A stretch of 64,000 bases of DNA from positions 8,928-72,927 of the forward strand of contig JAVVTJ010000001.1 in assembly GCA_036653755.1 (NCBI GenBank), read 5' to 3'. This document shows, in pieces, positions 1 to 64,000 of the stretch. The DNA is from Clostridia bacterium. Lineage in GTDB: Bacteria > Bacillota > Clostridia > TANB77 > CAG-465. Position numbers and translations under genes: made by a program. Within the stretch, counting starts at the first letter, position 1; each line of letters starts with the position of its first letter. The notes under the pieces were generated by a model. That model was not told the DNA's origin. It was given only the letters and a program-made list of their open reading frames with translations, and did not search any database.

Positions 1-332
1 AAAACTCCTCCGTTTTTACCATGAATAATACGTACAATTTTTACTTCATTTGATATGCAATCATCAATGAATTTATCTAATTCATATATCGCTTCATCTT
101 TTGTTTTATGTCTAAGCATTATTTCATTGCTAAAATCTTTATTTTTATCTATATCATAAGTTACACTAGATCTAGTATTTGTTTCAGGATAATTAAAAAG
201 TTGTAATTTATTTTCATCAATTTTTACTTTTTTATTATTTATTTTAACAATACATATATTATTGTATATTCTACATATTTTACCATATAGGTTTGTATTA
301 GTAATTTTTACTTTATCATTTATATTAAACAT
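1..332 (-). CDS. Smr-domain protein, N-terminal 110 codons (gene runs off the window start)
   Basis: Reverse-strand ATG at 332-330 preceded by AGAGGT. Translation ends ...DEAIYELDKFIDDCISNEVKIVRIIHGKNGGV, a typical Smr/MutS2 C-terminal-type motif (LD.F.D......V.IIHGKG.G). Confidence 0.5.
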   Translation of the reverse strand, partial: MFNINDKVKITNTNLYGKICRIYNNICIVKINNKKVKIDENKLQLFNYPETNTRSSVTYDIDKNKDFSNEIMLRHKTKDEAIYELDKFIDDCISNEVKIVRIIHGKNGGV

Positions 333-454
333 TTATTTACCTCTTGCTAAATATTATAACATATTTGGTAGTTATTTTAAATCTTTTGTCTTAAAATTCT
401 TGAATATTTGGATAAAAACTGATATAATAAATTAAGAAATTCTGGCGTAGTATA

Positions 455-478
455 TTTTTTAAAAAGCTAGCCCTAAGG
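455..478. repeat. GCTAGCCC-box copy (ttttttaaaaagctagccctaagg)
   Basis: Single copy 12 nt upstream of lepA start. Its partner pair lies just after the lepA stop. Confidence 0.7.
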
Positions 479-489
479 AAGGAACTTTA

Positions 490-2295
490 ATGGATAAACA
501 ACAATATATAAGAAATTTTAGTATTATAGCACATATTGATCATGGTAAATCTACTTTGGCAGATAGATTACTTCAAATGACAGGTAGTATTGATATAAGA
601 AAAATGCAAGAACAATTATTAGATAATATGGATATAGAAAGAGAACGTGGAATTACTATAAAATCTCAAGCTGTTAGAATGAAATATAAAGCAAAAGATG
701 GAAATGAATATATTTTAAATTTAATAGATACACCTGGACATGTAGATTTTAATTATGAAGTGTCTAGATCTCTTGCTGCGTGTGAAGGTGCAATACTTGT
801 AGTGGATGCAGCACAAGGAGTTGAAGCACAAACATTAGCTAATGTATATTTAGCATTAGAAAATAATTTAGAAGTATTTCCTGTTATAAATAAAATAGAT
901 CTTCCAAGTGCAAGACCACTTGAAGTAAAGAAAGAAATTGAAGATATTATAGGATTAGAAGCAATGAATGCTCCTGAAATATCTGCAAAAACAGGGATTA
1001 ATGTTGAATCTGTGTTAGAGCTTATAGTAAATAATGTTCCTGCTCCAAAAGGAGATATAAGTAAACCTACATCAGCTCTTATATTTGATTGTGTTTATGA
1101 TAACTACAAAGGAGCACTAGCATATGTTAGAATATTTGATGGCACTTTAAAAAAAGGTGATACAATAATAACTATGTCAAATAAAGTAGAATATGAAATA
1201 GTAGAAGTTGGATATTTTAAACCCGGAAACTATATTGAATGTGATATGTTATCTGCAGGAGATGTGGGTTATATAAGTGCAAGTATACGTTCTGTTTCAG
1301 ATATACATGTAGGAGATACAATAACACATAAAAAAAATCCTTGTCTTATTCAATTAAAAGGATATAAAAAAGTACAATCTATGGTATACTCTGGAATATA
1401 TCCAGCAGATGGTAGTGATTATGAGGATTTAAAAGAAGCACTTGGAAAGCTTAAATTAAATGATGCTTCACTTAATTTTGAACTTGAATCATCAGCTGCA
1501 TTAGGTCATGGATTTAGATGTGGATTTTTAGGACTTTTACATATGGAAATAATTGAAGAAAGACTAGAAAGAGAATACGACTTAAATATAATTACAACTG
1601 CTCCTTCTGTTATATATAAAGTTCATAAAACAAATGGAGAAATTCTAGAATTATATAATCCATCTGAACTTCCAAATCCTCAAATTATAGATTATATGGA
1701 AGAACCAATTGCTAAAACAAATATAATTGTGCCAAAAGAATATGTTGGAAATGTTATGGATTTAGCTACTGAGCGCAGAGGTGAATTTATAAATATGAAA
1801 TATATTGATGCAAATAGAGTAGATTTAGAATATTATTTACCTTTAAATGAGATTATATATGACTTTTTTAATAGTTTAAAGTCTAGAACAAAAGGTTATG
1901 CTTCATTTGATTATGAAATAGAAAAATATGCTAAGGCACAACTTTCTAAATTAGATATAATGTTAAATGGTGAATTAGTAGATGCTTTGTCTTTTATAGT
2001 TCATAAAACAAAAGCAGAAAGTAGAGGACGTAAAATAGCAGAAAAATTAAAAGATATTATTCCAAGACAAATGTTTGAAATACCAATTCAAGCAAGTATT
2101 GGAGGAAAAGTAGTAGCAAGAGAAACAGTAAAAGCAATGAGAAAAGATGTTTTAGCTAAATGTTATGGTGGAGATATTACAAGAAAGAAAAAATTACTAG
2201 AAAAACAAAAAGAAGGTAAAAAAAGAATGAGACAAATAGGAAATGTTCAGCTTCCACAAGATGCATTTATGAGTGTGCTTAAAATAGATGATTAA
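490..2295 (+). CDS. lepA: Elongation factor 4 (LepA), translational GTPase
   Basis: 601-aa ORF. N-terminus [22 protein letters not shown] and DTPGHVDF G-motifs. Conserved LepA C-terminal domain. Confidence 0.95.
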
Positions 2296-2357
2296 TTCCT
2301 TAGGGCTAGCTTTTTAAAAACTGCAGATGCAGTTTTTAAAAAGCTAGCCCTAAGGAA
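2296..2357. repeat. Perfect 62-bp palindrome of two inverted GCTAGCCC boxes
   Basis: ttccttagggctagctttttaaaaactgca / tgcagtttttaaaaagctagccctaaggaa, starting at the base after the lepA TAA. Confidence 0.8.
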
Positions 2358-2374
2358 AAGAGAAGGAGAATAAT

Positions 2375-3121
2375 ATGGGATTAGTATATGGTATAAATCC
2401 AGTAACTGAGGCAATTGTATCTGGTAAGACAATAAATAAAATATATGCACAAAAAGGTAGTAGTGAAGTTCATGATGTAGTTATGCTCGCTAAAGATAAA
2501 AAAATTGTTACTGTTGACGCAGACAAATTTAAATTAGATAGAATGGTTACAGTAGAAGGTGAAAAACTTGTAAATTCACAAGGAATAGTAGCATCTGTTA
2601 CTGATTATCAGTATTGTGAAATAGATGATATTTTAGATGTAGCAACTAAAAAAAATGAAGTACCTTTTGTTATAATATTAGATAAGATTGAAGATCCACA
2701 TAATTTAGGTGCAATACTTCGTAGTATAGATTGTTTAGGTTTTCATGGATGTATAATACAAAAAAGAAATAGCTGCCAAATAACTGATACAGTAGAAAAA
2801 GTTGCAGCAGGAGCTTGTAGTTATGTAAAAGTAGCTCGAGTTACAAATATAACCGAAAGTATAAAATATCTAAAAGAAAAAGGTTTATGGATTTATGGTT
2901 TAGATATGGAAGGTGCATCAGATATATATGCTACTTCCCTTTCAGGAGCTTTAGGATTAGTAATAGGTAATGAAGGTGATGGAATATCAAGACTTGTTAA
3001 AGAAAATTGTGATGCAATGATTAAAATACCGATGACTGGAAATATAAATTCACTAAATGCATCAGTTTCTGCTGCAATTAGTATGTATGAAGTAGCAAGA
3101 CAAAAAAATATGAAAAAATAG
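2375..3121 (+). CDS. TrmH-family (SpoU) RNA 2'-O-methyltransferase, RlmB-like
   Basis: 248 aa with SpoU signatures (DPHNLGAILRS; VIGNEGDGIS; IPMTGNINSLNASVSAAI). Confidence 0.8.
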   Translation: MGLVYGINPVTEAIVSGKTINKIYAQKGSSEVHDVVMLAKDKKIVTVDADKFKLDRMVTVEGEKLVNSQGIVASVTDYQYCEIDDILDVATKKNEVPFVIILDKIEDPHNLGAILRSIDCLGFHGCIIQKRNSCQITDTVEKVAAGACSYVKVARVTNITESIKYLKEKGLWIYGLDMEGASDIYATSLSGALGLVIGNEGDGISRLVKENCDAMIKIPMTGNINSLNASVSAAISMYEVARQKNMKK

Positions 3122-3132
3122 GAGAGATATAA

Positions 3133-4393
3133 TTGGAAAATATAGTAAAAACGCAAAATTGGAAGAAAACTTTTTTTATAATATGGCTAGGACAAGCTTT
3201 TTCGTTTTTAGGAAGCAGTATAGTAAGTTTTGCCATAATTTGGTGGATAACTGAAAAAACTGGTTCTGCTACTATACTTCTTGTAGCAACACTTATGTCA
3301 TTTATGCCACAAGGAATATTAGGACCATTTATTGGTGTTATAGTAGATAGATATAGTAGAAAAAAGATAATGATATTATCTGATTTATCAATAGCAGTGG
3401 CTACTTCATTTTTAGTAATAGCTGGAATTTTAGGTGATATTCCTATTTGGATCATAATGATAGTAATGTTTGTGCGTTCAATAGGTAGTGCATTTCACTC
3501 ACCATCACTTTCTAGCTCAATTCCTTTACTAGTACCAAAAGAATATTTAACAAAAGCATCAGGTTGGAATCAAATGCTAGTAGCTGGTTCACAAGTTATA
3601 GGACCTATAATAGGAGCTGCATTTTTAGCATTTATGGATATTGGATATATTGCATTAATTGATATAATTGGTGCTATCTTTGCAATATTATCATTACTTT
3701 GTATAAAACTTCCAGAATTAAATAAAAGTGAAATTAAAAAAGTTCATGTATTAAAAGATATGAAAGAAGGGTTTTTAGCACTTAAAAATTGTAAAGGTAT
3801 ATTTAAACTTTCAATAATAATTGCTATAATGGAAATAGTAATTATACCACTTGGAACTTTATTTCCTTTAATGACAAAAAATCATTTTAATGGAACTGCA
3901 ATAAATGCAAGCATAATAGAAACAGTATTTGGGATAGGTATGACTTTGGGAGCTGTTATGTTAGGAATTTTTGGATGTAAAAAGAAAAAAGTAATTGCTA
4001 TAATAATATCTATAATTACTGTTGGAATAACTGTAATGATTTCAGGACTTTTACCATCATCAGCATTCGTAATATTTGCAGTACTTAGCATAATTATGGG
4101 AGCAGCAGGATCATTTTGTTCAGGACTATATACAGCACTGTTACAAGAAAAGATAGATGTAAATGTACTACGGAAGAGTTTTTTCAATTATAAGTGCAAT
4201 GCTAGTTATGGCATCTCCACTTGGAATGATTATAGCTGCCCCTATTTGTGATACAATGGGAGTTAATATATGCTTTATAATATTTGGCATAATAGCAGCT
4301 ATTTGTGGAATATCTCCACTATTTGTAAAAGATATAATGAATATTGAAAATGATAACTTGGAGGAAGTAAATGAACAAAAAGTTTTGGAATAA
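3133..4393 (+). pseudogene. MFS-family transporter (12-TM efflux-type), split by +1 frameshift at CGG 4171-4173
   Basis: Two overlapping ORFs (3133-4251 and 4163-4393) with continuous TM-helix pattern. TTG start 3133 with GGAGAG RBS. Deleting the C of cta-CGG-aag (4171) gives ...VNVLGRVFSIISAMLVMASPLGMIIAAPI... as one ~420-aa protein. Confidence 0.7.
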
Positions 4394-5081
4394 TGAAGAA
4401 TATAACAAATTAGTTGTATATTTGGAAAGTATATCAGATTCTAAATATTTAAGTTTTCACAAAAACTTAGTGCCTGGAATAAATAATATATTAGGAATTC
4501 AAATTCCAAAATTAAGATTAATTGCTAAAGAAATTGCAAAAGGTAATTATATGCAATATTTTAAAGTAGCAAAATATAACTATTATGAAGAAATAATGCT
4601 TCAAGGTTTGGTTATAGGATATATAAAAGAAGACTATCTAGTTACATTAGAATTAATAAAATCTTTTGTAGAACATATAGATAACTGGGCTATTTGTGAC
4701 TCGTTTTGCACAAAATTTAAATGTATTGAAAAAAATAAAGAAAATTTTTTAATTATTTTAAAAGAATATATACAAACAAAAGAAGAATTTAAAATACGTT
4801 TTGCAGTTGTAATGTTTATGACAATGTATATAGATAAAAATTATATAGATGAAATATTAAGTATTTTAAATAATATTTCAAATGAAGGATATTATGTTAA
4901 AATGGGTGTTGCGTGGTGTTTATGTGAATGCTTTATAAAATTTGAAGATAAAACTATGAAATTACTAAAAGATAATAATTTAGACAAATTTACATATAAC
5001 AAAACACTTCAAAAAATAGTTGAATCATTTAGAATAAGCGCTGAAACAAAACAAATAATTAGGGGTATGAAAATGATTTAA
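4371..5081 (+). CDS. DNA alkylation repair protein (AlkC/AlkD-like HEAT-repeat family)
   Basis: 236 aa. Family-typical length and helical-repeat composition. Overlaps MFS gene end by 23 nt. Confidence 0.55.
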   Translation: MNKKFWNNEEYNKLVVYLESISDSKYLSFHKNLVPGINNILGIQIPKLRLIAKEIAKGNYMQYFKVAKYNYYEEIMLQGLVIGYIKEDYLVTLELIKSFVEHIDNWAICDSFCTKFKCIEKNKENFLIILKEYIQTKEEFKIRFAVVMFMTMYIDKNYIDEILSILNNISNEGYYVKMGVAWCLCECFIKFEDKTMKLLKDNNLDKFTYNKTLQKIVESFRISAETKQIIRGMKMI

Positions 5082-5094
5082 AATATATAAAAAA

Positions 5095-5123
5095 ATATCA
5101 GCAAATTTTTGCTGATATTTTTT
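5095..5123. terminator. Bidirectional rho-independent terminator
   Basis: Hairpin atatcagcaaa-ttttt-gctgatat followed by T-run. Sits between convergent genes. Confidence 0.6.
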
Positions 5124-5141
5124 TAAAAAGCTAGCCCTAAA
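5121..5141. repeat. GCTAGCCC-box copy
   Basis: ttttaaaaagctagccctaaa, between the terminator hairpin and the stop of the convergent hydrolase gene. Confidence 0.7.
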
Positions 5142-5147
5142 AGATTA

Positions 5148-5903
5148 TTATTTTTTAAAAATGTGATCTTTAATTATAGCAGTAGTTGTAAGCGTGTTAA
5201 ACCATTGCTTATTACATTTGTCACTTATATTTGGATTGTAAAAGTATAGTGCCCCATTAGAGTAGTCTTTTCCTTTAAGTGCAATTTTAACGGCTTTGTA
5301 TGTTGTATTAGAAATTATAGCATTTTTTATAGTTCCATTACTAACTGGCTGAAATTGTCCTGGTGAGTAAACTACATCAATAGCGTTATCTGGAAAGTCA
5401 TTACTTTTAATTCTGTTTAAAATTGTTGATGCTACAGCAGCTTTACCTTTAATTGGCTGATCACCAGCTTCTTTTTCAGTTATAGCAAGTAATACTTCAA
5501 TGTCATCAATTTTTGTATTAATTGATTTTTTAATTATGATAGCAGCTTCATCTTTGGCAGATTTTTTTATTTTTTTTGCTATTTTTTCTGCATTTTTAAC
5601 TTTACTATATAATTGTTGATTTGCTTTTTTATTAGCCTCATGTAAAATTATTTTTGCTTTTTCTTCAGTAGAAAAAATTATGTTGTCAGCTTTCTCTTGA
5701 GCAGAAAAAATTATATTGTCTGCTTCCTCTTGAGCAGACAATACTATGTTATTAGCTTTCTCTATTTGAATTAATTTATTACTTATATAAATTAAACCCA
5801 AAAGCGAGATTACTAATAGAATAGATACTATAGTTCTTCTTTTAATAACCATTACTTTTCTTTGTTCCCGGAATTTATTAATATTCAGTGTTTTTAATAA
5901 CAT
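5148..5903 (-). CDS. Cell-wall hydrolase, SleB/CwlJ (Hydrolase_2) family, N-terminal membrane anchor plus triplicated helical repeat
   Basis: C-terminal domain ...AAVASTILNRIKSNDFPDNAIDVVYSPGQFQPV...GALYFYNP matches the SleB/CwlJ catalytic domain. N-terminal TM (IVSILLVISLLGLIY). Three tandem ~33-bp DNA repeats at 5672-5770 encode NIVLSAQEEAD/NIIFSAQEKAD/NIIFSTEEKAK. AAAGGAG RBS before ATG 5903. In-frame CGG at 5870-5868. Confidence 0.7.
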   Translation of the reverse strand: MLLKTLNINKFREQRKVMVIKRRTIVSILLVISLLGLIYISNKLIQIEKANNIVLSAQEEADNIIFSAQEKADNIIFSTEEKAKIILHEANKKANQQLYSKVKNAEKIAKKIKKSAKDEAAIIIKKSINTKIDDIEVLLAITEKEAGDQPIKGKAAVASTILNRIKSNDFPDNAIDVVYSPGQFQPVSNGTIKNAIISNTTYKAVKIALKGKDYSNGALYFYNPNISDKCNKQWFNTLTTTAIIKDHIFKK

Positions 5904-6196
5904 TAGTTAATACTCCTTTCATATTTATAATATTTATATTATATCATACTCCTTTGTGTTATGTCAACTATTTTTCCAAAAAAATGTTTAAATATATATA
6001 TGTTTTACTAAAAAAATATATATATTTTAAAAAAACTTGAAAAACTTGTAAAAATATAGTATTATATTAATATATTAAAGAACATATAGTTAATTTAGTG
6101 AGTAGAAATCTTTCTAATATTACAAATATTATGAGTTTAGAGTAATCTTTATATAAAAACTGAATTTATATAAAGAATATAGTTCATATTATATAA

Positions 6197-7342
<1,146 letters not shown>

Positions 7343-7344
7343 TT

Positions 7345-7899
7345 ATGAATTTTAAAGAAGAAATTATAAATTATATTCCATATAACGCACAAGAAGAAAA
7401 AGATAAACAAGTTATGTTAGAATATATAAATAAGTTTGATGATATATTAGTAAGGACTAATGAAATAGCTCATATGACAAGTAGTAGCTGGATTGTTAAT
7501 AAAAATCGTGATAAAGTGCTAATGATATTTCATAATATATATAATTCATGGAGCTGGACTGGTGGACACGCAGATGGTGAAAGTAATTTTTTAGATGTAG
7601 CAATTAAGGAAGCAAAAGAGGAAACATCAGTTATAAATATAAAACCTATAACTAATGAAATAATTGCATTAGATATATTACCAGTTTGGGGTCATATTAA
7701 AAGAGGAAAATATGTATCTTCTCATCAACATTTAAATGTAACTTATTTATTAGAAGCAGATGAAAATGATGAATTATCTATAAAAGCAGATGAAAATAGT
7801 GGAGTTAAATGGGTACCTTTTAATGAAGTTAAATATTTTTGTAGTGAACCAGAAATGCTGAAAGTATATAATAAAATAGCAGAAAAAATCAAGAGGTAA
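7345..7899 (+). CDS. NUDIX hydrolase
   Basis: Nudix box GGHADGESNFLDVAIKEAKEETSV. Confidence 0.75.
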   Translation: MNFKEEIINYIPYNAQEEKDKQVMLEYINKFDDILVRTNEIAHMTSSSWIVNKNRDKVLMIFHNIYNSWSWTGGHADGESNFLDVAIKEAKEETSVINIKPITNEIIALDILPVWGHIKRGKYVSSHQHLNVTYLLEADENDELSIKADENSGVKWVPFNEVKYFCSEPEMLKVYNKIAEKIKR

Positions 7900-7903
7900 T
7901 TTT

Positions 7904-9064
7904 ATGGATGTGGGAATAGTTTTAGAAGGTGGAGGAGCACGTGGTGCATATCATATGGGCGCTTTAAAAGCAATATATGAACATAACTATAATATAATAG
8001 CAATAACTGGAACTTCAATTGGTGCTATAAATGGTGCAATGGTAGCACAAGGAAATTTTGAAGAAGCATATAAAATATGGGAAACTATACAATATACAAC
8101 TTTATTTGATGTAAATGAAGAAAAATTAACAGCAGCACTTAAAAAGTATATTAATTTTGATATTGTTAAATATTTATCTAAAAAATTCACTGATACCGTT
8201 AAAAATGGTGGTATAGGTACAGAAAAAATGAGAGATTTTATGGATAAATATATTGATGAAGATAAACTTAGAGCGTCTAATACAAGATTTGGTTTAGTAA
8301 CTTTTTCTATTACAGATAAAAAACCTTTAGAATTATTTTTAGAAGATATACCAAAAGGATTACTTAAAAATTATATTATGGCAAGTGGCCAGCTTCCCGT
8401 ATTTAAGCAAGAGGCAACTGATGGAAAATTATATATGGATGGTGGAATATATAACAATTGCCCTATAAATATGTTAGCAGATAATGGATATAAAAATATA
8501 ATAGCAATTAGAACTGGTTCTATATTTAGAGCTAAGGATATTAAAAGAATACAAAAAATAAAGGATATGAATTTATTATTAGTAGAGCCAAAAAATAATT
8601 TACCAAATATTTTAGCTTTCGATAGTATAACATCAAATAAATTATTAAAACTTGGATATTATGATGCTATGAAAAAGTTAGATAAATTAGATGGATTTGA
8701 ATATTATATTAATAATATTGACGAAGAAATATATTTTGAAAGTTTATTTAATTATGATAATGATAATTTAAATAAAATATATATTTCACTTAGTTTAGTA
8801 AATAGAGATACAAAAAAGACTTTATTTGAGACAGTAATTCCAACACTTATGAAAAAAATAGGGATAAAAGAAGTTAAAACATATAAAGAGGTAATTGTAT
8901 CATTAATTGAATATGTAGCAGAAAAAGAAAATATTGAAAAATTTAAAATATATGATATTATTGAATTACTACAAATATGTAAAAGTAAAGTAGTTCTTAA
9001 AGGTAAAAATAAATTAGATGAAATAATATATAGATTTATAAAAGGTTTAGAAATTAAAAAGTAA
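7904..9064 (+). CDS. Patatin-like phospholipase
   Basis: GGGARGAYHMG oxyanion motif, GTSIG nucleophile elbow, DGG near C-terminal half. Confidence 0.8.
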   Translation: MDVGIVLEGGGARGAYHMGALKAIYEHNYNIIAITGTSIGAINGAMVAQGNFEEAYKIWETIQYTTLFDVNEEKLTAALKKYINFDIVKYLSKKFTDTVKNGGIGTEKMRDFMDKYIDEDKLRASNTRFGLVTFSITDKKPLELFLEDIPKGLLKNYIMASGQLPVFKQEATDGKLYMDGGIYNNCPINMLADNGYKNIIAIRTGSIFRAKDIKRIQKIKDMNLLLVEPKNNLPNILAFDSITSNKLLKLGYYDAMKKLDKLDGFEYYINNIDEEIYFESLFNYDNDNLNKIYISLSLVNRDTKKTLFETVIPTLMKKIGIKEVKTYKEVIVSLIEYVAEKENIEKFKIYDIIELLQICKSKVVLKGKNKLDEIIYRFIKGLEIKK

Positions 9065-9097
9065 TATTAAAATAGTTTTTTGAATATAGTTTAATAG

Positions 9098-9887
9098 GTG
9101 ATTATATTGAAAAAATATTGTATATTAGGAACGGATAGTAGAAGTTTAAAATTAAGAGAATTATATTTAGAAAGTGAAAATTTTGTAGCAGAATATGATG
9201 AATCTGATTATATCATAGCACCAATACCATTTTCAAAAGATGGTAATAATATAACTGGTGAAAAACTTACAGTAGATGATATTATTAAAATGTCTAAAAG
9301 TAAAGTTATATTTTCAGGTAGTATTTCAAAAGATATAAAAGAAAAATTTAATGTAAATAAGATAAAATATTATGATTTATTAGAGTTAGAAGAAGTAGCA
9401 ATTTTAAATAGTATACCAACAGCAGAAGGTGCTATACAAACAGCAATGGAAATTACAGATTTTACATTATGTAGTTCAAAAGTGCTTGTTATGGGATTTG
9501 GTAGAATAGGTAAAGTACTTAGTAAAATGTTACATGGAATTGGTGCTACTGTATATGTAGAAGCTAGAAAAGAAAAAGATATAGCAGAAATAATATCAAT
9601 GGGATATATTCCGATAAATTTAAAAGAAATAGATAAATACTTAGGAGTTTTTAATGTAATTTTTAATACAATTCCAGAAGTTATATTAAATAAAGAAAAA
9701 TTGGATATAATAAATAAAAAATGTTGTATTATTGATTTATCATCAAGTCCTCGGAGGAGTAAATTTTGAGTATGCTAAACAAATTGGAATTAATGTTGTA
9801 TGGGCGCTAGCTCTTCCTAGCAAAGTTGCACCATTTTCTTCAGCTGTATATATTAAAGAGGCAATTGATAAAATCATAGGAAAGTAA
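9098..9887 (+). pseudogene. dpaA: Dipicolinate synthase subunit A (SpoVFA/DpaA), interrupted by +1 frameshift at CGG 9752-9754
   Basis: Rossmann motif VLVMGFGRIGKVLS. ORF stops at 9769, but the +1 frame continues GGVNFEYAKQIGINVVWALALPSKVAPFSSAVYIKEAIDKIIGK* (DpaA C-terminus). Removing the C of cct-CGG-agg restores SSPGGVNFEYAK. No dpaB downstream (folD follows). Confidence 0.7.
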
Positions 9888-9897
9888 AGGTAAGCAA

Positions 9898-10737
9898 ATG
9901 ATAATAGATGTAAAAACAATAGTTAAAAATAAAAAAGAAGAATTAATAAAAAAAATAGATAAATTAAAAGAAAATAATATAGTTCCAAAACTTGTATTAA
10001 TATGTGCAAGTGATGATAAAGCATCTGAAATATATGTAAGTAAAAAAAGAAATATGTGCAAAGAAGTAGGCATTGAAGAAGAAGAGTTTTTATTTGATAC
10101 ATTAGTTACAACTGATAAAATAATAGGTGTTATAAAAAAGTTAAATGATGATATTTCAGTAGATGGAATATTAGTACAACTTCCATTATATAAACATTTA
10201 GATGAAAATAAAATTTTAAATAGCATTTCACCATGTAAAGATGTAGATGGACTTCATCCTTTAAATCTTGGTAGGTTATTTGCAAACGAATCTGGAATTG
10301 TATCTTGTACGCCAAAAGGAATTATGACTGTATTAGATGATTTAAATATTCATATTGCTGGAAGTAATGTTGTAGTTATAGGTAGAAGTATTTTAGTAGG
10401 AAAACCAATAGCAGCGTTATTATTAAATAGAAATGCTACTGTTACAATATGTCATTCTAAAACTGAAAATTTAAAATTATTTACATTGAATGCAGATATT
10501 TTAATAGTAGCTGTTGGAAAGCCTAAGATAATTACTGATGATATGGTAAAAGAAGGTTCGATTGTAATTGATGTTGGAATAAATAGAACAGAAAATGGAA
10601 AAATAATTGGAGATGTAGATACTGAAAATGTAAATAAAGTGGCTAAATTTACAACACCAGTGCCAGGTGGTATTGGACTTACTACTGTTTTGTCATTACT
10701 TGAAAATGTAGTTAAAGTTTCAGAAAATAGATCATAG
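9898..10737 (+). CDS. folD: Bifunctional methylenetetrahydrofolate dehydrogenase/cyclohydrolase
   Basis: Typical FolD length (279 aa), motifs VVVIGRSILVGKPIAALL, PVPGGIG. Stop TAG lies inside a repeat box. Confidence 0.9.
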   Translation: MIIDVKTIVKNKKEELIKKIDKLKENNIVPKLVLICASDDKASEIYVSKKRNMCKEVGIEEEEFLFDTLVTTDKIIGVIKKLNDDISVDGILVQLPLYKHLDENKILNSISPCKDVDGLHPLNLGRLFANESGIVSCTPKGIMTVLDDLNIHIAGSNVVVIGRSILVGKPIAALLLNRNATVTICHSKTENLKLFTLNADILIVAVGKPKIITDDMVKEGSIVIDVGINRTENGKIIGDVDTENVNKVAKFTTPVPGGIGLTTVLSLLENVVKVSENRS

Positions 10738-10754
10738 GGCTAGCTTTTTAAAAT
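10734..10754. repeat. GCTAGCCC-box copy overlapping the folD stop codon
   Basis: atagggctagctttttaaaat. The TAG of folD (10735-10737) is the first TAG of the box. Confidence 0.7.
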
Positions 10755-10964
10755 TTGTAACAAAGCAATTTAAGTAAAATATTTATACTGATTTTTGTTA
10801 TTAAATTATAATAAATAAATAATTTATAGCATATATTAATTAGTAGTGACTATATTATTTGCATAAAATAAATACAAATGCAATTAACTTTTTTACACAA
10901 GTTAGATTTAGAATCATTAGAAAATTAAAAATTTCAATTATTTTAACTTTTTTAGTATTTTCTA

Positions 10965-10993
10965 TTGACAAACAATTAAAAAGTTAGTATAAT
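10965..10993 (+). promoter_or_regulatory. Sigma-A-type promoter for tRNA-Gly
   Basis: TTGACA (10965-10970), 17-bp spacer, TATAAT (10988-10993), 19 nt upstream of the tRNA. Confidence 0.6.
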
Positions 10994-11012
10994 ATATATA
11001 CTGCTAAGAAAT

Positions 11013-11086
<74 letters not shown>

Positions 11087-11089
11087 TGT

Positions 11090-11116
11090 ATAAACCGATT
11101 CTATCGGTTTTTTTTA
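11090..11116 (+). terminator. Rho-independent terminator after tRNA-Gly
   Basis: aaccgat-tcta-atcggtt then T8. Confidence 0.7.
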
Positions 11117-11130
11117 TTAGGTGATTTATT

Positions 11131-12039
11131 ATGGTAATTGAAGAAGAAAAACTAAATTATGTCATAAAAGAAAATCCAGATTTAGTTTTAAAAGTTGAGT
11201 GTTTTAATTTATTTGATACGTTAGAATGTGGACAATGTTTTAGATGGAAAAAAATAATGAGTGATTCAGAAAATAGATATAATTCTGAGTTTATAGGAAT
11301 CATATCTGATAGAGTTATTAGAATAAAACAAAATAATAACTTTATATATGTATATTCAAATTTAAAAGAAAATTTAAAAGATACAGTAGAATATTATTTT
11401 GATTTATATAATAATTATGCTAGAATTGAATCTGAAATAATATGTTTAGATGATAATATTAAAAAAGCAGTTAAAAATACAACTGGAATTCATATATTAA
11501 ATCAAGCAACTTTTGAGACTTTAATTTCTTATATTATATCATCAAATAATAATATTCCTAGAATAAAAAAATCTATTGAAGAGATTTCAAATAGATATGG
11601 GAAAAAAGTTATATTTGAAGAAAAGGAATATCATTTATTTCCTACAATTGAAGAATTATCTAATGTTACAGAAGCAGAGTTTAAAGCTTGTGGTGTAGGA
11701 TTTAGAGATAAATATTTAGTGAAAACTGTAGCTGATTTAATGGAAAATAATATTTATGCGGAATGTACTTCAAAATTAACTAATGTGCAATTAAAAAAAG
11801 TATTGATGTCATTTGTAGGTGTAGGACCTAAAGTTGCAGATTGTGTTATGTTATTTTCATATGGGAGGCAAGATGTTTTTCCAATAGATGTTTGGGTAAA
11901 AAGAGTTATGGAAAAATTATACTTAAAAAAAGAATCTAGCTTAAAAGAAATATTTGAATATGCAGAAGATTATTTTGGAAGTTATGCTGGAATTATTCAA
12001 CAACATTTATTTTATAATATACGAAATGGTTTGTTATAA
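11131..12039 (+). CDS. ogg: 8-oxoguanine DNA glycosylase/AP lyase (Ogg family, HhH-GPD)
   Basis: HhH-GPD motif FVGVGPKVADCVMLFSYGRQDVFPIDVWVKRV. Bacterial Ogg length (302 aa). Confidence 0.75.
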   Translation: MVIEEEKLNYVIKENPDLVLKVECFNLFDTLECGQCFRWKKIMSDSENRYNSEFIGIISDRVIRIKQNNNFIYVYSNLKENLKDTVEYYFDLYNNYARIESEIICLDDNIKKAVKNTTGIHILNQATFETLISYIISSNNNIPRIKKSIEEISNRYGKKVIFEEKEYHLFPTIEELSNVTEAEFKACGVGFRDKYLVKTVADLMENNIYAECTSKLTNVQLKKVLMSFVGVGPKVADCVMLFSYGRQDVFPIDVWVKRVMEKLYLKKESSLKEIFEYAEDYFGSYAGIIQQHLFYNIRNGLL

Positions 12040-12101
12040 TATGGAAAATAATTTAAAAAGTGTTTATTTGTCGTAAAAAATAGTATAATTGCATAATATT
12101 A

Positions 12102-12130
12102 TTGACATTTATTCATATTTATGTTAGAAT
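12102..12130 (+). promoter_or_regulatory. Sigma-A-type promoter for rpmG-secE-nusG
   Basis: TTGACA (12102-12107), 17-bp spacer, TAGAAT (12125-12130). Confidence 0.55.
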
Positions 12131-12186
12131 GTATAAGTAAAAATTATATACATATAGATTATGTAACGTCTTGGGGGTGTTTTAAA

Positions 12187-12336
12187 ATGAGAGAAAATTT
12201 AACATTAGCATGTAGTGATTGTAAACAAAGAAATTATGAAACAGAAAAGAATAAAACAAGCAATCCAGATAGAATAGAAATGAAAAAGTTTTGTAAATTC
12301 TGTAAAAAGCATACAATTCATAAAGAAACAAAATAA
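12187..12336 (+). CDS. rpmG: 50S ribosomal protein L33
   Basis: 49 aa [49 protein letters not shown] with four-Cys zinc ribbon. ATG 12187 after GGGGGTG RBS. The track ORF starts spuriously upstream. Confidence 0.9.
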
Positions 12337-12356
12337 TTAGAAGGGTGGCTTTGCAA

Positions 12357-12554
12357 ATGGCAAAAGGTTTTTTTAAAGGTGTAAAGGCAGAACTTAAAAA
12401 AGTTGTATGGCCTACAAAAAAGCAATTAATAAACAATACTGTTATGGTTTTATTTTTAGTACTTGCTTTAGCAGCTATAGTTCTAAGCTTTGATATGATA
12501 GTTGAAAAATTAGATATGTTATTTTGGAATTTTATAACTGTAAAAATTGCTTAA
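12357..12554 (+). CDS. secE: Preprotein translocase subunit SecE
   Basis: Small single-TM protein MAKGFFKGVKAELKKVVWPTKKQL... Conserved position before nusG. ATG 12357 after AAGGGTGG. Confidence 0.85.
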   Translation: MAKGFFKGVKAELKKVVWPTKKQLINNTVMVLFLVLALAAIVLSFDMIVEKLDMLFWNFITVKIA

Positions 12555-12589
12555 TAAAAGCGTAATTGTTAACAAAGGAGCGAGTAGGT

Positions 12590-13150
12590 TTGGAAAGAAA
12601 AGTTACTAATAACGAAAATAATGAAAAATTAGAAGAGTCTAATGAATTGAATTGGTACGTTGTGTACACATATTCTGGTTATGAAAATAAAGTTAAAGTA
12701 ACTTTGGAAAAAGTTATTGAAAACAGAAATTTGCAAGATAAAATACAAGATATAATAATTCCTATGGAAGAAGAAATAGAAATAAAAGATGGTAAGCAAA
12801 AAACATCTATAAAGAAAGTATTTCCAGGTTATATACTTGTCAAAATGATGATGAGTGATGAAACATGGTATGCTGTAAAACATATAAAGGGAGTTTTCAG
12901 TTTTGTAGGTGTAGGTGAAAAACCAATGCCTCTTACAGAAGATGAAATGAAAACTTTAGGTATAGATGATATTGTAACATTAGATTATGAAGTAGGAGAT
13001 AGCGTTAGAATAACAACAGATCCATTTTATAATTATCCTGCTGTAATTGAAAAAATACAAAAGGAAAAAAGAAGAGTAGTAGTTACAGTAGATATGTTTG
13101 GTAGAAAAACTACAGTAGATTTAGAATTTGATCAAGTACAAAAAATGTAA
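12590..13150 (+). CDS. nusG: Transcription termination/antitermination factor NusG
   Basis: NWYVVYTYSGYENKV NGN domain, C-terminal KOW (GDSVRITTDPF). TTG 12590 after AAGGAG. Confidence 0.9.
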   Translation: MERKVTNNENNEKLEESNELNWYVVYTYSGYENKVKVTLEKVIENRNLQDKIQDIIIPMEEEIEIKDGKQKTSIKKVFPGYILVKMMMSDETWYAVKHIKGVFSFVGVGEKPMPLTEDEMKTLGIDDIVTLDYEVGDSVRITTDPFYNYPAVIEKIQKEKRRVVVTVDMFGRKTTVDLEFDQVQKM

Positions 13151-13186
13151 AATATAAAATATGCAATTTTAAGGGGGTGAATTAAG

Positions 13187-13615
13187 ATGGCAGAGAAAAA
13201 AATAACTCATGTTGTTAAATTACAAATAGCAGCAGGAAAAGCAAATCCTGCACCACCAGTTGGACCTGCATTAGGACCTACAGGTATCAATATTATGATG
13301 TTTTGTAAAGATTTTAATGAAAAAACTGCAAAAGATAGTGGAATGATATTTCCAGTTATACTTACAGTATATAGTGACAAAACATTTGAATATGTTTTGA
13401 AAACTCCACCTGCAGCAGTTTTGCTTAAACAAGCAGCTAAAATAGAAAAAGCTTCTGGTAAACCACAAAAAGATAAAGTAGGAGCAGTAACAACTAAGCA
13501 AGTAGAAGAAATAGCAACAATGAAAAAAGCAGACTTAAATGCTTCATCTTTAGAATCTGCAGTATCTCTTATAAAGGGTACAGCTAGATCAATGGGGATT
13601 ATTGTTAAAGACTAA
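13187..13615 (+). CDS. rplK: 50S ribosomal protein L11
   Basis: [27 protein letters not shown]. Confidence 0.95.
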
Positions 13616-13665
13616 AAATGGGAGAATAATTAGAATTATTCGCTAAAACCAAAGGAGGGAAAAAA

Positions 13666-14349
13666 ATGAGTAAAAGAATGAAAGAAATAGCTAAAATCGT
13701 AGAACCAGGAAAAGTATATGATATAAATGAAGCTATTGAATTGATGCTTAAAATGCCTAAAGTTAAATTTGATGAAACAGTAGAAATGCATGTTAAATTA
13801 GGTGTTGATGGTAAACAAGCTGATCAACAAGTTAGAGGAGTAGTAGTACTTCCTAATGGTACTGGTAAAACTAAAAAAGTATTAGTTTTAGCTAAAGGTG
13901 AAAAAGCAGAAGCAGCAAAAGAAGCAGGTGCTGATTTTGTTGGAGATGATGATATGATTAAAAAAATACAAACTGAAAATTGGTTTGGATTTGATACAAT
14001 TATAGCAACACCTGATATGATGCCTGCACTTGGAAGAGTAGCAAAATTATTAGGACCTAAAGGTTTAATGCCTAATCCTAAATCTGGAACAGTTACTTTA
14101 GACGTAGCAAAAGCAGTACTTGAAACTAAAGCTGGTAAAATTGAATATAGATTGGATAAAAACAATATAATTCATTGTCCAATTGGAAAAATATCTTTCG
14201 GTGCTGACAAAATAAAAGAAAATTATATGACTTTATTAGAAACTATAATAAAAGCAAAACCTGCTGTTGCAAAAGGAACATATTTACAATCTGTTGCTAT
14301 TGCATCAACAATGGGTGCTGGACTAAAAATAAATTCATCATCTAAATAA
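13666..14349 (+). CDS. rplA: 50S ribosomal protein L1
   Basis: 227 aa, canonical L1 sequence. Gene order L11-L1. Confidence 0.95.
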
Positions 14350-14359
14350 GTAAAAATAA

Positions 14360-14480
14360 TAAGCCAAAGACAGTAGGTGATTAAATTCATAAATCCTACC
14401 GAGGTGTTTAGATTTAAAATCGTATTTTAAATTCTGCAAAACATCTCGCTTTGCAGAATTTTAATTTTGGAGGAGGCGAA
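14360..14480 (+). promoter_or_regulatory. Ribosomal protein L10 leader (autoregulatory RNA structure)
   Basis: Structured GC-richer intergenic segment between rplA and rplJ with hairpin gcaaaacatctcgctttgcagaa, in the conserved position of the Firmicutes L10 leader. Confidence 0.4.
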
Positions 14481-14487
14481 ATAATAA

Positions 14488-14991
14488 ATGCCAAGTGAAA
14501 AAATATTAAAGCAAAAACAAGATCAAGCAACAATTCTTTGTGAAAAATTTAAAAAGGCTAAGATGGTTGTATTTACTGAATATAGAGGTATAACTGTTGA
14601 AGATGATACAAAACTTCGTAAAGAATTAAGAGAAGAACATAATGAATATATGGTTATTAAAAACTCTGTTATTGCTCATGCAGCAAAAGATGCTGGAATT
14701 GAAGGATTAGATGGAATACTTGAAGGACCAACAGCAGTAGTTATTGGTTATGATGATTATGTATCATGTGCAAAAACTGTAAATGATTATGCAAAAACTC
14801 ATGATTTTTACACATTTAAATCAGGTATAATGGATGCAAAAGTAATTTCTGGTGAAGAAGTTAAAAAATTAGCTAATTTACCATCAAAAGACACATTATA
14901 TGCTATGCTTGCTAGTGCATTACTTGGAAATATACGTAATTTAGCAGTAGTGCTAGACCAAGCAAGAGAAAAACAAGAAACAAATGCTTAA
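14488..14991 (+). CDS. rplJ: 50S ribosomal protein L10
   Basis: 167 aa, L10 family. Follows rplA, precedes rplL. Confidence 0.9.
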   Translation: MPSEKILKQKQDQATILCEKFKKAKMVVFTEYRGITVEDDTKLRKELREEHNEYMVIKNSVIAHAAKDAGIEGLDGILEGPTAVVIGYDDYVSCAKTVNDYAKTHDFYTFKSGIMDAKVISGEEVKKLANLPSKDTLYAMLASALLGNIRNLAVVLDQAREKQETNA

Positions 14992-15023
14992 TATATAAGC
15001 ATATTTGAAAGGGGAATTTTAAA

Positions 15024-15392
15024 ATGGAGAAAATAGAAAAAATAGTAGCAGAAGTTGAAAAATTATCTGTAATTGAATTAAGCGACTTAGTTAAGGCAAT
15101 AGAAGAAAAATTTGGAGTATCTGCAGCAGCAGCTGTAGTTGCTGGACCTGTAGCTGGTGGAGCTGCAGCAGTTGAAGAAAAATCAGAATTTGATGTAGTA
15201 TTAAAAGATGCAGGAGCAACTAAAATAGCAGTTATAAAAGCTGTTAGAGAAGCAACTGCTTTAGGACTTAAAGAAGCTAAAGATTTAGTTGACGCAGCTC
15301 CTAAGACAATAAAAGAAGCTATGCCAAAAGAAGATGCTGAAAAATTAGTAGAAGCATTAAAAGCAGCAGGTGCAATGGCTGAAATGGTTTAA
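15024..15392 (+). CDS. rplL: 50S ribosomal protein L7/L12
   Basis: Ala/Glu-rich hinge, C-terminal [16 protein letters not shown]... Confidence 0.95.
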
Positions 15393-15416
15393 TAAAACTG
15401 TTTAAATTTGTATAAT

Positions 15417-15458
15417 AATAAAGGTATGAATAATTAATTATTCATACCTTTATTATTA
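15417..15458 (+). terminator. Rho-independent terminator after rplL
   Basis: 19-bp perfect stem aataaaggtatgaataatt/aattattcatacctttatt with flanking T-rich sequence. Confidence 0.7.
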
Positions 15459-15602
15459 TATTAAGGCTGTTTACTTAAATGTTTATATTTGTATTAACAT
15501 AATTACAACTCTATTTTTATATTATAAATTTTTAACCAATAGTCAATTTGTATTATAAAAGCTAAAGTCTGCGGATAAGTCATAAGTTGCCCAAACCAAT
15601 TT

Positions 15603-17391
15603 TCAGTTAAGTTTTGTCCGTTTTGTATTAATTATTTCTGTAAGATATTCTTTATCGATCAATTTAAATATTGTATCGTTTTTATTAGTTAATATTATTT
15701 TTATTTCTTGTTCTACTAATTCTAAATATTTAGGATCATATGTTTTAGGAAAAGGAGACTTTTTTCTATTTAAAACTTCTTTAGGAATATCATTTTCAAA
15801 TGCTTTTCTAAGAAGTGACTTTTCAATTGGAACTAAGGTACTTTTATTTAAACCAAGTTTCAGATTATATGGTATGTTGTATACATATTCAAAAATTTTG
15901 TAATCTGCAAATGGAATTCTAACATCTAAATCAGCATAATTTGCAGCTCGTTCTGTTCGTTCTAGTAAAGTATTCATAAACCATTTAATAGTAAGATATT
16001 GAACTTTCCTGAATTTTTTATTTTCTTCTGATTCATTATTTAAAAATGTAACATTTTTTAATGTATTTTTGTAATTATAATCAATATATTCACTTATTTC
16101 ATTTTTAGAAATAATATCTTTATTTATTAGATTTTCACGTATATTTTTGGATAGACACCATGGAAAAAAATTTAATCCATCATCGTCTTGTGTATTTATG
16201 AATTTTTTATCATAAAACCAAGGATAGCCTCCAAAAATTTCATCACTGCATTCTCCAGATAAACATATATTAGTATTTTTTTCTTTTATAGCCATGCAAA
16301 ATGCTAGCATTGATGAATCAACATCAGCCATGCCGGGCATATCTCTATTTATCATAGATGGCACAAGTAAATTATATAATTCATTAGCGTTAAAACTTAT
16401 ATTACTATGATTAGTATTTAAATGTTTTTGCATAATTTTAACATAATCAGAATCAATAGTAGGTTGATAATTATTTGATATAAAATCTGATTTATTGTTT
16501 TCGTATTCAATTGAAAAAGTATTTAAATTTTGACTTTTATTTTTAGCAATAGTAGATAGTATGCTAGAATCTAATCCACCTGATAACATACAAGATATAG
16601 TTTCGTTATTTATTTGTGTATTAGTTGCATTCATAACTAATTTTCTAATTTTTTTTATACAGGTATTTTCATCATCGTTACAAGGAGCTGTTTTTAAATC
16701 CCAATATTTGTATGTTATAAGTCCCATATTAGAATAAATTGCGTAATGACCTGGAAGTAATTCAAAAATATCTTTGAAATATGTAATTCCGGGTGTATGT
16801 GCAGGGCCGAAGAGCAATAAGTTCTAGTGCTGATTGTTTATCTATTTTAGCTTCTATATTAGGTATACAAAGAATATCTTTTATATTAGTAGAAAAAATA
16901 AAGTTATTATCGTTTTTCATGTAATATAGTGGTTTAACTCCAATTCTATCTTTTGCTAAAAAAATAGTGTCATTAATTTTATCATAGATACATATTGCAA
17001 AAACACCATCAAGTAATTCTAAAAATTTCTCTTTATATTCATTATAGCAAGAAAGTAATATTTCTGCATCTAAATAAGTATCCAAATATTCTTCAGGTAT
17101 GACTTTACTTTTTCTTAAATTAGTTTTTGTATTAAAGCAGTATCCAAGTTTTATTAATTTATTTTTTATATCTTTTATATTATAGATTTTTCCTGTATGC
17201 ATTATGCAATATTTATTTTTGTCAAAGCTTTTTGAGAAAAATCCATTAGATAGATTAATATGTTTAGTCTTAAACATATTAATACATTCGGATATAGAAA
17301 AACGTTTTTTTAAATTTATGTGCATTTCTTCTATAAAATTACAGTTAGAAATATCATCATTGTAATTTACAATGCCTAAATATCTATTCAT
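15603..17391 (-). pseudogene. asnB: Asparagine synthetase (glutamine-hydrolysing), interrupted by +1 frameshift at CGG (plus-strand 16807-16809)
   Basis: N-terminal GATase ORF (17391-16762) and C-terminal synthetase ORF (16817-15603) with SGGLDSS PP-loop. Removing the C of ctt-CGG-ccc joins ...ELIAL-GPAHTPGITYF... A second in-frame CGG lies 5 codons before the stop (15620-15618). Confidence 0.7.
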
Positions 17392-17440
17392 AAAAGTTCA
17401 CCTCTTATATAGACTATGTACCGCACATTAAAATATTCTA

Positions 17441-17498
17441 CATTAGGGCTAGCTTTTTAAAAAAGTGTACACACTTTTTTAAAAAGCTAGCCCTAATG
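17441..17498. repeat. Perfect 58-bp palindrome of two inverted GCTAGCCC boxes (left boundary of tnpB element)
   Basis: cattagggctagctttttaaaaaagtgtac / gtacacttttttaaaaagctagccctaatg. Confidence 0.8.
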
Positions 17499-17780
17499 TA
17501 GTGCATCGACAAAACTAGACAGTAATTGTATAGTACTTTTAATTGATATATGATTGAGTAAGTAATATAATATATATGTCCGGGGGCACCGGAGTTTGCA
17601 TGCTAAATTAGCACTAGATTATGTGCTGTACGCATGAACCTTAATTGGATGTCACAAAGCTAGCCCACTAGGCCACTACGGAATTTTTAGTTCTGTAAGT
17701 TTAATGCACGTTAAGTTGCACAATAAATATATAATAATGAAAGTCCATTTTAATTTTATAGTAAAAGGAGAACGTTTTTT

Positions 17781-18956
17781 ATGTTAAAATTTATCACATA
17801 TAAATATAGAATATATCCAAATGATGTTCAAAAAGAAAAAATTGAAAATAATTTCAAGTGCTGTAAAAGTATATATAATAAGCTACTTTGTTATAGAACG
17901 GAAGAATATAATAGATATAAAAAATATGTAAAATATTGTGAAAGAAATGACAAATTTGTTGATAAAAAGTATTTTAATAGTAAATGTAAAATACCATCAT
18001 TATCTAAAATTAAAGAATTTTATCCTGAATTAAAGAAAGCAGATAGTTTAGCTATATGTAATGAATGGTGTAATCTTAATAAATCTTTTACAAATTTTTT
18101 TAGTCATAGAGGAAAATTTCCTAAAAGCAAGCAATATGATGATAAGAAAAGTTACATAACTTGCTTGGTAAATAACAATATAAGAATAAATAATAATAGA
18201 TTAAGATTACCCAAAATAGGTATGATCAAAATAAAACTTTATAGAAAAATACCAAACGGTTTAGTTATAAAAAGATGTATAGTAATGTCAGATAAAATTG
18301 ATAGATATTATGTATCAATTTTAGTATGCACAGAAATTCCAAAAATAAATAAAAAATTAAATATTGACAATATATTAGGATTGGATTTTAAAATTAGTGA
18401 TATTTTTGTTGATAGTAACGGAAATACTCCTAAATTTATAAGACCATATAAAAGTTCAATTGAAAAACTAAAATACTTATCAAAAATATTATCTAGAAAA
18501 ATAAAATTCTCTAAAAATTGGTATAAACACTTAAAACATATACAAAAGTTACATAAAACAATAGCATTTAAAAGAAAAGATTTTTTGGATAAACTTTCTA
18601 ATGTAATATCAAAAAAATATGATGTTATAGTAGCTGAAACATTATCTATAAAAGAAATGACTTCAAAATTTGATGACGGTACATATATATATGACACAGG
18701 CTATTGTAAATTTTTGACAATGCTAAAAAATAAATTAAATAGTCTTGGAAAAAAAATAATTAAAGTAGATAGGTGGTTTCCGTCAAGCAAAAAGTGTAGT
18801 AATTGTGGCAGTATTAAAGAAGATTTGCTACTCGAAGAACGTGTATATTACTGTGATAAATGTGGGAAAATTCAAGATAGAGATGAAAATGCAGCAATAA
18901 ACATTGCAAATGAAGGTAAAAGAATATTAATTGAAAATATGTGCATAAATCAATAA
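17781..18956 (+). CDS. tnpB: TnpB (OrfB_IS605) RuvC-like RNA-guided endonuclease family protein
   Basis: 391 aa. N-terminal YKYRIYPN HTH, RuvC-I LGLDFKISD, RuvC-II VIVAETLSIKEM, zinc finger CSNCG...CDKCG, RuvC-III RDENAAINIA. Confidence 0.85.
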   Translation: MLKFITYKYRIYPNDVQKEKIENNFKCCKSIYNKLLCYRTEEYNRYKKYVKYCERNDKFVDKKYFNSKCKIPSLSKIKEFYPELKKADSLAICNEWCNLNKSFTNFFSHRGKFPKSKQYDDKKSYITCLVNNNIRINNNRLRLPKIGMIKIKLYRKIPNGLVIKRCIVMSDKIDRYYVSILVCTEIPKINKKLNIDNILGLDFKISDIFVDSNGNTPKFIRPYKSSIEKLKYLSKILSRKIKFSKNWYKHLKHIQKLHKTIAFKRKDFLDKLSNVISKKYDVIVAETLSIKEMTSKFDDGTYIYDTGYCKFLTMLKNKLNSLGKKIIKVDRWFPSSKKCSNCGSIKEDLLLEERVYYCDKCGKIQDRDENAAINIANEGKRILIENMCINQ

Positions 18957-18977
18957 AAAATCTGCCAAGATTTTACC

Positions 18978-19015
18978 TAGAAGCTTTATAAAATTTAATT
19001 TTATAAAGCTAGCCC
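18978..19015. repeat. Degenerate palindromic box (right boundary of tnpB element)
   Basis: tagaagctttataaaatt / aattttataaagctagccc. Confidence 0.6.
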
Positions 19016-19117
19016 AAAAAGAGAGTTTTCTATTGATTATATTAAAAGTATGTGATAAAATTATAATGTTAATTAAAATATTGTATAATTACATTAGAAA
19101 GGAGGAAAAGTTATAGT

Positions 19118-20563
19118 ATGTTAGATAATAGTAAAGATTTTCAAGATACTTTACATGAAGTATTAAATAAAAGAATAAACAATAATTCAAAGCAAAACAA
19201 TGTTATGCAACAAATTTTTGAAAGAGGTGATAAAACATTTGGTGATGATTTACAAAAAATATTAAATAATAATATGAAACCACTTTCAGAAGATAAAACT
19301 AAAGAAGCATTTCAACCAAAATCTGAAAAAGTAAAAATTAGCAATAATATTGAAGTAGAAGCACAAGTTAAATCTGGTGCTAATATAGAACAAATTCTAA
19401 GTGATAATGAAAGAAAAAGTGATGAATTAACTGAAAATATAGAAAATGGTAAAGAAGAATCGTCCCAAAAGAATTTAACTAATAGAGAACAAATCTTGAA
19501 GTCTATGTATTTAGTAGCACTAAATGAATACTATACTTTAAAGGAAAAGTTGTATAAAGGACAAATACAAGAAAGTAACATTTCATTAAATGATAGACAT
19601 TATTTAAAACTACTACAATATGAAAACTATTTAAGAAAATGTGATACATTTTTTAAAGCAAGTACAGGAAAATATATATGTAATGAAGATGAAGAAATAT
19701 CTAAAAGAGAAAATAAATACGCATATGAGTCTTCTAAAAGTGAAAAACAATTATTTAAGCAACATGAAGATTCACTAAATCAAATAGATAGATTAAATGA
19801 TGAAATTCAATCAAAAGCAGATGAAATAATTACTTTAAATAAACAGCAAGAATCAGGAAATGTTTCGGATTATATTGAAAAAATAAATGCATTAGAAAAA
19901 GAGTATATATATTTAAATGTTAAGATGAGCCTCCTTACTCCAAATATACTAGAACTTAATAGACAAGAAGATGAAAAAGAGTTGCAAGATGACACAACAA
20001 CAAGAGTAGTTGGAACAGAATATGAGAGAAAAAAAGACAAATATGCAATGGATGTGGATGTTGTTAGATTAGACAGTAGAGTAGATAATAAAAAGGAAAT
20101 ACTTGAAAATGGTGTAGGTAGAGAGATTAGTGAATTAAATCAAACTAATGAGCAACTTGCAAATTCATATATAGATTCCGCAGAAATAAGTCTAAAAAAA
20201 GGCGAAATAACAGAAGCAAAAAAAATGGTAGAAAAAGCAAAAGATATAGTTGGAATTAAAAGCGCAGAAACAATTGCAAATGACAAAAAAACAGATTTTT
20301 CAGAATTACTAAAATCTGGTGTATCATCAGAAGATGATGATGGAAGAAATAACATATCCAATGAAACCGATGGTATAGACAATCATTTAGCTGAAATATT
20401 AGCAGGAAGAGCTATACTTTCACCTGTACAAGCTGAATGTGCAAAAGCGGTTAATACGCCAGAAGAAAGAGCAGTCAATGCACTAAATAGAGAAACACAA
20501 GAAAAACTAGAAAAATCAAAAGAGCCAAAACAAAAAGAAAAGTTACAAGATAAATCAAGATAG
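19118..20563 (+). CDS. Hypothetical acidic coiled-coil protein
   Basis: 481-aa ORF with GGAGG RBS. Highly charged, K/E-rich, no recognisable domain. Confidence 0.5.
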   Translation: MLDNSKDFQDTLHEVLNKRINNNSKQNNVMQQIFERGDKTFGDDLQKILNNNMKPLSEDKTKEAFQPKSEKVKISNNIEVEAQVKSGANIEQILSDNERKSDELTENIENGKEESSQKNLTNREQILKSMYLVALNEYYTLKEKLYKGQIQESNISLNDRHYLKLLQYENYLRKCDTFFKASTGKYICNEDEEISKRENKYAYESSKSEKQLFKQHEDSLNQIDRLNDEIQSKADEIITLNKQQESGNVSDYIEKINALEKEYIYLNVKMSLLTPNILELNRQEDEKELQDDTTTRVVGTEYERKKDKYAMDVDVVRLDSRVDNKKEILENGVGREISELNQTNEQLANSYIDSAEISLKKGEITEAKKMVEKAKDIVGIKSAETIANDKKTDFSELLKSGVSSEDDDGRNNISNETDGIDNHLAEILAGRAILSPVQAECAKAVNTPEERAVNALNRETQEKLEKSKEPKQKEKLQDKSR

Positions 20564-20621
20564 AAAAGTAATATGAAAGGTGGGTAGTGTTAGTTATATA
20601 TATAATAACTAGCAAAAAAAT

Positions 20622-21566
20622 ATGGGATTAGTAACAACAAAGGAAATGCTTAAAAAGGCGTACGAAGGTAAATATGCAGTAGGAGCTTTTAATGTAAATA
20701 ATATGGAAATAATACAAGGAATAATAAATGCAGCAGTAAAAACAAATGCACCAGTTATTTTACAAGTATCTAGTGGCGCAAGAAAGTATGCAAGTCCAAT
20801 TTATTTAAAAAAATTAGTGGAAGCCGCAGTAGAGTATACAAAATCATTAGGAAAAGATATACCAGTAGCACTTCATTTAGATCATGGAGATAGTTTTGAA
20901 CTTTGTAAAGACTGCATAGATAGTGGATTTACATCTGTTATGTTTGATGGCAGTAAATTAGATTTTGAAGAAAATATAAGAATAACTAAACAAGTTGTAG
21001 AATATGCACATGCAAGAGGTGTAGTTGTAGAAGCAGAACTTGGAAAACTTGCAGGAATTGAAGACAATGTAAAAGTATCTGATGAAGATGCAATGTTTAC
21101 AGATCCAATGGAAGCTAAAGAATTTGTAGAAAGAACAGGCTGCGATAGTCTAGCAATTGCAATAGGAACAAGTCATGGAGCATTTAAGTTCAAAGGAGAG
21201 CCTAAACTTAGATTTGATATATTAGAAAAAATAACAAATTTATTACCAGGCTATCCATTGGTACTTCATGGTGCTTCATCAGTGCCACAAGAATTTGTTG
21301 AAATGTGCAATAAATATGGTGGAAATATTCCAGGAGCAAAAGGCGTTCCAGAAGAAATGCTAAGGCACGCAAGTACATTTGGCGTATGCAAAATAAATAT
21401 AGATAGTGATATTCGTTTAGCAATGACAGCTAACATACGTGAGTGTTTTATAAATTCACCAGAAGTATTTGACCCTAGAACGTATTTATCAAAAGCAAGA
21501 GATGCCGTAGAAAATATGGTAGAAAGAAAAATTAATAATGCATTAGGTTGCAATAATAAAGCGTAA
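20622..21566 (+). CDS. fba: Fructose-bisphosphate aldolase class II
   Basis: KYAVGAFNVNNMEI..., HLDHGDS, metal-binding His motifs typical of class II FBA. Confidence 0.9.
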   Translation: MGLVTTKEMLKKAYEGKYAVGAFNVNNMEIIQGIINAAVKTNAPVILQVSSGARKYASPIYLKKLVEAAVEYTKSLGKDIPVALHLDHGDSFELCKDCIDSGFTSVMFDGSKLDFEENIRITKQVVEYAHARGVVVEAELGKLAGIEDNVKVSDEDAMFTDPMEAKEFVERTGCDSLAIAIGTSHGAFKFKGEPKLRFDILEKITNLLPGYPLVLHGASSVPQEFVEMCNKYGGNIPGAKGVPEEMLRHASTFGVCKINIDSDIRLAMTANIRECFINSPEVFDPRTYLSKARDAVENMVERKINNALGCNNKA

Positions 21567-21581
21567 AGGAGTTGAAAATAT

Positions 21582-22064
21582 ATGAGTCATTGTGAAGGAT
21601 GTAATGGTTGCCTTGTTGATGAAAAAACTAAGACAATAGCCAGTAAATATAAAAATGTTGAAGGCGCAATAATGTCAGCATTGCATGAGGTTCAAAATGA
21701 ATATGGATATATTCCAGAAAATGTTCAGAAATATTTATCAAAAGAGTTAAATGTTCCAATGGCAGATATTTATGGTATAATAACATTTTATTCGAGATTT
21801 TCACTTATGCCAAAAGGTAAATATAATATTCAAGTTTGTATGGGAACAGCATGTTATGTAAAAGGCGCAGAAGATGTTTTAAATGAATTTAAAAATCAGC
21901 TTAAAATAAAAGAAGGACAAGTAACAGAAGATGGTAAATTCTCACTAGAATCAGTAAGGTGTATTGGTGCATGTGGTTTGGCACCTGCAATAGTTGTAAA
22001 TGCAGAAGTCTATGGAAAAATGTCGCCTGATAAAGTAAAAGAAATAATAGAAAAATGTGAATAA
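21582..22064 (+). CDS. NuoE-like [2Fe-2S] subunit of multimeric [FeFe] hydrogenase (HydC-type)
   Basis: 160 aa thioredoxin-like ferredoxin (CMGTACYVKGA...CIGACGLAP). Confidence 0.8.
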   Translation: MSHCEGCNGCLVDEKTKTIASKYKNVEGAIMSALHEVQNEYGYIPENVQKYLSKELNVPMADIYGIITFYSRFSLMPKGKYNIQVCMGTACYVKGAEDVLNEFKNQLKIKEGQVTEDGKFSLESVRCIGACGLAPAIVVNAEVYGKMSPDKVKEIIEKCE

Positions 22065-22080
22065 TTGGAGGAAAATGTAA

Positions 22081-22867
22081 TTGTATAAAATTATATTTAC
22101 TGATATTGATGGAACTTTGCGAAATATAAAATAGAACTATGAAGAGTATAAAAAACATCACTAAAAAAGGAATATTAGTTGTACTTGCCTCAGGTAAGCC
22201 ACGAAAATATACAGAAGATATTAGTAAATATTGCTATGCAAGTAAATATGTTATTACTTCAAATGGCGGTAATATATATGATTATGAATCCAAAACAGAT
22301 ATGTATTTAAATATTATGGATAAAGAGGCATGTACTACGTTATATAATATTGCTATGAAAAATAATGTAAGATATATAATGAATGTAGGTGATGTAAGAG
22401 TTGTAAGTTGTTTAAAATTTTTTGATGGAACTGAAACTAAACTTGAAACAAATATAGAAGAATTTGTAAGAAGTAATGCTATCGTGCAGTGTACAATAGC
22501 AGATTCTAGTTTTAATAAAATTAAAAAAATAAAGTCAGATATACAAAAGATAAAAAATGTAGAAATAAAAAATCAGCATAAAAGTTTAATTGATAGTAGC
22601 GTATTGCCAGAAGGAACAATATATTATGATATTGCAAATATTGAATCATCGAAAGGATTAGCAGTAGAAAAACTTTGCAATATGTTGAATATTGATATAA
22701 AAGATAGTATAGCAATAGGTGATGATTATAATGACATATCAATGTTTAAAAAAGTAGGATATAGCGTAGTAATGGGAAATGCTAATGATAATGTTAAAAA
22801 ATATGCAAATGAAGTTATAAACTCAAATGATGAAAATGGAGTTGCTATATTTTTAGAAAATTTATAG
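22081..22867 (+). pseudogene. Cof-type HAD phosphatase, N-terminal motif I in a different frame (frameshift near 22127-22134)
   Basis: TTG 22081 frame encodes LYKIIFTDIDGTLRNIK* (HAD motif I DxDGT) and stops at 22132. The main ORF 22139-22867 (KGILVVLASGKP..., GDDYNDISMF motif IV) is in the adjacent frame. One extra A in the a4 run would fuse them. Confidence 0.55.
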
Positions 22868-22878
22868 GAGGAAAATGT

Positions 22879-24705
22879 ATGCAAAAAACATCTAAACAGT
22901 TAAGCAATATAAGAAAAAATACAATTTTAAAATTTAAAGATACTAGAATAATGGTATGTTCTGGTACTGGTTGTACTTCGTCTAAAAGTAATCTAATATT
23001 AGAAGCACTTCAAAGCGAAATTGAAAATCAAAGTGCAAATGTAACTGTGCAAAAAACTGGCTGCTTTGGCTTTTGTGCAAAAGGTCCTATTGTCGTAATA
23101 GAGCCAGATCAAACGTTTTATGAAATGGTAAAGCCAGAAGATGCCAAAGACATTGTAGAAGCTGTAAAATCTGGTAATAAAGTTATGCGCTTAATACCAA
23201 AAGAAAATGATAAATTTGTGCAAAAATGGCATGAACTTAATTTCTATAAAAAGCAGATGAGATTAGCACTTAGAAATTGTGGGTATATAAATCCTGAAAA
23301 AATAGATGAATATATTGCAGCAGATGGATATTTAGCATTAGAAAAAGTGCTATTACACTCAAGCCCGGATGAAGTAGTATCAACTATCCTTACTTCTGGG
23401 CTTCGTGGTAGAGGTGGAGCTGGATTTCCAACTGGCAAAAAGTGGCAGTTTACAAAAGCTGCTACAAGTGATATAAAATATGTATGCTGTAATGCGGATG
23501 AAGGTGATCCTGGTGCTTTTATGGATAGAAGTATATTAGAAGGAGATCCGCATAGCGTATTAGAAGCAATGACAATTGCAGGATATACAATCGGTTCAAA
23601 TGATGGATATATTTATGTAAGAGCAGAGTATCCAATTGCCGTAAAAAGATTAGAAATTGCAATTGCACAGTCTAAAGAATATGGACTTTTAGGAAATAAT
23701 ATATTAGGTACTAATTTTAGTTTTAACATAGAACTTAGATTAGGTGCAGGTGCGTTTGTTTGTGGAGAAGAAACAGCACTTATGAATTCAATTGAAGGAA
23801 AAAGAGGCGAGCCAAGACCTAGACCACCTTTTCCAGCAGTTAAAGGATTATTTGGAAAACCAACATTACTTAACAATGTTGAAACTTATGCAAATATACC
23901 ACAGATCATTTTAAAAGGTGCTAATTGGTATAATAAAATAGGAACAGAAACATCAAAAGGTACAAAAGTATTTGCTTTGGGTGGTAATATAAATAATGTG
24001 GGACTTGTTGAAGTACCTATGGGAACAACACTTAGAGAAATAGTTTATGACATAGGTGGCGGAATTCCAAATGGTAAAAAGTTTAAAGCTGCGCAAACTG
24101 GCGGTCCTAGTGGTGGCTGTATACCAGCTGAAAATTTAGATACACCAATAGATTATGAATCGTTAGCTAAAATAGGTTCAATGATGGGTTCAGGTGGACT
24201 TATTGTAATGGATGAAAGTAAATGTATGGTAAATATTGCTAAGTTTTTTTTAGAATTTACTGTAGAGGAATCTTGTGGAAAATGTCCACCATGCAGAATT
24301 GGTACAAAAAGAATGCTAGAAATATTAACTAGAATTACAGAAGGAAAAGGCAAGATAGAAGATTTAGAAAAGCTAGAACATTTAGCAGGTGTTATAAAAG
24401 ATGCATCGCTTTGTGGACTTGGTCAAACAGCACCAAATCCAGTACTTAGTACTTTAAAATATTTTAGAGATGAATATATAGAGCATATTGTAAATAAAAG
24501 ATGTAGTGCAGGAGAATGTAAGTCACTTACAAAAGTTCATATTAATCCGGATATATGTAAGCAATGTGGAATTTGTAAAAAAAATTGTCCTGTTGGTGCA
24601 ATAAATGGTGAAGTAAAACAAGGCGCATTTGAAATCAATCAAGATAAATGTATAAAATGTGGCGTATGTATTACTAAATGTCCATTTAAAGCAATTAGTA
24701 AATAG
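22879..24705 (+). CDS. NuoF-like NADH-binding flavoprotein subunit of multimeric [FeFe] hydrogenase (HydB-type)
   Basis: N-terminal 2Fe-2S thioredoxin-like domain, GRGGAGFPTGKKW FMN/NAD site, C-terminal two 4Fe-4S motifs (CKQCGICKKNCP, CIKCGVCITKCP). Confidence 0.85.
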   Translation: MQKTSKQLSNIRKNTILKFKDTRIMVCSGTGCTSSKSNLILEALQSEIENQSANVTVQKTGCFGFCAKGPIVVIEPDQTFYEMVKPEDAKDIVEAVKSGNKVMRLIPKENDKFVQKWHELNFYKKQMRLALRNCGYINPEKIDEYIAADGYLALEKVLLHSSPDEVVSTILTSGLRGRGGAGFPTGKKWQFTKAATSDIKYVCCNADEGDPGAFMDRSILEGDPHSVLEAMTIAGYTIGSNDGYIYVRAEYPIAVKRLEIAIAQSKEYGLLGNNILGTNFSFNIELRLGAGAFVCGEETALMNSIEGKRGEPRPRPPFPAVKGLFGKPTLLNNVETYANIPQIILKGANWYNKIGTETSKGTKVFALGGNINNVGLVEVPMGTTLREIVYDIGGGIPNGKKFKAAQTGGPSGGCIPAENLDTPIDYESLAKIGSMMGSGGLIVMDESKCMVNIAKFFLEFTVEESCGKCPPCRIGTKRMLEILTRITEGKGKIEDLEKLEHLAGVIKDASLCGLGQTAPNPVLSTLKYFRDEYIEHIVNKRCSAGECKSLTKVHINPDICKQCGICKKNCPVGAINGEVKQGAFEINQDKCIKCGVCITKCPFKAISK

Positions 24706-24780
24706 AAGTTAATTTATATAATAGTAGTAGCTATATAAATGTGTATCCAAAAATGTATGTTTTTTGGGTGTTGTACAATT

Positions 24781-24800
24781 TTTTATAAAGCTAGCCCAAA
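24781..24800. repeat. GCTAGCCC-box copy (ttttataaagctagcccaaa) between hydB and hydA
   Basis: Follows a hairpin (ccaaaaa...tttttgg, 24746-24770) and precedes the hydA RBS. Confidence 0.65.
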
Positions 24801-24820
24801 GGGAGGTTTAAGGTAAATAT

Positions 24821-26578
24821 ATGAGTAAAAAAATGATTACATTAAATATAGATGGAAAAGATGTAACAGTAGAAGAAGGCACTACAATATTAGAAGCAGC
24901 TAGAAAAATAGATATAGATATACCAACTTTATGTTTCTTAAAAGAAATAAACGAAGTTGGCGATTGTAGAATGTGTTTAGTTGATATTGAAGGTGTAAGA
25001 GGATATAAAGCTTCATGTGTATATCCTGCCGAAGAAGGATTAGTTGTTAGAACTAATACAAAAGACTTAATTGATACAAAAAGAACAATTTTAGAACTTA
25101 TTTTATCATCTCATGAAAAAAAATGTTTAACTTGTATTAGAAATACAAATTGCAGATTACAAGATTTATGTCGTAGATTTGAAATACCAGATTTAGAATT
25201 TGAAGGTGAAATGCCAGAAGCAGTTTTAGATGATTCATCTCCTTGTATAGTTAGAAATACAGCTAAATGTATTTTATGTAGAAGATGCATTAATGTATGT
25301 AAAAAAGTTCAAGGAGTTTCGGCTATAAGTAATGTAGATAGAGGTTTTAAATCTCATGTTGGCGTAGCACTTAATATGGGAATAAAAGATTCAACATGCG
25401 TTGGCTGTGGTCAGTGTATACTTCATTGCCCAGTTGGGGCACTTACTGAAAAAAGTAATATCAAAGGTTTAAAAGCAGCACTTGCAGATAAAAACAAAAT
25501 AGTAATTATTCAAACAGCACCAGCTGTAAGAGCAACTATTGGTGAAGAATTTGGTATGCAAGTTGGAAGTTTAGTTACTGGTAAAATGGTATCAGCATTA
25601 AGAAGACTTGGATTTGATAAAGTTTTTGATACAGATATTGGTGCAGATATTACAATAATGGAAGAGGCAACAGAATTCATATCAAGACTTAAAAATGGCT
25701 CAAAACTTCCAATGATAACTTCTTGTAGTAGTAGCTGGATTAATTTTGCAGAAAAATTTTATCCAGAACAGCTTTCATATTTATCTACAACTAAATCTCC
25801 TATGGAAATATTAGGAACGCTAATTAAAACATATTATGCAGAAAAAGTACATATTGCACCTGAAAATATATATTCTGTTGCACTTATGCCTTGTTCTGCT
25901 AAAAAATCTGAAATATTAAGAGAAGAATTAATGCTAGAAAATGGACTTCAAGCAGTAGATAATGTTGTGACAACAAGAGAAATGGCAAGGCTTCTAAAAG
26001 AATCAAATATTGACTTATCTAGTTTAGATGATGAAGAATTCGATAGTCCATTAGGACTTGCTACTGGTGCAGGACATATATTTGGCACAACTGGTGGAGT
26101 TATGGAAGCGGCACTTCGTAGTGTTTCATATTTATTAGATGGAACTGAAATAGAAAATGTTGAGTTTAAGGCTGTAAGAGGAAACAGTAGTATTAAAGAG
26201 GCAGAAATAGTTGTAGCAGGAGTAACTCATAAAATAGCAGTAGCACAAGGACTAAGTAATGTTTCAAAAATAATGGATGAAATAAAAAATGGAGAAAGTA
26301 AATATAGTTTTGTAGAAGCAATGTCATGTCCGGGTGGTTGTATAAATGGTGGAGGCCAGCCACTTGTTGATGAATATAAAGCAAGTAAAATTGATGTAAT
26401 AGGTCTTCGTGCAAAGGCGTTATATGAAGCAGATAAAAAAGCGTTATATAGAAAATCACATCAAAATCCATATGTAAAAGAAATATACAAAAATTATATA
26501 GGAGAGCCAAACGGAAAACATGCACATGAATTATTACACACTCACTACAAAAAACAAGACGTATATGTAAAGCATTAG
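24821..26578 (+). CDS. hydA: [FeFe] hydrogenase catalytic subunit (HydA, CpI-like domain architecture) with non-canonical L1 motif
   Basis: 2Fe-2S N-domain, His-ligated and two Cys 4Fe-4S clusters. H-domain motifs L2 MPCSAKKSE and L3 EAMSCPGGCINGGGQP present. L1 reads PMITSCSSSWINF (25709-25738) instead of TSCCPxW. Confidence 0.85.
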   Translation: MSKKMITLNIDGKDVTVEEGTTILEAARKIDIDIPTLCFLKEINEVGDCRMCLVDIEGVRGYKASCVYPAEEGLVVRTNTKDLIDTKRTILELILSSHEKKCLTCIRNTNCRLQDLCRRFEIPDLEFEGEMPEAVLDDSSPCIVRNTAKCILCRRCINVCKKVQGVSAISNVDRGFKSHVGVALNMGIKDSTCVGCGQCILHCPVGALTEKSNIKGLKAALADKNKIVIIQTAPAVRATIGEEFGMQVGSLVTGKMVSALRRLGFDKVFDTDIGADITIMEEATEFISRLKNGSKLPMITSCSSSWINFAEKFYPEQLSYLSTTKSPMEILGTLIKTYYAEKVHIAPENIYSVALMPCSAKKSEILREELMLENGLQAVDNVVTTREMARLLKESNIDLSSLDDEEFDSPLGLATGAGHIFGTTGGVMEAALRSVSYLLDGTEIENVEFKAVRGNSSIKEAEIVVAGVTHKIAVAQGLSNVSKIMDEIKNGESKYSFVEAMSCPGGCINGGGQPLVDEYKASKIDVIGLRAKALYEADKKALYRKSHQNPYVKEIYKNYIGEPNGKHAHELLHTHYKKQDVYVKH

Positions 26579-26739
26579 GGCTAGCTTTTTAAAAAATTGT
26601 GCAATGCTAAAATTAGCCTCAAAATGTTTAGACTAGGAATTGTGCAACGCTAAAAGTAAAGTACAATATATGAATTAAAAGTGGCAAAAAAATCGAAGAA
26701 AAAGTAGTTAATAAAAATTTTAAAAAGCTAGCCCTAATG
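26575..26739. repeat. 119-bp core flanked by inverted GCTAGCCC boxes (MITE-like mini-element)
   Basis: Left box cattagggctagctttttaaaaaa (26575-26598, contains the hydA TAG stop). Right box ttttaaaaagctagccctaatg (26718-26739). Core has imperfect direct repeat aattgtgcaatgctaaaa / aattgtgcaacgctaaaa. Confidence 0.65.
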
Positions 26740-26765
26740 TTTAGTTTTATATAAAGGAGAAATAT

Positions 26766-28218
26766 ATGAATGTAAGTTATGTAATGATACAAGCGTGGAT
26801 AAGAATTATTGAAGTGTTAGTGATACTACTTTGTGGTATGATATTATACAGATATTCAATATTAAATAAAATCAAAGAAAATAAATTAATCAAAAAGCAA
26901 GCATTTACTGATCCACTTACTGGTAAGGGTAATAGGCATAAATTTTTAAATGATATTGATGAACATCTAAAAAAGAAAAACAAATTTGCCGTTTGCTTTA
27001 TGGATTTAGATGGTTTTAAACATGTAAATGACACACTTCGGTCATGATGCAGGTGATTTACTTTTAATTGAGCTATCTAGAATGTTAGAAAAGGGTTTAC
27101 CATCAACATCTATTTCATATAGGCTTGGTGGAGATGAATTTGCAATAATAATGGACAAGGTAAATACAATAGAAGAAATATCTAAAATACTAGATAATCT
27201 AAAAATAACTTTAAATACACCAGTCCTTATATCTGATACCAAAATTGTACTTGAATATAGTTTAGGTGTTGCAATTTATCCAACTGATGGTAAAACAAGA
27301 ATAGAACTTATGGGATATGCAGATGATGCTATGTACTACATAAAGGAAAATGGCAAAAACAGTTATTATTTTCATAATGAAGCATTAAAAGCAAAATTAA
27401 ATAATAAAAAGAAAATGGAAATAGATTTAAAAGCAGCACTTGAAAAGCAAGAGTTTAATATTGAATTCCAACCAAGAGCTAATCTTAGTAATTTGAATGA
27501 AATATGTTTAGAAGCATTAATATTTTGGCAACATCCTGTTTTAGGAAAATTAAGTTCAGAGTATTTTATAAAGCAAGCAGAAGAAATGGGTATTGTAATT
27601 TATTTAGATGAATTTGTACTTAGAAAAACTTGTGAAAAGCTAGATGAACTAAATTTAGAAGGATACAAAAATGTTAAAATGGCAGTAAATATCTCTAACT
27701 TACACGCTAAAAGACATGATTTTGTAGATAGATTATGTTCAATAGTAAATGAATATGCCTTTAATAAAGGTGATATAACCGTTGAATTTACTAATAAAGT
27801 AAATGTTAAATATTTATCTAGTTATAAATATTTAATTGATAATTTAAAAGAAGTAGGAGTATCAGTATGTGTATCTAATTTAGAACTTAAATATGAAAAT
27901 CTAATTGCATTTAAAGGTTTTCAAATAGATGAAATTAAATTAAATGTTGGATATATATCAAAAGGCTCTACTTTAAATAAATTGCTACTTAAAGATATTG
28001 TAACTATTTGTAAAGATTTAGACTATTTAACAACTATAATTTGTATTGAAGATGAAAATGAATTAAAAGCAGCACTGGATGCTAAGGCAGATAAAGTTCA
28101 AGGTAATTATTTATTTAAAAAAATATCATCTCATGATTTAACTGACTTCATAATAAATTATCCTGCTTTAAGAGATGGACTTGAAAATGTTGTTAAAAAA
28201 TTAGAATATAAGGGGTAG
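26766..28218 (+). pseudogene. Membrane-anchored GGDEF-EAL protein, interrupted by +1 frameshift at CGG 27039-27041
   Basis: ORF1 ends ...FKHVNDTLRS*. ORF2 (ATG 27028, +1 frame) continues THFGHDAGD...RLGGDEFAI then an EAL domain. Removing the C of ctt-CGG-tca gives the canonical ...NDTLGHDAGD... Confidence 0.7.
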
Positions 28219-28223
28219 ATTTA

Positions 28224-28943
28224 ATGAATAAGACAGTAGTTATAACAGGAGCTGCAAAGGGCATAGGTAGAGCTATTGCCCTTGAATTTAAAAAACAAGG
28301 ATATAATGTATGTATAACGTATAATAAATCTAAAATAGAAGCAGAAAAACTAAAAAATGAAGGAATAGATATATATCATCTTGATATGAATGTTACTGAA
28401 AAGATAGATATTGTTATAGATCAAATAGTTAGTAAGTACGGGAAAATTGATTGCTTAGTAAATAATGCCGGAATTTGTCAAACTAAACTATTTACTGATT
28501 TAACAAATGAGGATATAACTGAAATGCTAAACGTAAACTTAATATCTATGATGAACATTACAAAATCAGTTCTAAACAAAACGATGCTAAAACATAAAAA
28601 TGCTTCTGTTATTAATATATCATCAATATGGGGAATAACTGGTGGTTCTTGCGAAGTAGCATATAGCACTTCAAAAGCAGGTGTAATTGGATTTACTAAA
28701 TCACTAGCACACGAACTTGGTTTATCTAATATAACAGTTAACTCAATAGCACCAGGGGCTATAAAGACAGATATGTTAAATAGTTTAAATCAAGACGAAC
28801 TTGAATCATTTAAGCAAGAAATACCACTAAATAGAATTGGCGAGCCAGAAGATATAGCAAAAGTTGCAACATTTTTAGCAAGTGATGGTGCAAGATATAT
28901 TACAGGACAAGTACTAGCAGTAGATGGTGGATATACAATATAA
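28224..28943 (+). CDS. Short-chain dehydrogenase/reductase, FabG-like 3-oxoacyl-ACP reductase
   Basis: TGAAKGIGRAIA glycine-rich motif, NNAG, catalytic YxxxK region. Confidence 0.75.
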   Translation: MNKTVVITGAAKGIGRAIALEFKKQGYNVCITYNKSKIEAEKLKNEGIDIYHLDMNVTEKIDIVIDQIVSKYGKIDCLVNNAGICQTKLFTDLTNEDITEMLNVNLISMMNITKSVLNKTMLKHKNASVINISSIWGITGGSCEVAYSTSKAGVIGFTKSLAHELGLSNITVNSIAPGAIKTDMLNSLNQDELESFKQEIPLNRIGEPEDIAKVATFLASDGARYITGQVLAVDGGYTI

Positions 28944-28953
28944 GGAGAAAAAA

Positions 28954-29586
28954 TTGATAGAAGAAGAAAAGCAAAGATTAGCAAATATGTTAATGTATGA
29001 AAAAGAGTTTAAATCCGAGGGGTATAAATATATTGCAGGAGTAGATGAAGCAGGCAGAGGACCACTTTGTGGACCCGTAGTAGCTGCAGCTGTTATATTT
29101 TTATCTAATGATATAGATATTGAAGGAATAAACGATTCCAAAAAAATATCTGAGAAAAAAAGAGAAAAAATATATGAAGAACTTGTAAATAGTGAAAATG
29201 TAATTTATGCTGTTGGTATGTCAAGTGTAGAAGTTATTGAAAAAGTCAATATTTTAAATGCAACAAAACTTGCAATGAAAGAAGCAATAAGCAAATTAAA
29301 AATAAAACCAGATTATGTAATAATAGACGGTAATCAAAAATTAGATATAGAAATGAGTAGCTTAACTTTAATATCAGGTGATAGTAAATCAGCATCAATT
29401 GCCGCAGCTAGTATAATTGCAAAAGTTACAAGAGATAGAATGCTCAGAGAATATGACATAAAATATCCAGAATATGGATTTTTAAATAATAAAGGCTATG
29501 GAACAAAAATGCATATTGAAGCCATAAAAAAATATGGTCTTTGTGAAATTCATAGACCTAGTTTTTGTAAACATTTTGTAAAATAA
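28954..29586 (+). CDS. rnhB: Ribonuclease HII
   Basis: GVDEAGRGPLCGPVVAAAVIF active-site motif. TTG 28954 after AAGGAG (the track start 28924 lies inside fabG). Confidence 0.85.
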   Translation: MIEEEKQRLANMLMYEKEFKSEGYKYIAGVDEAGRGPLCGPVVAAAVIFLSNDIDIEGINDSKKISEKKREKIYEELVNSENVIYAVGMSSVEVIEKVNILNATKLAMKEAISKLKIKPDYVIIDGNQKLDIEMSSLTLISGDSKSASIAAASIIAKVTRDRMLREYDIKYPEYGFLNNKGYGTKMHIEAIKKYGLCEIHRPSFCKHFVK

Positions 29587-29594
29587 TATGTACC

Positions 29595-29630
29595 ATAGTT
29601 TCCAGTAATATTTAAATTACTGGAAACTAT
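29595..29630. terminator. Bidirectional terminator between rnhB and the convergent small gene
   Basis: Perfect inverted repeat atagtttccagta...tactggaaactat with T-run. Confidence 0.65.
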
Positions 29631-29637
29631 TTTTAAA

Positions 29638-29910
29638 TTAAGCAGAAATCAAACAAGAAAAAATGTTTATTTTATTTAAAAGCATTGTTTCTAAATTAGT
29701 AATAGCAGAAATAGTATTTTTAACAGATAAGTTAACTGCTAAAAGTTGCTCAGGTGTTACATTTGGAATAGCAACAAAAGCTTGAATTTTTTCTCCTTCG
29801 GCATTTAATATATGAGATATTCCAGTTTCTTCTAAAGCAACTGATGAAATAATATCTGAAACAGCTTCAATTCTAGTTTTTGTTCCTGGAACAATAATTG
29901 GCATTGACAT
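29638..29910 (-). CDS. Small protein paralogous to the C-terminal helical module of the upstream 553-aa protein
   Basis: 90 aa. ...ISHILNAEGEKIQAFVAIPNVTPEQLLAVNLSVKNTISAITNLETMLLNKI aligns with ...LSHIINAEGEKIQAMLAIPGISQANLLAINNSVQSNLDAITLLEGILQQKL of the large protein. 15-bp gap to the upstream gene (same operon). Confidence 0.65.
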   Translation of the reverse strand: MSMPIIVPGTKTRIEAVSDIISSVALEETGISHILNAEGEKIQAFVAIPNVTPEQLLAVNLSVKNTISAITNLETMLLNKINIFSCLISA

Positions 29911-29925
29911 AAAAACACATCCTTT

Positions 29926-31587
29926 CTAACAACCTACAATTTGATTTTTTACAGCTTGTAGTTTTTGCTGTAAAATACCTTCTAATAATGTTATGGCATC
30001 TAAATTACTCTGCACGCTATTATTTATAGCAAGTAAATTTGCCTGACTAATTCCTGGAATAGCAAGCATAGCTTGAATTTTTTCTCCTTCAGCGTTTATA
30101 ATGTGTGATAAAGCAGTTTGCACTAAGGCAACAGATTCTACTAAATCAGTACTAGACTGGCCTAAATTATATAATGGACGATGAAGAGATACTATATTAC
30201 TATTTACAGTATTAGTTATAATATCACCAGAACCACTAGAAATAGCTGTATAAGTTGCACTTGAAGTGTTTAGTACAGGCGATGCACCAGCAGTAGAAAT
30301 TGCATGGAATACAACAGTATGACTAGTTCCACCTGCCATATTTCCCAAAGTAAATCCTGTATTTGGATTTGCAGTAACATTTGCAATAGTATCTATTGTT
30401 ACACTTCCTGAAACAAATACTAATGTTGGATCTAAAACATCTTTAAAAAATACATTATCAGCAGTTATAGTAGTAGGGTTAGTTATCAAAGTAGTTATTG
30501 TTACATCAGTTCCGTTATATATAACAGAAGGTGATGCAGATTTTTTAACAGTAACTAAATCTTGCATAGTAACTCTATACATAGCAACATCATCAATTAA
30601 ATAGTCATTTCCTTGTGCAGCTTGACCTTGGCTTAAAATTCTAATTGTTACATTGTTATTTCCTTGTGCATTAAATTTAAAACCATTTTGGTACCATACA
30701 GGTATAGCAGTAGGATTTATTGAATTTACATTTTGTAATAATAAAATACTTCCATCTGCTGCTAAAACTTCTAAAGCAAGTTTGGGATTTTCATAACCAG
30801 AACTTGCATAAATTAAATTTAAAACCCAAGCAGTAAGAACATAATCAGCAAATGGTACAGTAGTTACATTTTGTGTAAATATAACAGAACCTGGATTTGC
30901 TCCGTTTACTAACATAAATCTTCCTGTTTCTATTCCTGTTGTATGATCAGATACTCCCCACCAAGGACCATCAGTAATACGTGTATTCATTACAGTATAT
31001 TTTCCATCAGATGGAGTAGTTGAATTAGTATAAACAAATCCTGGTGTAACTCCTGGATAAGGTTCTGTAAAATTTGTAGTCATTGTAGCAGTTCCTGGTG
31101 CAAATGATCCCATTTTTCCGTTATCTGCTACTGTTATTAAATTTGAACCTGTTAGAATAACACCTGAAAAATCAAGAGGTTTAATTCCTACTGGTCCATC
31201 AATAAAGTTTTCATTTGTAAAGTCAGAAGCTGCTACTGTAATCTTTATAAGATTAGGTGTAACTGCATCTAAAGCATCGGTTAAAGCAGGTGGCGCAAAA
31301 GTTAAAGCTGAAATTGGTGGCTCAACTTCTGGGGGCTGAGTCATAGCTGCTTGATTTGCAGTAAAATCAACTGGACTTAATGTTCCAGGTGTTCCCCATG
31401 TTTCTATAATATAATAATCACCAGCAGGAACATTAGTAAATAAATATTTTCCAGCTGCATCAGTTATTGCAGTTGCTCCTTTTCCTGTTACGGTATTATA
31501 TAATGCAACAGGTATTCCTGGCATATTAGTGCCTGGTGTTGGTAAATGTGCAGCATTATATGCAACTAAACCAGATACGTTTGGCAT
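29926..31587 (-). CDS. Surface/spore-surface-type protein: Cna-B/SdrD-like fold, CBM-like domain, DUF11-like repeat, conserved C-terminal helical module; no signal peptide
   Basis: 553 aa. IPVALYNTVTGKGATAITDAAGKYLFTNVPAGDYYI (Cna B/SdrD B-type), GNDYLIDDVAMYRV (CBM-like), VKKSASPSVIYNGTDVTITTLITN...VSGSVTID (DUF11-like), Thr/Ser/Asn-rich. AAAGGAG RBS. Confidence 0.6.
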   Translation of the reverse strand: MPNVSGLVAYNAAHLPTPGTNMPGIPVALYNTVTGKGATAITDAAGKYLFTNVPAGDYYIIETWGTPGTLSPVDFTANQAAMTQPPEVEPPISALTFAPPALTDALDAVTPNLIKITVAASDFTNENFIDGPVGIKPLDFSGVILTGSNLITVADNGKMGSFAPGTATMTTNFTEPYPGVTPGFVYTNSTTPSDGKYTVMNTRITDGPWWGVSDHTTGIETGRFMLVNGANPGSVIFTQNVTTVPFADYVLTAWVLNLIYASSGYENPKLALEVLAADGSILLLQNVNSINPTAIPVWYQNGFKFNAQGNNNVTIRILSQGQAAQGNDYLIDDVAMYRVTMQDLVTVKKSASPSVIYNGTDVTITTLITNPTTITADNVFFKDVLDPTLVFVSGSVTIDTIANVTANPNTGFTLGNMAGGTSHTVVFHAISTAGASPVLNTSSATYTAISSGSGDIITNTVNSNIVSLHRPLYNLGQSSTDLVESVALVQTALSHIINAEGEKIQAMLAIPGISQANLLAINNSVQSNLDAITLLEGILQQKLQAVKNQIVGC

Positions 31588-31805
31588 AAAAAATCACTCC
31601 TTTAAAGTTTTTTATTTTGAGAAGCTTGTACCTCTCTATAGTAATATATTCTAGTAATCTATACTTTGTGATAAAAAACTATTTAAAAAATGAAATAAAA
31701 AAACGCTAAATTTATATAAAAATAAGATAAAATTTGAATAATTAAAATATATGTGGTAAAATTAATGTATAATAAATTTAACTGATAGAGAGGTTGATTA
31801 GTATT

Positions 31806-33185
31806 ATGAGAATGTATGATATTATTGAAAAAAAGAGAGATAAAAAAATTCTTACAAAAGAAGAAATTGAATTTTTTATAAGCCAGTATTGTTTAGATAA
31901 AGTTCCAGATTATCAAGTTTCCGCTTTACTTATGGCTATATATTTAAATGGAATGGAAACAAATGAATTATATTATTTAACTACTGCAATGGCAAATTCT
32001 GCTAAAAAATTAGATTTATCTTGTTTAAAAGAAGATGGTAGTATTATTGTAGATAAACATTCTACTGGTGGAGTTGGAGATAAAGTAACACTTTTAGTTC
32101 TACCAATTGTAGCAAGTTTAGGTGTTAAAATAGTTAAAATGTCTGGAAGAGGTTTAGGCTATACAGGTGGTACAGCAGATAAATTAGAATCTATAAAAGG
32201 TTATGATTTATTTAAACCATTAGATGAAGCAGTAAAACAAGTTAAAGATATTGGTGTTTGTTTAATATCACAAAGTAGTGAAATTGCATTAGCAGATAAA
32301 AAGTTATATGCATTAAGAGATGTAACTGCTACTGTATCTTCTATTCCACTTATTGCATCATCAATAATGAGTAAAAAAATTGCATCAGGTGTAGATAAAA
32401 TAGTTTTAGATGTTACTGTTGGAAGCGGTGCTTTTATGCAAGATTTAGAAAGTGCTAGAATTTTAGCTAAAACTATGGTTGACATTGGTAAAAAAGCAGG
32501 TGTAGAAACCAAAGCTGTTATAACATCAATGGAGCAACCACTTGGAAAAAGTGTTGGTAATGTTGTAGAAGTAAAAGAAGCAATATCTTTTCTTTTAGCA
32601 GATGAATCAACATTAGAGCTATATGAAAATAAAGAATTAAAAGAAATAGTATTTGAAGTAGCAGCACAAATGATTAAAATGGCTGGTTTAGGAGATAGTA
32701 TTGAAAAAAATAAAGTAGATATAATGAAAACTATAACTTCAAGAAAAGCTTATGATAAATTTATAGATTTAATAAAATCACAAGGTGGTCATATACATAA
32801 TGTATATATGGATTGGATGAATTTAAGTTTAGATATGCCTATACTTATAGATAATGTTAAATATATGAAAGAAATATATGCAGATAAAGATGGTTATATA
32901 ATTGGTATAGATAGCAAAAAAGTAGGAGAAGCATTAGTTGCACTAGGTGGATCTAGAACTAAAAAAGATGATAAAATAGATTATGCAGTAGGTTTTGAAT
33001 TTGCTAAAAAAATTGGAAGTAAAGTTAAAAAAGGAGATTTAATTCTCAATGTATTATATAATGATAAAAATAAATTTAATGAAGCTTTTGCATATATAAC
33101 AGATGCAATAAAAATAGATAAAATAGAACAATCAATGTCAAATGTATTAAAATCAAAACCAGCAATTTTAGATATAATAAGTTAG
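31806..33185 (+). CDS. pdp: Pyrimidine-nucleoside (thymidine) phosphorylase
   Basis: DKHSTGGVGDK, TGGTADKLE motifs. Start taken at ATG 31806 (MRMYDIIEKKRD). TTG 31794 is an alternative. Confidence 0.85.
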   Translation: MRMYDIIEKKRDKKILTKEEIEFFISQYCLDKVPDYQVSALLMAIYLNGMETNELYYLTTAMANSAKKLDLSCLKEDGSIIVDKHSTGGVGDKVTLLVLPIVASLGVKIVKMSGRGLGYTGGTADKLESIKGYDLFKPLDEAVKQVKDIGVCLISQSSEIALADKKLYALRDVTATVSSIPLIASSIMSKKIASGVDKIVLDVTVGSGAFMQDLESARILAKTMVDIGKKAGVETKAVITSMEQPLGKSVGNVVEVKEAISFLLADESTLELYENKELKEIVFEVAAQMIKMAGLGDSIEKNKVDIMKTITSRKAYDKFIDLIKSQGGHIHNVYMDWMNLSLDMPILIDNVKYMKEIYADKDGYIIGIDSKKVGEALVALGGSRTKKDDKIDYAVGFEFAKKIGSKVKKGDLILNVLYNDKNKFNEAFAYITDAIKIDKIEQSMSNVLKSKPAILDIIS

Positions 33186-33219
33186 AAAATAATATACTTT
33201 TGTTACAAAATAAAAGATT

Positions 33220-33253
33220 AGATAAGCACAAAAAGCTTATCTTTTTTGTGCTT
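33220..33253 (+). terminator. Rho-independent terminator after pdp
   Basis: aagcacaaaaa/tttttgtgctt stem with T-run. Confidence 0.55.
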
Positions 33254-33566
33254 AAAATAAAAAAGATAAAATTACATGAAATAATTATTTTTTTTACACA
33301 GAAACATCTGTTTTATATCATTTTGTTTATAGTTTAATTTACTATTTTTTTAATAAAGTGCCTTGCATGTGATTTTTGTATTTAACAATTTTTAAATAAT
33401 AACCTGAAAACTATTGATAAATAAGAAAAAAGTTAAATTTTTCATTTGACTTTTTTTATAATTTTTGATATACTGTATTATGTAAAATTAAAGTAAATTT
33501 ATTAAAATATAAAAAGTTGTAATGATTTAATATTTGTGAGTTAATTTAAAATGGAGGATAGTTATA

Positions 33567-34447
33567 TGGAATTTAAAGAAGAGTTAAATATATATACATT
33601 AGAAATAGAAAAGTATTTAAAAAATAGTATTAAGATAGTAGATGTTCCAGAGAGGTATTTGTTAGAATCTATGCAGTATAGTTTGTTAGCTGGAGGAAAA
33701 CGTCTAAGACCTGCTATTATGCTAGCTACATATAATATATTTAAACCGGATTATATATCAGCTATGCCATATGCAATTGCTATGGAAATGGTACATAATT
33801 TTTCATTAATTCATGATGATTTACCTGCGATTGATAATGATGATTTAAGACATGGAAAATTAACAAATCATAAAGCTTTTGGAGAAAGTACAGCAATACT
33901 TGCAGGAGATGGACTTTTAAATAGTGCATATATTTGTATTTCTAATGAGTTATTAATTAAAGAAAATTTAGATAATAAATTAAAAGCCTTTAATGAATTT
34001 TCTAATGCAGTACATAAAATGATATTAGGCGAATTTGTAGATATTGACTCAGAAGGTAAAAAAATATCATGTGAATTATTAGAATATATGCATCAAAATA
34101 AAACTGGAGCACTTCTTAAAGCATCTGTTAAAATAGGTGCAATTTTAGCTGGTGCAAGTGAAATTGATATACAAAATTTAGAAAAATATGCAGATAAAAT
34201 AGGTTTAGCTTTTCAAATAAAAGATGATATTTTATCAGAAATAGGCGATGAAAAAGTTTTAGGAAAACCAGTTGGAAATGATAAAAAAATGGAAAAGTGT
34301 TCTTTTGCTACAATATATGGAATAAAAAAATCAAATTTAGAGTTAGAAAAAAATATTAATGAAGCAATAGAAATTACTAAAACTTTTAAAAATAATTCTA
34401 AATTTTTTGAAGATTTTGCTATATATATACAAAATAGAAATAAATAA
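33567..34447 (+). CDS. ispA: Polyprenyl (farnesyl/geranylgeranyl) diphosphate synthase
   Basis: First and second Asp-rich motifs LIHDDLPAIDNDDLRHG and FQIKDDILS. ATG 33567 after GGAGGA. Confidence 0.85.
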
Positions 34448-34496
34448 AGTATATATTTAGTTATATTTTTTAAAACAAATATATATAGTTTAAAGT

Positions 34497-34525
34497 AACA
34501 ACTATATTTTATGTAACATAGTATA
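34497..34525 (+). promoter_or_regulatory. Possible sigma-K-like (late mother-cell) promoter for the Cys-rich ORF
   Basis: AC (34498-34499), 17-bp spacer, CATAgtaTA (34517-34525) resembling the CATA---TA -10 consensus, 30 nt before the ATG. Weak inference only. Confidence 0.25.
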
Positions 34526-34555
34526 TAGTAGCGTAATAGCTAGGAGGTAAAAATT

Positions 34556-34744
34556 ATGTTATGTAATAATAATCAAAATTCTTGTTGCAAATGTTGTAAT
34601 TGTTGCAATTGTTGCAAAAAAGAAGAACCAAAAATGGAATGCAAATGTTGTTGTTGTAAATGCTGCTGCTGTAAAAAAGAAGAACCAAAACCAATTTGTG
34701 ATTGCTGCAAATGTCAAGAACACATGGGCAAAGAAAGCTGCTAG
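34556..34744 (+). CDS. Small hyper-cysteine-rich protein (62 aa, 27 Cys)
   Basis: AGGAGG RBS 9 nt before ATG. MLCNNNQNSCCKCCNCCNCCKKEEPKMECKCCCCKCCCCKKEEPKPICDCCKCQEHMGKESC with internal CC-K-CC / KKEEPK repeats. Terminator-like hairpin downstream (~34805-34835). Confidence 0.6.
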   Translation: MLCNNNQNSCCKCCNCCNCCKKEEPKMECKCCCCKCCCCKKEEPKPICDCCKCQEHMGKESC

Positions 34745-34958
34745 TAAATATATAGGGAAGCTAACAGCTTTCCATACATATAAAGAAAACAATTTTTTCT
34801 CCGAAAGAGTGCTAAATATTAGTACTCTTTTTGTTATACTTTTTTGGCATAAAAATTGTGTAAAAATGTCGTAAAATATCAGTTTTTGTACTACTGTTAT
34901 TGATTTATTAAGGCTTTTGTAATATAATAAAGATATAAATTAAGTAAAGAGGTATATT

Positions 34959-37900
34959 ATGCAATTAAAGAAAATTCAAATACAAGGATTTAAATCATTT
35001 GCTGGTAAAACAGAAATTGATTTTTTAGAAGGTATAACTACAATAGTAGGTCCTAATGGTAGTGGTAAAAGTAATATAGCAGATAGTGTAAGATGGGTTT
35101 TAGGTGAGCAAAGTGCTAAAATTCTTCGTAGTAGTAAAATGGAAGATGTTATATTTGCCGGTACTGAAAATAGAAAAAAAGTAGGTTTTGCAGAAGTTAG
35201 TATATATTTAGATAACTTAGACTGCTCACTTCCTATTGAATATAGCGAAGTTGTAGTAACTAGAAGAGTATTTAGAAGTGGAGAGAGTGGTTATTTAATA
35301 AATGGGACAGAATGTAGACTTAAAGATGTTCAAGAACTGTTTTTAGATACAGGAATAGGAAAAGATGGTTATAGTATTATAGGACAAGGTAAAATTGATG
35401 AAATTTTATCTAATAAATCAGAAGAGCGAAGAGCTATATTTGAAGAAGCTTCTGGTATAATGAAATATAAAACAAGAAAAGATGAAGCTAATAAAAAATT
35501 ACAAAATTCAGAGATTAATTTAGCAAGAGTTACAGATATTTTAGCAGAGATAGAAACTACAATAAAACCACTTGAAGAAAAAAGTATTAAAGCTAAACAT
35601 TTTTTAAATTTAAGAGATAAATTAAAAGAATTGGATGTTAATATATTTTTAACAAGTTTAAAAGAAAACGCTCAAATGCTTGCTACATTAGATAGTAGAA
35701 TTGAGATATTTCAAAATGATATAAATTTAGAAGAAAAAGATGCACTAGCAATAGAGGCAGCAAAACTTAATTTAAAAAATAGACAAGAAGAAATAACATT
35801 AAAAATAGAAGAAGCACAAACTAAATTTTTTGAATTTGAAAATAACATAGAAAAAGTAAATTCAAAAGTGTTATTGAATAAAAGTAATATTGAAAATGAT
35901 ACAGAACATATAACAAGGCTTGAAAATGAAATATCAGGAGATATGCAAAAAATATCTGCTTTATCTGATGAAATAAAAGTAAAAATAGAAAAGAAAGAAT
36001 CACTTAATTTAAATAAATTAAAATTTGAAAATGAGTTAAAAGAAAAAGAAATTTGTCTTAGTGATATATTAAAAACATTAGATGAAAAGGGTTCATATAT
36101 TGAAAATTTAAAATTAGAGATTGAAAAATACGGGGATAGTATTGATGAATGTAATTTAGCTATAACCTCAAATGAAGCTACAATTCAGTCAAATAATAAA
36201 CAGCTTCTAAGTATAACTAAAAATAGTAGTAATTATATATTTGAAAAAGATAAATTAATGATGGAAAAAGAAGACGTTACAAATATACTTAATTTAAATA
36301 ATTCAAATTTGAAAAAAATTGATAATGATGTTGAAAGTAATAGTAATGTACTTACAGATATTTTAAATTCATCAAATAGTGTAAAAAAAGAAATAGATAA
36401 ATTAAATGAAGAAATTATGACTATGAAATCTAAACATAGTTATTTAACTAATTTAAAAAATGAAAATGAAGGATATTATAAAAGTGTTAAATCAGTTTTA
36501 GATTATGTACAAAGCAGTAATATAAGTAATGTATATTCAACTGTAATAGATAGTATTAATACTGATGAAAAATATGAAAAAGCTATTGAAGTTGCTCTTG
36601 GTAGTTTTGCACAAAATATAATTGTAGAAACTCCAAATGATGCTAAATCTTTAATAGAATATTTGAAAAATAATTCATATGGAAGAGCTACATTTATGCC
36701 ACTTTCAAATATGAGAAAAATTCAAAATGAAAGTGATAAGTTATATAGAAATTTTAAAGGATATATAGCAAAGGCAATAGAGCTAGTTAGATTTGATAAA
36801 AAGTTTGAAGATGTAATTGCTACTGCTTTAAATCAAAGTATAGTAGTAGATACATTAGATAATGCAAATGAAATTTATTCCAAAGTTAAAGGAAATGTTA
36901 GAATAATAACATTAGAAGGTGAAGTTATATCTTCATCAGGAAGTATAACTGGTGGACAAACTAGTAGTAAAACAACAGGACTTTTAGGTAGAGTTGAAAA
37001 AATTAAATATTTAGTAAAAGATATAGCTAAAAAAGAAAATGAAAAAGAAAAATTAAATATAGGATATAATGAAATATTTGTTAAACAAAATGAAATAGAA
37101 GATAAATTAAATACATTGAAAAATTCAAGGGATAACGCAAATATTGAAGTTGCAAAATATGCAGAAAAATTTGAGAATATTAAAAAAGAAATTTTAAAGT
37201 TAGAAGAAACTGCATTTAAATCAGATGATATTAAAAATAGTTTAAATTTAGAAAATACAAAACTTACAGAAGAGATTAATTTATCTAGAAAAGAAATAAA
37301 TAAAATTAATGAAGAAATAAATTCTAGAAACATAGAAGTAGAAGAATATTTTAGATTTAATCAAGCAAAACAGCAAAATATCAATTTACTAAATGAAGAT
37401 ATTGTAAATCTTAAAATTTCATTATCATCATTTGATGAAAGTAATTTATCTATAGATGAAATGAAAGAAAAGTTAGAACTTGATATATCAAATTTTGAAG
37501 AAGCTATTGATAGAAGAAACAAACAAAAAGAAGAGTATTTAATTGAAATAGAAAAATTTACAGAAGAGATTAATTTATCTGGAAAAGAAATAGCAGAAAT
37601 TACCACATTTAAACAAGAGTACTTAAATATATCTGAAAAACTTAAAAATGATAAAAAAGATTGCTCATCTAAATTAGATATATTAGAATTAAAAATGCTT
37701 GAAAGTGTTAATAAAATAGGTAAAATAAAAGAAGAAAAAACTAAAATAGAAAGTAGAAAAATTAAGTTTGATATAGAAATAGAAAGCTTAAAAAATAATA
37801 TGTGGGATAATTATGAACTAACTATTTCATCTGCAAAAGAGTATGCAAAAACTCTTCCTGTGATTGAGGATACTTCTAAAATTGTTAAAGAGGCAGATAA

Positions 37901-38516
37901 GATAAGAAATGAAATTAAATTATTAGGAGATGTAGATATTACATCAGTAGAAGAATATAATAATGTAAAATCTCGTTATGAATTTATTTTATCTCAGAAA
38001 AAAGATTTAGATGAAACTAAACAAAAATTAGAAAATTTAATATCAAATATGACAACTTTAATAAAAGGACAGTTTTCTAAACAATTTAATATAATAAATG
38101 AAAACTTTTCAGAAACATTTAAAGAATTATTTGGTGGTGGAAAAGCTTCACTTTCACTTACAGATGAAAATAATATATTAGAATCTGGAATAGAAATTCA
38201 GGTGCAACCTCCTGGTAAAAAGCTTCAAAGTATGATGCTACTCTCAGGCGGAGAAAGAGCACTTACTGCTACTGCGTTATTGTTTGCAATACTTAAAATA
38301 AAAGCGCCACCATTTTGTATATTAGATGAAATAGAAGCAGCATTAGATGATATAAATGTACAAAGATTTGCAGAATATATTAAAAAGTATTCTAATGATA
38401 CACAATTTATTGTAATAACTCATAGGAAAGGTACTATGGAAGTTGCTAAAACTGTTTATGGTGTAACAATGGAAGAATATGGTATATCAAAAGTTATATC
38501 AATGAAAATGAAATAG
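34959..38516 (+). CDS. smc: Chromosome segregation protein SMC
   Basis: 1185 aa. N-terminal Walker A GPNGSGKSN, long coiled coils, hinge, C-terminal LSGGE signature and Walker B ILDEIEAALD. Confidence 0.95.
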   Translation: MQLKKIQIQGFKSFAGKTEIDFLEGITTIVGPNGSGKSNIADSVRWVLGEQSAKILRSSKMEDVIFAGTENRKKVGFAEVSIYLDNLDCSLPIEYSEVVVTRRVFRSGESGYLINGTECRLKDVQELFLDTGIGKDGYSIIGQGKIDEILSNKSEERRAIFEEASGIMKYKTRKDEANKKLQNSEINLARVTDILAEIETTIKPLEEKSIKAKHFLNLRDKLKELDVNIFLTSLKENAQMLATLDSRIEIFQNDINLEEKDALAIEAAKLNLKNRQEEITLKIEEAQTKFFEFENNIEKVNSKVLLNKSNIENDTEHITRLENEISGDMQKISALSDEIKVKIEKKESLNLNKLKFENELKEKEICLSDILKTLDEKGSYIENLKLEIEKYGDSIDECNLAITSNEATIQSNNKQLLSITKNSSNYIFEKDKLMMEKEDVTNILNLNNSNLKKIDNDVESNSNVLTDILNSSNSVKKEIDKLNEEIMTMKSKHSYLTNLKNENEGYYKSVKSVLDYVQSSNISNVYSTVIDSINTDEKYEKAIEVALGSFAQNIIVETPNDAKSLIEYLKNNSYGRATFMPLSNMRKIQNESDKLYRNFKGYIAKAIELVRFDKKFEDVIATALNQSIVVDTLDNANEIYSKVKGNVRIITLEGEVISSSGSITGGQTSSKTTGLLGRVEKIKYLVKDIAKKENEKEKLNIGYNEIFVKQNEIEDKLNTLKNSRDNANIEVAKYAEKFENIKKEILKLEETAFKSDDIKNSLNLENTKLTEEINLSRKEINKINEEINSRNIEVEEYFRFNQAKQQNINLLNEDIVNLKISLSSFDESNLSIDEMKEKLELDISNFEEAIDRRNKQKEEYLIEIEKFTEEINLSGKEIAEITTFKQEYLNISEKLKNDKKDCSSKLDILELKMLESVNKIGKIKEEKTKIESRKIKFDIEIESLKNNMWDNYELTISSAKEYAKTLPVIEDTSKIVKEADKIRNEIKLLGDVDITSVEEYNNVKSRYEFILSQKKDLDETKQKLENLISNMTTLIKGQFSKQFNIINENFSETFKELFGGGKASLSLTDENNILESGIEIQVQPPGKKLQSMMLLSGGERALTATALLFAILKIKAPPFCILDEIEAALDDINVQRFAEYIKKYSNDTQFIVITHRKGTMEVAKTVYGVTMEEYGISKVISMKMK

Positions 38517-38527
38517 AGGAGAAAAAC

Positions 38528-39307
38528 ATGAAAGAATTTTTTACAGAAACAGGTGGCATAGGTTTTAATATATTTGGTATTTTACATATATCAATTACAA
38601 TTGTTACAATTATTGGAGCTATTATGTTATTTGTATTTAGAGATAAATTAAAGAGATTTAAAAACAAAAAAAATATTAGATATATTATGGCTGCAGTACT
38701 TTTTATAAATATGGCAGTATATTATATATCACTTATACTCAGAAATGACTATACTTGGAAAACAGATTTACCACTACATTTTTGTTTTATAACGGGATAT
38801 TTATTTATGTTTATACTTATAACAGGAAATAAAAAATTATATAAAATAATATACTTTTTTACTTTTGTAGGACCGATACCTGCAATATTACTTCCTGATT
38901 TAACACAGACATATGATAGATTTATATTTTGGCAGTTTATAATAAGCCATCATGTAATGTTACTTACAAGTATGTATGTATTAGTAGTATTAGAATATAA
39001 AGTTGAAAAAAGTGATATATTTAAAGCATTTATTGCTGGTAATATATTGGCTGCTACTATGGCAATATTTAATTCAATATGTGGAACAAATTATATAATG
39101 ATGGGAGAGCTTCCAGAACATATATATAGAATATTTCCATTTACAGCATATTTACCACCAATAATATGGCTTGAACTTGCTGGACTTATAGCAGTAAGCA
39201 TTGCATATATTCCAGTATATATTTTAAATAGAATTAGTGGCAAATTTGATGAATTAGAAGCTACTGATGTCACATTGTTAGATGATGAAATAAATTGTGC
39301 GCATTAG
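38528..39307 (+). CDS. Multi-pass integral membrane protein (YwaF-like), function unknown
   Basis: 259 aa with about 7 predicted TM segments. Stop TAG lies inside a repeat box. Confidence 0.5.
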   Translation: MKEFFTETGGIGFNIFGILHISITIVTIIGAIMLFVFRDKLKRFKNKKNIRYIMAAVLFINMAVYYISLILRNDYTWKTDLPLHFCFITGYLFMFILITGNKKLYKIIYFFTFVGPIPAILLPDLTQTYDRFIFWQFIISHHVMLLTSMYVLVVLEYKVEKSDIFKAFIAGNILAATMAIFNSICGTNYIMMGELPEHIYRIFPFTAYLPPIIWLELAGLIAVSIAYIPVYILNRISGKFDELEATDVTLLDDEINCAH

Positions 39308-39840
39308 GGTTAGCTTTGTAAAATCTGTATGGGTTAAATGCCCATACAGATTTTTTGCTACGCAAAGGCGTGATAAACGTAATACTTAAAATATAAATTT
39401 TAAGAGAAGTAATATAACTTTTTTTAAAATTTGATTAAAATTTTAAAATTGGGCATAATAAACGTAAGTATAAAATATAAATTTTAAGTAAAATAATATA
39501 GCTTCTTTTAATGCTTTTTAAAAGAAACGGGTAAATTATTTAAAATTGAAAATTTGATGTATAAACTACATCCGGATCAAAATACAAGTATTTATATACT
39601 TGAAACCCTGTGGGTTAGCTTTGTGGCAAATTGATTCATGCGTACGGCGTAAGGTGCTATTTTAGCATGCTAATTCCAGTACCCCTGGACATTGATATTA
39701 TACTACTTATATTGTTAATATTCAATATGTAGCTTAAAAAACTCATCGACAAATATCGCTAGAAATGCTTATAGTTTACGTATGAAAATTTATAGCGGCA
39801 TTTAGCCACTATAAATTTTACAAAGCTAACCCGAAAATAT
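39301..39840 (-). mobile_element. tnpB-less derivative (MITE-like) of the IS200/IS605-type element, bounded by inverted GTTAGC-variant boxes
   Basis: Inverted boxes at 39303-39324 and 39816-39838. The reverse complement of 39590-39700 aligns with the IS left-end-like segment 17575-17680 (gtccaggggtactggaattagcatgctaaaatagcac... / gtccgggggcaccggagtttgcatgctaaattagcac..., both then ...cacaaagcta[ga]cccac). Internal 48-bp direct repeats at 39371-39418 and 39453-39501. Hairpin plus T-run at 39324-39357. Confidence 0.55.
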
Positions 39841-39868
39841 TGACAAACACTTGTTTAAATGGTATAAT
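39840..39868 (+). promoter_or_regulatory. Sigma-A-type promoter for uvrA
   Basis: TTGACA (39840-39845), 17-bp spacer, TATAAT (39863-39868). Confidence 0.55.
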
Positions 39869-39907
39869 TATTCGTATTAAAAACATGCTATATTTATGGA
39901 GGATAAT

Positions 39908-42742
39908 ATGTTAGATAAAATAGTTATAAAAGGTGCTAAAGAACATAATTTAAAAAATATAAGTTTAGAAATTCCAAGAGATAAATTAATTGTATTTACT
40001 GGTTTGTCTGGTAGTGGTAAAACATCTCTTGCTTTTGATACAATATATGCAGAAGGTCAAAGAAGATATGTAGAGTCTTTGTCTGCTTATGCAAGGCAAT
40101 TTTTAGGTATAATGGAAAAACCAGATGTTGAATATATAGAAGGTTTATCTCCTGCTATTTCAATTGATCAAAAAACTACATCTAAAAATCCACGTTCTAC
40201 GGTTGGAACTATTACAGAAATATATGACTATTTGCGCTTGTTATATGCAAGAGTTGGTATTCCTTATTGTCCTATATGTGGCAAAAAAATACGTAAACAA
40301 ACAGTTGATGAAATAGTTGAACAAATTATGGAATTTCCTATTGGCAAGAAGTTATTTATAATGGCTCCTGTAATTCGTGGCAAAAAAGGAGAACATACTA
40401 AATTATTAGAAACAGCTATTAAAGATGGTTTTGTAAGAGCAAGAGTAGATGGTGAAATAATTGATTTAGCGGAAGAACTACCTAAAATAGAGAAAAATGA
40501 TAAACATAATATTGAAATAATAGTAGATAGATTAGTTGTGGGAGAAGGCATTAGGCAAAGACTTACAGAATCTGTTGAACTTGCACTATCACAGGCAAAT
40601 AATTTAGTTATGATATCTACACCAGAGCGTGAAGATTATATATTTAGTCAAAATTATGCATGTCCTGATTGTGGAATTAGTATTGATGAATTAAATCCAA
40701 GAATGTTTTCTTTTAATAGTCCATTTGGTGCATGTCCTGATTGTACTGGTTTAGGAGAATTATTAAAAATAGACATAGAAAAGATTATGCCAAATAAAGA
40801 AAAAAAATTAAACGATTATGGTGCAATTCAAGGCTGGTCGGGTGGTGGTAGTATTATTGATACTATTAGTGGTATGTATATTAAAGGATTGTGTGAGCAT
40901 TATAAAATAAAACCTACTACTAAACTTAAAGATCTTCCAGAAGATTTTATGCAAATTTTGTTATATGGCAGTAAAGGTGAAAAAATTAAATTTCAGCATA
41001 TTACAAAAACATTAGTAAGAGATTTTGAAGCTGAATTTGAAGGTGTTGTAAATACTCTTGAAAGAAGATTTACTCAAACTTCTTCGCAAGGTATGAAAAC
41101 ATATTATGAACAGTTTATGTCAACAACTTTGTGCCCTACATGTAAAGGAGCAAGGTTAAAAAAAGAAATGTTATCAGTCAAAATAGGAACATTAAATATA
41201 CATGAATTATGTAATAAAAATATTTTAGCTATAAAAGATTATGTAAATGATATATATGAAAATAAAATGAGTGAAAAAAATAAAATGATAGCAGAGCAAA
41301 TTGTTAAAGAATTAAATAGTAGGTTACAATTTTTAATAGATGTAGGTCTTAATTATTTAACATTATCTAGAAGTTCTGGAACTTTAAGTGGAGGAGAAGC
41401 TCAGCGTATAAGACTTGCAACTCAAATAGGTTCAGGGCTTACAGGAGTTTTATATATATTAGATGAGCCAAGTATTGGACTTCATCAAAAAGATAATGCA
41501 AAACTTCTAGCTTCACTTAAAAAAATGAGAGATTTAGGTAATACTTTAATAGTAGTAGAACATGACGAAGATACTATGAATGAATCAGATTATATAGTAG
41601 ATATAGGTCCTGGCGCTGGCGTTCATGGTGGAAATGTTGTATTTGCAGGTACAGTAGAAGATATGAAAAAAGACGAAAATTCTTTAACTGGTAAATATTT
41701 AAGTGGCAGAATTAAAATTGAAGTTCCTAAAAAAAGAAGAAAAATAGAAAATGGATATATTGAAATAAAAGGTGCTAGAGAGCATAACTTAAAAAATATA
41801 AACGTTAAATTTCCAGTAGGTGTATTTACATGTGTAACAGGAGTATCTGGAAGTGGTAAATCTACTTTGGTAAATGAAATATTATCTAAGGCAATTTCAA
41901 AAGAGTTAAATGGAGCAAGAGCAAAACCTGGACTTCATACTAAAATAACTGGAATGGAAAAAATAGATAAAATTATAAATATAGATCAATCTCCAATAGG
42001 TAGAACTCCTCGTTCTAATCCTGCAACATATACGGGAATGTTTGACCCAATACGTGATTTATTTGCAGCAACAGCAGATAGTAAAATGAGAGGATATTCA
42101 AAAGGAAGATTTAGTTTTAATATTCCTGGTGGTAGATGTGAAGCTTGTAATGGTGATGGAATAATAAAAATAGAAATGCATTTTTTACCTGATGTATATA
42201 TTCCTTGTGAAGTTTGCAGAGGTCATAGATATTCAAAAGAAACATTAGAAGTTAAATATAAAGGAAAAAACATAAGTGAAATTTTAGATATGACTATTGA
42301 AGAAGCATTAGAGTTTTTTAAAAATATTCCTACAATAAAAAATAAAGTACAAACTTTATTTGATGTAGGTTTAGGGTATATAAAACTTGGTCAACCTTCG
42401 ACAACTTTAAGTGGAGGAGAAGCTCAGCGTATAAAACTTGCAACTGAATTATCTAAAAGAGCAACAGGTAAAACGTTATATATACTAGATGAACCAACAA
42501 CAGGACTTCATATGGCAGATGTACATAATTTAATTCATATTATAAATAGATTAACAGATAGTGGTAATACCGTTATTATAATAGAACATAATTTAGATAT
42601 AATAAAGTCTGCTGATTATATAATTGATTTAGGTCCAGATGGTGGAGATATGGGTGGAAGTTTAGTAGTCTCAGGTACGCCAGAGATAGTAGCAAAATGT
42701 AAAGAAAGTTATACAGGAGAGTTTTTGAAAAAATTGCTTTAG
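39908..42742 (+). CDS. uvrA: Excinuclease ABC subunit A
   Basis: Two ABC ATPase modules ([27 protein letters not shown]), two LSGGEAQRI signatures, zinc fingers. Start at ATG 39908 ([18 protein letters not shown]). The track start 39896 is an alternative. Stop TAG inside a repeat box. Confidence 0.9.
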
Positions 42743-42760
42743 GGTTAGCTTTGTAAAAAA
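42739..42760. repeat. GTTAGC-variant box overlapping the uvrA stop codon
   Basis: tttagggttagctttgtaaaaa. The uvrA TAG (42740-42742) is inside the box. Confidence 0.7.
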
Positions 42761-42762
42761 AG

Positions 42763-42793
42763 AAAAGCCAAAATTTTGGCTTTTCTTTTTTTT
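42763..42793 (+). terminator. Rho-independent terminator after uvrA
   Basis: aaaagccaaaattttggctttt hairpin followed by T-run. Confidence 0.7.
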
Positions 42794-42794
42794 A

Positions 42795-43370
42795 TCCTCG
42801 TCTTTTCTTAGTTTTTAGATCATATCTTAAAACATAAGCAAAGAAGTTTTCATTGTTTAAATCTTTGTAGTGTTCAAGTAAATCTGTAAAAAACTTAATT
42901 TGTTCATTTAAATCAGCAACATAGTTTTCAATATTAAAATTTTTATTTAAAAAACTTACGCCATTTTTTTCATGTTTAACATTCTAGATTCAGATTTAAG
43001 AGGTGTTATTTTACATTTTGCTGTGAGCTTTTTGTAAGTTTTAAATTCATATGTAAATATAACACATCTTTAGTTTTTGTATCAAATTCATTTGTAACAA
43101 TTAATTCAATAAAAGTTCTAATTTCAGCAATGGATTGATATATTTCTTCGTTTGTAATAAGCGAAGAATAGTGCTGAATAATTGACATAATAGCATATGG
43201 TATGCCTTTGCCAGTGTCATAAATTGCTTATATAACTTCTGGCATTTTACAACAGATTGTTTCAATTCGGCGATTATTTTTTTCTTTTTTTCTTCCTCAC
43301 TACTTTTATTTTCTGTAGAATAATTAAAAAGAATTTCTACTTATGCCAAATTTAGCATAAATTTCCCTCC
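42795..43370 (-). pseudogene. Fragmented small ORFs (degraded gene remnant)
   Basis: Reverse strand carries a GGAGGG-ATG start (43366) that stops after 5 codons. Overlapping partial frames follow (…IIAELKQSVVKCQKLYKQFMTLAKAYHM / MSIIQHYSSLITNEEIYQSIAEIRTFIELIVTNEF… / …NFNIENYVADLNEQIKFFTDLLEHYKDLNNENFFAYVLRYDLKTKKRRG*), with a frame change inside an a7 run. Confidence 0.3.
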
Positions 43371-43529
43371 AAAAATATTGCATTTTGTAAAAAGTATAAA
43401 CTAACTACATATATTATACTTGCCAAATTTATGCTATTATACTAGTAAATCGACTATATTTTAATAATTAATCTTGCAAGAGTAATAGATATATGTTATA
43501 ATATTAATATTGATATGGAGGTAAAAGTA

Positions 43530-44537
43530 TTGATTGAAGATAGAGTTATATCAGCAGATATTGAAGAAGATGATGAAAAACAGTTAGAAGTTTCACTTAG
43601 ACCTCGTAATTTTGATGAATATATAGGGCAAGAAAAAGTAAAAGAAAATTTAAAAGTATATATAGATGCTGCAAAAGCTAGAAATGAACCATTAGATCAT
43701 ACATTGTTATATGGACCTCCTGGACTTGGAAAAACAACTCTTGCTAGTATTATAGCTTCAGAGATGGGTGTTAATATAAAAGTTACGTCAGGACCTGCAA
43801 TATCAAAATCAGGGGATTTAGCTGCAATACTTACAAATCTGCAAGAAAATGATTTGCTTTTTATAGATGAAATACATAGATTAAATAAAACAATAGAAGA
43901 AGTGCTATATCCTGCACTTGAAGATTATAGTTTAGACATAATGATAGGAAAAGGACCTTCTGCTCGTAGTATAAGATTAGATTTACCTAAATTTACATTA
44001 GTTGGAGCTACAACAAAAGCTGGAAGTTTATCTTCTCCACTACGTGATAGATTTGGTATAATACATAGACTAGAGTTATATACAACAAATGAACTTGCAA
44101 GTATTATAAATAGAAGTGCTAGTATATTAAATATGCAAATAAGTAAAGAGGCAGCTTTAGAAATTGGTTCTAGATGTAGAGGAACACCTAGAATTGCAAA
44201 TAGATTATTAAAAAGAGTTAGAGATTATGCACAAGTTCAAGGTAGCACTGTTATAGATTATAACATAACTAAAAGTTCATTAGATAGATTAGAAATAGAT
44301 GAACTTGGATTAGATCAAATAGATAGAGAAATGCTTCGCACTATAATAACAAAATTTAGTGGTGGACCAGTTGGAATAGAAACATTAGCTGCTGCTGTTG
44401 GTGAAGATAAAGATACAATTGAAGATGTATATGAACCATATTTAATGCAAATAGGATATTTAGCAAGAACGCCAAGAGGAAGAATAGCTACAAATTTAGC
44501 ATATGAACATTTAGGATTGGAGATAAAAAATGTGTAA
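43530..44537 (+). CDS. ruvB: Holliday junction branch migration ATPase RuvB
   Basis: [16 protein letters not shown], Walker [12 protein letters not shown], Walker [10 protein letters not shown], sensor/RuvB C-domain. TTG 43530 after GGAGGT preferred over the RBS-less ATG 43515. Confidence 0.9.
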
Positions 44538-45093
44538 GTTATTAGTGCATACATGTTGTGCACCTTGTTTTGTATATATACATGAAGATTTAGTAAATTT
44601 AAGAGAAGTATTTAATAAAGATATTAATTTAGATATAACAAGTTTATGGTATAATCCTAATATTCAACCTAAGTTTGAATATGAAAGAAGAAAACAAACT
44701 TTAATTGATTATTGCAGAAATGTTAATTGTAAACTTGATATTATTGAAGAATATAATTTAAAAAACTTTGTAGAAAATAGTATAAATTTAGATGGTTATT
44801 CTTGTAGATGTGAATATTGTTATACTAAAAGATTAGAAAAAACATTTAAATATGCTAAAGAAAATAATTTTGATATGGTTATGACAACTTTAAGTATAAG
44901 TCCATACCAAAATCAAGATTTAATTAAAAAAGTAGGATTTAATTTAGAAAAAAAATATGGTATAAAGTATATTCATTTAGACTATACAAAAAAATTTAGA
45001 GAAGGACAAAATATGGCCAGAGAACTTGGATTATATAGACAAAAATATTGTGGTTGTGTTTTTTCAATAGACGAAGGAAAGTGGGAATATTAA
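44530..45093 (+). CDS. queH: Epoxyqueuosine reductase QueH (DUF208)
   Basis: N-terminal [11 protein letters not shown] and later CxxC (CRCEYC) cysteine clusters. Length 187 aa. Confidence 0.7.
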
Positions 45094-45096
45094 AAT

Positions 45097-45984
45097 ATGA
45101 ATGGTAAATATTCAAAATCAAAATTAATCGGTAGAAAATGGTTTGTTTTTTTTATAACAATTCTTGCTATGTTACTCATATTAAGTATAGCATTTATTGT
45201 ATATATACATGTTAAGAATGTTATAACCTATGAAAAAATAAATAGTAGTAGCTTAGTTACTGATAATATTGCTGCATCATCGACGCCAATTGTTGTAAAT
45301 AATATAATTGTAGGTGCAGTATATGACAAAAAATGGGTTAGTACAGAAAGATATTTTTTCAAAAGTACTAATAAAGAAAAATTTGATGTTGATGTTTTTA
45401 ATAAAGATGGAAAAGCAGGAAGCTTTAAATTAAATGAAATTCAAAAAAATAATGAGCAAGCTACTGCATATACTAGTACAACAAGAATAAATCATGTTGA
45501 TGAATATTATGCTATAAAGACGGGAAGTAGTTTTGTAAAAATGAGTTTATTAGAATTAAATAATGAGACTAATAATAAATATATAAACTATGTTAAAGAG
45601 GCATTAGGTATGTATAATATGTTAAATGGAACTGTTAAAATAAAAGAAATATATGAGACATATTTAACGCCAGGAAAAGTATCTTATGTTATAACAGCTA
45701 CTAATAATTCTAACTCAAATGGAGGTGTATATAGCGCAGTAATATTTGTAGATAATGATGATAAAGTGTCACTAGTAAAGTACAATTTTTTAAAAGATGT
45801 AAATAATTCATCGGATTTTAATATTTATTCTGTTAAATTTATTGCAGATTTAAATGATGATGGTGTATCTGAGATAATACTTCAAGAAACAAAAGAATTT
45901 GATACTAAATATTCAATTATGGAATATAACAAAGGTAAGTTTTATGAAGTTTTATCTGCAAAATTAAGTAATAAAATAATTTAG
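45097..45984 (+). CDS. Hypothetical membrane-anchored protein
   Basis: 295 aa, single N-terminal TM (WFVFFITILAMLLILSIAFIVYI), Asn/Ser-rich extracytoplasmic part. No recognisable domain. Confidence 0.45.
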   Translation: MNGKYSKSKLIGRKWFVFFITILAMLLILSIAFIVYIHVKNVITYEKINSSSLVTDNIAASSTPIVVNNIIVGAVYDKKWVSTERYFFKSTNKEKFDVDVFNKDGKAGSFKLNEIQKNNEQATAYTSTTRINHVDEYYAIKTGSSFVKMSLLELNNETNNKYINYVKEALGMYNMLNGTVKIKEIYETYLTPGKVSYVITATNNSNSNGGVYSAVIFVDNDDKVSLVKYNFLKDVNNSSDFNIYSVKFIADLNDDGVSEIILQETKEFDTKYSIMEYNKGKFYEVLSAKLSNKII

Positions 45985-45997
45985 GAGGAAAATAATT

Positions 45998-47788
45998 ATG
46001 GTAAAATATATAAATAATAAAGGAGAAATATATGAAGCAGAATATGACTTGCAAATTGCAAGACATACATCTTCACATATATTAGCACAAGCAATAAAAA
46101 GAATTTATGGAAGTGATATAAAACTTGCAATAGGACCTGCTATTGATAATGGTTTTTATTATGATTTTGACGGATTAAATGTAAAACAAGAAGATTTAGA
46201 AAATATAGAAAATGAAATGAAAAAAATTGTTAAAGAAAATCAAAAAACTTCTTGCTATACTTTAAATAAAAAAGAGGCAATTAAGCTTGTTACTGAAATG
46301 GATGAAATATACAAAAAAGAAATGATTGAAGAAATGAAAGAAGATGAAATAATTTCTTTCTTTGCACAAGGAGATTTTACTGATATGTGCACAGGACCAC
46401 ATATGTTATATTTAAAATCTGTTGGTCATTTTAAATTATTTACTGCAACTGGTGCTTATTGGAGAGGCAATGAAAAAAATAAAATGCTTACAAGAATTTA
46501 TGGTACTTGTTTTGAAAAAAAAGAAGAGTTAGAAAGTGAAATCTTAAAAAAAGAAGAAGCAAAAGATAAAGATCACAATAAATTAGGAAGAGAAATGGAG
46601 CTTTTTACAACAGTAGATATGATAGGTCAAGGACTTCCAATATTACTTCCAAAAGGAGCTACAATAGTACAAACACTTCAAAGATTTGTTGAAGATGAAG
46701 AAAGAAAACGTGGATATTTACTTACTAAAACTCCTTTTATGGCAAAATCTGATTTATATAAAGTATCAGGTCATTGGGATCATTATAAAGAGGGTATGTT
46801 TATACTTGGAGATGAAGCAAAAGATAAAGAAGTATTTGCACTTCGTCCTATGACATGTCCATTTCAATTTATGGCATATAAAAATAGACAAAGAAGTTAT
46901 AGAGATTTACCACTTAGATATAATGAAACTTCTACATTATTTAGAAATGAAGATTCAGGAGAAATGCATGGATTAATTAGAGTTCGTCAGTTTACAATAT
47001 CTGAGGGACATCTTGCTGTAAGATTAGATCAATTAGAAAAAGAAATAGCAGGAGTACTTGATTTAATTAATTATTTTATGGATGTACTTGGTCTTAAAGA
47101 AGATATTTCATTTAGATTTTCTAAATGGGATCCAAATGATAGAGCTAAATACTTAGGAAATGAAGAAGATTGGGAATATTCACAAAGTGTACTTAAATCA
47201 ATATTAGATGATTTAAAAATAAATTATGTTGAGGCTATAGGAGAAGCAGCTTTTTATGGTCCGAAATTAGATATTCAAGCTAAAAATGTATATGGAAAAG
47301 AAGATACTATAATAACTGTACAAGTAGATTTTCAATTAGCACATAGATTTGAAATGACATATATTGATAAAGATGGAAGTAAAAAATATCCAGTAGTTAT
47401 ACATAGAACTTCAATTGGTTGTTATGAAAGAACACTTGCAATGCTTATTGAAAAATATGCAGGAACATTTCCATTATGGCTTGTACCAATTCAAGCTAAA
47501 ATATTAACAATTTCTGAAAATGAAATAGAATATGCAGAAGAAGTTAAAAATAAACTATTACAAGCAGATTTTAAAGTAGAATTAGATAGTGAAGATAATA
47601 AAATTGGATATAAAATACGTGAAGCACAACTTGAGAAAGTTCCATATATGATTGTAATAGGTAAAAATGAAGTAGAAAATAATACTATTACAATTAGAAA
47701 TAGAAATGGTGAAGATATTAAAGATATAACAGTTGATGAGTTTATTAATATGTTAAATAGTCAAGTTAAAAAAGAATTGCTTAAATAA
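45998..47788 (+). CDS. thrS: Threonyl-tRNA synthetase lacking the N-terminal TGS domain
   Basis: 596 aa. Begins directly in the N2 editing domain (HTSSHILAQA), class II motifs, DKDHNKLGREMELF. No leader region (AGGAGG RBS 8 nt after previous stop). Confidence 0.85.
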   Translation: MVKYINNKGEIYEAEYDLQIARHTSSHILAQAIKRIYGSDIKLAIGPAIDNGFYYDFDGLNVKQEDLENIENEMKKIVKENQKTSCYTLNKKEAIKLVTEMDEIYKKEMIEEMKEDEIISFFAQGDFTDMCTGPHMLYLKSVGHFKLFTATGAYWRGNEKNKMLTRIYGTCFEKKEELESEILKKEEAKDKDHNKLGREMELFTTVDMIGQGLPILLPKGATIVQTLQRFVEDEERKRGYLLTKTPFMAKSDLYKVSGHWDHYKEGMFILGDEAKDKEVFALRPMTCPFQFMAYKNRQRSYRDLPLRYNETSTLFRNEDSGEMHGLIRVRQFTISEGHLAVRLDQLEKEIAGVLDLINYFMDVLGLKEDISFRFSKWDPNDRAKYLGNEEDWEYSQSVLKSILDDLKINYVEAIGEAAFYGPKLDIQAKNVYGKEDTIITVQVDFQLAHRFEMTYIDKDGSKKYPVVIHRTSIGCYERTLAMLIEKYAGTFPLWLVPIQAKILTISENEIEYAEEVKNKLLQADFKVELDSEDNKIGYKIREAQLEKVPYMIVIGKNEVENNTITIRNRNGEDIKDITVDEFINMLNSQVKKELLK

Positions 47789-47795
47789 ACTTAAA

Positions 47796-47826
47796 ATAAC
47801 GTTTGATTTTATTCAAACGTTATTTT
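47796..47826. terminator. Bidirectional terminator between thrS and the vanW-like gene
   Basis: aataacgtttga/tcaaacgttatt inverted repeat with T-rich flanks. Confidence 0.55.
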
Positions 47827-48534
47827 ATTAAATTTAATAGTAACATTTGATTTATCATTTGTTGCTATTATTTTTATATCATTTTCAGTTGTATTTTTAA
47901 ACTTTAAATCTAAGGTATTATAATATATAGTTGCATCTTTATCTTTTGGCACATAATATACACGTTTGCTATGAGGATGTCTTTCAATTATTTCTAAATT
48001 AGAAATTAAAGCAGTATTATATATAGTACTACTTATTTGGCACATACCACCACCAAATACTTTAATAACTTTTCCATTAGTATCAAAGCCTGTTGCTTCT
48101 TTATATCCTTGCTTTTCACCCATAGGACCTACAGTTTCATTAAATGAAAAAGTTTCTCCTTTTTTTACTACTTTTTCATTTATTTTTTTAATTGCTAAAC
48201 CTATGTTATATACTCTATTTTCATCTTTGTCATAAATATTTGAAGAAAAAATAGCTATTTCAGTTTCTTTTTCTTTAATTATAGGTTTTTCATTATTTGT
48301 AGCATTATTGCCATTATTTGTAGTATTATTTTCTGGAATATTAGGAACAGTATTTTGTATATTACTTTTATTACTAGATAAACTATTACTAGAAGAATAT
48401 ATAGTATAAAAAGTTATAACTAATATAGTAATTAAAATTAATACAAAAATAACTACAACTATTGATTCTGATTTATTTTTCATTTTTAGGTCTCCTTTTG
48501 ATATAGTTTTCCCTGAATTTTTAAAAATAATCAA
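47809..48534 (-). CDS. VanW-like protein
   Basis: N-terminal TM, C-terminal VanW domain (GGGMCQISSTIYNTALISNLEIIERHPHS). Confidence 0.7.
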   Translation of the reverse strand: MIIFKNSGKTISKGDLKMKNKSESIVVVIFVLILITILVITFYTIYSSSNSLSSNKSNIQNTVPNIPENNTTNNGNNATNNEKPIIKEKETEIAIFSSNIYDKDENRVYNIGLAIKKINEKVVKKGETFSFNETVGPMGEKQGYKEATGFDTNGKVIKVFGGGMCQISSTIYNTALISNLEIIERHPHSKRVYYVPKDKDATIYYNTLDLKFKNTTENDIKIIATNDKSNVTIKFNKITFE

Positions 48535-48609
48535 AAAACGAAAAAATTAGTAATATAAAAAATATTTTTTTACTTTACATATTAAGTTATACATGGTATA
48601 ATATAATAG

Positions 48610-48948
48610 TAAGTATTACATATAGTCGCGCATAGTAATATGTGAGGAAAGTCCGGGCTCCATAGAGCATATGATGCTAGATAACGTCTAGTGGGAGTGA
48701 TCCTAAGGAAAGTGCAACAGAAAATAACCGCTTTATTTATTTAAAGTAAGGGTGAAAAAGTGAGGTAAGAGCTCACTAAACTTTATGGTGACATATTGTT
48801 TTTGTGTAAACCCCATTTGGAGCAACACCATAAAATAAAGAATAAGACAATGCTCGTCGTCTTTAACGTTTGGTGGCTAGAGATATATAGTGATATATAT
48901 TCGAGATAAATGACTATTTAATACAGAACCCGGCTTACGAAATACTTA
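48610..48948 (+). ncRNA. rnpB: RNase P RNA (bacterial type B)
   Basis: GAGGAAAGTCCGGGCTCCATAG... universal P4 region, ...AGAACCCGGCTTACGAAATACTT 3' end pairing with 5' aagtatt (P1). Tggtataat extended -10 about 30 nt upstream. Confidence 0.85.
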
Positions 48949-48950
48949 TA

Positions 48951-48989
48951 ACAAGTTTTTATACTTTTGTATAGAAACTTGTTTTTTTG
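48951..48989 (+). terminator. Rho-independent terminator after rnpB
   Basis: acaagtttttatac/gtatagaaacttgt stem followed by T7. Confidence 0.7.
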
Positions 48990-49107
48990 TGTGATTAAAA
49001 AGTTATAATTATATTTTGTCGAAATTTGTATATCAATTATTGTTTAAAAAACTTGACTTTAAAACAAATGTTTAGTATAATTATTTTACTTAAAACAATA
49101 GTTAAAT

Positions 49108-49133
49108 ATTTTTACAAAGCTAACCCTAAAACT
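49108..49133. repeat. GTTAGC-variant box copy
   Basis: tttttacaaagctaaccctaaaac, in the intergenic region between rnpB and the 49215 ORF. Confidence 0.65.
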
Positions 49134-49214
49134 ATCTTTTTAACTAAAATTATGATATAATATGGCTATATTATTCATTATTTGGGTATAATTTAAATAT
49201 GGTGGTGATTAATT

Positions 49215-50873
49215 ATGAATCCTAATATTATGAATCCTAAAAAATATAAAAAAATAACAAAAAATAATAAAATAAAAAAAGATAAAATAGCTGATAAAAA
49301 TATAAAAAAAAATAAATATAAAAAATCAGATACTTTAACTTTAAATAAAAAATATACGTATTCTTCTAAGACTAATAAAAAAACTAGTTTTTTTATTAAT
49401 TTTATAAAAGTAATTTCTTGCATATGCCTAATTGTAATAATTGGTTTTGTATCTAAGATTATTGTAGATAATTCAGATAATAATATACTTCTTAGTGTAT
49501 TTAGAAATAATGATAATATAAATAATATAGATAAAGAATATGATTTTAAAGTTGGTGTAAATAATTTAGATTTTCAAAATAATGTTTTGGTAAATGAATT
49601 ATACAAATATTCGTATAATACACTAATAAATATAACAGATGAATATGGTATAGAATATAATATTGCAAAAAATATTATAAAAATAGATGAGTTAAATTAT
49701 AAAATAGAGATTAAAGATAATGATTATATTTCAGATATTGTATATACTTTTGAAAAATTAAAATCTACAAATAATAATAGATATTATAAATATTTAAGTA
49801 ATATTACTAATATTAAAATTAACGAAAATAATATATTAATTACATTAACTATTCCTAATGAATATATTGTTTATGCTTTTGATTTTAAAATTGAAGAAAA
49901 AAATAAATCTATTGAAAAACAAAATAATACAAATAGATATTTTGTTACATCTTTACAAAATACAATAAAATTTAATAGAAATGAATCTTTGAATAAAAAT
50001 ATTTTAAAAAGTATAACATTAAACAATTATACTGATAGTGATGAAATTGTAAATGATTTTAGAACTAATAAAATAGATGCTTTTATGACATCAAGTGAAG
50101 AAGATGTTCGTTTAATAGGTAAGCATGAATATAATATAAAAAAGTATAGAGATGGTGAAACATACTTTTTATTTGGTAATAAAAATTCTGAGCTATTTAA
50201 ATTAAAAGAAGTAAGGAAAGCTTTTGCATATTCGTTGAATAGAAATGAAATTTGTAAAAAGATAAGTAGCTCTTTTACAGAAGTTATAGATATTCCATAT
50301 ATATATTCAGATATAAAATATAAATATGATATATACGGAGCAGAAAATTCTTTAATTGCAGAGTCTTGGAATAAATCTAGTGGAATTTATACTAAAAAAA
50401 TTAATGGTGTAAATAAAATATTATCTCTTAATCTTTTAGTAAATATAGATGATATAAATAAAGTATTAATAGCCGATAATATAAAACTTATGTTAGAAAA
50501 TATTGGTATTAAAATAAATATAATAAAAATAAAACAAAATGAGTTAATAGAAAAAGTAAAATTAGGAGAATATGATTTAACTTTATCTACTGTAAATATA
50601 AATAATAATCCTGATACAACATATTTAAAAGATTATATAAATATAAATAAAGTTACAGATGAGGCATTTAATAAAGTTAAAACAAGTGATGTTAATAATT
50701 TAAGCAGTAATATACAAAATTTGCAAAATGTGTTATCAAGTGAGATAGCTTGTATTGGTATAGCAGCTAAAAATACAAATTTTATATATCAAAAATATAT
50801 CGAAGGATTTAATGATATAAAATATATGAATATATTTAAAAATATAGATAAAATAGGTAAAATTGTTAAGTAA
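49215..50873 (+). CDS. Hypothetical membrane-anchored protein with Lys-rich cytoplasmic N-terminus
   Basis: 552 aa. MNPNIMNPKK duplicated N-terminal codons, about 60-aa K-rich tail, one TM (SFFINFIKVISCICLIVIIGFV), large Asn/Ile-rich extracytoplasmic domain (possibly solute-binding-like). Confidence 0.45.
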   Translation: MNPNIMNPKKYKKITKNNKIKKDKIADKNIKKNKYKKSDTLTLNKKYTYSSKTNKKTSFFINFIKVISCICLIVIIGFVSKIIVDNSDNNILLSVFRNNDNINNIDKEYDFKVGVNNLDFQNNVLVNELYKYSYNTLINITDEYGIEYNIAKNIIKIDELNYKIEIKDNDYISDIVYTFEKLKSTNNNRYYKYLSNITNIKINENNILITLTIPNEYIVYAFDFKIEEKNKSIEKQNNTNRYFVTSLQNTIKFNRNESLNKNILKSITLNNYTDSDEIVNDFRTNKIDAFMTSSEEDVRLIGKHEYNIKKYRDGETYFLFGNKNSELFKLKEVRKAFAYSLNRNEICKKISSSFTEVIDIPYIYSDIKYKYDIYGAENSLIAESWNKSSGIYTKKINGVNKILSLNLLVNIDDINKVLIADNIKLMLENIGIKINIIKIKQNELIEKVKLGEYDLTLSTVNINNNPDTTYLKDYININKVTDEAFNKVKTSDVNNLSSNIQNLQNVLSSEIACIGIAAKNTNFIYQKYIEGFNDIKYMNIFKNIDKIGKIVK

Positions 50874-50889
50874 TATATTAAATACTTTC

Positions 50890-50918
50890 TTGACTTTTAT
50901 AGAAATTTTGTATATAAT
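50890..50918 (+). promoter_or_regulatory. Sigma-A-type promoter for pta-ackA
   Basis: TTGACT (50890-50895), 17-bp spacer, TATAAT (50913-50918). Confidence 0.55.
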
Positions 50919-50938
50919 ATATAAATGAGGTGGAAATA

Positions 50939-51952
50939 ATGGAGTTTTATGGAATTACAAAAGAATTAATTGATAGAGCAAAGTTAGATAAAAAAAATAT
51001 AGTGTTACCTGAAAGTAATGATTTAAGAATATTAAAAGCTGCTGATATAATAAGTAGAGAAGATATTGCAAATATAACATTAATTGGAAGCTTAGAGGAA
51101 ATTGAATTTTTATGCAAAGCAAATAATATAGATTTAGATTTTACAAAAATAAAAGTTGAAAATCCGATTATAAGCCAAAAGAGAGATTTTTATATAAATG
51201 CATTATACGAGCTCCGAAAAAATAAAGGACTTTCAATGGTTGAAGCAATTGAGCTTATAAATAATAATATATATTTTGGAATAATGATGCTTAAAATAGG
51301 AGAATGTGATGGCTTAGTATGCGGTGCTAATCATTCTACAGCCGATACTTTAAGACCAGCTCTTCAAATTATAAAAGCTGCAAGTGGCGTTAAAAGTGTA
51401 TCTAGTTTCTTTTTAATGGATGTACCAAATTGTGATTTAGATTCTAATGGCAAATATATATTTTCTGATTGTGGCATTATTGAAAATCCAACAGAAGAAC
51501 AATTAGCTGATATTGCAATTGCATCTGCTAAAAGTTTTAAAAACTTAGTACAAAAAGAGCCTAAAGTAGCGCTACTTTCATATTCAACTAAAGGTAGTGC
51601 TAAGGGTGAAAATATTGATAAACTAGTAAATACATTAAATATTTTAAAAAAATTAGAAGTCGATTTTGATGTAGATGGTGAATTACAATTAGATGCGGCT
51701 ATAATTCCAGAAATAGCAAAGCTTAAAGTACCAAATTCTACAGTAGCGGGTAAGGCAAATGTTTTAATATTTCCAAATATAGAATCAGGAAATATAGGAT
51801 ATAAATTAGTTCAAAGATTTGCTAAATCAGTTGCAATAGGACCACTTACACAAGGTCTTGCAAAACCAGTAAATGATTTGTCTAGAGGATGTAGTGTAGA
51901 AGAAATTATAGGATCTGTTGCAGTAACATGTGTTCAAGCAACATTTAAATAA
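50939..51952 (+). CDS. pta: Phosphate acetyltransferase
   Basis: MEFYGITKELIDRAKLDKKNIVLPES... Pta family, 337 aa. ATG 50939 after GAGGTGG. Confidence 0.9.
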   Translation: MEFYGITKELIDRAKLDKKNIVLPESNDLRILKAADIISREDIANITLIGSLEEIEFLCKANNIDLDFTKIKVENPIISQKRDFYINALYELRKNKGLSMVEAIELINNNIYFGIMMLKIGECDGLVCGANHSTADTLRPALQIIKAASGVKSVSSFFLMDVPNCDLDSNGKYIFSDCGIIENPTEEQLADIAIASAKSFKNLVQKEPKVALLSYSTKGSAKGENIDKLVNTLNILKKLEVDFDVDGELQLDAAIIPEIAKLKVPNSTVAGKANVLIFPNIESGNIGYKLVQRFAKSVAIGPLTQGLAKPVNDLSRGCSVEEIIGSVAVTCVQATFK

Positions 51953-52008
51953 AAATATAATTAATAAATATAAATAGGTTTTTAAAAATAATATAGGGAG
52001 ATGAAGTT

Positions 52009-53214
52009 ATGAAAATTTTAGTTATAAATTGTGGAAGTTCCACTATAAAATTTCAGTTATACAATATGGATAATACAGATGTGATTGCAAAAGGTAGATG
52101 TGATAAAATAGGTTTAGATAGTTCTAATATTATATATAAAAATTTAAGAGATAACATATCATATACACAACTTGAACCAATGAAAGATCATACAGAAGCA
52201 ATGAATATTTTAATAAAACATCTTACAGATAAAGAAAAAGGTGTTATTGGTTCATTTAATGAAATATCTGCGGTAGGTCATAGAGTTGCTCATGGTGGTG
52301 AAATATTTAATAAAGCTACACTTGTTGATGAAAATGTTATAAAAGAAATAGATAAATTATCAGCACTTGCTCCATTACATAATCCAGGAGCTATTATAGG
52401 TATTAGAACTATACAGAAGATACAAAAAGATATGATAAATGTTGTTGTATTTGATACTGCTTTTCATCAAACAATACCAGATTACAATTATTTATATGCA
52501 ATTAAATATGAATATTATAAAAAATATAGCATAAGAAAATATGGATTTCATGGAACTTCATATATGTACATTGTAGATAGATTAACTAAAATACTAAATA
52601 AACCTAAAAACGAAATAAATGCTATAGTGTGTCATTTAGGTGGTGGCGCTAGTGTTTGTGCTATAAAAGATGGTAAATCATATGATACTTCTATGGGATT
52701 TACTCCACTTGAAGGATTAGTAATGGAGACTAGAAGTGGTGATATTGATGCTACTGTGGTTACAACTTTAATGAAAAATGAAAATTTAACAGCTGATGAA
52801 GTAAATACAATATTAAATAAAGAATCAGGAAGATTAGGACTTTGTGGTATAGGTGATCAAAGAGAATTAGAAAAAGCTGCAATAGATGGTAATGAGCAAG
52901 CTAAACTTACTAGAATTATACAATCAAATAGAACAAAAAAATATGTTGGATCATATATGGCAGAATTAAATAGAGTTGATGCAATAGTGTTTACTGCTGG
53001 TGTTGGTGAAAATGATGCTATGGAAAGAAAACTTATATTATCTAATATGGAAAATTTAGGTATAGAGTTTGATGAAATCCTTAATAAAGAAGGTTCAGGA
53101 AAAGAAACTTTAATTTCATCTAATAAATCTAAAATACCTATATATGTTATACCTACTGATGAAGAACTTGAAATAGCAAAACAAACTGAAGAAATATATA
53201 ACGAAAATAGATAA
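52009..53214 (+). CDS. ackA: Acetate kinase
   Basis: MKILVINCGSSTIKFQLY N-terminus, HGTSYMY, VHLGGGAS motifs. Confidence 0.95.
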   Translation: MKILVINCGSSTIKFQLYNMDNTDVIAKGRCDKIGLDSSNIIYKNLRDNISYTQLEPMKDHTEAMNILIKHLTDKEKGVIGSFNEISAVGHRVAHGGEIFNKATLVDENVIKEIDKLSALAPLHNPGAIIGIRTIQKIQKDMINVVVFDTAFHQTIPDYNYLYAIKYEYYKKYSIRKYGFHGTSYMYIVDRLTKILNKPKNEINAIVCHLGGGASVCAIKDGKSYDTSMGFTPLEGLVMETRSGDIDATVVTTLMKNENLTADEVNTILNKESGRLGLCGIGDQRELEKAAIDGNEQAKLTRIIQSNRTKKYVGSYMAELNRVDAIVFTAGVGENDAMERKLILSNMENLGIEFDEILNKEGSGKETLISSNKSKIPIYVIPTDEELEIAKQTEEIYNENR

Positions 53215-53228
53215 AAAAGGAAGTATAT

Positions 53229-54449
53229 ATGATTAATGATATTCTAAAAATACAAAAACTTTTAAAAAAAAATAATTTAAAATGTTGGGTAATAATAAAT
53301 AAAAATAATAAAGATAATATTTTTTATAAATATATTTCTAAAGATATATATACTTTATCTATGTGTTTTATAACTTTAAATAATACATATTTATTAATTC
53401 ATGATTTAGATAAAGATAATGTAAATTCTGAGTATTTAAAATTAAATAATATAAATGTTATATATTATACAGATATTAAGAGTATGTCTGATAAAGTTGA
53501 AGATATTATTTCATACATGGGATTTTTACCTAAAATTGCACTTTCTTATTCTACTATGTCAGATCCTGATATTGATATATTAGGGCATGGAGAATTTATT
53601 GAATATACATCAATGCTAAAAAAACCATATATAAAATATAAGAAGAAAATATCATTTAAAAGTGCAGAAAATGTTATATATGAATTACTTGGTGAAAAAA
53701 CAGAAAAACAAATTGAAAGAATTAAATTTGTTGCTTCAATTACTAATGAAATATTAGAAACTACATTTAAAACTATAAAAATAGGTATGACAGAGATAGA
53801 AATTGCAAATCATATAGTTGAAATCACTAAAAATATGACAATGAAATATTTAGGTAAAAATATTATATCATTTTCATTGGCATGGAATAATTGTCCTTTT
53901 GTATTAACTGGAATAAATTTGGCAAAAGGAGGACATACGCTTCCTAGTACAAAATGTTTAAAAAAAGGTGATACAATTTATTTTGATTTTGGTATATGTG
54001 CTACATTTTCTGATAAAGAAAAAATATATTCTGATATGCAAAGAATGGGATATGTTTTGAAAAAAGATGAAATATGTGCTCCAAAAGAAGTAAAGAAAGT
54101 ATTTGATACTTTAATTAAATCAATTGAAAATGTATTAGATTATATGAAGCCAGATGTTAAAGGTTATCAAATAGATGAAATAGTAAGAAGTGAAATATTA
54201 AAAGAAGGATATCCAAATTATAATCATGCAACAGGTCATCCAGTAGGACTTAAAGTACATGATATTGGAGCTATTTTATCATCAAGAATTAATAAAAGAG
54301 CAAATCTTGGATTAATTAAAAATGGTGTATATACAATAGAACCTAGAATTGCAATAGCAAATGGTGGTTCTATTGAAGAAATGGTTTTAGTTACAAAATT
54401 TGGTGCTGTTCCAGTATCTAATATGCAAAAAGAAATATATTTAGTTTAA
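53229..54449 (+). CDS. M24-family Xaa-Pro aminopeptidase/dipeptidase
   Basis: C-terminal pita-bread domain with HATGHPVGLKVHD metal-binding motif. Confidence 0.7.
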   Translation: MINDILKIQKLLKKNNLKCWVIINKNNKDNIFYKYISKDIYTLSMCFITLNNTYLLIHDLDKDNVNSEYLKLNNINVIYYTDIKSMSDKVEDIISYMGFLPKIALSYSTMSDPDIDILGHGEFIEYTSMLKKPYIKYKKKISFKSAENVIYELLGEKTEKQIERIKFVASITNEILETTFKTIKIGMTEIEIANHIVEITKNMTMKYLGKNIISFSLAWNNCPFVLTGINLAKGGHTLPSTKCLKKGDTIYFDFGICATFSDKEKIYSDMQRMGYVLKKDEICAPKEVKKVFDTLIKSIENVLDYMKPDVKGYQIDEIVRSEILKEGYPNYNHATGHPVGLKVHDIGAILSSRINKRANLGLIKNGVYTIEPRIAIANGGSIEEMVLVTKFGAVPVSNMQKEIYLV

Positions 54450-54468
54450 AATATGGAGGATTGGTAAT

Positions 54469-55848
54469 ATGAGTTTAAAATATGAAAAAAAGAATGTTTA
54501 TGAAAGTTTATCTAATGAAGAAATATCTAAAATGAATAATTTTATTAAAGGATATGTAAATTTTTTAGGAAAAGCTAAGACTGAATATAAATCTGTAGAG
54601 TTTACAATTAATTTACTTAAAGAGGCAGGATTTATTGATATTAATACTTTAAAAACTTTAAAGGTAGGAGATAAAGTATATTTTATAAATAAAGAAAAAT
54701 CGTTATATGCTGCTGTTATTGGTATGGAAGATATTAGTAATGGATTAAATATAATTGGAGCACATATTGATAGTCCAAGACTTGACTTAAAACCAATGCC
54801 ACTTTATGAAAATAAAGGTGCAGGACTTTTAAAGACTCAATATTATGGTGGAATTAAAAAATATCAATGGCTTGCAATTCCTCTTAGTATGTATGGTATT
54901 ATATATACATCAGAAGGCAAAAAGTTAGATATTGTAATTGGAGAAGAAGAAACTGACCCTTGTTTTACAATATCAGATTTATTGCCACATTTAGCAAAAA
55001 ATCAAATGAAATTAAATGCAAATGAATTTATTGATCCAGAAAAAATGTCAATTCTTTTTGGTAGTTTTAAGTCAGGAGATAAAGATAAAGAAACAAATAA
55101 TGTTAAAGAAAATATATTAAAATTATTAAAAAGTAAATATGGTATAACTGAAATAGATTTTGCAAGAAGTGAAATTGAATTTGTTCCATCATTTAAACCT
55201 AAATATATTGGTTTAGATTCTAGTATGATTGGTGGTTATGGCCAAGATGATAGAGTATGTGCGTATGCTACTATTAAAGCTTTAATAGATTTATCTGCTA
55301 CAAAATTAAATAAAACTTCTGTAGCAATGATTGTAGATAAAGAAGAAATAGGTAGTATAGGTAATACATCGATGAATTCAAATATATTTGATATGTTTAT
55401 TAATAAATTATTAAAACTAAAAAATGAAAATGAAGATTTATTTAATATATATTATAATTCAAAAATGTTATCTGCTGATGTTTCAACATGTGTAGATCCT
55501 TGTTATGAGGAAGTTTCAGATATTCAAAATGCAAATATTTTAGGATGTGGTGTATCACTTGAAAAATATACAGGTAGTGGTGGGAAATATAATTCTAGTG
55601 ATGCAAATGCAAAATATGTATCAGAAGTTATGAATATATTTGATAAAAACAATGTTATGTTTCAAATGGGAACATTAGGTAAAATTGAAAAAGGTGGCGG
55701 AGGTACAATTGCATATATTTTAGCAAATAAAGGTGTAGATGTAATAGATTGTGGTACACCAATACTTTCAATGCATTCTCCTTTTGAAGTAGCATCTATT
55801 TCAGATATATATATGACATATAAAGCATACATAGCATTTTTTAAATAA
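54469..55848 (+). CDS. M18-family aminopeptidase
   Basis: 459 aa, GAHIDSPRLDLKP and GYGQDDRVCAYA motifs typical of M18 aminopeptidases. Confidence 0.7.
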   Translation: MSLKYEKKNVYESLSNEEISKMNNFIKGYVNFLGKAKTEYKSVEFTINLLKEAGFIDINTLKTLKVGDKVYFINKEKSLYAAVIGMEDISNGLNIIGAHIDSPRLDLKPMPLYENKGAGLLKTQYYGGIKKYQWLAIPLSMYGIIYTSEGKKLDIVIGEEETDPCFTISDLLPHLAKNQMKLNANEFIDPEKMSILFGSFKSGDKDKETNNVKENILKLLKSKYGITEIDFARSEIEFVPSFKPKYIGLDSSMIGGYGQDDRVCAYATIKALIDLSATKLNKTSVAMIVDKEEIGSIGNTSMNSNIFDMFINKLLKLKNENEDLFNIYYNSKMLSADVSTCVDPCYEEVSDIQNANILGCGVSLEKYTGSGGKYNSSDANAKYVSEVMNIFDKNNVMFQMGTLGKIEKGGGGTIAYILANKGVDVIDCGTPILSMHSPFEVASISDIYMTYKAYIAFFK

Positions 55849-55855
55849 AGTTAAT

Positions 55856-55893
55856 AAAAAATGAAATATACTTTGATATATTTCATTTTTTTA
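55856..55893 (+). terminator. Rho-independent terminator
   Basis: aaaaaatgaaatata/atatatttcattttttt. Confidence 0.65.
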
Positions 55894-55911
55894 TAATAAG
55901 GAGGATCCACA

Positions 55912-57021
55912 ATGTTTAAAACACTATTAAAAAACACAGATTATGTAATACTTGCAGTTGTATTAATTTTGTTTGCAATTGGAGTAATTGGTATATATAG
56001 TGCAGGTTATAATACAACAATTAATAAAGATGAATATATTAAACAATTGATATGGTTTAGTGTAATGATTATTGCTATGATTATAATATGGGCAGTAGAT
56101 TATAATACATTTGATATATTTGGATATGTAATATATTTTTTTAGTTTAATTGCACTGATTGCAGTTTTGTTTACATCATCACTTATGGGAGCTAATAGTT
56201 GGTTTAATTTAGGACCTTTTTTATATCAACCATCAGAACTTATGAAAATTGGATATATACTATGTATATCAAAAGTATTGAGTTTATTTGCAGGAGATAT
56301 ATTAACTAAAAAACAAAAGATAATTAAAATATCATTAGTATCAATTATGTTTATTTTACCTTTTGTTTTAATATTATTACAACCAGATTTTGGAACAGCT
56401 GCGGTATTTTTAGTAATAACATTTTTTATATTATTTTCAAGTGGTTTAAAATATAGATATATATTTGGTATAATTGCTACTATACTTATATTAGCACCAT
56501 TAGTTTATTTTTTTATATTAAATCCAGTGCAACAAGATCGAATACTTGTATTTTTAAATCCAGAACTTGATCCATTAGGTAGTGGATATAACGCAATACA
56601 ATCTAAAATTGCAGTAGGTTCTGGTATGATATTTGGAACAGGACTACTTAAAGGAACACAAACACAATTTGGATATTTACCAATTAAATCTTCTGATTTT
56701 ATATTTTCAGTATTATCTGAAGAATTAGGATTTGTAATGTCAGTTTTAATAGTTTTATTATATGTTATACTTATTATAAGATTAATTAAAGTAGCATCTG
56801 AGGCAAATGATAATTTTGCTAGATATATAGTAATAGGAATAACAGGAATGATATTTTTTCATTTTGTACAAAATATTGGTATGACAATTGGATTATTACC
56901 TATTACTGGTGTACCGCTTCCATTTGTAAGTTATGGTGGTAGCAGTTTGATGACAAATTTGATTGCTATAGCAATTGTACTTAATATATCTGCTAGAAAA
57001 AATAAAAGTTTTTTATTTTGA
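55912..57021 (+). CDS. SEDS-family peptidoglycan glycosyltransferase (RodA/FtsW)
   Basis: 10-TM protein with conserved SEDS loop (LQPDFGTA, PFVSYGGSS). Confidence 0.85.
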   Translation: MFKTLLKNTDYVILAVVLILFAIGVIGIYSAGYNTTINKDEYIKQLIWFSVMIIAMIIIWAVDYNTFDIFGYVIYFFSLIALIAVLFTSSLMGANSWFNLGPFLYQPSELMKIGYILCISKVLSLFAGDILTKKQKIIKISLVSIMFILPFVLILLQPDFGTAAVFLVITFFILFSSGLKYRYIFGIIATILILAPLVYFFILNPVQQDRILVFLNPELDPLGSGYNAIQSKIAVGSGMIFGTGLLKGTQTQFGYLPIKSSDFIFSVLSEELGFVMSVLIVLLYVILIIRLIKVASEANDNFARYIVIGITGMIFFHFVQNIGMTIGLLPITGVPLPFVSYGGSSLMTNLIAIAIVLNISARKNKSFLF

Positions 57022-57030
57022 GGAGAAAAG

Positions 57031-57549
57031 ATGAAAAAAAAATTAGTTAAATTTATATTAATATCAATATTAATTATAATATTATGTGTTATATATTTAT
57101 TCTATATAAATAGTAATGAATATAAAAAAGAACATAAAATAAAAGTTGTAGAAAATATGAATATATTAGTAAATGATATTTATGTATCAAATACTAATCT
57201 TTCTAGCTATAACTGGAATGAAGGTAAAATAGAAGAAGGATTAGAAGAAATAATAAAAGTAGATAATATAAATATAAATGATATTAATGTTATAAATATA
57301 AATAATTTAGATATTCTTAAATTTACTTTAAATAGTAGAAAATATTCTAGTAATAAATATAAAATACAGTCTGCTCATATTGAGTTATATTTAAATGATA
57401 AATTATTTATGACATATAAATCAAAAATAGAAGATAATAATATAATTTTAAAAGAAAAAATAGAGCCTAATAATTATATTTGTAAATTAAATGTAATATT
57501 TAAAAATAGAGGTAATGTAGAGCAAACTTTTAAATTAAATGTAAAATAA
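57031..57549 (+). CDS. Hypothetical protein with N-terminal TM anchor
   Basis: 172 aa, MKKKLVKFILISILIIILCVIYLF then Asn/Ile-rich domain. GAGGAG RBS. Confidence 0.45.
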   Translation: MKKKLVKFILISILIIILCVIYLFYINSNEYKKEHKIKVVENMNILVNDIYVSNTNLSSYNWNEGKIEEGLEEIIKVDNININDINVININNLDILKFTLNSRKYSSNKYKIQSAHIELYLNDKLFMTYKSKIEDNNIILKEKIEPNNYICKLNVIFKNRGNVEQTFKLNVK

Positions 57550-57570
57550 TTAAATAACTTAAAATTTAAG

Positions 57571-58200
57571 TTATTTAATTATTATTCCAAGTATTTTTAT
57601 AAATTCTAAAGCTTGTAACTCAGTCATAATAGATCCTTTTAAATCTTCAGTATATACAGTTATTCCGTTTATATTATTACTAGATAAATCAATACTATTT
57701 AATTTAGTTTTTGAAAAATTTACATATTCAAAATTACATTTTTCAAATTGTATATTTTTAAAGTTATTTTCTGTTATATTACTATCTTTAAAATTTGTAT
57801 TTAAAAACTCACTATTTGTAATTTTTGAATTATCAAAATATATATTTTTAAAATTAGAGCTATCAATTATTACATTATCAAAATAACTTCTAGATAAGTT
57901 ACTTCCAGCTAATTTACATTCTAAAAACATTACATTTTTAAAAGTAGCACTGTTTAAATTTATATTAGATAAATCACAATTTTCAAAAATACAATTTGAA
58001 AAATATGCTTTTTCAAATATACAAGATATAAATTTCACATTTCTTAATTTACATCCTGTTATTTCTATATTATCAATATTTATTTTAATTATTTGTATAT
58101 TTTCAATTAAACATCCATCTATTATTTCATCATTTTCTAACATTTTTTGAATATTATTTATTTCATTTAAGTTTGTATTTAACTTTGGAAAGTTTATCAT
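57571..58200 (-). CDS. Pentapeptide-repeat protein
   Basis: Tandem A(D/N)LxX pentapeptides (CDLSNINLNSATFKNVMFLECKLAGSNLSRSYF...). Confidence 0.7.
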   Translation of the reverse strand: MINFPKLNTNLNEINNIQKMLENDEIIDGCLIENIQIIKINIDNIEITGCKLRNVKFISCIFEKAYFSNCIFENCDLSNINLNSATFKNVMFLECKLAGSNLSRSYFDNVIIDSSNFKNIYFDNSKITNSEFLNTNFKDSNITENNFKNIQFEKCNFEYVNFSKTKLNSIDLSSNNINGITVYTEDLKGSIMTELQALEFIKILGIIIK

Positions 58201-58332
58201 GTTGTCACTTCCTTTTGTATATTATATATAACTTAAACAACTTTGTCAATTAAAAATATATATTTATCTTATCTACTTGAATAATTACATAATTCAATGT
58301 ATAATAATATATATAATTTGGAGGATAAAGAT

Positions 58333-58767
58333 ATGAAAAATAAACAAGGTGTAACTTTAATAGTACTTCTTACAGCTCTTACAGTTATGTTAGTTATAAT
58401 ATCATCAGCTACTGTTATAGGTGTAGATAGTATTAATTCAGCAAATTTTGAAGAATATAAAGGATCAATTGGAAGAGTTAAAGATAATGTTAATCAGTAT
58501 TATTTAGAAAATGGTGTTTTACCTATAACCAAAGAAATTGTTTCAGCTACATCACTAGAAGGAAGTTTTGTAAACGCTATAAACAATAATTCTGATGAAA
58601 ACAATAAACTATATGTTATAGATATTTCACTTCTTAAAAACGATACTATACGAGCTGGAAAGGGCAGTGTATTTAATAAAGATGTATATGTTGTTAGTGA
58701 AAATACAAACAATATATATTATTTAAAAGGTTTTAAATATAAAGGAAAAATAATTTATGATAATTAA
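58333..58767 (+). CDS. Small secreted/pseudopilin-like protein (non-canonical class III signal)
   Basis: ATG 58333 after GGAGGA. MKNKQGVTLIVLLTALTVMLVIISS resembles a prepilin leader (KxG then hydrophobic) but has V at +1 and no Glu at +5. Confidence 0.4.
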   Translation: MKNKQGVTLIVLLTALTVMLVIISSATVIGVDSINSANFEEYKGSIGRVKDNVNQYYLENGVLPITKEIVSATSLEGSFVNAINNNSDENNKLYVIDISLLKNDTIRAGKGSVFNKDVYVVSENTNNIYYLKGFKYKGKIIYDN

Positions 58768-59743
58768 TAGAATGCAACAATATATACATAAAATTAAAAT
58801 AGGTAATGTAGAAGTTAAAAATAATGTATTTTTAGCTCCTATGGCTGGTGTTACAGATTTAGCATTCAGAGAAATAGTACGTAAGTACTCCCCTGGTTTA
58901 ACATTTACTGAAATGGCTAGTAGTAAAGCTATGGAATTTGGTAGTGATAAAACAAAAAAGCTCCTTTCTATATTAGATATAGAAAAACCATCAATAGTTC
59001 AAATATTTGGTAGTGATGTAAACACAATTAAAAATATGATAATTAAATTAAATGATTATGATAATATAGATATTATAGATATTAATATGGGATGTCCTGC
59101 ACCTAAATTAGTTAAAAATGGTGATGGAGCAGGATTATTACTTAATTTAGATAATGTTAAAAATATACTTACAGAAGCTGTTAAAGTATCAAAAAAACCA
59201 ATTACAGTAAAAACTAGAACAGGTATTGATGATGATATAATAACTGCTGTAAAAGTAGCTCGTATTGCAGAAGAAGCAGGAGTTAGTATGATTACAATTC
59301 ATGGTAGGACAAGGAATCAATATTATTCAGGTGTTTGTGATTTAGATATTATAAAAGAAGTTAAAGAAAGTGTTTCAATACCTGTTATTGGTAATGGAGA
59401 TATAACAGACATTGAAAGTGCTATACATATGTTTGAATATACTGGTTGTGATGGTATAATGATAGCAAGAGCATCTCAAGGTAATCCTTGGATTTTTAAG
59501 AGTATTTTAGAAGGAAAAACATATATTCCAACTAATAAAGAAAAACTTTCTGTTATTTTAAAACATATAGATTTAGCTTGTAAATATGATGGAGAAAAAT
59601 TAAGTAAGTTAAAACTTAGAAAACATTTAGCATGGTATTTAAAAGGAATTACAGAAGGTAGTAAATATAGAGAAAAAATAAATACATCTGATAGTATAGA
59701 TGAGTTAATAGATATAGTTAAGGATGCTTTAAATGAAAAATAG
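58757..59743 (+). CDS. dusB: tRNA-dihydrouridine synthase (DusB-like)
   Basis: LAPMAGVTDLAFREI FMN-binding N-terminus, TIM-barrel Dus family. ATG 58772 is an alternative start. Confidence 0.85.
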   Translation: MIINRMQQYIHKIKIGNVEVKNNVFLAPMAGVTDLAFREIVRKYSPGLTFTEMASSKAMEFGSDKTKKLLSILDIEKPSIVQIFGSDVNTIKNMIIKLNDYDNIDIIDINMGCPAPKLVKNGDGAGLLLNLDNVKNILTEAVKVSKKPITVKTRTGIDDDIITAVKVARIAEEAGVSMITIHGRTRNQYYSGVCDLDIIKEVKESVSIPVIGNGDITDIESAIHMFEYTGCDGIMIARASQGNPWIFKSILEGKTYIPTNKEKLSVILKHIDLACKYDGEKLSKLKLRKHLAWYLKGITEGSKYREKINTSDSIDELIDIVKDALNEK

Positions 59744-60509
59744 ACAAGAAATATTAGATAAATATAAAGTAAAAGAAGAGAGAATATTTGTAAGTAACAT
59801 ATTAGATAAAATAAATAAATTTGAAATAACGAATAATATTATTTATACTAATTTTTTAAATTTAAATGAATTTAATATAGCAACAAATTTAATTAATCAA
59901 TTTAATATAAATTATACGTATTTTTCTTTAAATGATATATTAGAAAAAAGGTCAATTGCTATAATTCCTGAATATATAAAACAATGTAATTTTGAAAATA
60001 TATCTTGTATTAAAGTTAAAAATAATTCTCAAATTAAATTATTACATAAAGATTATATGGGAGCAATTTATAATATTGGCATAGCAGAAGATATGATAGG
60101 TGATATAATTGTAAAAGAAAATATCGCATATATATTTTTAATGAAAAGTATTTTAGAGTATGTATTATTAAATTTTAATAAAGTAGGAAATATAAAAGTA
60201 GAAATTGAAACTATTGATATAAATAATATTGATATTTCATATAATTTTGAAGATATAAATATAATAGTATCTTCAAAAAGAATTGATATAGTTTTATCAC
60301 ATTTATATAATTTAAGTAGAAATGAAATAGATAAAAAAATATTAAAAAATGAGTTAGTTATTAATTCTAAAATTATAAATAATAAAACATATTTAATTAA
60401 AGAAAATGATATTATAGCTTTTAAAAAATGTGGTAAATTTAAATATATAGGAATAAGTAAAACTACAAAAACAGGTAATTTAGTTATTAATATAAAGAAA
60501 TATTCTTAA
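59733..60509 (+). CDS. YlmH-like RNA-binding S4-domain protein
   Basis: 258 aa. C-terminal S4-like segment (RIDIVLSHLYNLSRNEIDKKILKNELVINSK). Confidence 0.5.
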   Translation: MKNRQEILDKYKVKEERIFVSNILDKINKFEITNNIIYTNFLNLNEFNIATNLINQFNINYTYFSLNDILEKRSIAIIPEYIKQCNFENISCIKVKNNSQIKLLHKDYMGAIYNIGIAEDMIGDIIVKENIAYIFLMKSILEYVLLNFNKVGNIKVEIETIDINNIDISYNFEDINIIVSSKRIDIVLSHLYNLSRNEIDKKILKNELVINSKIINNKTYLIKENDIIAFKKCGKFKYIGISKTTKTGNLVINIKKYS

Positions 60510-60584
60510 AATAATATAAATACTAATTTGACAAGAGTAAATAATTGCAAAGAAATAGATAACATATTAAAATAGGAGGAGAAT

Positions 60585-61899
60585 GTGAAAACAGTAGCTT
60601 TTTATACATTAGGATGTAAAGTAAACCAATATGAAACAAATTTAATGATAAAACAATTTGAAGATAATAAATATACAGTTATTGATTTTGAAAATAAACC
60701 GGATGTTTTTGTTATTAATTCATGTAGTGTTACAAATTTATCAACAAGAAAAACAAGACAAATTTTAAGTAGAGCAAGAAAATTAAATGATAAAGCTGTT
60801 ATAATTTTAGTGGGTTGTTATGCAGAAGAAATTAATTTTGAAAATACAAATAAGTTAATAAATAATGCAGATATAATATTAGGAAATGAAGAGAAAAAAA
60901 ATATTGTAGAATATTTGAATAATTATATTCAAAATAAAGATGTTTTAAATAATAAAATGTTTAAAGTTGAAGATATTTCAAAAGTTAAAAGATATGTTCA
61001 AAAAGATAAATTAGAAAAAAGTATTACAGTTAGAGAGAGTATTAAAATAGAAGATGGTTGTAATAATTTTTGTTCGTATTGTATAATACCATATACACGA
61101 GGTAGAGTTAGAAGTAGAAGTTTAGAAGATATAGTTTGTGAAGTAAAAAATGTAGCTAAAAATGGTAGTTGTGAAATTATTTTAGTTGGAATAGAAATTG
61201 CATCTTATGGTTTAGATTTAAAAGATGATATTTCTCTTATTGATGTAATAGAACAGTTAGATAAAATATCTGAATTAAAACGTATTAGACTTCGGTTCTA
61301 TTGAGCCTAGATGGCTTACTGATAATAATATTGAAAGATTAAGTAAAGTAAAAAAATTATGTAATCATTTTCATTTATCTGTTCAAAGTTTAAGTAATTC
61401 TGTTTTAAAGCGAATGAATAGAAAATATACAAGAGAATATTTATTTGATATTACACAAAAAATAAGAGATAAATTTGAAGATGTAACCTTTACTTGTGAT
61501 ATTATAGTAGGATATATTGATGAAACTGATGAAGAATTTTTAGAAACATTAGAAGGTGTAAAAAAAATAAGATTTAGTGATATACATGTATTTAAATTTT
61601 CTAAAAGAAGCCATACAAGAGCATATAATTTAGATAGTAGTGTTGATGGTAATGTAGCATTAAAAAGAAGTGAAGAATTAATAGAATTAGGTAATAAATT
61701 AAAAATAGAAGTTTTAAATAAATATTTAGGTCAAAATATAAAAGTTTTATTTGAAGAATATAAAGATGGATATTTATATGGATATACATCAAATTATATT
61801 AAAGTAAAAGTTAAGGGGGATAAAAACTTATGGGGAAAAATTCAAGAATTAAAATTAATCTCATTAGAAAAAGATTTAATTTTAGGACAGATAAAATAA
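60585..61899 (+). pseudogene. mtaB: MiaB-family tRNA methylthiotransferase (MtaB-like), interrupted by +1 frameshift at CGG 61293-61295
   Basis: UPF0004 N-domain (VAFYTLGCKVNQYE), radical-SAM CNNFCSYCIIP. ORF ends ...RIRLRFY*. The +1 frame continues GSIEPRWLTDN...TRAYNL... (TRAM). Removing the C of ctt-CGG-ttc gives canonical RIRLGSIEP. Confidence 0.7.
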
Positions 61900-63065
61900 A
61901 TAAAAAAATAGTTATTTCTATATTATCTGTTGTTACTTTTTTATTTATAGGTATTGTTATTGCTTTTAATATAAATACAGATAAAACTAAAATAGATGCA
62001 AATATTGATATATATAATAATGAAAGTATTGATACTGCTACAAATATTCCTAAAAAAGAAGAAATAAATCCAGAATTAAGTAATCCAATTGAAGAAAATA
62101 CATCTGTAAAACCAAATTCACAAGTTACTAATAATATTAAATTAACTATATTAGGAGAAATGATGATGGGTGGAGCTGTTACTAAAAATACAAGTTATCT
62201 ATATAATAGTGCATTTAAAAAAATATTTACTTTGACTAGAGATTCAGATTTTACATATTGTAATTTTTCAACTAATATAACAAATTTAGAAAAAATAGAA
62301 AATACTAAAAGTAAATATTTAGTTACAAAAGAAGTTATTAATGCTATTAATGGTCTTGGTATAGATGCAGTAAGCATTGCATCAGATCATATGTTAGATT
62401 TTCCAAAAGATATATTTAAAAATACTTTGAATTTACTAAAAGATAATAATACTTATATTTCTGGTTTAGATGATTCTATATTATATTTAGAAAAAAATGG
62501 TAAAAAAATTGCTATAATTTCTTCAAATAATGTATTTATTGGAATAAAAAGAAATTATACTGATTATGGTATAAATGTATATTCTGCTAAAAAAATGAAA
62601 GAAGATATTACAAAAGCTAGACAAAATGCAGATTTTGTAATTGTAGATATTCATTGGGGAAGAGAAAATATATTTGGAGTTACTTCTGAAATGAAAGAAA
62701 TAGCGTATTTAGCAATTGATAATGGTGCAAATTTAATTATAGGAAGTCATGCATTAGGTATATATCCAATTATTACATATAAAGATACACCTATAATATA
62801 TTCAACAGGATATATTATGACAGATTCTACTAGTGAACTTGCTAAAACTTCATATATATTTGATATAAATATTAATAAAGAAAATAGAATAGATAGTATA
62901 GAAATGACTCCAACATACATTTCTGATAAAAAAGAAGTAATACCATATTTTGAATATAGTAAAGAATTAGCATATGAATTTAATTTACAAATGAATAAAT
63001 GGCAAATAGAAAATAACTTAAATTCAGAAATAGATAATGATAAAATAATTGTAAAATTTAAATAA
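61830..63065 (+). CDS. CapA/PgsA-family metallophosphatase (poly-gamma-glutamate biosynthesis-type)
   Basis: N-terminal TM, GADFVIVDIHWGRE and GANLIIGSHA motifs. Start uncertain (ATG 61830 lies inside the mtaB 3' end). Confidence 0.6.
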   Translation: MGKNSRIKINLIRKRFNFRTDKINKKIVISILSVVTFLFIGIVIAFNINTDKTKIDANIDIYNNESIDTATNIPKKEEINPELSNPIEENTSVKPNSQVTNNIKLTILGEMMMGGAVTKNTSYLYNSAFKKIFTLTRDSDFTYCNFSTNITNLEKIENTKSKYLVTKEVINAINGLGIDAVSIASDHMLDFPKDIFKNTLNLLKDNNTYISGLDDSILYLEKNGKKIAIISSNNVFIGIKRNYTDYGINVYSAKKMKEDITKARQNADFVIVDIHWGRENIFGVTSEMKEIAYLAIDNGANLIIGSHALGIYPIITYKDTPIIYSTGYIMTDSTSELAKTSYIFDININKENRIDSIEMTPTYISDKKEVIPYFEYSKELAYEFNLQMNKWQIENNLNSEIDNDKIIVKFK

Positions 63066-63105
63066 AATAAAAATAGTTTATACTAAATAAGTATAAACTA
63101 TTTTT
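63066..63105. terminator. Bidirectional terminator
   Basis: aaaatagtttatact/agtataaactatttt inverted repeat. Confidence 0.55.
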
Positions 63106-63508
63106 ATGTATTTTCATTATTTTTTAAAAAAAGTATATTATAGAAATCTATTATAGCTGCTATTAAGACTATAAATGTTGTTAAATAGTTCATTTTATTA
63201 GAACATAAGTTAATATTATCATCAGTTGTTGTTTCTTTTAACTCAGTAATTGATACTTTAAAATAATAAAAAGCACATATAATTACTATAATTCCAACAA
63301 TAAAATCAATTTTAAAATAATCTTTTAAAGGAACTTTATCTAGATTATTTATTTGATTTACTAATTCTTTTCTTTCTTGCTTAATAACAAAATATGAAAG
63401 TAAAGAGGCAAATATAGCAAATTGTGTATATTGTATAGTTTTATCTGTTATCAATATATTGTTATTTAATTCTGTTAAAATTTCACTTTCAAATAATTCA
63501 TTGAACAT
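63104..63508 (-). CDS. Hypothetical small membrane protein
   Basis: 134 aa, two or three TM segments. No domain recognised. Confidence 0.4.
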   Translation of the reverse strand: MFNELFESEILTELNNNILITDKTIQYTQFAIFASLLSYFVIKQERKELVNQINNLDKVPLKDYFKIDFIVGIIVIICAFYYFKVSITELKETTTDDNINLCSNKMNYLTTFIVLIAAIIDFYNILFLKNNENT

Positions 63509-63715
63509 AGTAACACCTGTAATATTTTATGAATTTATTTTTTTTTTGATACAAATTATACTTAATTTTTAACAAAAAATAGATGATATGTACATTTTAA
63601 ATAAGATAATGTTAGTAAATTTTCGTCGTAATTTTAATCTAAAACTAGCAAATATAAAATAAAAAAATATCAAGCACTTATTTTATAAAGTACTTGATAT
63701 TTTTTTATTTTCATA

Positions 63716-63801
63716 TGGTGGGAAGAGATGGATTCGAACCATCGTAAGCGTAAGCTAACAGATTTACAGTCTGCCTCCTTTAGCCACTCGGACATCTTCC
63801 C
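63716..63801 (-). tRNA. tRNA-Tyr (anticodon GTA), long variable arm
   Basis: Reverse complement GGGAAGATGTCCGAGTGG...GCAGACTGTAAATCTGT...long extra arm...GGTTCGAATCCATCTCTTCCCACCA. Confidence 0.85.
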
Positions 63802-63812
63802 AGATATAAAAA

Positions 63813-63889
63813 TGGTGGGCCTTCAGAGACTCGAACTCCGGACCGACCGGTTATGAGCCGGTTGCTCTAACCAACTGAGCTAAAGGCCC
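63813..63889 (-). tRNA. tRNA with CAT anticodon (tRNA-Ile2-lysidine type or elongator Met)
   Basis: Reverse complement GGGCCTTTAGCTCAGTTGGTTAGAGCAACCGGCTCATAACCGGTCGGTCCGGAGTTCGAGTCTCTGAAGGCCCACCA. C4/C5 acceptor-stem pairs favour Ile2 (TilS substrate). Confidence 0.8.
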
Positions 63890-64000
63890 ACATAACTGTG
63901 GAACAATAATATTATAACTAATTTTGTCTAAAATGTCAAGTCTTTTTAACAAAAAAAATAAAAAAAGTGATATTTTAAGTTTTACACTTTTTTTATTATA

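Follow-up and report, generated by a model that had tools for sequence, protein, structure and literature searches.

The window, a stretch of 64,000 nucleotides (64 kb) from a low-GC Clostridia genome, contains a dispersed family of 20-bp boxes with the consensus TTAGGGCTAGCTTTTTAAAA. Fifteen sites match this 20-mer at three or fewer mismatches, against 0.06 expected, a number reached in 0 of 100 shuffles. With two core-only copies added, the window holds 15 full boxes and two cores, which bears out the earlier note's description of a dispersed 20-bp family of at least 14 copies, and the positions it gave are correct to within 0-6 nt. A search of Rfam returned no match to the family, and no multi-copy carrier was found in the genome, metagenome or viral collections searched, in line with its judgement that the family cannot be assigned to a described repeat. 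The density is about one box per 3-4 kb in the sequence available, a figure that samples the rest of these genomes poorly, because all box-rich loci other than the window's own flanks were retrieved via tnpB. The sites in the window are as follows.

457-476, minus strand: box reading TTTTAAAAAGCTAGCCCTAA on the plus strand, in the lepA 5'UTR, 29 nt past the -10 element and 13 nt ahead of the lepA start codon (ATG)
2296-2357: perfect 62-nt palindrome (30+2+30 nt) with a unique centre, between lepA and a SpoU-type methylase gene; boxes at 2300-2319 (plus) and 2334-2353 (minus)
5121-5140, minus strand: box 7 nt past the stop of the minus-strand gene 5148-5903, followed by an AT-rich hairpin and a T-run
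10734-10753, plus strand: box of the ATAGGG variant, its TAG being the folD stop codon
17438-17501: perfect 64-nt palindrome (31+2+31 nt) with a unique centre, upstream of the RNA-A promoter; boxes at 17443-17462 (plus) and 17477-17496 (minus)
18978-19018: pair whose left arm (18978-18995) has decayed and whose right box (18999-19018, minus strand), of the TTTTAT type, is intact, 42 nt past the tnpB stop
24781-24800, minus strand: TTTTAT-type box with a preceding hairpin, 20 nt upstream of the hydA ATG
26575-26594, plus strand: box whose TAG is the hydA stop codon
26718-26737, minus strand: box lying 28 nt upstream of the start of gene 26766; together with the 26575 box it makes a wide inverted pair
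39304-39323, plus strand: box providing the stop codon of gene 38528-39307
39816-39835, minus strand: box just upstream of the uvrA promoter
42739-42758, plus strand: box of the GGGTTAGC subfamily, its TAG being the uvrA stop codon, followed by a hairpin with a T-run
49110-49129, minus strand: box of the GGGTTAGC subfamily, 29 nt past the -10 of promoter 49053-49081 and 85 nt before gene 49215
17656-17666 (minus) and 39612-39622 (plus): core-only copies, both inside the structured RNA described below

The core GGGYTAGCTTT occurs 17 times in the window and always outside ORFs, an outcome with a chance of about 4e-16 in a window that is 87.6% coding. The claim that all copies are intergenic thus holds for the window, although not for the genome, since on contig 30 the rpe coding sequence includes a complete box, in frame. 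Four genes (folD, hydA, the YwaF-like gene and uvrA) each overlap a box by 4 nt and take their stop codon from the TAG of that box, as had been proposed; in a fifth reported case, lepA, the TAA lies 4 nt before the box. The perfect inverted pairs are confirmed as palindromes of 62 and 64 nt, and the two boxes of the wide pair, reported as 119 bp apart, are separated by 123 nt.

On its other strand, which we call the TAM strand, the box consists of TTTTA, one non-G base and an 11-mer. All 47 boxes, drawn from six genomes, have TTTTA without exception and never a G directly after it, and position 12 is T in 39 of the 47, where the RNA described below has A. A single box is not palindromic, although the motif, fixed in length at 17-20 nt, has a partly palindromic core, GCTAGC. 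A palindrome or hairpin directly adjoins the A/T-rich side of about 12 of the 15 window boxes, with TTTTA doubling as the U-tract of a hairpin terminator, and no hairpin is present beside the other three or beside the rpe box. The subfamilies are real and spatially segregated, with a C7/T15 type at 457-26737, T3/A15 boxes at 18999 and 24781, and a T7/G15 type, the second subfamily of the earlier note, confined to 39304-49129. The diagnostic bases at positions 3 and 15 lie outside the 11-mer, are linked with it and cluster by region.

The two core-only copies sit within a promoter-driven, covariation-supported RNA of about 120 nt, which precedes every TnpB of the clade in six genomes. The copy that had been placed inside the left end of an insertion sequence therefore lies in this omega-RNA-related RNA, at its guide position. 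The features are listed below.

17543-17571, plus strand: RNA-A promoter of the sigma-70 type (TTGATA, 17-nt spacer, TATAAT), kept in all homologous loci
17578-17655, plus strand: RNA-A scaffold, omega-RNA-like, with helices P1, P2 and P3, ending in GUCAC
17656-17675, plus strand: RNA-A guide-position segment AAAGCTAGCCCACTAGGCCA, its first 11 nt (17656-17666) being the box core, preceded by GTCAC rather than TTTTA
17781-18956, plus strand: tnpB, 391 aa, with RuvC residues D202/E286/D368 and zinc ribbon intact
39304-39835: 532-bp unit with 51-nt inverted arms (39304-39354 and 39785-39835), each a box plus hairpin, holding an orphan RNA-B and two internal direct repeats and no tnpB
39577-39725, minus strand: RNA-B gene, with promoter 39725-39697 and scaffold 39690-39623
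39622-39603, minus strand: RNA-B guide-position segment, with the 11-mer AAAGCTAACCC at 39622-39612
39602-39577, minus strand: RNA-B terminator hairpin

The promoter, helices P1/P2/P3 and terminator are kept upstream of all seven TnpB-linked loci (7/7) and in one orphan copy. In the RNA alignment 88% of cells pair, compared with 17-50% when the structure is slid, and compensatory changes are found in 8 of 15 base pairs. A covariance model of the RNA matches only these RNA copies; with the filters off, its best matches in two canonical IS605-type relatives (E = 0.027 and 0.068) lie directly past the tnpB stop on the sense strand, which is where the canonical omega-RNA and right end lie. The scaffold thus resembles the 5' part of a canonical omega-RNA, a weak likeness at E of about 0.03-0.07; the canonical scaffolds end in GUUCAC followed by flank, and those of the clade in GYCAC followed by the 11-mer. 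We know of no description of an omega-RNA upstream of tnpB. Canonical omega-RNAs are encoded downstream of the gene (PMC10691335).

Throughout the clade the TnpB genes keep their catalytic residues and are found as single copies at fixed syntenic loci, as old paralogues (58% identical), and unlike their canonical relatives the tnpB units have no TnpA-type end hairpins. The idea that tnpB here is a recently mobile insertion sequence was rejected on the grounds of these fixed single loci and absent end hairpins. Boxes usually bracket the tnpB units, as the earlier note saw in the window, but they are not obligatory flanks, as locus L028 illustrates; at this locus the room for a 3' omega-RNA is also absent.

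The box 11-mer is identical to the first 11 nt after the RNA scaffold, and the match always extends over 11-12 nt from the scaffold-proximal end. Where the RNA 11-mer varies (GCUAGC, GCUAAC, GUUAGC or ACCAAC), the same change is seen in the boxes of that genome: GCTAGC boxes accompany RNA-A, C, D and E, GCTAAC boxes RNA-B, GTTAGC boxes RNA-F and H, and ACCAAC boxes RNA-G. In every case compared the box agrees with the local RNA. The 11-mer copies in the RNA genes themselves are preceded by CAC or CGC instead of TTTTA, and since TTTTA is in every box and absent from the RNA, the boxes are not copies of the RNA locus.

Some boxes are kept to the base between species, and others have been gained, lost or have decayed, so that comparing relatives for presence and absence, as had been suggested, does find differences. 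The palindrome at 2296-2357 is absent from locus L036 and decayed in L034, and L034, from the same genome as L026, has decayed boxes only. The rpe box has no hairpin and no length change, and it makes up the longest run (27 nt) without a difference when two species are compared whose rpe proteins share 61% identity. The boxes upstream of a PP2C-phosphatase gene and of rsgA are likewise conserved, with the centres of the adjoining hairpins completely diverged; between orthologous pairs the hairpin centres differ and the hairpin-forming potential is kept. We count the conservation of these three boxes as support for selection on the DNA motif itself, as judged from sequence comparison. Conservation of several boxes in both position and sequence is what the earlier note had named as speaking against the mobility it suspected.

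Because the box core is identical to the guide position of the RNA adjacent to tnpB, an RNA-guided protein appears to have its targets built into the chromosome as these boxes, which would set them apart from ordinary REP-type repeats. We tentatively favour the possibility that each box is a TAM plus an 11-nt seed target, bound but left uncut by a TnpB-RNA complex. In this view a domesticated TnpB system that is not mobile would recognise the boxes as its sites in the chromosome. The RNA may be a relocated omega-RNA, made up of a 70-90-nt scaffold, a guide-position segment of about 20 nt and an intrinsic terminator, with tnpB presumably expressed by read-through of that terminator. The RNA would be loaded into TnpB with the 11-mer serving as guide, TTTTAH (H = A, C or T) would be the TAM, and a nuclease-competent complex would bind the box and open a short R-loop; because complementarity ends after 11-12 nt, it would bind without cutting. 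The TAM end of a box would face the intergenic interior and the target end the nearest gene, and the target end does point at the nearer gene in at least 13 of the 15 boxes (gap-table count; binomial estimate about 0.004). Given this orientation, a bound complex might act as a polar roadblock or insulator to transcription leaving the intergenic region, or tune the next downstream gene. Several observations weigh against the target-site reading, among them the upstream position of the RNA, its weak likeness to canonical omega-RNA, the possible descent of the 11-mer from a right-end hairpin (see below) and the decayed boxes of L034. In addition, TTTTA is also a terminator U-tract in about 12 of the 15 window boxes, which gives its invariance a second possible cause; the linked, region-clustered subfamily bases point to copying by descent, which the model leaves unexplained; and the tight fusion to stop codons is not predicted by it.

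A rival reading makes the boxes a selfish palindrome of the REP/REPIN or MITE kind that would move as an inverted pair, with the help of a Y1 enzyme (TnpA/RAYT) or another transposase whose gene lies elsewhere in the genome; solo boxes would then be pairs minus one arm, and the RNA would share the 11-mer through IS200/IS605 right-end descent or gene conversion. We regard this as unlikely, although several features agree with it: inverted doublets form hairpins, subfamilies cluster by region, relatives differ by gains and losses (the pair downstream of lepA is a 69-nt insertion relative to L036), and a decayed partner arm lies beside many solo boxes (window 18978; L051:367 and L051:3339; L026:3255 and L026:4991; L033:11190). 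Moreover, the canonical right end reads CCAC then GAAGCCCC, the start of its hairpin, where the RNA has CCAC then AAAGCUAGCCC, so that the 11-mer, whose 3' part can pair into a mini-hairpin, could be a vestige of the right-end hairpin and not a guide. However, the lone box is not palindromic, and the pairs have unique centres and unique palindromic flanks (TTCC/GGAA; CTACA/TGTAG) without target-site duplication, which argues against their being copies of a single mobile unit; it is non-randomly the gene-adjacent arm that survives, and this arm remains perfect as the other decays. The box in rpe has replaced sequence at equal length, the boxes carry a TTTTA that the RNA does not, and the tnpB units are single-copy without end hairpins. 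The link to IS200/IS605 that the earlier note drew from the layout therefore survives through tnpB, but its comparison with REP/BIME arrangements fares less well against the non-palindromic solo box and the dissimilar pairs.

The hairpins could also mean that the box acts at the level of RNA, as the conserved outer arms of bidirectional intrinsic terminators with an A-tract, a U-tract and a GC clamp (GGGCUAGC paired with GCUAGCCC), in which case read-through would yield a 30-bp duplex open to RNase III and the TnpB-linked RNA would be an antisense small RNA on the forward stop-codon boxes. Those boxes are indeed complementary to the RNA segment over 11-13 nt, and both the frequency of adjoining hairpins and their persistence in orthologous pairs fit. 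Such a role is nonetheless distinctly improbable, since most predicted terminators in the window are box-free (11092, 29595, 33220, 34803, 47792 and 48950), four boxes including that in rpe adjoin no hairpin, a terminator within rpe would be harmful, and the boxes kept across species (those ahead of the PP2C-phosphatase gene and of rsgA, and the one in rpe) share the sense of the RNA and are unable to pair with it; nor does it give a reason why the partner RNA should be the cofactor of TnpB. The rpe box, at which relatives encode DLIKLAKK and this genome NFTKLALR at unchanged length, looks like in-place conversion, and DLIKLAKK in AT-rich codons would be near the box sequence, judging from the protein rather than the relatives' DNA. 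This would suit a homing or gene-conversion drive in which TnpB-RNA cuts or nicks TTTTAH plus a partial seed, box-templated repair turns near-cognate sequence into a perfect box and the tnpB unit spreads between boxes through their homology, as would the intact nuclease, the bracketing of tnpB units and the regional homogeneity of the boxes. We hold it to be highly doubtful: TnpB probably needs a match longer than 11-12 nt for cleavage, homology arms of 20-60 bp recombine poorly, the tnpB copies are old paralogues at fixed loci and not recent homing products, and breaks at hundreds of places in the chromosome would come at a high cost to the cell. Least credible of all, to the point that we give it very little weight, is a binding site for some ordinary DNA-binding protein of the host, for example a nucleoid or termination factor, with the RNA identity functionally unlinked to TnpB. 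The fixed length, gene-boundary location and partly palindromic core would be natural for such a site, but a single protein reader would not yield four independent matched changes in RNA and box, including two box types and two RNA types in one genome.

Compared with known systems, the boxes resemble REP/BIME sequences and REPINs with their RAYT in being extragenic, highly repeated, often at the 3' ends of genes, and present as single copies and hairpin-forming inverted doublets. They differ in that the lone box is not palindromic and lacks a GTAG-type 5' signature, that they occur also in 5'UTRs, divergent intergenic regions and once in frame in a gene, and that their core co-varies with a TnpB-linked RNA. 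The 532-bp unit recalls the PATEs derived from IS1341-type tnpB elements, being a tnpB-associated RNA gene without tnpB, although its arms are inverted boxes plus hairpins instead of IS605-type left and right ends and the sequence available has only one copy of it; the boxes, at 20 bp, are much too small to count as PATEs themselves. With the TnpB/omega-RNA (OMEGA) systems of IS200/IS605 the locus shares the TnpB domain set and RuvC D/E/D residues, a scaffold resembling the 5' part of omega-RNA with CAC before the guide position, and a T-rich motif 5' of the guide-identical sequence. Here, in contrast, the RNA is encoded ahead of tnpB and has a promoter and terminator of its own, TnpA and the left- and right-end hairpins are absent, inheritance is vertical at fixed loci, the putative guide is hard-wired instead of being taken from flanking DNA, and the targets would be many sites on the same chromosome, each matched over 11-12 nt only. 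TldR proteins, which use 9-11-nt guides and in the oppF-associated clade scaffolds of about 100 nt (PMC10705468), offer a parallel for the domesticated, non-mobile TnpB relative with a fixed guide against host DNA that we propose. TldR is nuclease-dead, has its RNA downstream and targets one promoter, whereas the TnpB described here retains its catalytic triad and zinc ribbon, its RNA is upstream and the targets would be a dispersed family. The FnCas9-scaRNA system has a Cas9 effector, few targets and no repeat family, but in it an active nuclease represses through an 11-bp partial match beside the PAM (PMC12231574), which is the mode of action proposed here for TnpB.

The 20-mer TTAGGGCTAGCTTTTTAAAA has 15 matches in the window at three or fewer mismatches, where shuffled sequences are expected to give 0.06, and the subfamily consensus TTAGGGTTAGCTTTGTAAAA recovers the same 15 sites. 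Its core, GGGYTAGCTTT, occurs in 17 copies, all of which fall outside ORFs in a window that is 87.6% coding (P ~4 × 10-16), and 11 of the 34 intergenic regions of at least 30 nt carry at least one box. Three subtypes of the box occupy separate parts of the window:

457-26737, subtype C7/T15
18999 and 24781, subtype T3/A15
39304-49129, subtype T7/G15

Diagnostic bases outside the 11-mer are linked within each subtype, and the subtypes cluster by region, which suggests that boxes were copied by descent, converted regionally or imported through recombination. Contig 1 of GCA_036650815.1, a metagenome-assembled 'Clostridia bacterium' of ~25% GC, matches the window at 99.98% identity. Larger collections were scanned with the box pattern TTAGGGYTAGCTTTKTAAAA, which would miss the box variants of loci E, F, G and H (listed with the RNA below): the species-representative genomes gave eight single matches in unrelated taxa and no genome with multiple copies, the JGI metagenomes gave 10 unrelated matches with no contig holding more than a single chance copy, and IMG/VR gave no match. 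Rfam returned nothing for either the box or the RNA at gathering thresholds, and only spurious microRNA-hairpin matches, on the palindrome, at relaxed ones. With no multi-copy carrier in the collections and nothing in Rfam, the dispersed repeat family proposed in the earlier note, which is real, is specific to this lineage and new.

The earlier note also held that every copy is intergenic, which is true of the window (17/17) but not of the genome, because the coding sequence of rpe, the ribulose-phosphate 3-epimerase gene, contains an entire in-frame box (TTTTACAAAGCTAGCCCTAA) both in the genome of the window and in genome D. The two copies (L051:4435-4461 and L026:9001-9027, on contigs of two species) are base-for-base identical. 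No other perfectly conserved stretch of the gene is as long (27 nt), and the two proteins have 61% identity. Relative to homologues there is no change in length, and the residues DLIKLAKK are replaced by NFTKLAL(R/K). No hairpin adjoins this box, so it cannot be a terminator, and the whole motif of 17-20 nt, TTTTA included, is therefore maintained as a motif in itself.

Fusion of boxes to stop codons was borne out in part. The box's own TAG ends four genes in the window (folD, hydA, the YwaF-like gene and uvrA), but two further genes stop 4 and 7 nt ahead of a box. Forward boxes are likewise fused to stop codons outside the window, at a P-type cation ATPase gene in L026, a Peptidase_A25 (gpr-type) gene in L028, three genes in L033 and dsbD in L051, always in the TAG frame, a regularity predicted by no model that our analysis can support. 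Orientation is also biased, since the gap table shows at least 13 of the 15 window boxes with the GGG/CCC end toward the nearer gene and the TTTTA end toward the interior of the intergenic region (~0.004 by our own binomial estimate). Directly downstream of one box, the GGDEF-EAL gene at 26766-28218 (+) is divided between ORFs that overlap, 26766-27047 (93 aa, with part of the GGDEF domain) and 27028-28218, and may carry a frameshift. Elsewhere in the window, asparagine synthase (15603-17391, -) is split into overlapping ORFs for the GATase domain (16762-17391) and the Asn_synthase domain (15603-16817), a split also called in a second assembly (L021) and probably due to a frameshift, a pseudogene or a recoding site; the minus-strand gene at 5148-5903 (Hydrolase_2, SleB-like) contains three tandem 33-nt repeats at 5656-5754 that are 73-100% identical; and Rfam places ordinary features (an L10 leader, class A RNase P RNA and three tRNAs) at 14346-14473, 48610-48952, 11013-11083 and 63719-63889.

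A solo box has 6-nt GCTAGC as its sole palindrome, and hairpins form only between two inverted boxes or from unrelated neighbouring sequence. The close inverted pairs do form the perfect hairpins that had been described:

2296-2357, perfect palindrome of 30+2+30 nt, flanks TTCC/GGAA, centre ACTGCA..TGCAGT
17438-17501, perfect palindrome of 31+2+31 nt, flanks CTACA/TGTAG, centre AAGTGT..ACACTT

Both extend beyond the 20-nt box into sequence specific to each pair, and such unique flanks and centres would be better explained by inverted duplication or template-switch correction of quasi-palindromes than by two insertions. Where a pair is half decayed, the arm that survives intact is the gene-proximal one (window 18978-19018; L051:367/411; L051:3339; L026:3210; L026:4991; L033:11241). 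On the TTTTA side, about 12 of the 15 window boxes directly adjoin a palindrome or hairpin, and TTTTA thus often doubles as a U-tract. However, the majority of the terminators predicted in the window have no box, a single predicted terminator overlaps one, and several boxes have no adjoining hairpin; we therefore rejected the box as a general terminator module and consider it to be often terminator-associated. On the TTTTA side of two boxes lies a promoter-like module (TATAA[A/T]TATTTTACTTAAA), at 10768-10805 (-) and 49058-49095 (+), of which the one at 10768 would drive antisense transcription toward folD. The promoter-like repeat TATAATTATTTTACTTAAAA was discarded as a second repeat family, with 4 matches against 1.0 expected.

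Two of the core copies, 17656-17666 and 39612-39622, are not boxes but parts of two copies of a longer element:

17543-17700, + strand, RNA copy A, immediately upstream of tnpB (17781-18956)
39725-39577, - strand, RNA copy B, without a tnpB

Each copy has a sigma-70-type promoter (TTGATA or TTGAAT, a 17-nt spacer and TATAAT), helices P1, P2 and P3, and a terminator-like hairpin. The loci of TnpB homologues 46-59% identical were compared:

Locus C, L024 and L051, the window's own genome
Locus D, L026
Locus E, L027-L032
Locus F, L033
Locus G, L039-L048
Locus H, L055

At every homologue locus that was fetched (C-H), a promoter-RNA-terminator unit lies directly upstream of tnpB. In an alignment of six of these RNAs, 88% of the cells form standard pairs, compared with 17-50% after the structure has been displaced by 1-3 columns, and compensatory changes are present in 8 of the 15 pairs. 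RNAalifold on the raw MAFFT alignment gave P2 and P3 only, P1 requiring a manual structure, and single-sequence folding of the region was uninformative (z-scores of -0.6 and -0.4). The covariance model built from the six-sequence alignment finds exactly the known RNA copies and nothing else in 230 kb; the window contributes two of them, and L009, L034, L036 and L037 contribute none. About 20 nt separate the end of the scaffold (...CAC) from the terminator, and conservation within the RNA is highest over the first 11 of these, AAAGCUAGCCC. Logan assemblies repeatedly break 195-470 nt upstream of tnpB, in or beside the RNA or a box pair (L022-L025, L041-L048); this fits breaks induced by repeats, so that box counts from short-read assemblies are underestimates.

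A Spo0A-box-like motif (in the forms TGTCGAA, TTGCGATCGA and CATCGACAAA) is found just upstream of the -35 element of the RNA promoters (window 17500-17515 and 39744-39753; L033:9770-9800; L028:9790-9805; L055:9770-9800 and 11165-11200), and in L055 it also precedes, as TGTCGAATTTTGTCGAATTTTGCGATCGA, the promoter of the gene that follows tnpB. The TnpB/RNA module may answer to a common regulator, which could have a link to sporulation. Copy B belongs to a 532-bp unit (39304-39835) bounded by inverted box-plus-hairpin arms. The hairpins flanking its boxes (39324-39354 and 39785-39815) differ in their stems by compensatory changes (CTGTATGGG/CCCATACAG vs TTATAGTGG/CCGCTATAA) and share the loop (T/C)TAAATG. 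Inside the unit are two direct repeats of ~48 nt, 39373-39420 and 39456-39503 (ATAAACGTAA..AAATATAAATTTTAAG..TAATATA).

Read on the same strand as the RNA, each box consists of TTTTA, one further base and the RNA's first 11 nt after the scaffold. Among 47 boxes from six genomes, TTTTA is invariant (47/47), the base that follows it is A, C or T and never G, and the 11-mer is that of the local RNA. Position 12 is T in 39 of the 47 boxes and A in the RNA, and matches to the 20-nt guide-position segment always begin at the scaffold-proximal end and extend no further than 11-12 nt. A search for full-length targets of the 20-nt segments returned only the RNA genes themselves, whose own DNA has CAC or CGC before the 11-mer and not TTTTA. 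The geometry of the box is that of a TnpB target, with a putative TAM 5' of a guide-identical sequence that starts at the first guide base.

RNA 11-mers and the corresponding boxes at each locus
Loci A, C, D and E: RNA ..GCUAGC..; boxes GGGCTAGCTTT
Locus B (the orphan copy in the window): RNA ..GCUAAC..; the four surrounding boxes (39304, 39816, 42739, 49110) GGGTTAGCTTT
Loci F and H: RNA ..GUUAGC..; boxes GGGCTAACTTT
Locus G: RNA AAAACCAACCC; boxes TTTTTAT+AAAACCAACCC and TTTTTAT+AAAACTAACCC

At least three independent sets of changes are thus mirrored in the RNA and the boxes, while TTTTA remains constant. Simple copying of the RNA gene cannot account for the boxes, which have TTTTAH conserved on one flank and mostly TAA, TAG or TGA on the other, neither of which is found in the RNA. 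We infer the guide role of the 11-mer solely from this co-variation.

The TnpB of the window (391 aa) carries the full set of Pfam domains (HTH_OrfB_IS605, OrfB_IS605 and Cas12f1-like_TNB) and a zinc ribbon, and its RuvC residues D202, E286 and D368, which correspond in alignment to those that ISDra2 TnpB uses for catalysis, do not vary among 11 homologues. The TnpB protein P0001 is found at one locus in four assemblies, P0007 at one locus in six, and P0027 at one locus in all ten places listed, among 58 index blocks. Divergent TnpBs also share their surroundings: P0002 and P0003 (64% identical) both lie upstream of a PP2C-phosphatase/PASTA-kinase/rsgA/rpe operon in two species, and P0001 and P0025 (49% identical) both precede a coiled-coil gene and fba, whose products are 79% identical. 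These TnpB genes are not recently mobile and reside at fixed, syntenic loci. Transcription reaches tnpB only by reading through the terminator of the RNA, an arrangement that would keep the RNA in excess over TnpB.

Our main finding is the link between the box family and a putative relocated omega-RNA with a fixed guide, beside TnpB genes that are nuclease-competent and non-mobile, an arrangement undescribed in the literature that we searched, where we found neither an upstream omega-RNA nor TnpB guides matching dispersed repeats. The canonical omega-RNA sits downstream of tnpB (PMC10691335). In two canonical relatives with 41-42% protein identity, a Cetobacterium plasmid element and a Paenibacillus larvae IS605, a GC-rich structured region follows the tnpB stop and ends in ...GGTAGTTCAC, after which the sequences diverge, and for this reason we read the region as the right end plus omega-RNA. 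The covariance model, run with filters off, has its best match in both loci directly after the tnpB stop and on the sense strand; the matches are weak (E = 0.027 and 0.068 for 8 kb searched), and at default filters these omega-RNAs are not reached. The scaffolds in the clade end in ...G(U/C)CAC, and locus E shares with the Cetobacterium element a stretch of a hairpin followed by GUAGAGC. Both canonical elements have TnpA hairpins of the CCTCTATTAG type at their two ends, whereas the units of the clade are without them, and in L028 the promoter of the next gene begins ~30 nt past the tnpB stop, too close for a 3' omega-RNA to fit in between. The 11-mer could alternatively be a vestige of the right-end hairpin and not a guide, as the canonical sequence runs from CCAC into GAAGCCCC, the start of that hairpin. 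The TAM varies too much among TnpBs at 40% identity to be decisive.

Comparison of strains and species, which the earlier note had suggested as a check on mobility, gave a mixed answer, with turnover at some sites and conserved position at others. The box in the lepA 5'UTR and the pair downstream of lepA are perfect in the window, decayed in L034 (LepA 92% identical) and absent in L036 and L037 (89% and 88%), and in L036 the lepA TAA is directly followed by the GGAGAA ribosome-binding site of the next gene. On contig 30 of the window's genome, three of six box sites are missing from the orthologous region of genome D and the other three, the rpe box among them, are common to both. The boxes upstream of the PP2C-phosphatase gene and of rsgA are identical over 18-20 nt between the window's genome and genome D, and the centres of the neighbouring hairpins are wholly changed. 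Signals of both selection on the boxes and turnover are present.

The most economical account of the RNA, TnpB and box data is that the boxes are candidate sites for TnpB-RNA, with TTTTAH as TAM and an 11-nt seed. That they are recognised by binding and not cut, as an intact nuclease with a match of no more than 11-12 nt suggests, is a tentative reading to which we give somewhat less than an even chance. Known Cas9 and Cas12 roadblocks suggest that an RNA polymerase is stopped when it meets the PAM or TAM side first; on that basis the boxes, as they are oriented, would hold back transcription that runs out of an intergenic region into the genes on either side, and boxes in 5'UTRs or within rpe would attenuate the downstream gene. 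By analogy, binding without cutting would have precedents in FnCas9-scaRNA, which represses through an 11-bp partial match (PMC12231574), and in TldR proteins, with guides of 9-11 nt (PMC10705468). Most of the remaining probability is shared by readings in which the box is a selfish repeat, acts at the RNA level or as a terminator, or is spread by homing and conversion. The turnover of sites between relatives speaks for the first of these, and the identical boxes in the two rpe genes speak against it; for the second there are the hairpins on the TTTTA side of most window boxes, and against it the box-free terminators and the rpe box.

The broader proposal is that in this uncultured Clostridia clade of ~25% GC a nuclease-competent TnpB has been made into a genome-wide RNA-guided DNA-binding system with a hard-wired upstream omega-RNA; as a whole we regard it as rather less likely than not. 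The omega-RNA would have moved upstream of tnpB, gaining its own promoter and terminator and a fixed guide, whose first 11 nt together with the TTTTAH TAM would address a dispersed family of gene-boundary sites that might number hundreds in a genome. The sites would co-evolve with the guide, and the TnpB-RNA complex would insulate or attenuate transcription in a polar manner and might also keep up its sites by conversion. If true, this would be the first RNA-guided 'global' system of chromosomal site recognition. Should the guide-target reading be right, TnpB can be domesticated without death of the nuclease, an omega-RNA can become a stand-alone gene with a fixed guide, and an RNA-guided protein can address a family of sites in its own genome and not one promoter; this would imply a new layer of bacterial genome organisation and would offer engineering a compact natural scaffold of 70-90 nt with a candidate T-rich TAM. 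If the repeat is selfish, its strict co-variation with the TnpB-linked RNA would nonetheless connect repeats and OMEGA systems in a new way, and would bear on how guides and targets co-evolve.

Among known systems, the REP/PATE reading has partial support only: the resemblance to REP/BIME or IS200/IS605-derived elements noted earlier extends to the inverted doublets in intergenic DNA but not to the solo box, which is no palindrome, or to the units, which are without IS605-type ends. In REP/BIME (REPIN) the unit is an imperfect palindrome of ~20-40 nt, unlike the solo box, and the shared traits are extragenic position (with rpe as the one coding exception) and inverted doublets that form long hairpins; no Y1 transposase gene is present in the ~79 kb of the genome that was read (window, L009 and L051). 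The PATE/MITE derivatives of IS200/IS605 have same-strand subterminal TnpA hairpins at their ends and near-identical copies at several sites, whereas 39304-39835 ends in inverted repeats and we observe two RNA copies in the window and single-locus tnpBs. MITEs combine terminal inverted repeats with a target-site duplication and a common interior; the box pairs differ in centres and flanks, and there is no direct repeat at their edges. DNA uptake sequences (DUS/USS) occur in coding sequence and as inverted terminator pairs, whereas the boxes share the inverted pairs at gene ends and none of the 17 window copies is coding. An IStron or group I intron was rejected (no Rfam match, an upstream RNA that is too short, and elements not inside genes), as were the IS110 bridge RNA (wrong protein family) and CIRCE (different sequence). 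OMEGA systems likewise have a TnpB with the RuvC D, E and D and a zinc ribbon. There, however, TnpB belongs to a mobile IS and takes its guide from flanking DNA, whereas in this clade tnpB stays at fixed loci and the unit itself includes the guide-position segment, with a terminator after it; the RNA is upstream of tnpB, and its weak similarity to canonical relatives falls at their omega-RNA position. TldR proteins have lost their RuvC catalytic residues, whereas in the clade described here the catalytic triad is invariant.

Follow-up and report, generated by a model that had tools for sequence, protein, structure and literature searches.

Small cysteine-rich proteins behind a conserved sigma-K-type promoter in uncultured Clostridia, candidate components of the spore envelope

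Introduction

The closest described counterparts of the small protein considered here are CdeC (CD1067) and CdeM (CD1581), the exosporium morphogenetic proteins of C. difficile. CdeC has 405 amino acids, 9% of which are cysteine, and contains CCRQGKGK and CNECC motifs; CdeM has 161 amino acids, with 8.7% cysteine, and contains two CNCCNCCRK repeats (PMC6101409). In a sigK mutant, cdeC is down to 0.03 and cdeM to 0.01 of the wild type. Other cysteine-rich spore-envelope proteins include CotY and CotZ of the B. subtilis crust, ExsY of the B. cereus group exosporium and CsxA, CsxB and CsxC of C. sporogenes, and it is thought likely that these are stabilised by cooperative disulfide cross-linking. 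A 2026 preprint considers cysteine-rich proteins with cooperative disulfide formation to be a convergent strategy for spore envelopes.

The locus described below resembles these systems in some respects and differs from them in others. The window protein has a CNCCNCCKK segment that is like the CNCCNCCRK of CdeM, a likeness at the level of the motif only. The cdeC promoter, GTAACAA-15 nt-CATAGTAT (PMC3789822), has the same layout as the promoter in the window. CdeC and CdeM are also lineage-restricted, of low complexity and without a signal peptide, like the present family. However, they have 161-405 amino acids and about 9% cysteine, whereas the members of the present family have 36-99 amino acids and 12-42% cysteine; the hosts of the latter belong to a separate lineage of uncultured Clostridia, and no homology between the two groups was detected. 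The difference from CotY/CotZ, ExsY and CsxA-C is of another kind, because those proteins have folded, self-assembling lattice domains (e.g., DUF3794/SPOCS), whereas the family described here consists of very short repeat peptides without a Pfam match, and a single-sequence AF2 model of the window member has a mean pLDDT of 58, i.e., low confidence.

A small gene between ispA and smc

The window, by which we mean the whole 64,000-nucleotide stretch of Clostridia DNA that was analysed, contains a small open reading frame (ORF) with the features listed in Table 1. An earlier note, made from the sequence alone, had described this ORF, and its 62-residue translation matches ours exactly. The span that it gave (34497-34744) ends at the right place and starts too early; the coding sequence begins at 34556, and 59 nt of leader had been included. 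The 27 cysteines (44%) that it counted come to 23 (37%) on recounting. The protein begins with MLCNNNQNSCC, is rich in lysine and has a single histidine. The repeats in the note are present as described, with CCKCC at residues 10-14 and 33-37 and two copies of KKEEPK at residues 21-26 and 40-45. The ORF does lie alone between ispA and smc in the window, but it is not a singleton, as it belongs to a small paralogous family.

Table 1. Features of the small gene and its surroundings in the window
Feature	Position	Strand	Sequence or form	Remarks
ispA-like gene, polyprenyl synthase	33551..34447			upstream neighbour of the small ORF
-35 element, sigma-K-type	34494..34501	+	AGTAACAA	same as consensus of 25 C. 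difficile sigma-K promoters
-10 element, sigma-K-type	34516..34525	+	ACATAGTATA	14-nt spacer after the -35 block
5' stem-loop	34529..34542	+	TAGC-GTAATA-GCTA	conserved stem, variable loop; at the predicted transcript start
Ribosome-binding site	34542..34547	+	AGGAGG	8 nt 5' of ATG; conserved in all 17 copies
Coding sequence	34556..34744	+	62 aa	23 Cys (37%) and 11 Lys; aromatic residues and signal peptide absent
First 3' hairpin	34755..34773	+	GGGAAGC-TAACA-GCTTTCC, then ATACATA	present after every family ORF
Intrinsic terminator	34803..34841	+	13-bp stem and T-run	covarying pairs across the family
smc promoter, sigma-A-type	34900..34928	+	TTGATT-17-TATAAT	conserved in relatives L002 and L003
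smc	34959..38516			downstream neighbour of the small ORF

The small ORF is a real gene and is under purifying selection. Among the six frames of the window it is the sole stop-free segment with at least 8 cysteines per 30 residues, and its internal DNA tandem repeats recur every 9 and 15 nt, both multiples of three. Its cysteine codons are divided 13:10 between TGT and TGC, whereas seven housekeeping genes of the window have a ratio of 68:11. The dN/dS values are 0.16-0.68 over the alignable parts of the orthologues, and synonymous TGT/TGC changes are present. Finally, the annotation of GCA_036650815.1 calls the same ORF as a gene. These results show that the ORF is more than a chance occurrence. 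The earlier note had said that the ORF should be doubted if expression signals were absent or if it were not conserved; a promoter, a ribosome-binding site and 17 copies were found.

Relatives of the small protein

The relatives were found by three routes. The first anchor was the neighbouring IspA protein, which in a genome scan led to L002 and L003, two MAGs of related Clostridia. In each of them a cysteine-rich ORF lies directly 5' of smc, MFCNRNFNRSCCPTCRPCC(EKHETCC)x5KKH, with an N-terminus similar to that of the window protein. The second anchor was the SMC protein, the homologues of which had their contexts inspected for small ORFs. Four of these contigs (L027, L028, L036 and L038; SMC identity 70-72%) have two tandem small genes ahead of smc. 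The third route was to scan metagenomes for the conserved leader DNA pattern, which added six further contigs; every leader match with enough 3' sequence precedes a small family ORF, and nearly all of these ORFs are cysteine-rich. One of the metagenome copies is a 99-aa variant, and the gene adjoining it is a methionine-rich paralogue.

Altogether, synteny and the DNA-pattern scan gave 17 distinct copies in nine related Clostridia genomes or contigs, and the usual arrangement is two tandem genes immediately 5' of smc. The two genes encode different types of protein. An example of the A-type is MLYDENKCCYEHKCCNENKCC...KEDYCKCYCKCL..., which has an acidic tail; in this type the conservation is at the C-terminus and not in a leader, and the motif DYCKCYCKCL is conserved. 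The B-type has a conserved N-terminal part of 33 residues (M.CNKEFD..GQDVGEVCF.LKLTPSCKK), which leads into KKPEPCC-like repeats. The most extreme B-type member is a peptide of 36 amino acids with 42% cysteine, MCCCNNCCCQICIPCCRRCIPCCPRFITCCTRCRIW.

The sequences themselves are fluid. The mean global protein identity across the family is 35%, and within a genome the A and B proteins are only 20-30% identical. What persists is the CC-rich composition and an N-terminal M-x-C-N, whereas the repeats turn over from one member to the next (CCKCC, EKHETCC, KKPEPCC, CIPCCRRC). Repeat expansions come in multiples of 3 nt, e.g., 21 nt in L002. Some members are also rich in other residues; for example, the L002 protein has six histidines, in its EKHETCC repeats, and the second gene of L034 encodes 14 methionines, in CPMM motifs. 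The small gene is absent from the smc site in L026 (SMC identity 75%) and in L029 and L037 (both 59%), and so the family is narrow and the locus dynamic.

A sigma-K-type promoter in every copy

We compared the upstream DNA with the C. difficile promoters that were mapped by dRNA-seq (Table S7 of Saujet 2013, PMC3789822). Two-block matrices were built from 25 sigma-K and 41 sigma-E promoters, which were aligned with consensus seeds, a step that could introduce bias. The sigma-K consensus derived in this way is AGTAACAA, a modal spacer of 14 and (G)CATAGTATA. The window site, AGTAACAA-14-ACATAGTATA (34494-34525), agrees with this consensus at 8 of 8 positions in the first block and 9 of 10 in the second.

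On the sigma-K matrix, which derives from a distant Clostridium (C. difficile) rather than from the host lineage and has an AT-rich consensus, the window site scores 19.7 bits and ranks first among the 127,928 positions of the two strands, with 15.1 for the runner-up. This is higher than any of the 25 training promoters (maximum 19.5), and 2 of 500 block-shuffled windows reached it. The sigma-E matrix gives 5.2 on the cassette segment of the window and 10.5 on the whole intergenic region. The copies in the relatives, which carry TGTAGCAA at the -35 position, display the same pattern, as all 16 score 16.4-18.8 for sigma-K versus 6.4-11.0 for sigma-E. Scores of at least 16.4 are reached in 18% of shuffled 64-kb windows, hence they are not rare by themselves, and the weight of the promoter evidence is in its constant place ahead of all family ORFs and in the invariance of CATAnTAT (17 of 17 copies) rather than in a score of 16.4.

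The CATA---TA element that the earlier note had pointed out is present, as CATAGTATA at 34517-34525. It had been described as a weak sigma-K-like -10, a description that we would replace, since the full promoter has the top sigma-K score in the window and is kept in all 17 copies. Promoter calling gave no sigma-70-type site in the interval from ispA to the ORF. Judged by its sequence, then, the predicted promoter is a consensus sigma-K-type site that is conserved in every copy. If the start site lies 5 nt away, as is usual for the C. difficile promoters in the table, the transcript would begin near 34530, where the 5' stem-loop has its foot.

The conserved cassette and the transcription unit

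The promoter is part of a 5' non-coding cassette that is much better conserved than the protein, with a mean identity of 83% across all copies versus 35%, and the A and B paralogues within one genome are no exception. The consensus of the cassette is (A/T)GTA(G/A)CAA, 14 nt, ACATAnTATA, a TAGCG-loop-CGCTA stem-loop, TATAGGAGGTAA and ATG. Conservation ends abruptly 5' of the first element. The motif occurs only ahead of family members, with none elsewhere in 451 kb of loci. A scan of viral contigs with the leader DNA pattern gave no matches, and so there is nothing to connect the cassette with phages.

Across the copies, the stem of the 5' stem-loop keeps its sequence and the loop is variable in both sequence and length (4-6 nt). 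Folding gives -4 kcal/mol for the window stem-loop, and the leaders of three relatives reach -8.5 to -10.6 kcal/mol. The varying loop length favours an RNA hairpin over a dimer operator, and a repressor operator at this place was rejected for the same reason. The strong AGGAGG ribosome-binding site of the earlier note is where it should be (34542-34547, 8 nt 5' of the ATG).

Two hairpins lie behind every family ORF, the second of which is a terminator with a T-run, and several of their pairs are compensatory. The first has the family form GAAAAGC-TTAACA-GCTTTTC followed by TTACATA, which is conserved in sequence with some compensatory changes. The second corresponds to the terminator-like hairpin in the earlier note; its 13-bp stem and T-run, at 34803..34831, form the only terminator-like site in the region. 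As smc has a conserved sigma-A-type promoter of its own, the small gene is a separate transcription unit. The interval from ispA to the ORF contains no terminator in the window, and vegetative read-through from ispA is therefore possible. A cysteine-sensing leader-peptide attenuator was also considered, and it was ruled out by the gene's own terminator, the conserved smc promoter and the lack of cysteine metabolism genes downstream.

The arrangement of these elements brings to mind other genes that are expressed in sporulating cells. The cry genes of B. thuringiensis have a 5' STAB-SD and a 3' stem-loop retroregulator, and cpe of C. perfringens encodes an abundant mother-cell product. The likeness consists of a promoter for a sporulation sigma factor, a 5' stabilising element by a strong Shine-Dalgarno sequence and 3' stem-loops; the elements are not homologous, and a stabilising role in the present case is suggested by position and folding only.

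Database searches

The homology and HMM searches that the earlier note had proposed found no homologue outside the clade; the family within the clade came to light through synteny and the leader DNA. The window peptide matched no Pfam-A family at E <= 10, metallothionein models included, and no NCBIfam family at the same threshold, including those for metallothioneins and RiPP precursors. Neither a word-indexed phmmer search against 5.8 billion clusters nor an exhaustive one against 1.84 billion representatives gave a match, and a PDB sequence search was likewise empty. The exact peptide sequence is not in the cluster collection, although GCA_036650815.1 calls the gene. No homology between the window protein and known coat proteins was detected in the Pfam, NCBIfam, PDB and phmmer cluster searches. 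The N-terminal pattern M-[LF]-C-N-x-N-x-N-x-S-C-C, back-translated, had no matches when metagenomes were scanned. Only a profile search with the family alignment was productive, and it gave only six proteins, all of the same clade and "hypothetical" where the source names them. At the RNA level, no Rfam family reached its threshold in positions 33000-36000; MicX RNA scored 23 bits against a threshold of 75, which we regard as chance. The family is therefore unannotated, undetectable by HMM searches and without homologues outside one clade of uncultured Clostridia.

Possible functions

The explanation that we favour, with a probability of about 0.55, is that the small protein is a highly expressed, late mother-cell product that serves as a cross-linker or matrix protein of the spore coat or exosporium. 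The sigma-K RNA polymerase would transcribe the gene late in sporulation, in the mother cell. The mRNA would have the 5' stem-loop at its start, a consensus Shine-Dalgarno sequence and two 3' hairpins at its end, and these three elements suggest a message that is stable and heavily translated. The small ultra-high-sulfur protein would be made in the cytoplasm and then deposited in the coat or exosporium, where its vicinal cysteines may form intermolecular disulfides once the spore meets oxidising conditions; metal-thiolate bridges are also possible. The resulting disulfide network would harden the outer spore layer and make it insoluble. In this scheme we infer the sigma-K dependence, the high expression, the spore localisation and the cross-linking chemistry.

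Several properties fit an outer spore-layer protein, namely the restriction to one clade, the tandem paralogues, the turnover of repeats and the fact that composition and cassette are kept. The window protein also lacks a signal peptide and has no maturase or regulator adjacent to it, both of which we count in favour of this reading. [quoted passage not shown] On the other side are the lack of core sporulation genes in the window and inspected flanks, the frameshift in the dpaA-like gene, the lack of homology to known coat proteins, the possible read-through from ispA, and the histidine-rich (EKHETCC x5) and methionine-rich members, whose characteristic residues are ligands for metals, not cross-linkers.

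These members would suit the main rival, a metallothionein-like function, in which the thiolates, with histidine or methionine in some paralogues, would act as chelators of Cu(I), Zn or Cd or as oxidant scavengers. Metallothioneins (eukaryotic MT1/2 and bacterial SmtA/BmtA and PmtA) are likewise small and very high in cysteine, and the window member also has no aromatic residues and is rich in lysine; with 62 residues, 37% cysteine and one histidine, its size and composition are similar to those of classical metallothioneins. The low pLDDT would suit a peptide without a stable fold of its own, and the six histidines of L002 and the 14 methionines of L034 are soft-metal ligands. The peptide would act either in the cytoplasm or as a metal or oxidant sink within the spore, and such a function is compatible with sigma-K expression. 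Other evidence is against it. The 16 relatives have 2-14 aromatic residues each, most of them are Pro-rich, and the cysteines of the family are chiefly CC doublets that lie beside Pro, Lys or Glu. No Pfam or NCBIfam metallothionein model matches at E <= 10, there is no metal-sensing regulator, efflux pump or operator nearby, the sole inverted repeat is spaced too variably for a dimer operator, and the promoter is sigma-K-type and not stress-type. We therefore consider this function unlikely. If the peptides do bind metals, they would be, to our knowledge, the first metallothionein-like family in Clostridia.

The protein might instead be a reserve of sulfur or cysteine, or a sacrificial thiol buffer, that serves the spore in outgrowth or in protection against O2 and has no structural role. 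The late-sporulation promoter agrees with such a reserve, as does the fact that the family keeps its richness in sulfur amino acids (cysteine, and methionine in one member) rather than its sequence. However, sigma-K acts in the mother cell, whereas storage proteins such as SASPs are made in the forespore, and the conserved CC-x-K-x-E-P spacing and the N- and C-terminal motifs indicate specific interactions. We regard a reserve as improbable.

A third idea is that the peptide is a RiPP precursor with a leader and a hypervariable cysteine core, either of the thiazole streptolysin-S/TOMM type or of the radical-SAM thioether SCIFF/ranthipeptide type. The B-type proteins have the expected pattern, a conserved N-terminal part of 33 residues and then a variable Cys/Pro-rich C-terminus, and the family has CCCC runs that we take to be reminiscent of SagA-type cores. 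The pattern is absent from the window protein and from the A-type members, which are conserved at the C-terminus instead. In the window, L027, L028, L036 and L038, the surrounding 5-10 kb contain no gene for a YcaO protein, cyclodehydratase, dehydrogenase, LanM, radical-SAM maturase, protease or exporter, and none of these is among the scanned ORFs of the window. The NCBIfam precursor families gave no matches at E <= 10, and a sigma-K promoter would be unexpected for such a product, all of which makes a RiPP precursor very improbable. Finally, the better conservation of the flanking non-coding cassette than of the ORF might suggest that the ORF arose by chance from TGT/TGC-rich DNA, or that the locus specifies a non-coding RNA with functional 5' and 3' structures, but this is hardly conceivable given the strong ribosome-binding site at the correct spacing in 17 of 17 copies, the frame that is kept through repeat expansions in multiples of 3 nt, a dN/dS below 1, the conserved M-x-C-N and DYCKCYCKCL motifs and the lack of an Rfam family at threshold.

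If the coat or exosporium explanation is accepted, one can look for parallels outside the bacteria. The ultra-high-sulfur keratin-associated proteins and the SPRR cornified-envelope proteins of mammals form the cross-linked matrix of a protective shell. They consist of short repeats of CC with Pro, Lys, Glu or Gln, have about 30-40% cysteine, and their repeats turn over rapidly. Repeats of the present family such as KKPEPCC and CIPCCRRC are like them, although this is an analogy only, with no common ancestry and in another kingdom. A bolder and more doubtful proposal, for which the odds are somewhat unfavourable, is that some uncultured Clostridia build their spore shell partly from ultra-high-sulfur repeat mini-proteins with up to 42% cysteine, a bacterial counterpart of the keratin-associated proteins of hair and of cornified-envelope proteins, in which a frozen sigma-K cassette drives coding repeats that are continually reinvented.

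A cysteine-rich, sigma-K-dependent spore-envelope protein is of a kind that is already known. What is new here is the extreme composition, the architecture of a repeat mini-protein and the combination of a frozen cassette with a fluid ORF. The known cysteine-rich envelope proteins are folded and have about 9% cysteine, and peptides of 36-99 residues with up to 42% cysteine would extend the principle. If the spore-shell reading is true, it would represent an extreme, keratin-matrix-like chemistry for spore envelopes. Annotation based on HMMs is blind to coding sequences of this sort, and the family surfaced only via synteny and the conserved promoter and leader. [quoted passage not shown]

Host and genomic neighbourhood

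The more distant relatives of the host clade include Clostridium sp. CAG:571 and Candidatus Merdicola. No core sporulation genes (spo0A, sigK, spoIVA, etc.) were found in the 64-kb window or in the inspected contig flanks. A consensus sigma-K promoter is kept in nine genomes, which argues that sigma-K is active in the clade.

The genes that neighbour the family at the inspected loci are ispA, smc, thymidine phosphorylase, DUF3221 and YibE/F. The window also contains spore-related genes, which are indirect evidence for a spore-forming host. For example, a homologue of the A-ENA sporesilk subunit (PMC13111695) with 90 amino acids (E = 9e-14 to PDB 9ihh) is 4.6 kb 5' of the ORF, and a 553-aa protein with DUF11 repeats adjoins it. 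A Hydrolase_2 (SleB/CwlJ-type) protein is encoded behind a sigma-A-like promoter. None of the a-ena, dpaA-like and sleB/cwlJ-like genes has a significant sigma-K site 5' of it, the best score being 10.4. The DpaA-like gene (NF006162 match with E = 2.5e-58, short of the family cut-off) is frameshifted in the window by an apparent 1-nt insertion near 9750, and L037 has an intact orthologue of 266 amino acids in the same synteny.

Conserved features of the family genes

A sequence-conserved element outside the 5' cassette of the family, the small and mostly Cys-rich ORFs of related Clostridia, is a hairpin in the 3'-UTR. This GAAAAGC-TTAACA-GCTTTTC hairpin follows every family ORF, both in the window and in the related loci L002, L027, L028, L030, L034, L035, L036 and L038, and it is kept between paralogues even where the ORFs cannot be aligned. 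The order after the ORFs is invariable: the hairpin, then TTACATA, then 20-30 nt and a terminator. The hairpin could stabilise the mRNA, mark a site of processing or bind a protein.

In the Cys-rich ORF of the window (34556..34744), TGC accounts for 43% of the Cys codons, compared with 14% in seven housekeeping genes of the window; the GC content of the genome is 25%. This high TGC usage fits selection that either favours efficient translation or counters slippage in the repeats.

Not all of the family proteins are Cys-rich. The product behind the second cassette of contig L034 (CPMMMMKKQCPMM...) has 14 Met versus 8 Cys. This Met-rich paralogue retains the family N-terminus, MFCNQ, and hints that the selected property is the presence of sulfur or soft-metal ligands, and not Cys alone.

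Sporulation-related and apparently interrupted genes

Several other genes in the window bear on whether the host sporulates. One encodes a homologue of A-ENA, the 'sporesilk' endospore-appendage subunit, and the gene for a larger DUF11/SdrD_B/SpaA-like protein lies upstream of it on the same strand. The two may form a clostridial A-ENA fibre and anchor operon. The sigma-K-like site upstream of the pair is only weak (10.4 bits). The Hydrolase_2 gene is preceded by a near-consensus sigma-A promoter (TTGACA-18-TATAAT), which is unusual for a germination enzyme.

Features of the window and of contig L034
Feature	Location	Strand	Remarks
Hydrolase_2 protein	5148..5903	-	C-terminal domain, SleB/CwlJ cortex-lytic type; DivIVA-like coiled segment
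Dipicolinate synthase subunit A-like (dpaA-like)	9098..9888	+	NF006162, E = 2.5e-58; frame broken near 9750
Asparagine synthase, apparently split	15603..17391	-	GATase and Asn_synthase parts; overlapping or adjacent ORFs
IS605-family OrfB/TnpB	17781..18956	+	Cas12f1-like TNB domain; adjoins split asparagine synthase
GGDEF-EAL protein, apparently split	26766..28218	+	Overlapping or adjacent ORFs
A-ENA subunit homologue, 90 aa	29638..29910	-	PDB 9ihh_A, E = 9e-14
DUF11 + SdrD_B + SpaA-like protein, 553 aa	29926..31587	-	Also precomputed A_ENA match
3'-UTR hairpin	34755..34780		Downstream of Cys-rich ORF; sequence-conserved
Radical-SAM UPF0004 (MiaB-like) protein, apparently split	60585..61899	+	Overlapping or adjacent ORFs
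Met-rich paralogue, 66 aa	L034, 730..930	+	Second cassette

The dpaA-like gene is interrupted by an apparent 1-nt insertion (cct-c-gga-gga), past which its C-terminal portion carries on in a different frame. The NCBI deposit has the identical truncation, with a product of 220 aa, and no dpaB adjoins the gene. The orthologue in L037, a related contig that lacks the family gene at the smc site, is whole (266 aa) and has the same patatin-dpaA-folD synteny. Together with the three apparently split genes, the dpaA-like break suggests either frameshift errors in the assembly or ongoing gene decay.

Follow-up and report, generated by a model that had tools for sequence, protein, structure and literature searches.

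The 540-bp region upstream of uvrA in the window (the whole 64-kb stretch of DNA analyzed here) contains a segment resembling the DNA that precedes a distant tnpB gene, and the locus raises the question of what such a segment is when no tnpB accompanies it. The preliminary description took it for the left end of an insertion sequence within a MITE/PATE-like element. The relationship itself was confirmed: 39572-39727, read on the minus strand, is paralogous to the RNA module preceding tnpB (17543-17705) but has no tnpB of its own. Between the reverse complement of 39590-39710 and 17559-17670, identity was about 85% across ~110 nt, interrupted by three small indels, the aligned stretch including cacaaagctaacccac versus cacaaagctagcccac. 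Of the 540 bp, only ~155 nt (39572-39727) were demonstrably homologous to the tnpB-linked units. No credible ORF was found within the orphan region, and the following features were assigned to the orphan module.

39697-39725, minus strand: sigma-70-type promoter of the orphan RNA, TTGAAT, 17-nt spacer, TATAAT (10/12)
39623-39690, minus strand: omegaRNA-scaffold homolog, 138 bits with model R1 and the second-best match of model R2 in the whole window
39689-39675, minus strand: helix P1, TCCAG GGGTA CTGGA
39669-39665 (CATGC) and 39641-39637 (GCATG), minus strand: helix P2, enclosing a weakened P3
39636-39623, minus strand: scaffold terminus, AATCAATTTGCCAC
39612-39622, minus strand: guide-slot 11-mer, AAAGCTAACCC (A/T variant), directly 3' of the scaffold terminus
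39578-39616, minus strand: predicted 3' part of the transcript, from the MFE fold
39616-39604, minus strand: small hairpin AACCC-ACA-GGGTT, taking up the last 5 nt of the guide slot
39602-39585, minus strand: hairpin CAAGTAT-ATAA-ATACTTG followed by TATTTTG, a weak terminator

In viral IS605-type relatives, the module immediately after the tnpB stop comprises a GGGNA-loop hairpin, GTTAGC and P2 around P3, and its terminus is GGATGTCAC/GTATGCCAC. A covariance model (R2) was built exclusively from the omegaRNA modules that follow distant viral tnpB genes. With filters off, its two best matches in the 64-kb window were 17577-17655 (E 0.05) and 39600-39691 (E 0.11), values that are individually marginal and roughly calibrated; with default filters, neither window copy was recovered. 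R2 also matched the RNA upstream of related tnpB genes at L010 (E 4.6e-4), L020 (5.7e-4), L111 (1.4e-3), L011 (4.1e-3) and L009 (0.08). After the stop of any tnpB of this clade there was no match, at E up to 10 in the window and up to 3 at the clade loci. A weak match (E 2) was noted inside the L113 ORF, ~100 nt ahead of its stop. The R2 alignment ended at ...CAC with AAAG... immediately after it in W1, L111 and L011 (in copy 1, the junction is ...GTCAC/AAAG); it stopped 2 nt earlier in L010 and continued into or past the box (the repeat described below) in L020 and L009.

Model-based alignments were used for covariation, as MAFFT misaligned P1 and P2 of distant members. All five P1 pairs had changed on both sides, with 100% of cells paired, and the orphan P1 carries a compensatory G-C to A-U change; for P2, the count was 3/5. 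When the clade was aligned jointly with the canonical modules, three helices were common to both groups, 98.9% of cells paired and 11 of 13 pairs had changed on both sides. The helices of the two homologs were supported by covariation, and the minus-strand promoter is good. MFE stability was no better than that of shuffled sequence (z -0.4 to -1.0), so the structure claim comes from covariation only. Neither the two copies nor the canonical viral modules had an Rfam match, at the gathering threshold or at permissive E-values. On this comparative evidence, the segment is a homolog of the right-end/omegaRNA 3' scaffold of canonical IS605-type elements; its earlier identification as a left end was reversed, and the box embedded in it falls in the guide position.

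The tnpB-linked copy used for comparison has the following features.

17543-17705, plus strand: tnpB-linked paralog module, the best R2 match in the window
17543-17571, plus strand: promoter, TTGATA-17-TATAAT (11/12)
17579-17655, plus strand: scaffold, ending in GGATGTCAC
17656-17666, plus strand: guide slot, AAAGCTAGCCC, with 3' hairpins after it
17781-18956, plus strand: tnpB, 391 aa, with HTH_OrfB_IS605, OrfB_IS605 and Cas12f1-like_TNB domains
19000-19015, plus strand: box copy 3' of tnpB, TTTAT followed by AAAGCTAGCCC

No omegaRNA scaffold was found between the tnpB stop and the box at 19000-19015. The spacing is 17 nt in the promoters of both RNAs. The similarity extends to other loci: the RNA module also lies upstream of tnpB homologs (46–59% identical) at L006, L009, L020, L008/L113, L010, L011 and L111, which occupy several different genomic locations, and counterparts of the orphan 3' hairpins are present in L006, L009 and L020. 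In L111, a second unit of LE-motif and promoter was seen downstream of tnpB, and L033 has an extra omegaRNA module in tandem. The D/E/D triad (D202, E286, D368) is invariant in 15 clade TnpB members. The gene is syntenic between species in three pairs (the window and L111, L008/L113, L006/L009) and is under purifying selection (dN/dS 0.20–0.44, dS 0.88–0.95). At orthologous loci with dS of about 0.9, the RNA was 80–85% identical, compared with 25–28% for unrelated upstream intergenic DNA. No tnpA adjoined a clade tnpB at any locus fetched. TnpB of this clade, which belongs to an uncultured Clostridia lineage, is, by these signatures, a nuclease-competent and vertically inherited protein whose predicted omegaRNA 3' scaffold lies upstream of tnpB under its own sigma-70 promoter.

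Canonical IS200/IS605 TnpB-omegaRNA (reRNA) systems, such as ISDra2 and the viral L031-L085, share with this clade the protein domain set with an intact RuvC triad, the helix order (GGGNA-loop hairpin, P2 around P3, ...GTCAC, guide) and a T-rich motif 5' of the matching DNA. They differ in that the canonical omegaRNA overlaps the tnpB 3' end, whereas here it is upstream, has its own sigma-70 promoter and continues into hairpins after the guide. The canonical guide is an arbitrary flank; the guide slot of this clade is conserved, and copies of the unit include it. Unlike in canonical elements, tnpB is here single-copy and syntenic between species.

The scaffold terminus reads ...GTCAC or GCCAC and is followed by AAAG[CT]TA[GA]CCC; because the scaffold ends at GTCAC/GCCAC, the previously described box (AAAGCTA[G/A]CCC) occupies the guide position. 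This guide-slot 11-mer is the core of a dispersed intergenic repeat, the box, with at least 17 copies in the window. The core GGGYTAGCTTT occurred 18 times in the window against 1.24 expected, and 0/100 shuffles reached 18. The boxes nearest to the orphan gene and those carrying its variant are as follows.

39303-39323, plus strand: box over the in-frame TAG stop of the TMEM164-family gene, TTAGGGTTAGCTTTGTAAAAT
39785-39832, plus strand: hairpin (39785-39799 / 39805-39819) and then a box
42742-42757, plus strand: A/T-variant box over the uvrA TAG stop, bottom strand TTTAC followed by AAAGCTAACCC
49111-49126, plus strand: A/T-variant box upstream of the gene starting at 49215, TTTAC followed by AAAGCTAACCC

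On the bottom strand, the box at 39303-39323 reads TTTAC, AAAGCTAACCC, TAA, that is, a TAM-like pentamer and an 11-nt match to the guide slot; on the top strand, the right box reads TTTAC (39817-39821) and AAAGCTAACCC (39822-39832). A 13-nt exact core, GGGTTAGCTTTGT, is present at 39307-39319 and 39612-39624 and, inverted, at 39820-39832. Directly 5' of 49/49 free boxes in the window and nine other loci (a count covering 10 of the 12 sequence sets scanned) was TTTAC (23), TTTAT (17) or TTTAA (9), while the 10 box copies within RNA genes have the scaffold end in place of TTTAH. TnpB needs a T-rich motif (TAM) on the 5' side of its target; by analogy with relatives, from which the TAM is deduced, TTTAH may be such a motif 5' of the guide match. 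The guide variant equalled the box variant in every sequence set having both, including the two variants inside the window: the orphan guide, of the A/T variant, equals the boxes at 39307, 39822, 42742 and 49116 exactly and differs from both tnpB-linked RNAs, which have the G/C variant. Complementarity of the RNA to free boxes ended after 11–13 nt. The match between guide slot and boxes suggests RNA-guided recognition of the repeat. We note that guide/box agreement would also arise trivially if a box had already been there and an RNA unit had inserted into it. A tRNA-like origin of the box and TAG reassignment were considered and did not fit.

Boxes lie on stop codons, on terminators and just upstream of ribosome-binding sites, at positions conserved between species and at a density of about one per 1.4–4 kb in loci that have them. 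They are often paired in inverted orientation, forming hairpins; hairpins beside single boxes are not conserved in sequence. REP/BIME, Correia, RUP and BOX elements are likewise short, abundant intergenic repeats, often in inverted pairs or hairpins, near terminators and conserved in position. Unlike these, the boxes overlap stop codons and consist of a T run plus an 11-mer equal to the TnpB guide slot, which changes with the guide from genome to genome.

In three MAG assemblies, the accessions of P0001, P0002 and the TMEM164-family protein of the window adjoin one another, which places a cognate TnpB (P0002) in the same genome, and the scaffold closest to that of the orphan RNA is the one of the P0002 paralog. 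We consider that 39727-39578 on the minus strand is probably an intact, promoter-driven orphan omegaRNA gene, predicted from its sequence to serve a TnpB encoded elsewhere in the genome. A counterpoint is that only one tnpB-less copy is known. With no second one in the window or the ~380 kb fetched, it could be an inert module left after deletion of tnpB from a P0002-type unit, unused and with an integrity that merely reflects its age. The neighbouring 230 nt of AT-rich filler with a local duplication, the weakened P3 of the orphan and a related genome with the same gene end and box and no RNA module would all accord with this. However, the promoter (10/12, 17-nt spacer), P1, P2, scaffold terminus and terminator hairpin are all intact, the orphan outscores the tnpB-linked copy on model R1 (138 against 110 bits), and its guide variant, unlike that of either tnpB-linked RNA, exactly matches the four surrounding boxes; we regard a relic as unlikely.

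The agreement between guides and boxes could also be explained, everywhere and including the local A/T variant, without selection, if the units were selfish IS605 elements. The boxes would then be an independent REP-like or terminator-associated repeat serving as preferred insertion site (between TTTAH and AAAG), the guide would be flanking DNA, as the canonical guide is the DNA beside the right end (PMC10705468), and TnpB would only re-cut the emptied donor site (homing), with no role at other boxes. Boxes are kept at orthologous gene ends with no RNA nearby, and may therefore have a function of their own; the second unit of L111 and the tandem module of L033 suggest that units can move or duplicate. 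Against this, in the orphan and all tnpB-linked units alike, the scaffold was copied together with the guide slot and later hairpins, so that the guide belongs to the unit and is no arbitrary flank. Synteny of tnpB between species at saturated dS gives no sign of recent transposition, and tnpA was absent beside the clade tnpB loci fetched. Purely selfish behaviour of this kind thus also seems improbable to us.

In our main reading, the orphan RNA would be transcribed leftwards, away from uvrA, load onto TnpB made elsewhere in the genome and direct it to the A/T-variant boxes at 39307, 39822, 42742 and 49116. It would thereby add a second guide to those of the two tnpB-linked RNAs, whose match is to the G/C variant. 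A bolder possibility, to which we give less than even probability, is that the nuclease-competent TnpB clade has become a genome-wide RNA-guided DNA-binding system, in which promoter-driven omegaRNA genes, two of them tnpB-linked and the orphan an extra one for a variant box, would use hard-wired guides of ~11 nt to lead the protein to TAM-flanked boxes. Binding without cleavage would be likelier than cutting, because complementarity to free boxes is only 11–13 nt. Wild-type TnpB with a 10-nt guide bound DNA and did not cut it (PMC13507860); related TnpBs use the TAM TTTAA/TTTAT, and some TnpB-derived repressors use 9–11-nt guides (PMC10705468). As counterpoints to such targeting, dozens of seed matches in the cell's own genome would make an active nuclease a hazard, unless short matches truly escape cleavage, and the final 4–5 nt of the guide slot can base-pair within a small hairpin downstream of it.

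The TldRs, TnpB-like repressors (PMC10705468), resemble this clade in being immobile, vertically inherited and under purifying selection, with a guide-RNA scaffold of ~100 nt, effective guides of 9–11 nt in the oppF-associated clade, the TAM TTTAA/TTTAT and fixed genomic targets outside any transposon. TldRs are nuclease-dead, whereas the RuvC triad is invariant here, and they target one promoter, whereas this clade would have dozens of targets, the copies of a repeat at gene boundaries; also unlike TldR, the guide gene is upstream of the protein gene and there is an extra orphan guide gene. In IscB systems, the omegaRNA is likewise encoded upstream of the nuclease gene, but the guide is at the RNA 5' end and the scaffold is unrelated (PMC10691335); here the scaffold is TnpB-like and the guide is 3' of it.

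An antisense sRNA acting independently of any protein, with the exposed CACAAAGCUAACCCAC pairing with boxes in mRNAs (stops and 3' UTRs) and altering their stability or termination, would be in keeping with several boxes being sense-oriented at the stop codons of long ORFs and with the 5' part of the box being unpaired in predicted folds. We think it very improbable: the homolog of this scaffold is a guide-RNA scaffold that binds protein, roughly half of the boxes have the non-complementary orientation with respect to the gene beside them, and the invariant TTTAH is a DNA-level feature needless for RNA-RNA pairing.

The remainder of the uvrA upstream region contains the following features.

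39320-39360, plus strand: intrinsic-terminator-like hairpin of the SMC/TMEM164 operon, with a 14-bp perfect stem (39320-39333 / 39341-39354), a 7-nt loop and a T run
39367-39511, no strand assigned: two imperfect ~60-nt direct repeats (39367-39427 and 39452-39511), 88% identical, with a period of 84–85 nt
39840-39868, plus strand: uvrA promoter, TTGACA-17-TATAAT with TG (12/12 consensus), a neighbour outside the RNA gene

The strong hairpin with T-run, the uvrA promoter and the inverted boxes bounding the region (arms 39304-39354 / 39785-39835, 51 nt, 80% complementary) had all been described before and were found again. The uvrA promoter spacer contains AAACACTTGTTT, which we take to be LexA/Cheo-like (a putative Gram-positive SOS box). 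The direct repeats, given earlier as 48 bp, are real but somewhat longer, and lie in the 230 nt of AT-rich filler beside the orphan module. Their status as a component of the element was not borne out, as no relation was demonstrated. A weak collinear alignment had prompted the idea that they derive from the RBS and first codons of tnpB, as relics, which was rejected: a profile built on nine tnpB 5' ends failed to retrieve them (E 5), and Smith-Waterman scores fell inside the shuffle range. The boxes do not delimit an element either, being two of at least 17 copies, the left of which is kept, along with the stop codon it overlaps, in L028, where the ortholog of the TMEM164-family gene has the same box at its end with a different terminator hairpin and no RNA module. 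The flanking boxes, terminator and AT-rich repeats are neighbouring features and not ends of a 540-bp element.

Searches of the window and the ~380 kb fetched returned further copies with tnpB, and none without it beyond the orphan, which gives no evidence of mobility. When the RNA was sought by DNA pattern, genome_contigs gave a single chance match, on a Rhizobiaceae MAG, metagenome_contigs another, on a GC-rich contig, and viral_contigs zero; the source species appears to be missing from these three collections. The plasmid collection contained no DNA match and TnpB relatives up to 42% identical only, and the LE-motif pattern hit viral contigs only by chance, inside coding regions. At palindromic box pairs, neither a target-site duplication nor a conserved flank was found; the palindromes extend into non-conserved sequence. 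Other candidate identities were rejected: a TIR-type MITE, for which no target-site duplications were seen, the palindromes merely extending; an integron attC site, whose core GTTRRRY does not fit; and a group I intron or IStron, there being no Rfam match even at permissive settings and the RNA being ~110 nt with its own promoter. PATEs, the non-autonomous IS200/IS605 equivalent of MITEs, are similar in having no ORF, deriving from a tnpB element and containing right-end-type sequence; unlike them, the demonstrably homologous unit here runs from promoter through scaffold and guide to terminator, as a whole transcription unit with no pair of ends, and gave no evidence of multiple copies or mobility in the window and ~380 kb. 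The original reading, in which the segment is an IS left end whose DNA hairpin would be acted on by a TnpA transposase, and the 540 bp are a MITE/PATE with both ends, can draw on the sequence shared by left-end and right-end hairpins of canonical relatives and on the inverted boxes of both flanks, but is scarcely credible given the helix-for-helix match to the right-end/omegaRNA module, the segment's own promoter, boxes that form a genome-wide family, the lack of a target-site duplication or conserved flank at box pairs, no further copies in the window, ~380 kb and pattern scans of three public collections, and related tnpB genes that are syntenic across species.

Cas12 evolved from TnpB, which now serves as a compact tool for genome editing. 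Its known natural roles are transposon homing, by an active nuclease with a flank-defined guide, and promoter repression by nuclease-dead TldRs. The locus points to a third arrangement, in which an active-looking TnpB resides at fixed chromosomal sites, its guide RNA has moved upstream under its own promoter with at least one stand-alone extra guide gene, and the fixed short guide equals a repeat at dozens of gene boundaries. If the RNA does direct TnpB to the boxes, intergenic repeats would gain a function through an RNA-guided protein, and at gene boundaries, binding without cleavage could act as an insulator, bring transcription to an end or govern recombination. Nature would then also offer an example of TnpB using several guides, which is a step towards CRISPR-like arrays, and of a short-guide binding mode. 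Otherwise, the locus would still be a clean case of omegaRNA relocation with an orphan omegaRNA gene, useful for annotation.

In the window, which derives from an uncultured Clostridia bacterium MAG, the gene at 17781–18956 encodes a typical TnpB, whose closest relatives, all from Clostridia MAGs, are 46–59% identical. The exact protein was found only in GCA_036650815.1, GCA_036657435.1 and the Logan assemblies of SRR25820366/68, with identical context each time. We fetched the DNA around nine of the closest relatives. Eight of them, at six different chromosomal positions, shared the following order 5' of the tnpB start codon:

Conserved motif near GTCGAAATTTGCGATCGA, at most loci (rearranged or inverted in both window copies, weak in L009 and L011)
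Promoter, TTGACx-17-TATAAT
P1, a hairpin with a 5-bp stem and GRGNA loop
P2, a second helix enclosing the variable hairpin P3
Short linker, then ACAAAG[CT]TA[GA]CCC
One or two small hairpins, then the tnpB ribosome-binding site

The ninth locus, L026, had the upstream motif and promoter, and no recognisable RNA module or box was found upstream of its tnpB. A covariance model (R1), built from the four closest module copies, identified the module 5' of tnpB at L020, L011, L111 and L113, with E from 1e-8 to 1e-3; the L010 and L008 matches were weak. The model's sole match away from tnpB, in the window plus the roughly 380 kb fetched, was at 39576–39693, in a tnpB-less copy (hereafter the orphan). 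Further copies, for which the preliminary description proposed a search, were found upstream of related tnpB genes, but not as a second tnpB-less copy. The proposed structure was supported by compensatory changes at 5/5 pairs of P1 and 3/5 of P2, in an alignment fitted to the model, but not by single-sequence folding energies, which were unremarkable. P1 was evident in the raw sequences (CCGG/CCGG, CCAG/CTGG, TGTG/CACA, CGTG/CACG and TGTT/AACA). Both window RNA loci also carry a second promoter-like site, TCGACA-17/18-TATAGT (17506–17534 and 39746–39775, both plus strand), built on the common CATCGACAAA motif; it runs in the direction of the RNA at the tnpB locus and faces uvrA at the orphan locus.

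The identity of the module was indicated by more distant TnpB genes on viral contigs (31–39% identical), which belong to ordinary IS605-type elements: a hairpin marks the left end about 60 nt ahead of the start codon, and a conserved module terminating in GTTCAC/GTCAC comes shortly after the stop. By position and literature (PMC10705468, PMC10691335), this module is taken as the omegaRNA scaffold that extends across the right end. One viral module reads CCGTG-GGGCA-CACGG-AGTTAGC, P2 enclosing P3, then GGATGTCAC; in the window copy the corresponding sequence is TCCGG-GGGCA-CCGGA-GTTTGC, with P2 around P3 and then GGATGTCAC. A model built from nine viral modules only (R2), whose E-values are rough, found nothing in the window with default filters; with filters off, its best two matches on both strands of the whole window were 17577–17655 (E 0.05), full-length with its terminus exactly at GGATGTCAC, and 39600–39691 (E 0.11). 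It also matched the upstream RNA in L010, L020, L111, L011 and L009 (rough E 4.6e-4 to 0.08). No match lay 3' of the stop in any tnpB of the clade, and one weak match (E 2) fell within the L113 ORF, about 100 nt before the stop. When clade and viral modules were aligned jointly, the three helices were 98.9% paired, with both-side changes at 11 of 13 pairs in this model-fitted alignment. The R2 matches and shared helices argue that what had been described as a left-end structured segment is a relocated omegaRNA scaffold, and that its "embedded box", directly preceded by the scaffold terminus, starts at the same point as the guide. L033, a canonical viral IS605-type element, has two tandem scaffold modules after tnpB (2620–2735 and 2811–2907, both about 1e-27 against R2), so extra guide-RNA modules are not unique to the window. 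Directly 3' of tnpB in L111 (11170–11680) the upstream motif occurs again (TTGTCGAATTTTGCGATCGA) with a TTGACA-17-TATAAT promoter; about 400 nt of AT-rich sequence and then a box (TTTAT AAAGTTAGCCC) come next, and a scaffold of the omegaRNA type was not found in this interval.

The tnpB genes of the clade appear to be old residents. The window gene and L111 (10001–11158) are syntenic, both lying upstream of a fast-evolving unknown gene and then fba; tnpB lies between PLD and a DpaA-like gene in L008 and L113, and upstream of a PP2C phosphatase gene in L006 and L009. Within these pairs TnpB was 50–73% identical and the neighbours 75–87%, tnpB synonymous divergence was near saturation (0.88–0.95), and dN/dS was 0.20–0.44 for tnpB versus 0.08–0.16 for the neighbours. 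The D/E/D triad and zinc-finger cysteines were invariant in the clade, and no tnpA adjoined any of its fetched tnpB loci. Between L008 and L113, identity was about 25% until the upstream motif, where it climbed to about 80%; it stayed at 80–85% across promoter and RNA and was lowest in the 3'-terminal part of the tnpB ORF and just beyond, a sequence profile opposite to that expected of a 3'-overlapping omegaRNA. The genes look vertically inherited rather than recently transposed. Elsewhere in the window, the asparagine synthase gene (15603–17391, minus strand) is split into two overlapping ORFs with a GATase domain (16762–17391) and an Asn_synthase domain (15603–16817), a split also present in the other MAG contigs that may reflect frameshifting, pseudogene status or misassembly; RNase P RNA (class A), an L10 leader and three tRNA genes (48610–48952, 14346–14473, 11013–11083 and 63719–63889; Rfam, gathering threshold) are ordinary features.

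The orphan occupies an intergenic space in which no credible ORF was found:

38528–39307, TMEM164/TIGR02206-family membrane-protein gene, left neighbour
39303–39360, gene-end box and terminator, outside the RNA homology
Within the 540 bp and outside the RNA homology, AT-rich DNA with two repeats
39572–39727, minus strand, orphan copy (span of homology to tnpB-linked RNA units)
39785–39832, hairpin and box in front of the uvrA promoter
39896–42742, uvrA, right neighbour

All the features given for this region in the preliminary description are present: the reverse complement of about 39590–39710 is about 85% identical to 17559–17670, the 14-bp hairpin with its T run is present, the uvrA promoter (39840–39868) matches consensus perfectly, and the two direct repeats exist (about 60 nt each, 88% identical, period 84–85 nt), although a search for their derivation from tnpB gave no support. 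The bounding inverted repeats are likewise real, but they are not the ends of a 540-bp element: the box core GGGYTAGCTTT occurs 18 times in 64 kb versus 1.24 expected, and the boxes are therefore a genome-wide family. The left-end or MITE view of the region is unsupported. The uvrA promoter spacer (39844–39858) holds AAACACTTGTTT, an imperfect palindrome resembling the LexA (Cheo) box of Gram-positive bacteria, which would fit the role of uvrA in the SOS response.

The boxes, TTTTTA[ACT]AAAG[CT]TA[GA]CCC, recur about once per 4 kb (463, 2303/2340, 5127, 10737, 17446/17483, 19005, 24787, 26578/26724, 39307, 39822, 42742 and 49116), G/C variants at 0.4–26.7 kb and A/T variants only at 39.3–49.1 kb. 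Those oriented GGGYTAGC overlap the upstream gene's stop codon or lie no more than 10 nt away. The box-internal TAG is the actual stop of four long window ORFs (ending at 10737, 26578, 39307 and 42742) and likewise of genes in L008/L113, and in L009, L020, L028 and L111 another codon inside the box serves as the ORF stop. Oppositely oriented boxes lie just 5' of the ribosome-binding site or promoter of the gene that follows, and some boxes are paired as perfect palindromes (2299–2354, 17441–17500). Hairpins 3' of single boxes are not conserved in sequence. The box at the TMEM164-family gene end is kept in the 75%-identical L028 ortholog (5766–5800), where the adjoining terminator is entirely different and neither the RNA module nor uvrA was found downstream. 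L008 and L113 also share the boxes that follow PLD and TGT (2664 versus 9716; 945 versus 8079), and in the box-keeping species pairs synonymous sites are close to saturated. Persistence of boxes at orthologous gene ends, next to terminator hairpins that have been exchanged for unrelated ones, suggests that the box itself is subject to selection or concerted evolution. Between the inverted pair at 26578–26734 lie 135 bp in which AATTGTGCAAYGCTAAAA, loosely like the motif upstream of the RNA promoters, occurs twice, and AAAAAATTGTRCAA follows several other boxes.

Every AAA[GA][CT][TC]A[GA]CCC was collected across 12 sequence sets, the window plus eleven related loci, and 10 of the sets contain it. 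Copies inside RNA genes (n = 10) had the scaffold terminus (GTCAC, GCCAC, CTAC and similar) directly 5', and all 49 remaining copies had TTTAC (23), TTTAT (17) or TTTAA (9), usually following an extended stretch of T. TTTAA and TTTAT have been reported as TAMs of TnpBs related to Enterococcus TldRs, some of which function with 9–11-nt guides (PMC10705468). The 11-mer varies by genome and the guide slot agrees each time:

GCTAGCCC, L006, L009 and L020
GTTAGCCC, L008, L113, L111 and L010
AAAACCAACCC, L011

In the window, the tnpB-linked guide is GCTAGCCC, as in twelve boxes between 0.4 and 26.7 kb, and the orphan guide is GCTAACCC, as in the four boxes at 39307, 39822, 42742 and 49116. Past 11–13 matching bases, free boxes run TAA/TAG/AAA and the RNA runs ACTAGG/ACAGGG. 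Insertion into a pre-existing repeat would account for this agreement equally well; the match may be its by-product, with TnpB serving only classical homing.

Judged by its sequence, the orphan carries an omegaRNA homolog in an intact transcription unit that lacks tnpB. It resembles L006 and L009 (P0002/P0003 type) most closely in scaffold, guide slot and terminator hairpin, with homology from the -10 region to the terminator (39727–39572) and fading thereafter. Its guide slot is identical to nearby repeats that carry a TAM-like flank, and neighbouring protein accessions in three independent MAGs indicate that the genome of the window also codes for a related TnpB, P0002. The copy may instead be a dead relic, or its RNA may work through RNA–RNA pairing. 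In the guide-RNA reading, the orphan RNA would be transcribed, bind the related TnpB and take it to TTTAC+AAAGCTAACCC sites. Binding rather than cutting would be expected there, since complementarity spans only 11–13 nt; wild-type TnpB with 10-nt guides binds DNA without cutting (PMC13507860), and short-guide TldRs likewise bind rather than cut (PMC10705468). At stop codons, terminators and 5' regions, such putative binding could act as a transcriptional roadblock, in insulation or in recombination control.
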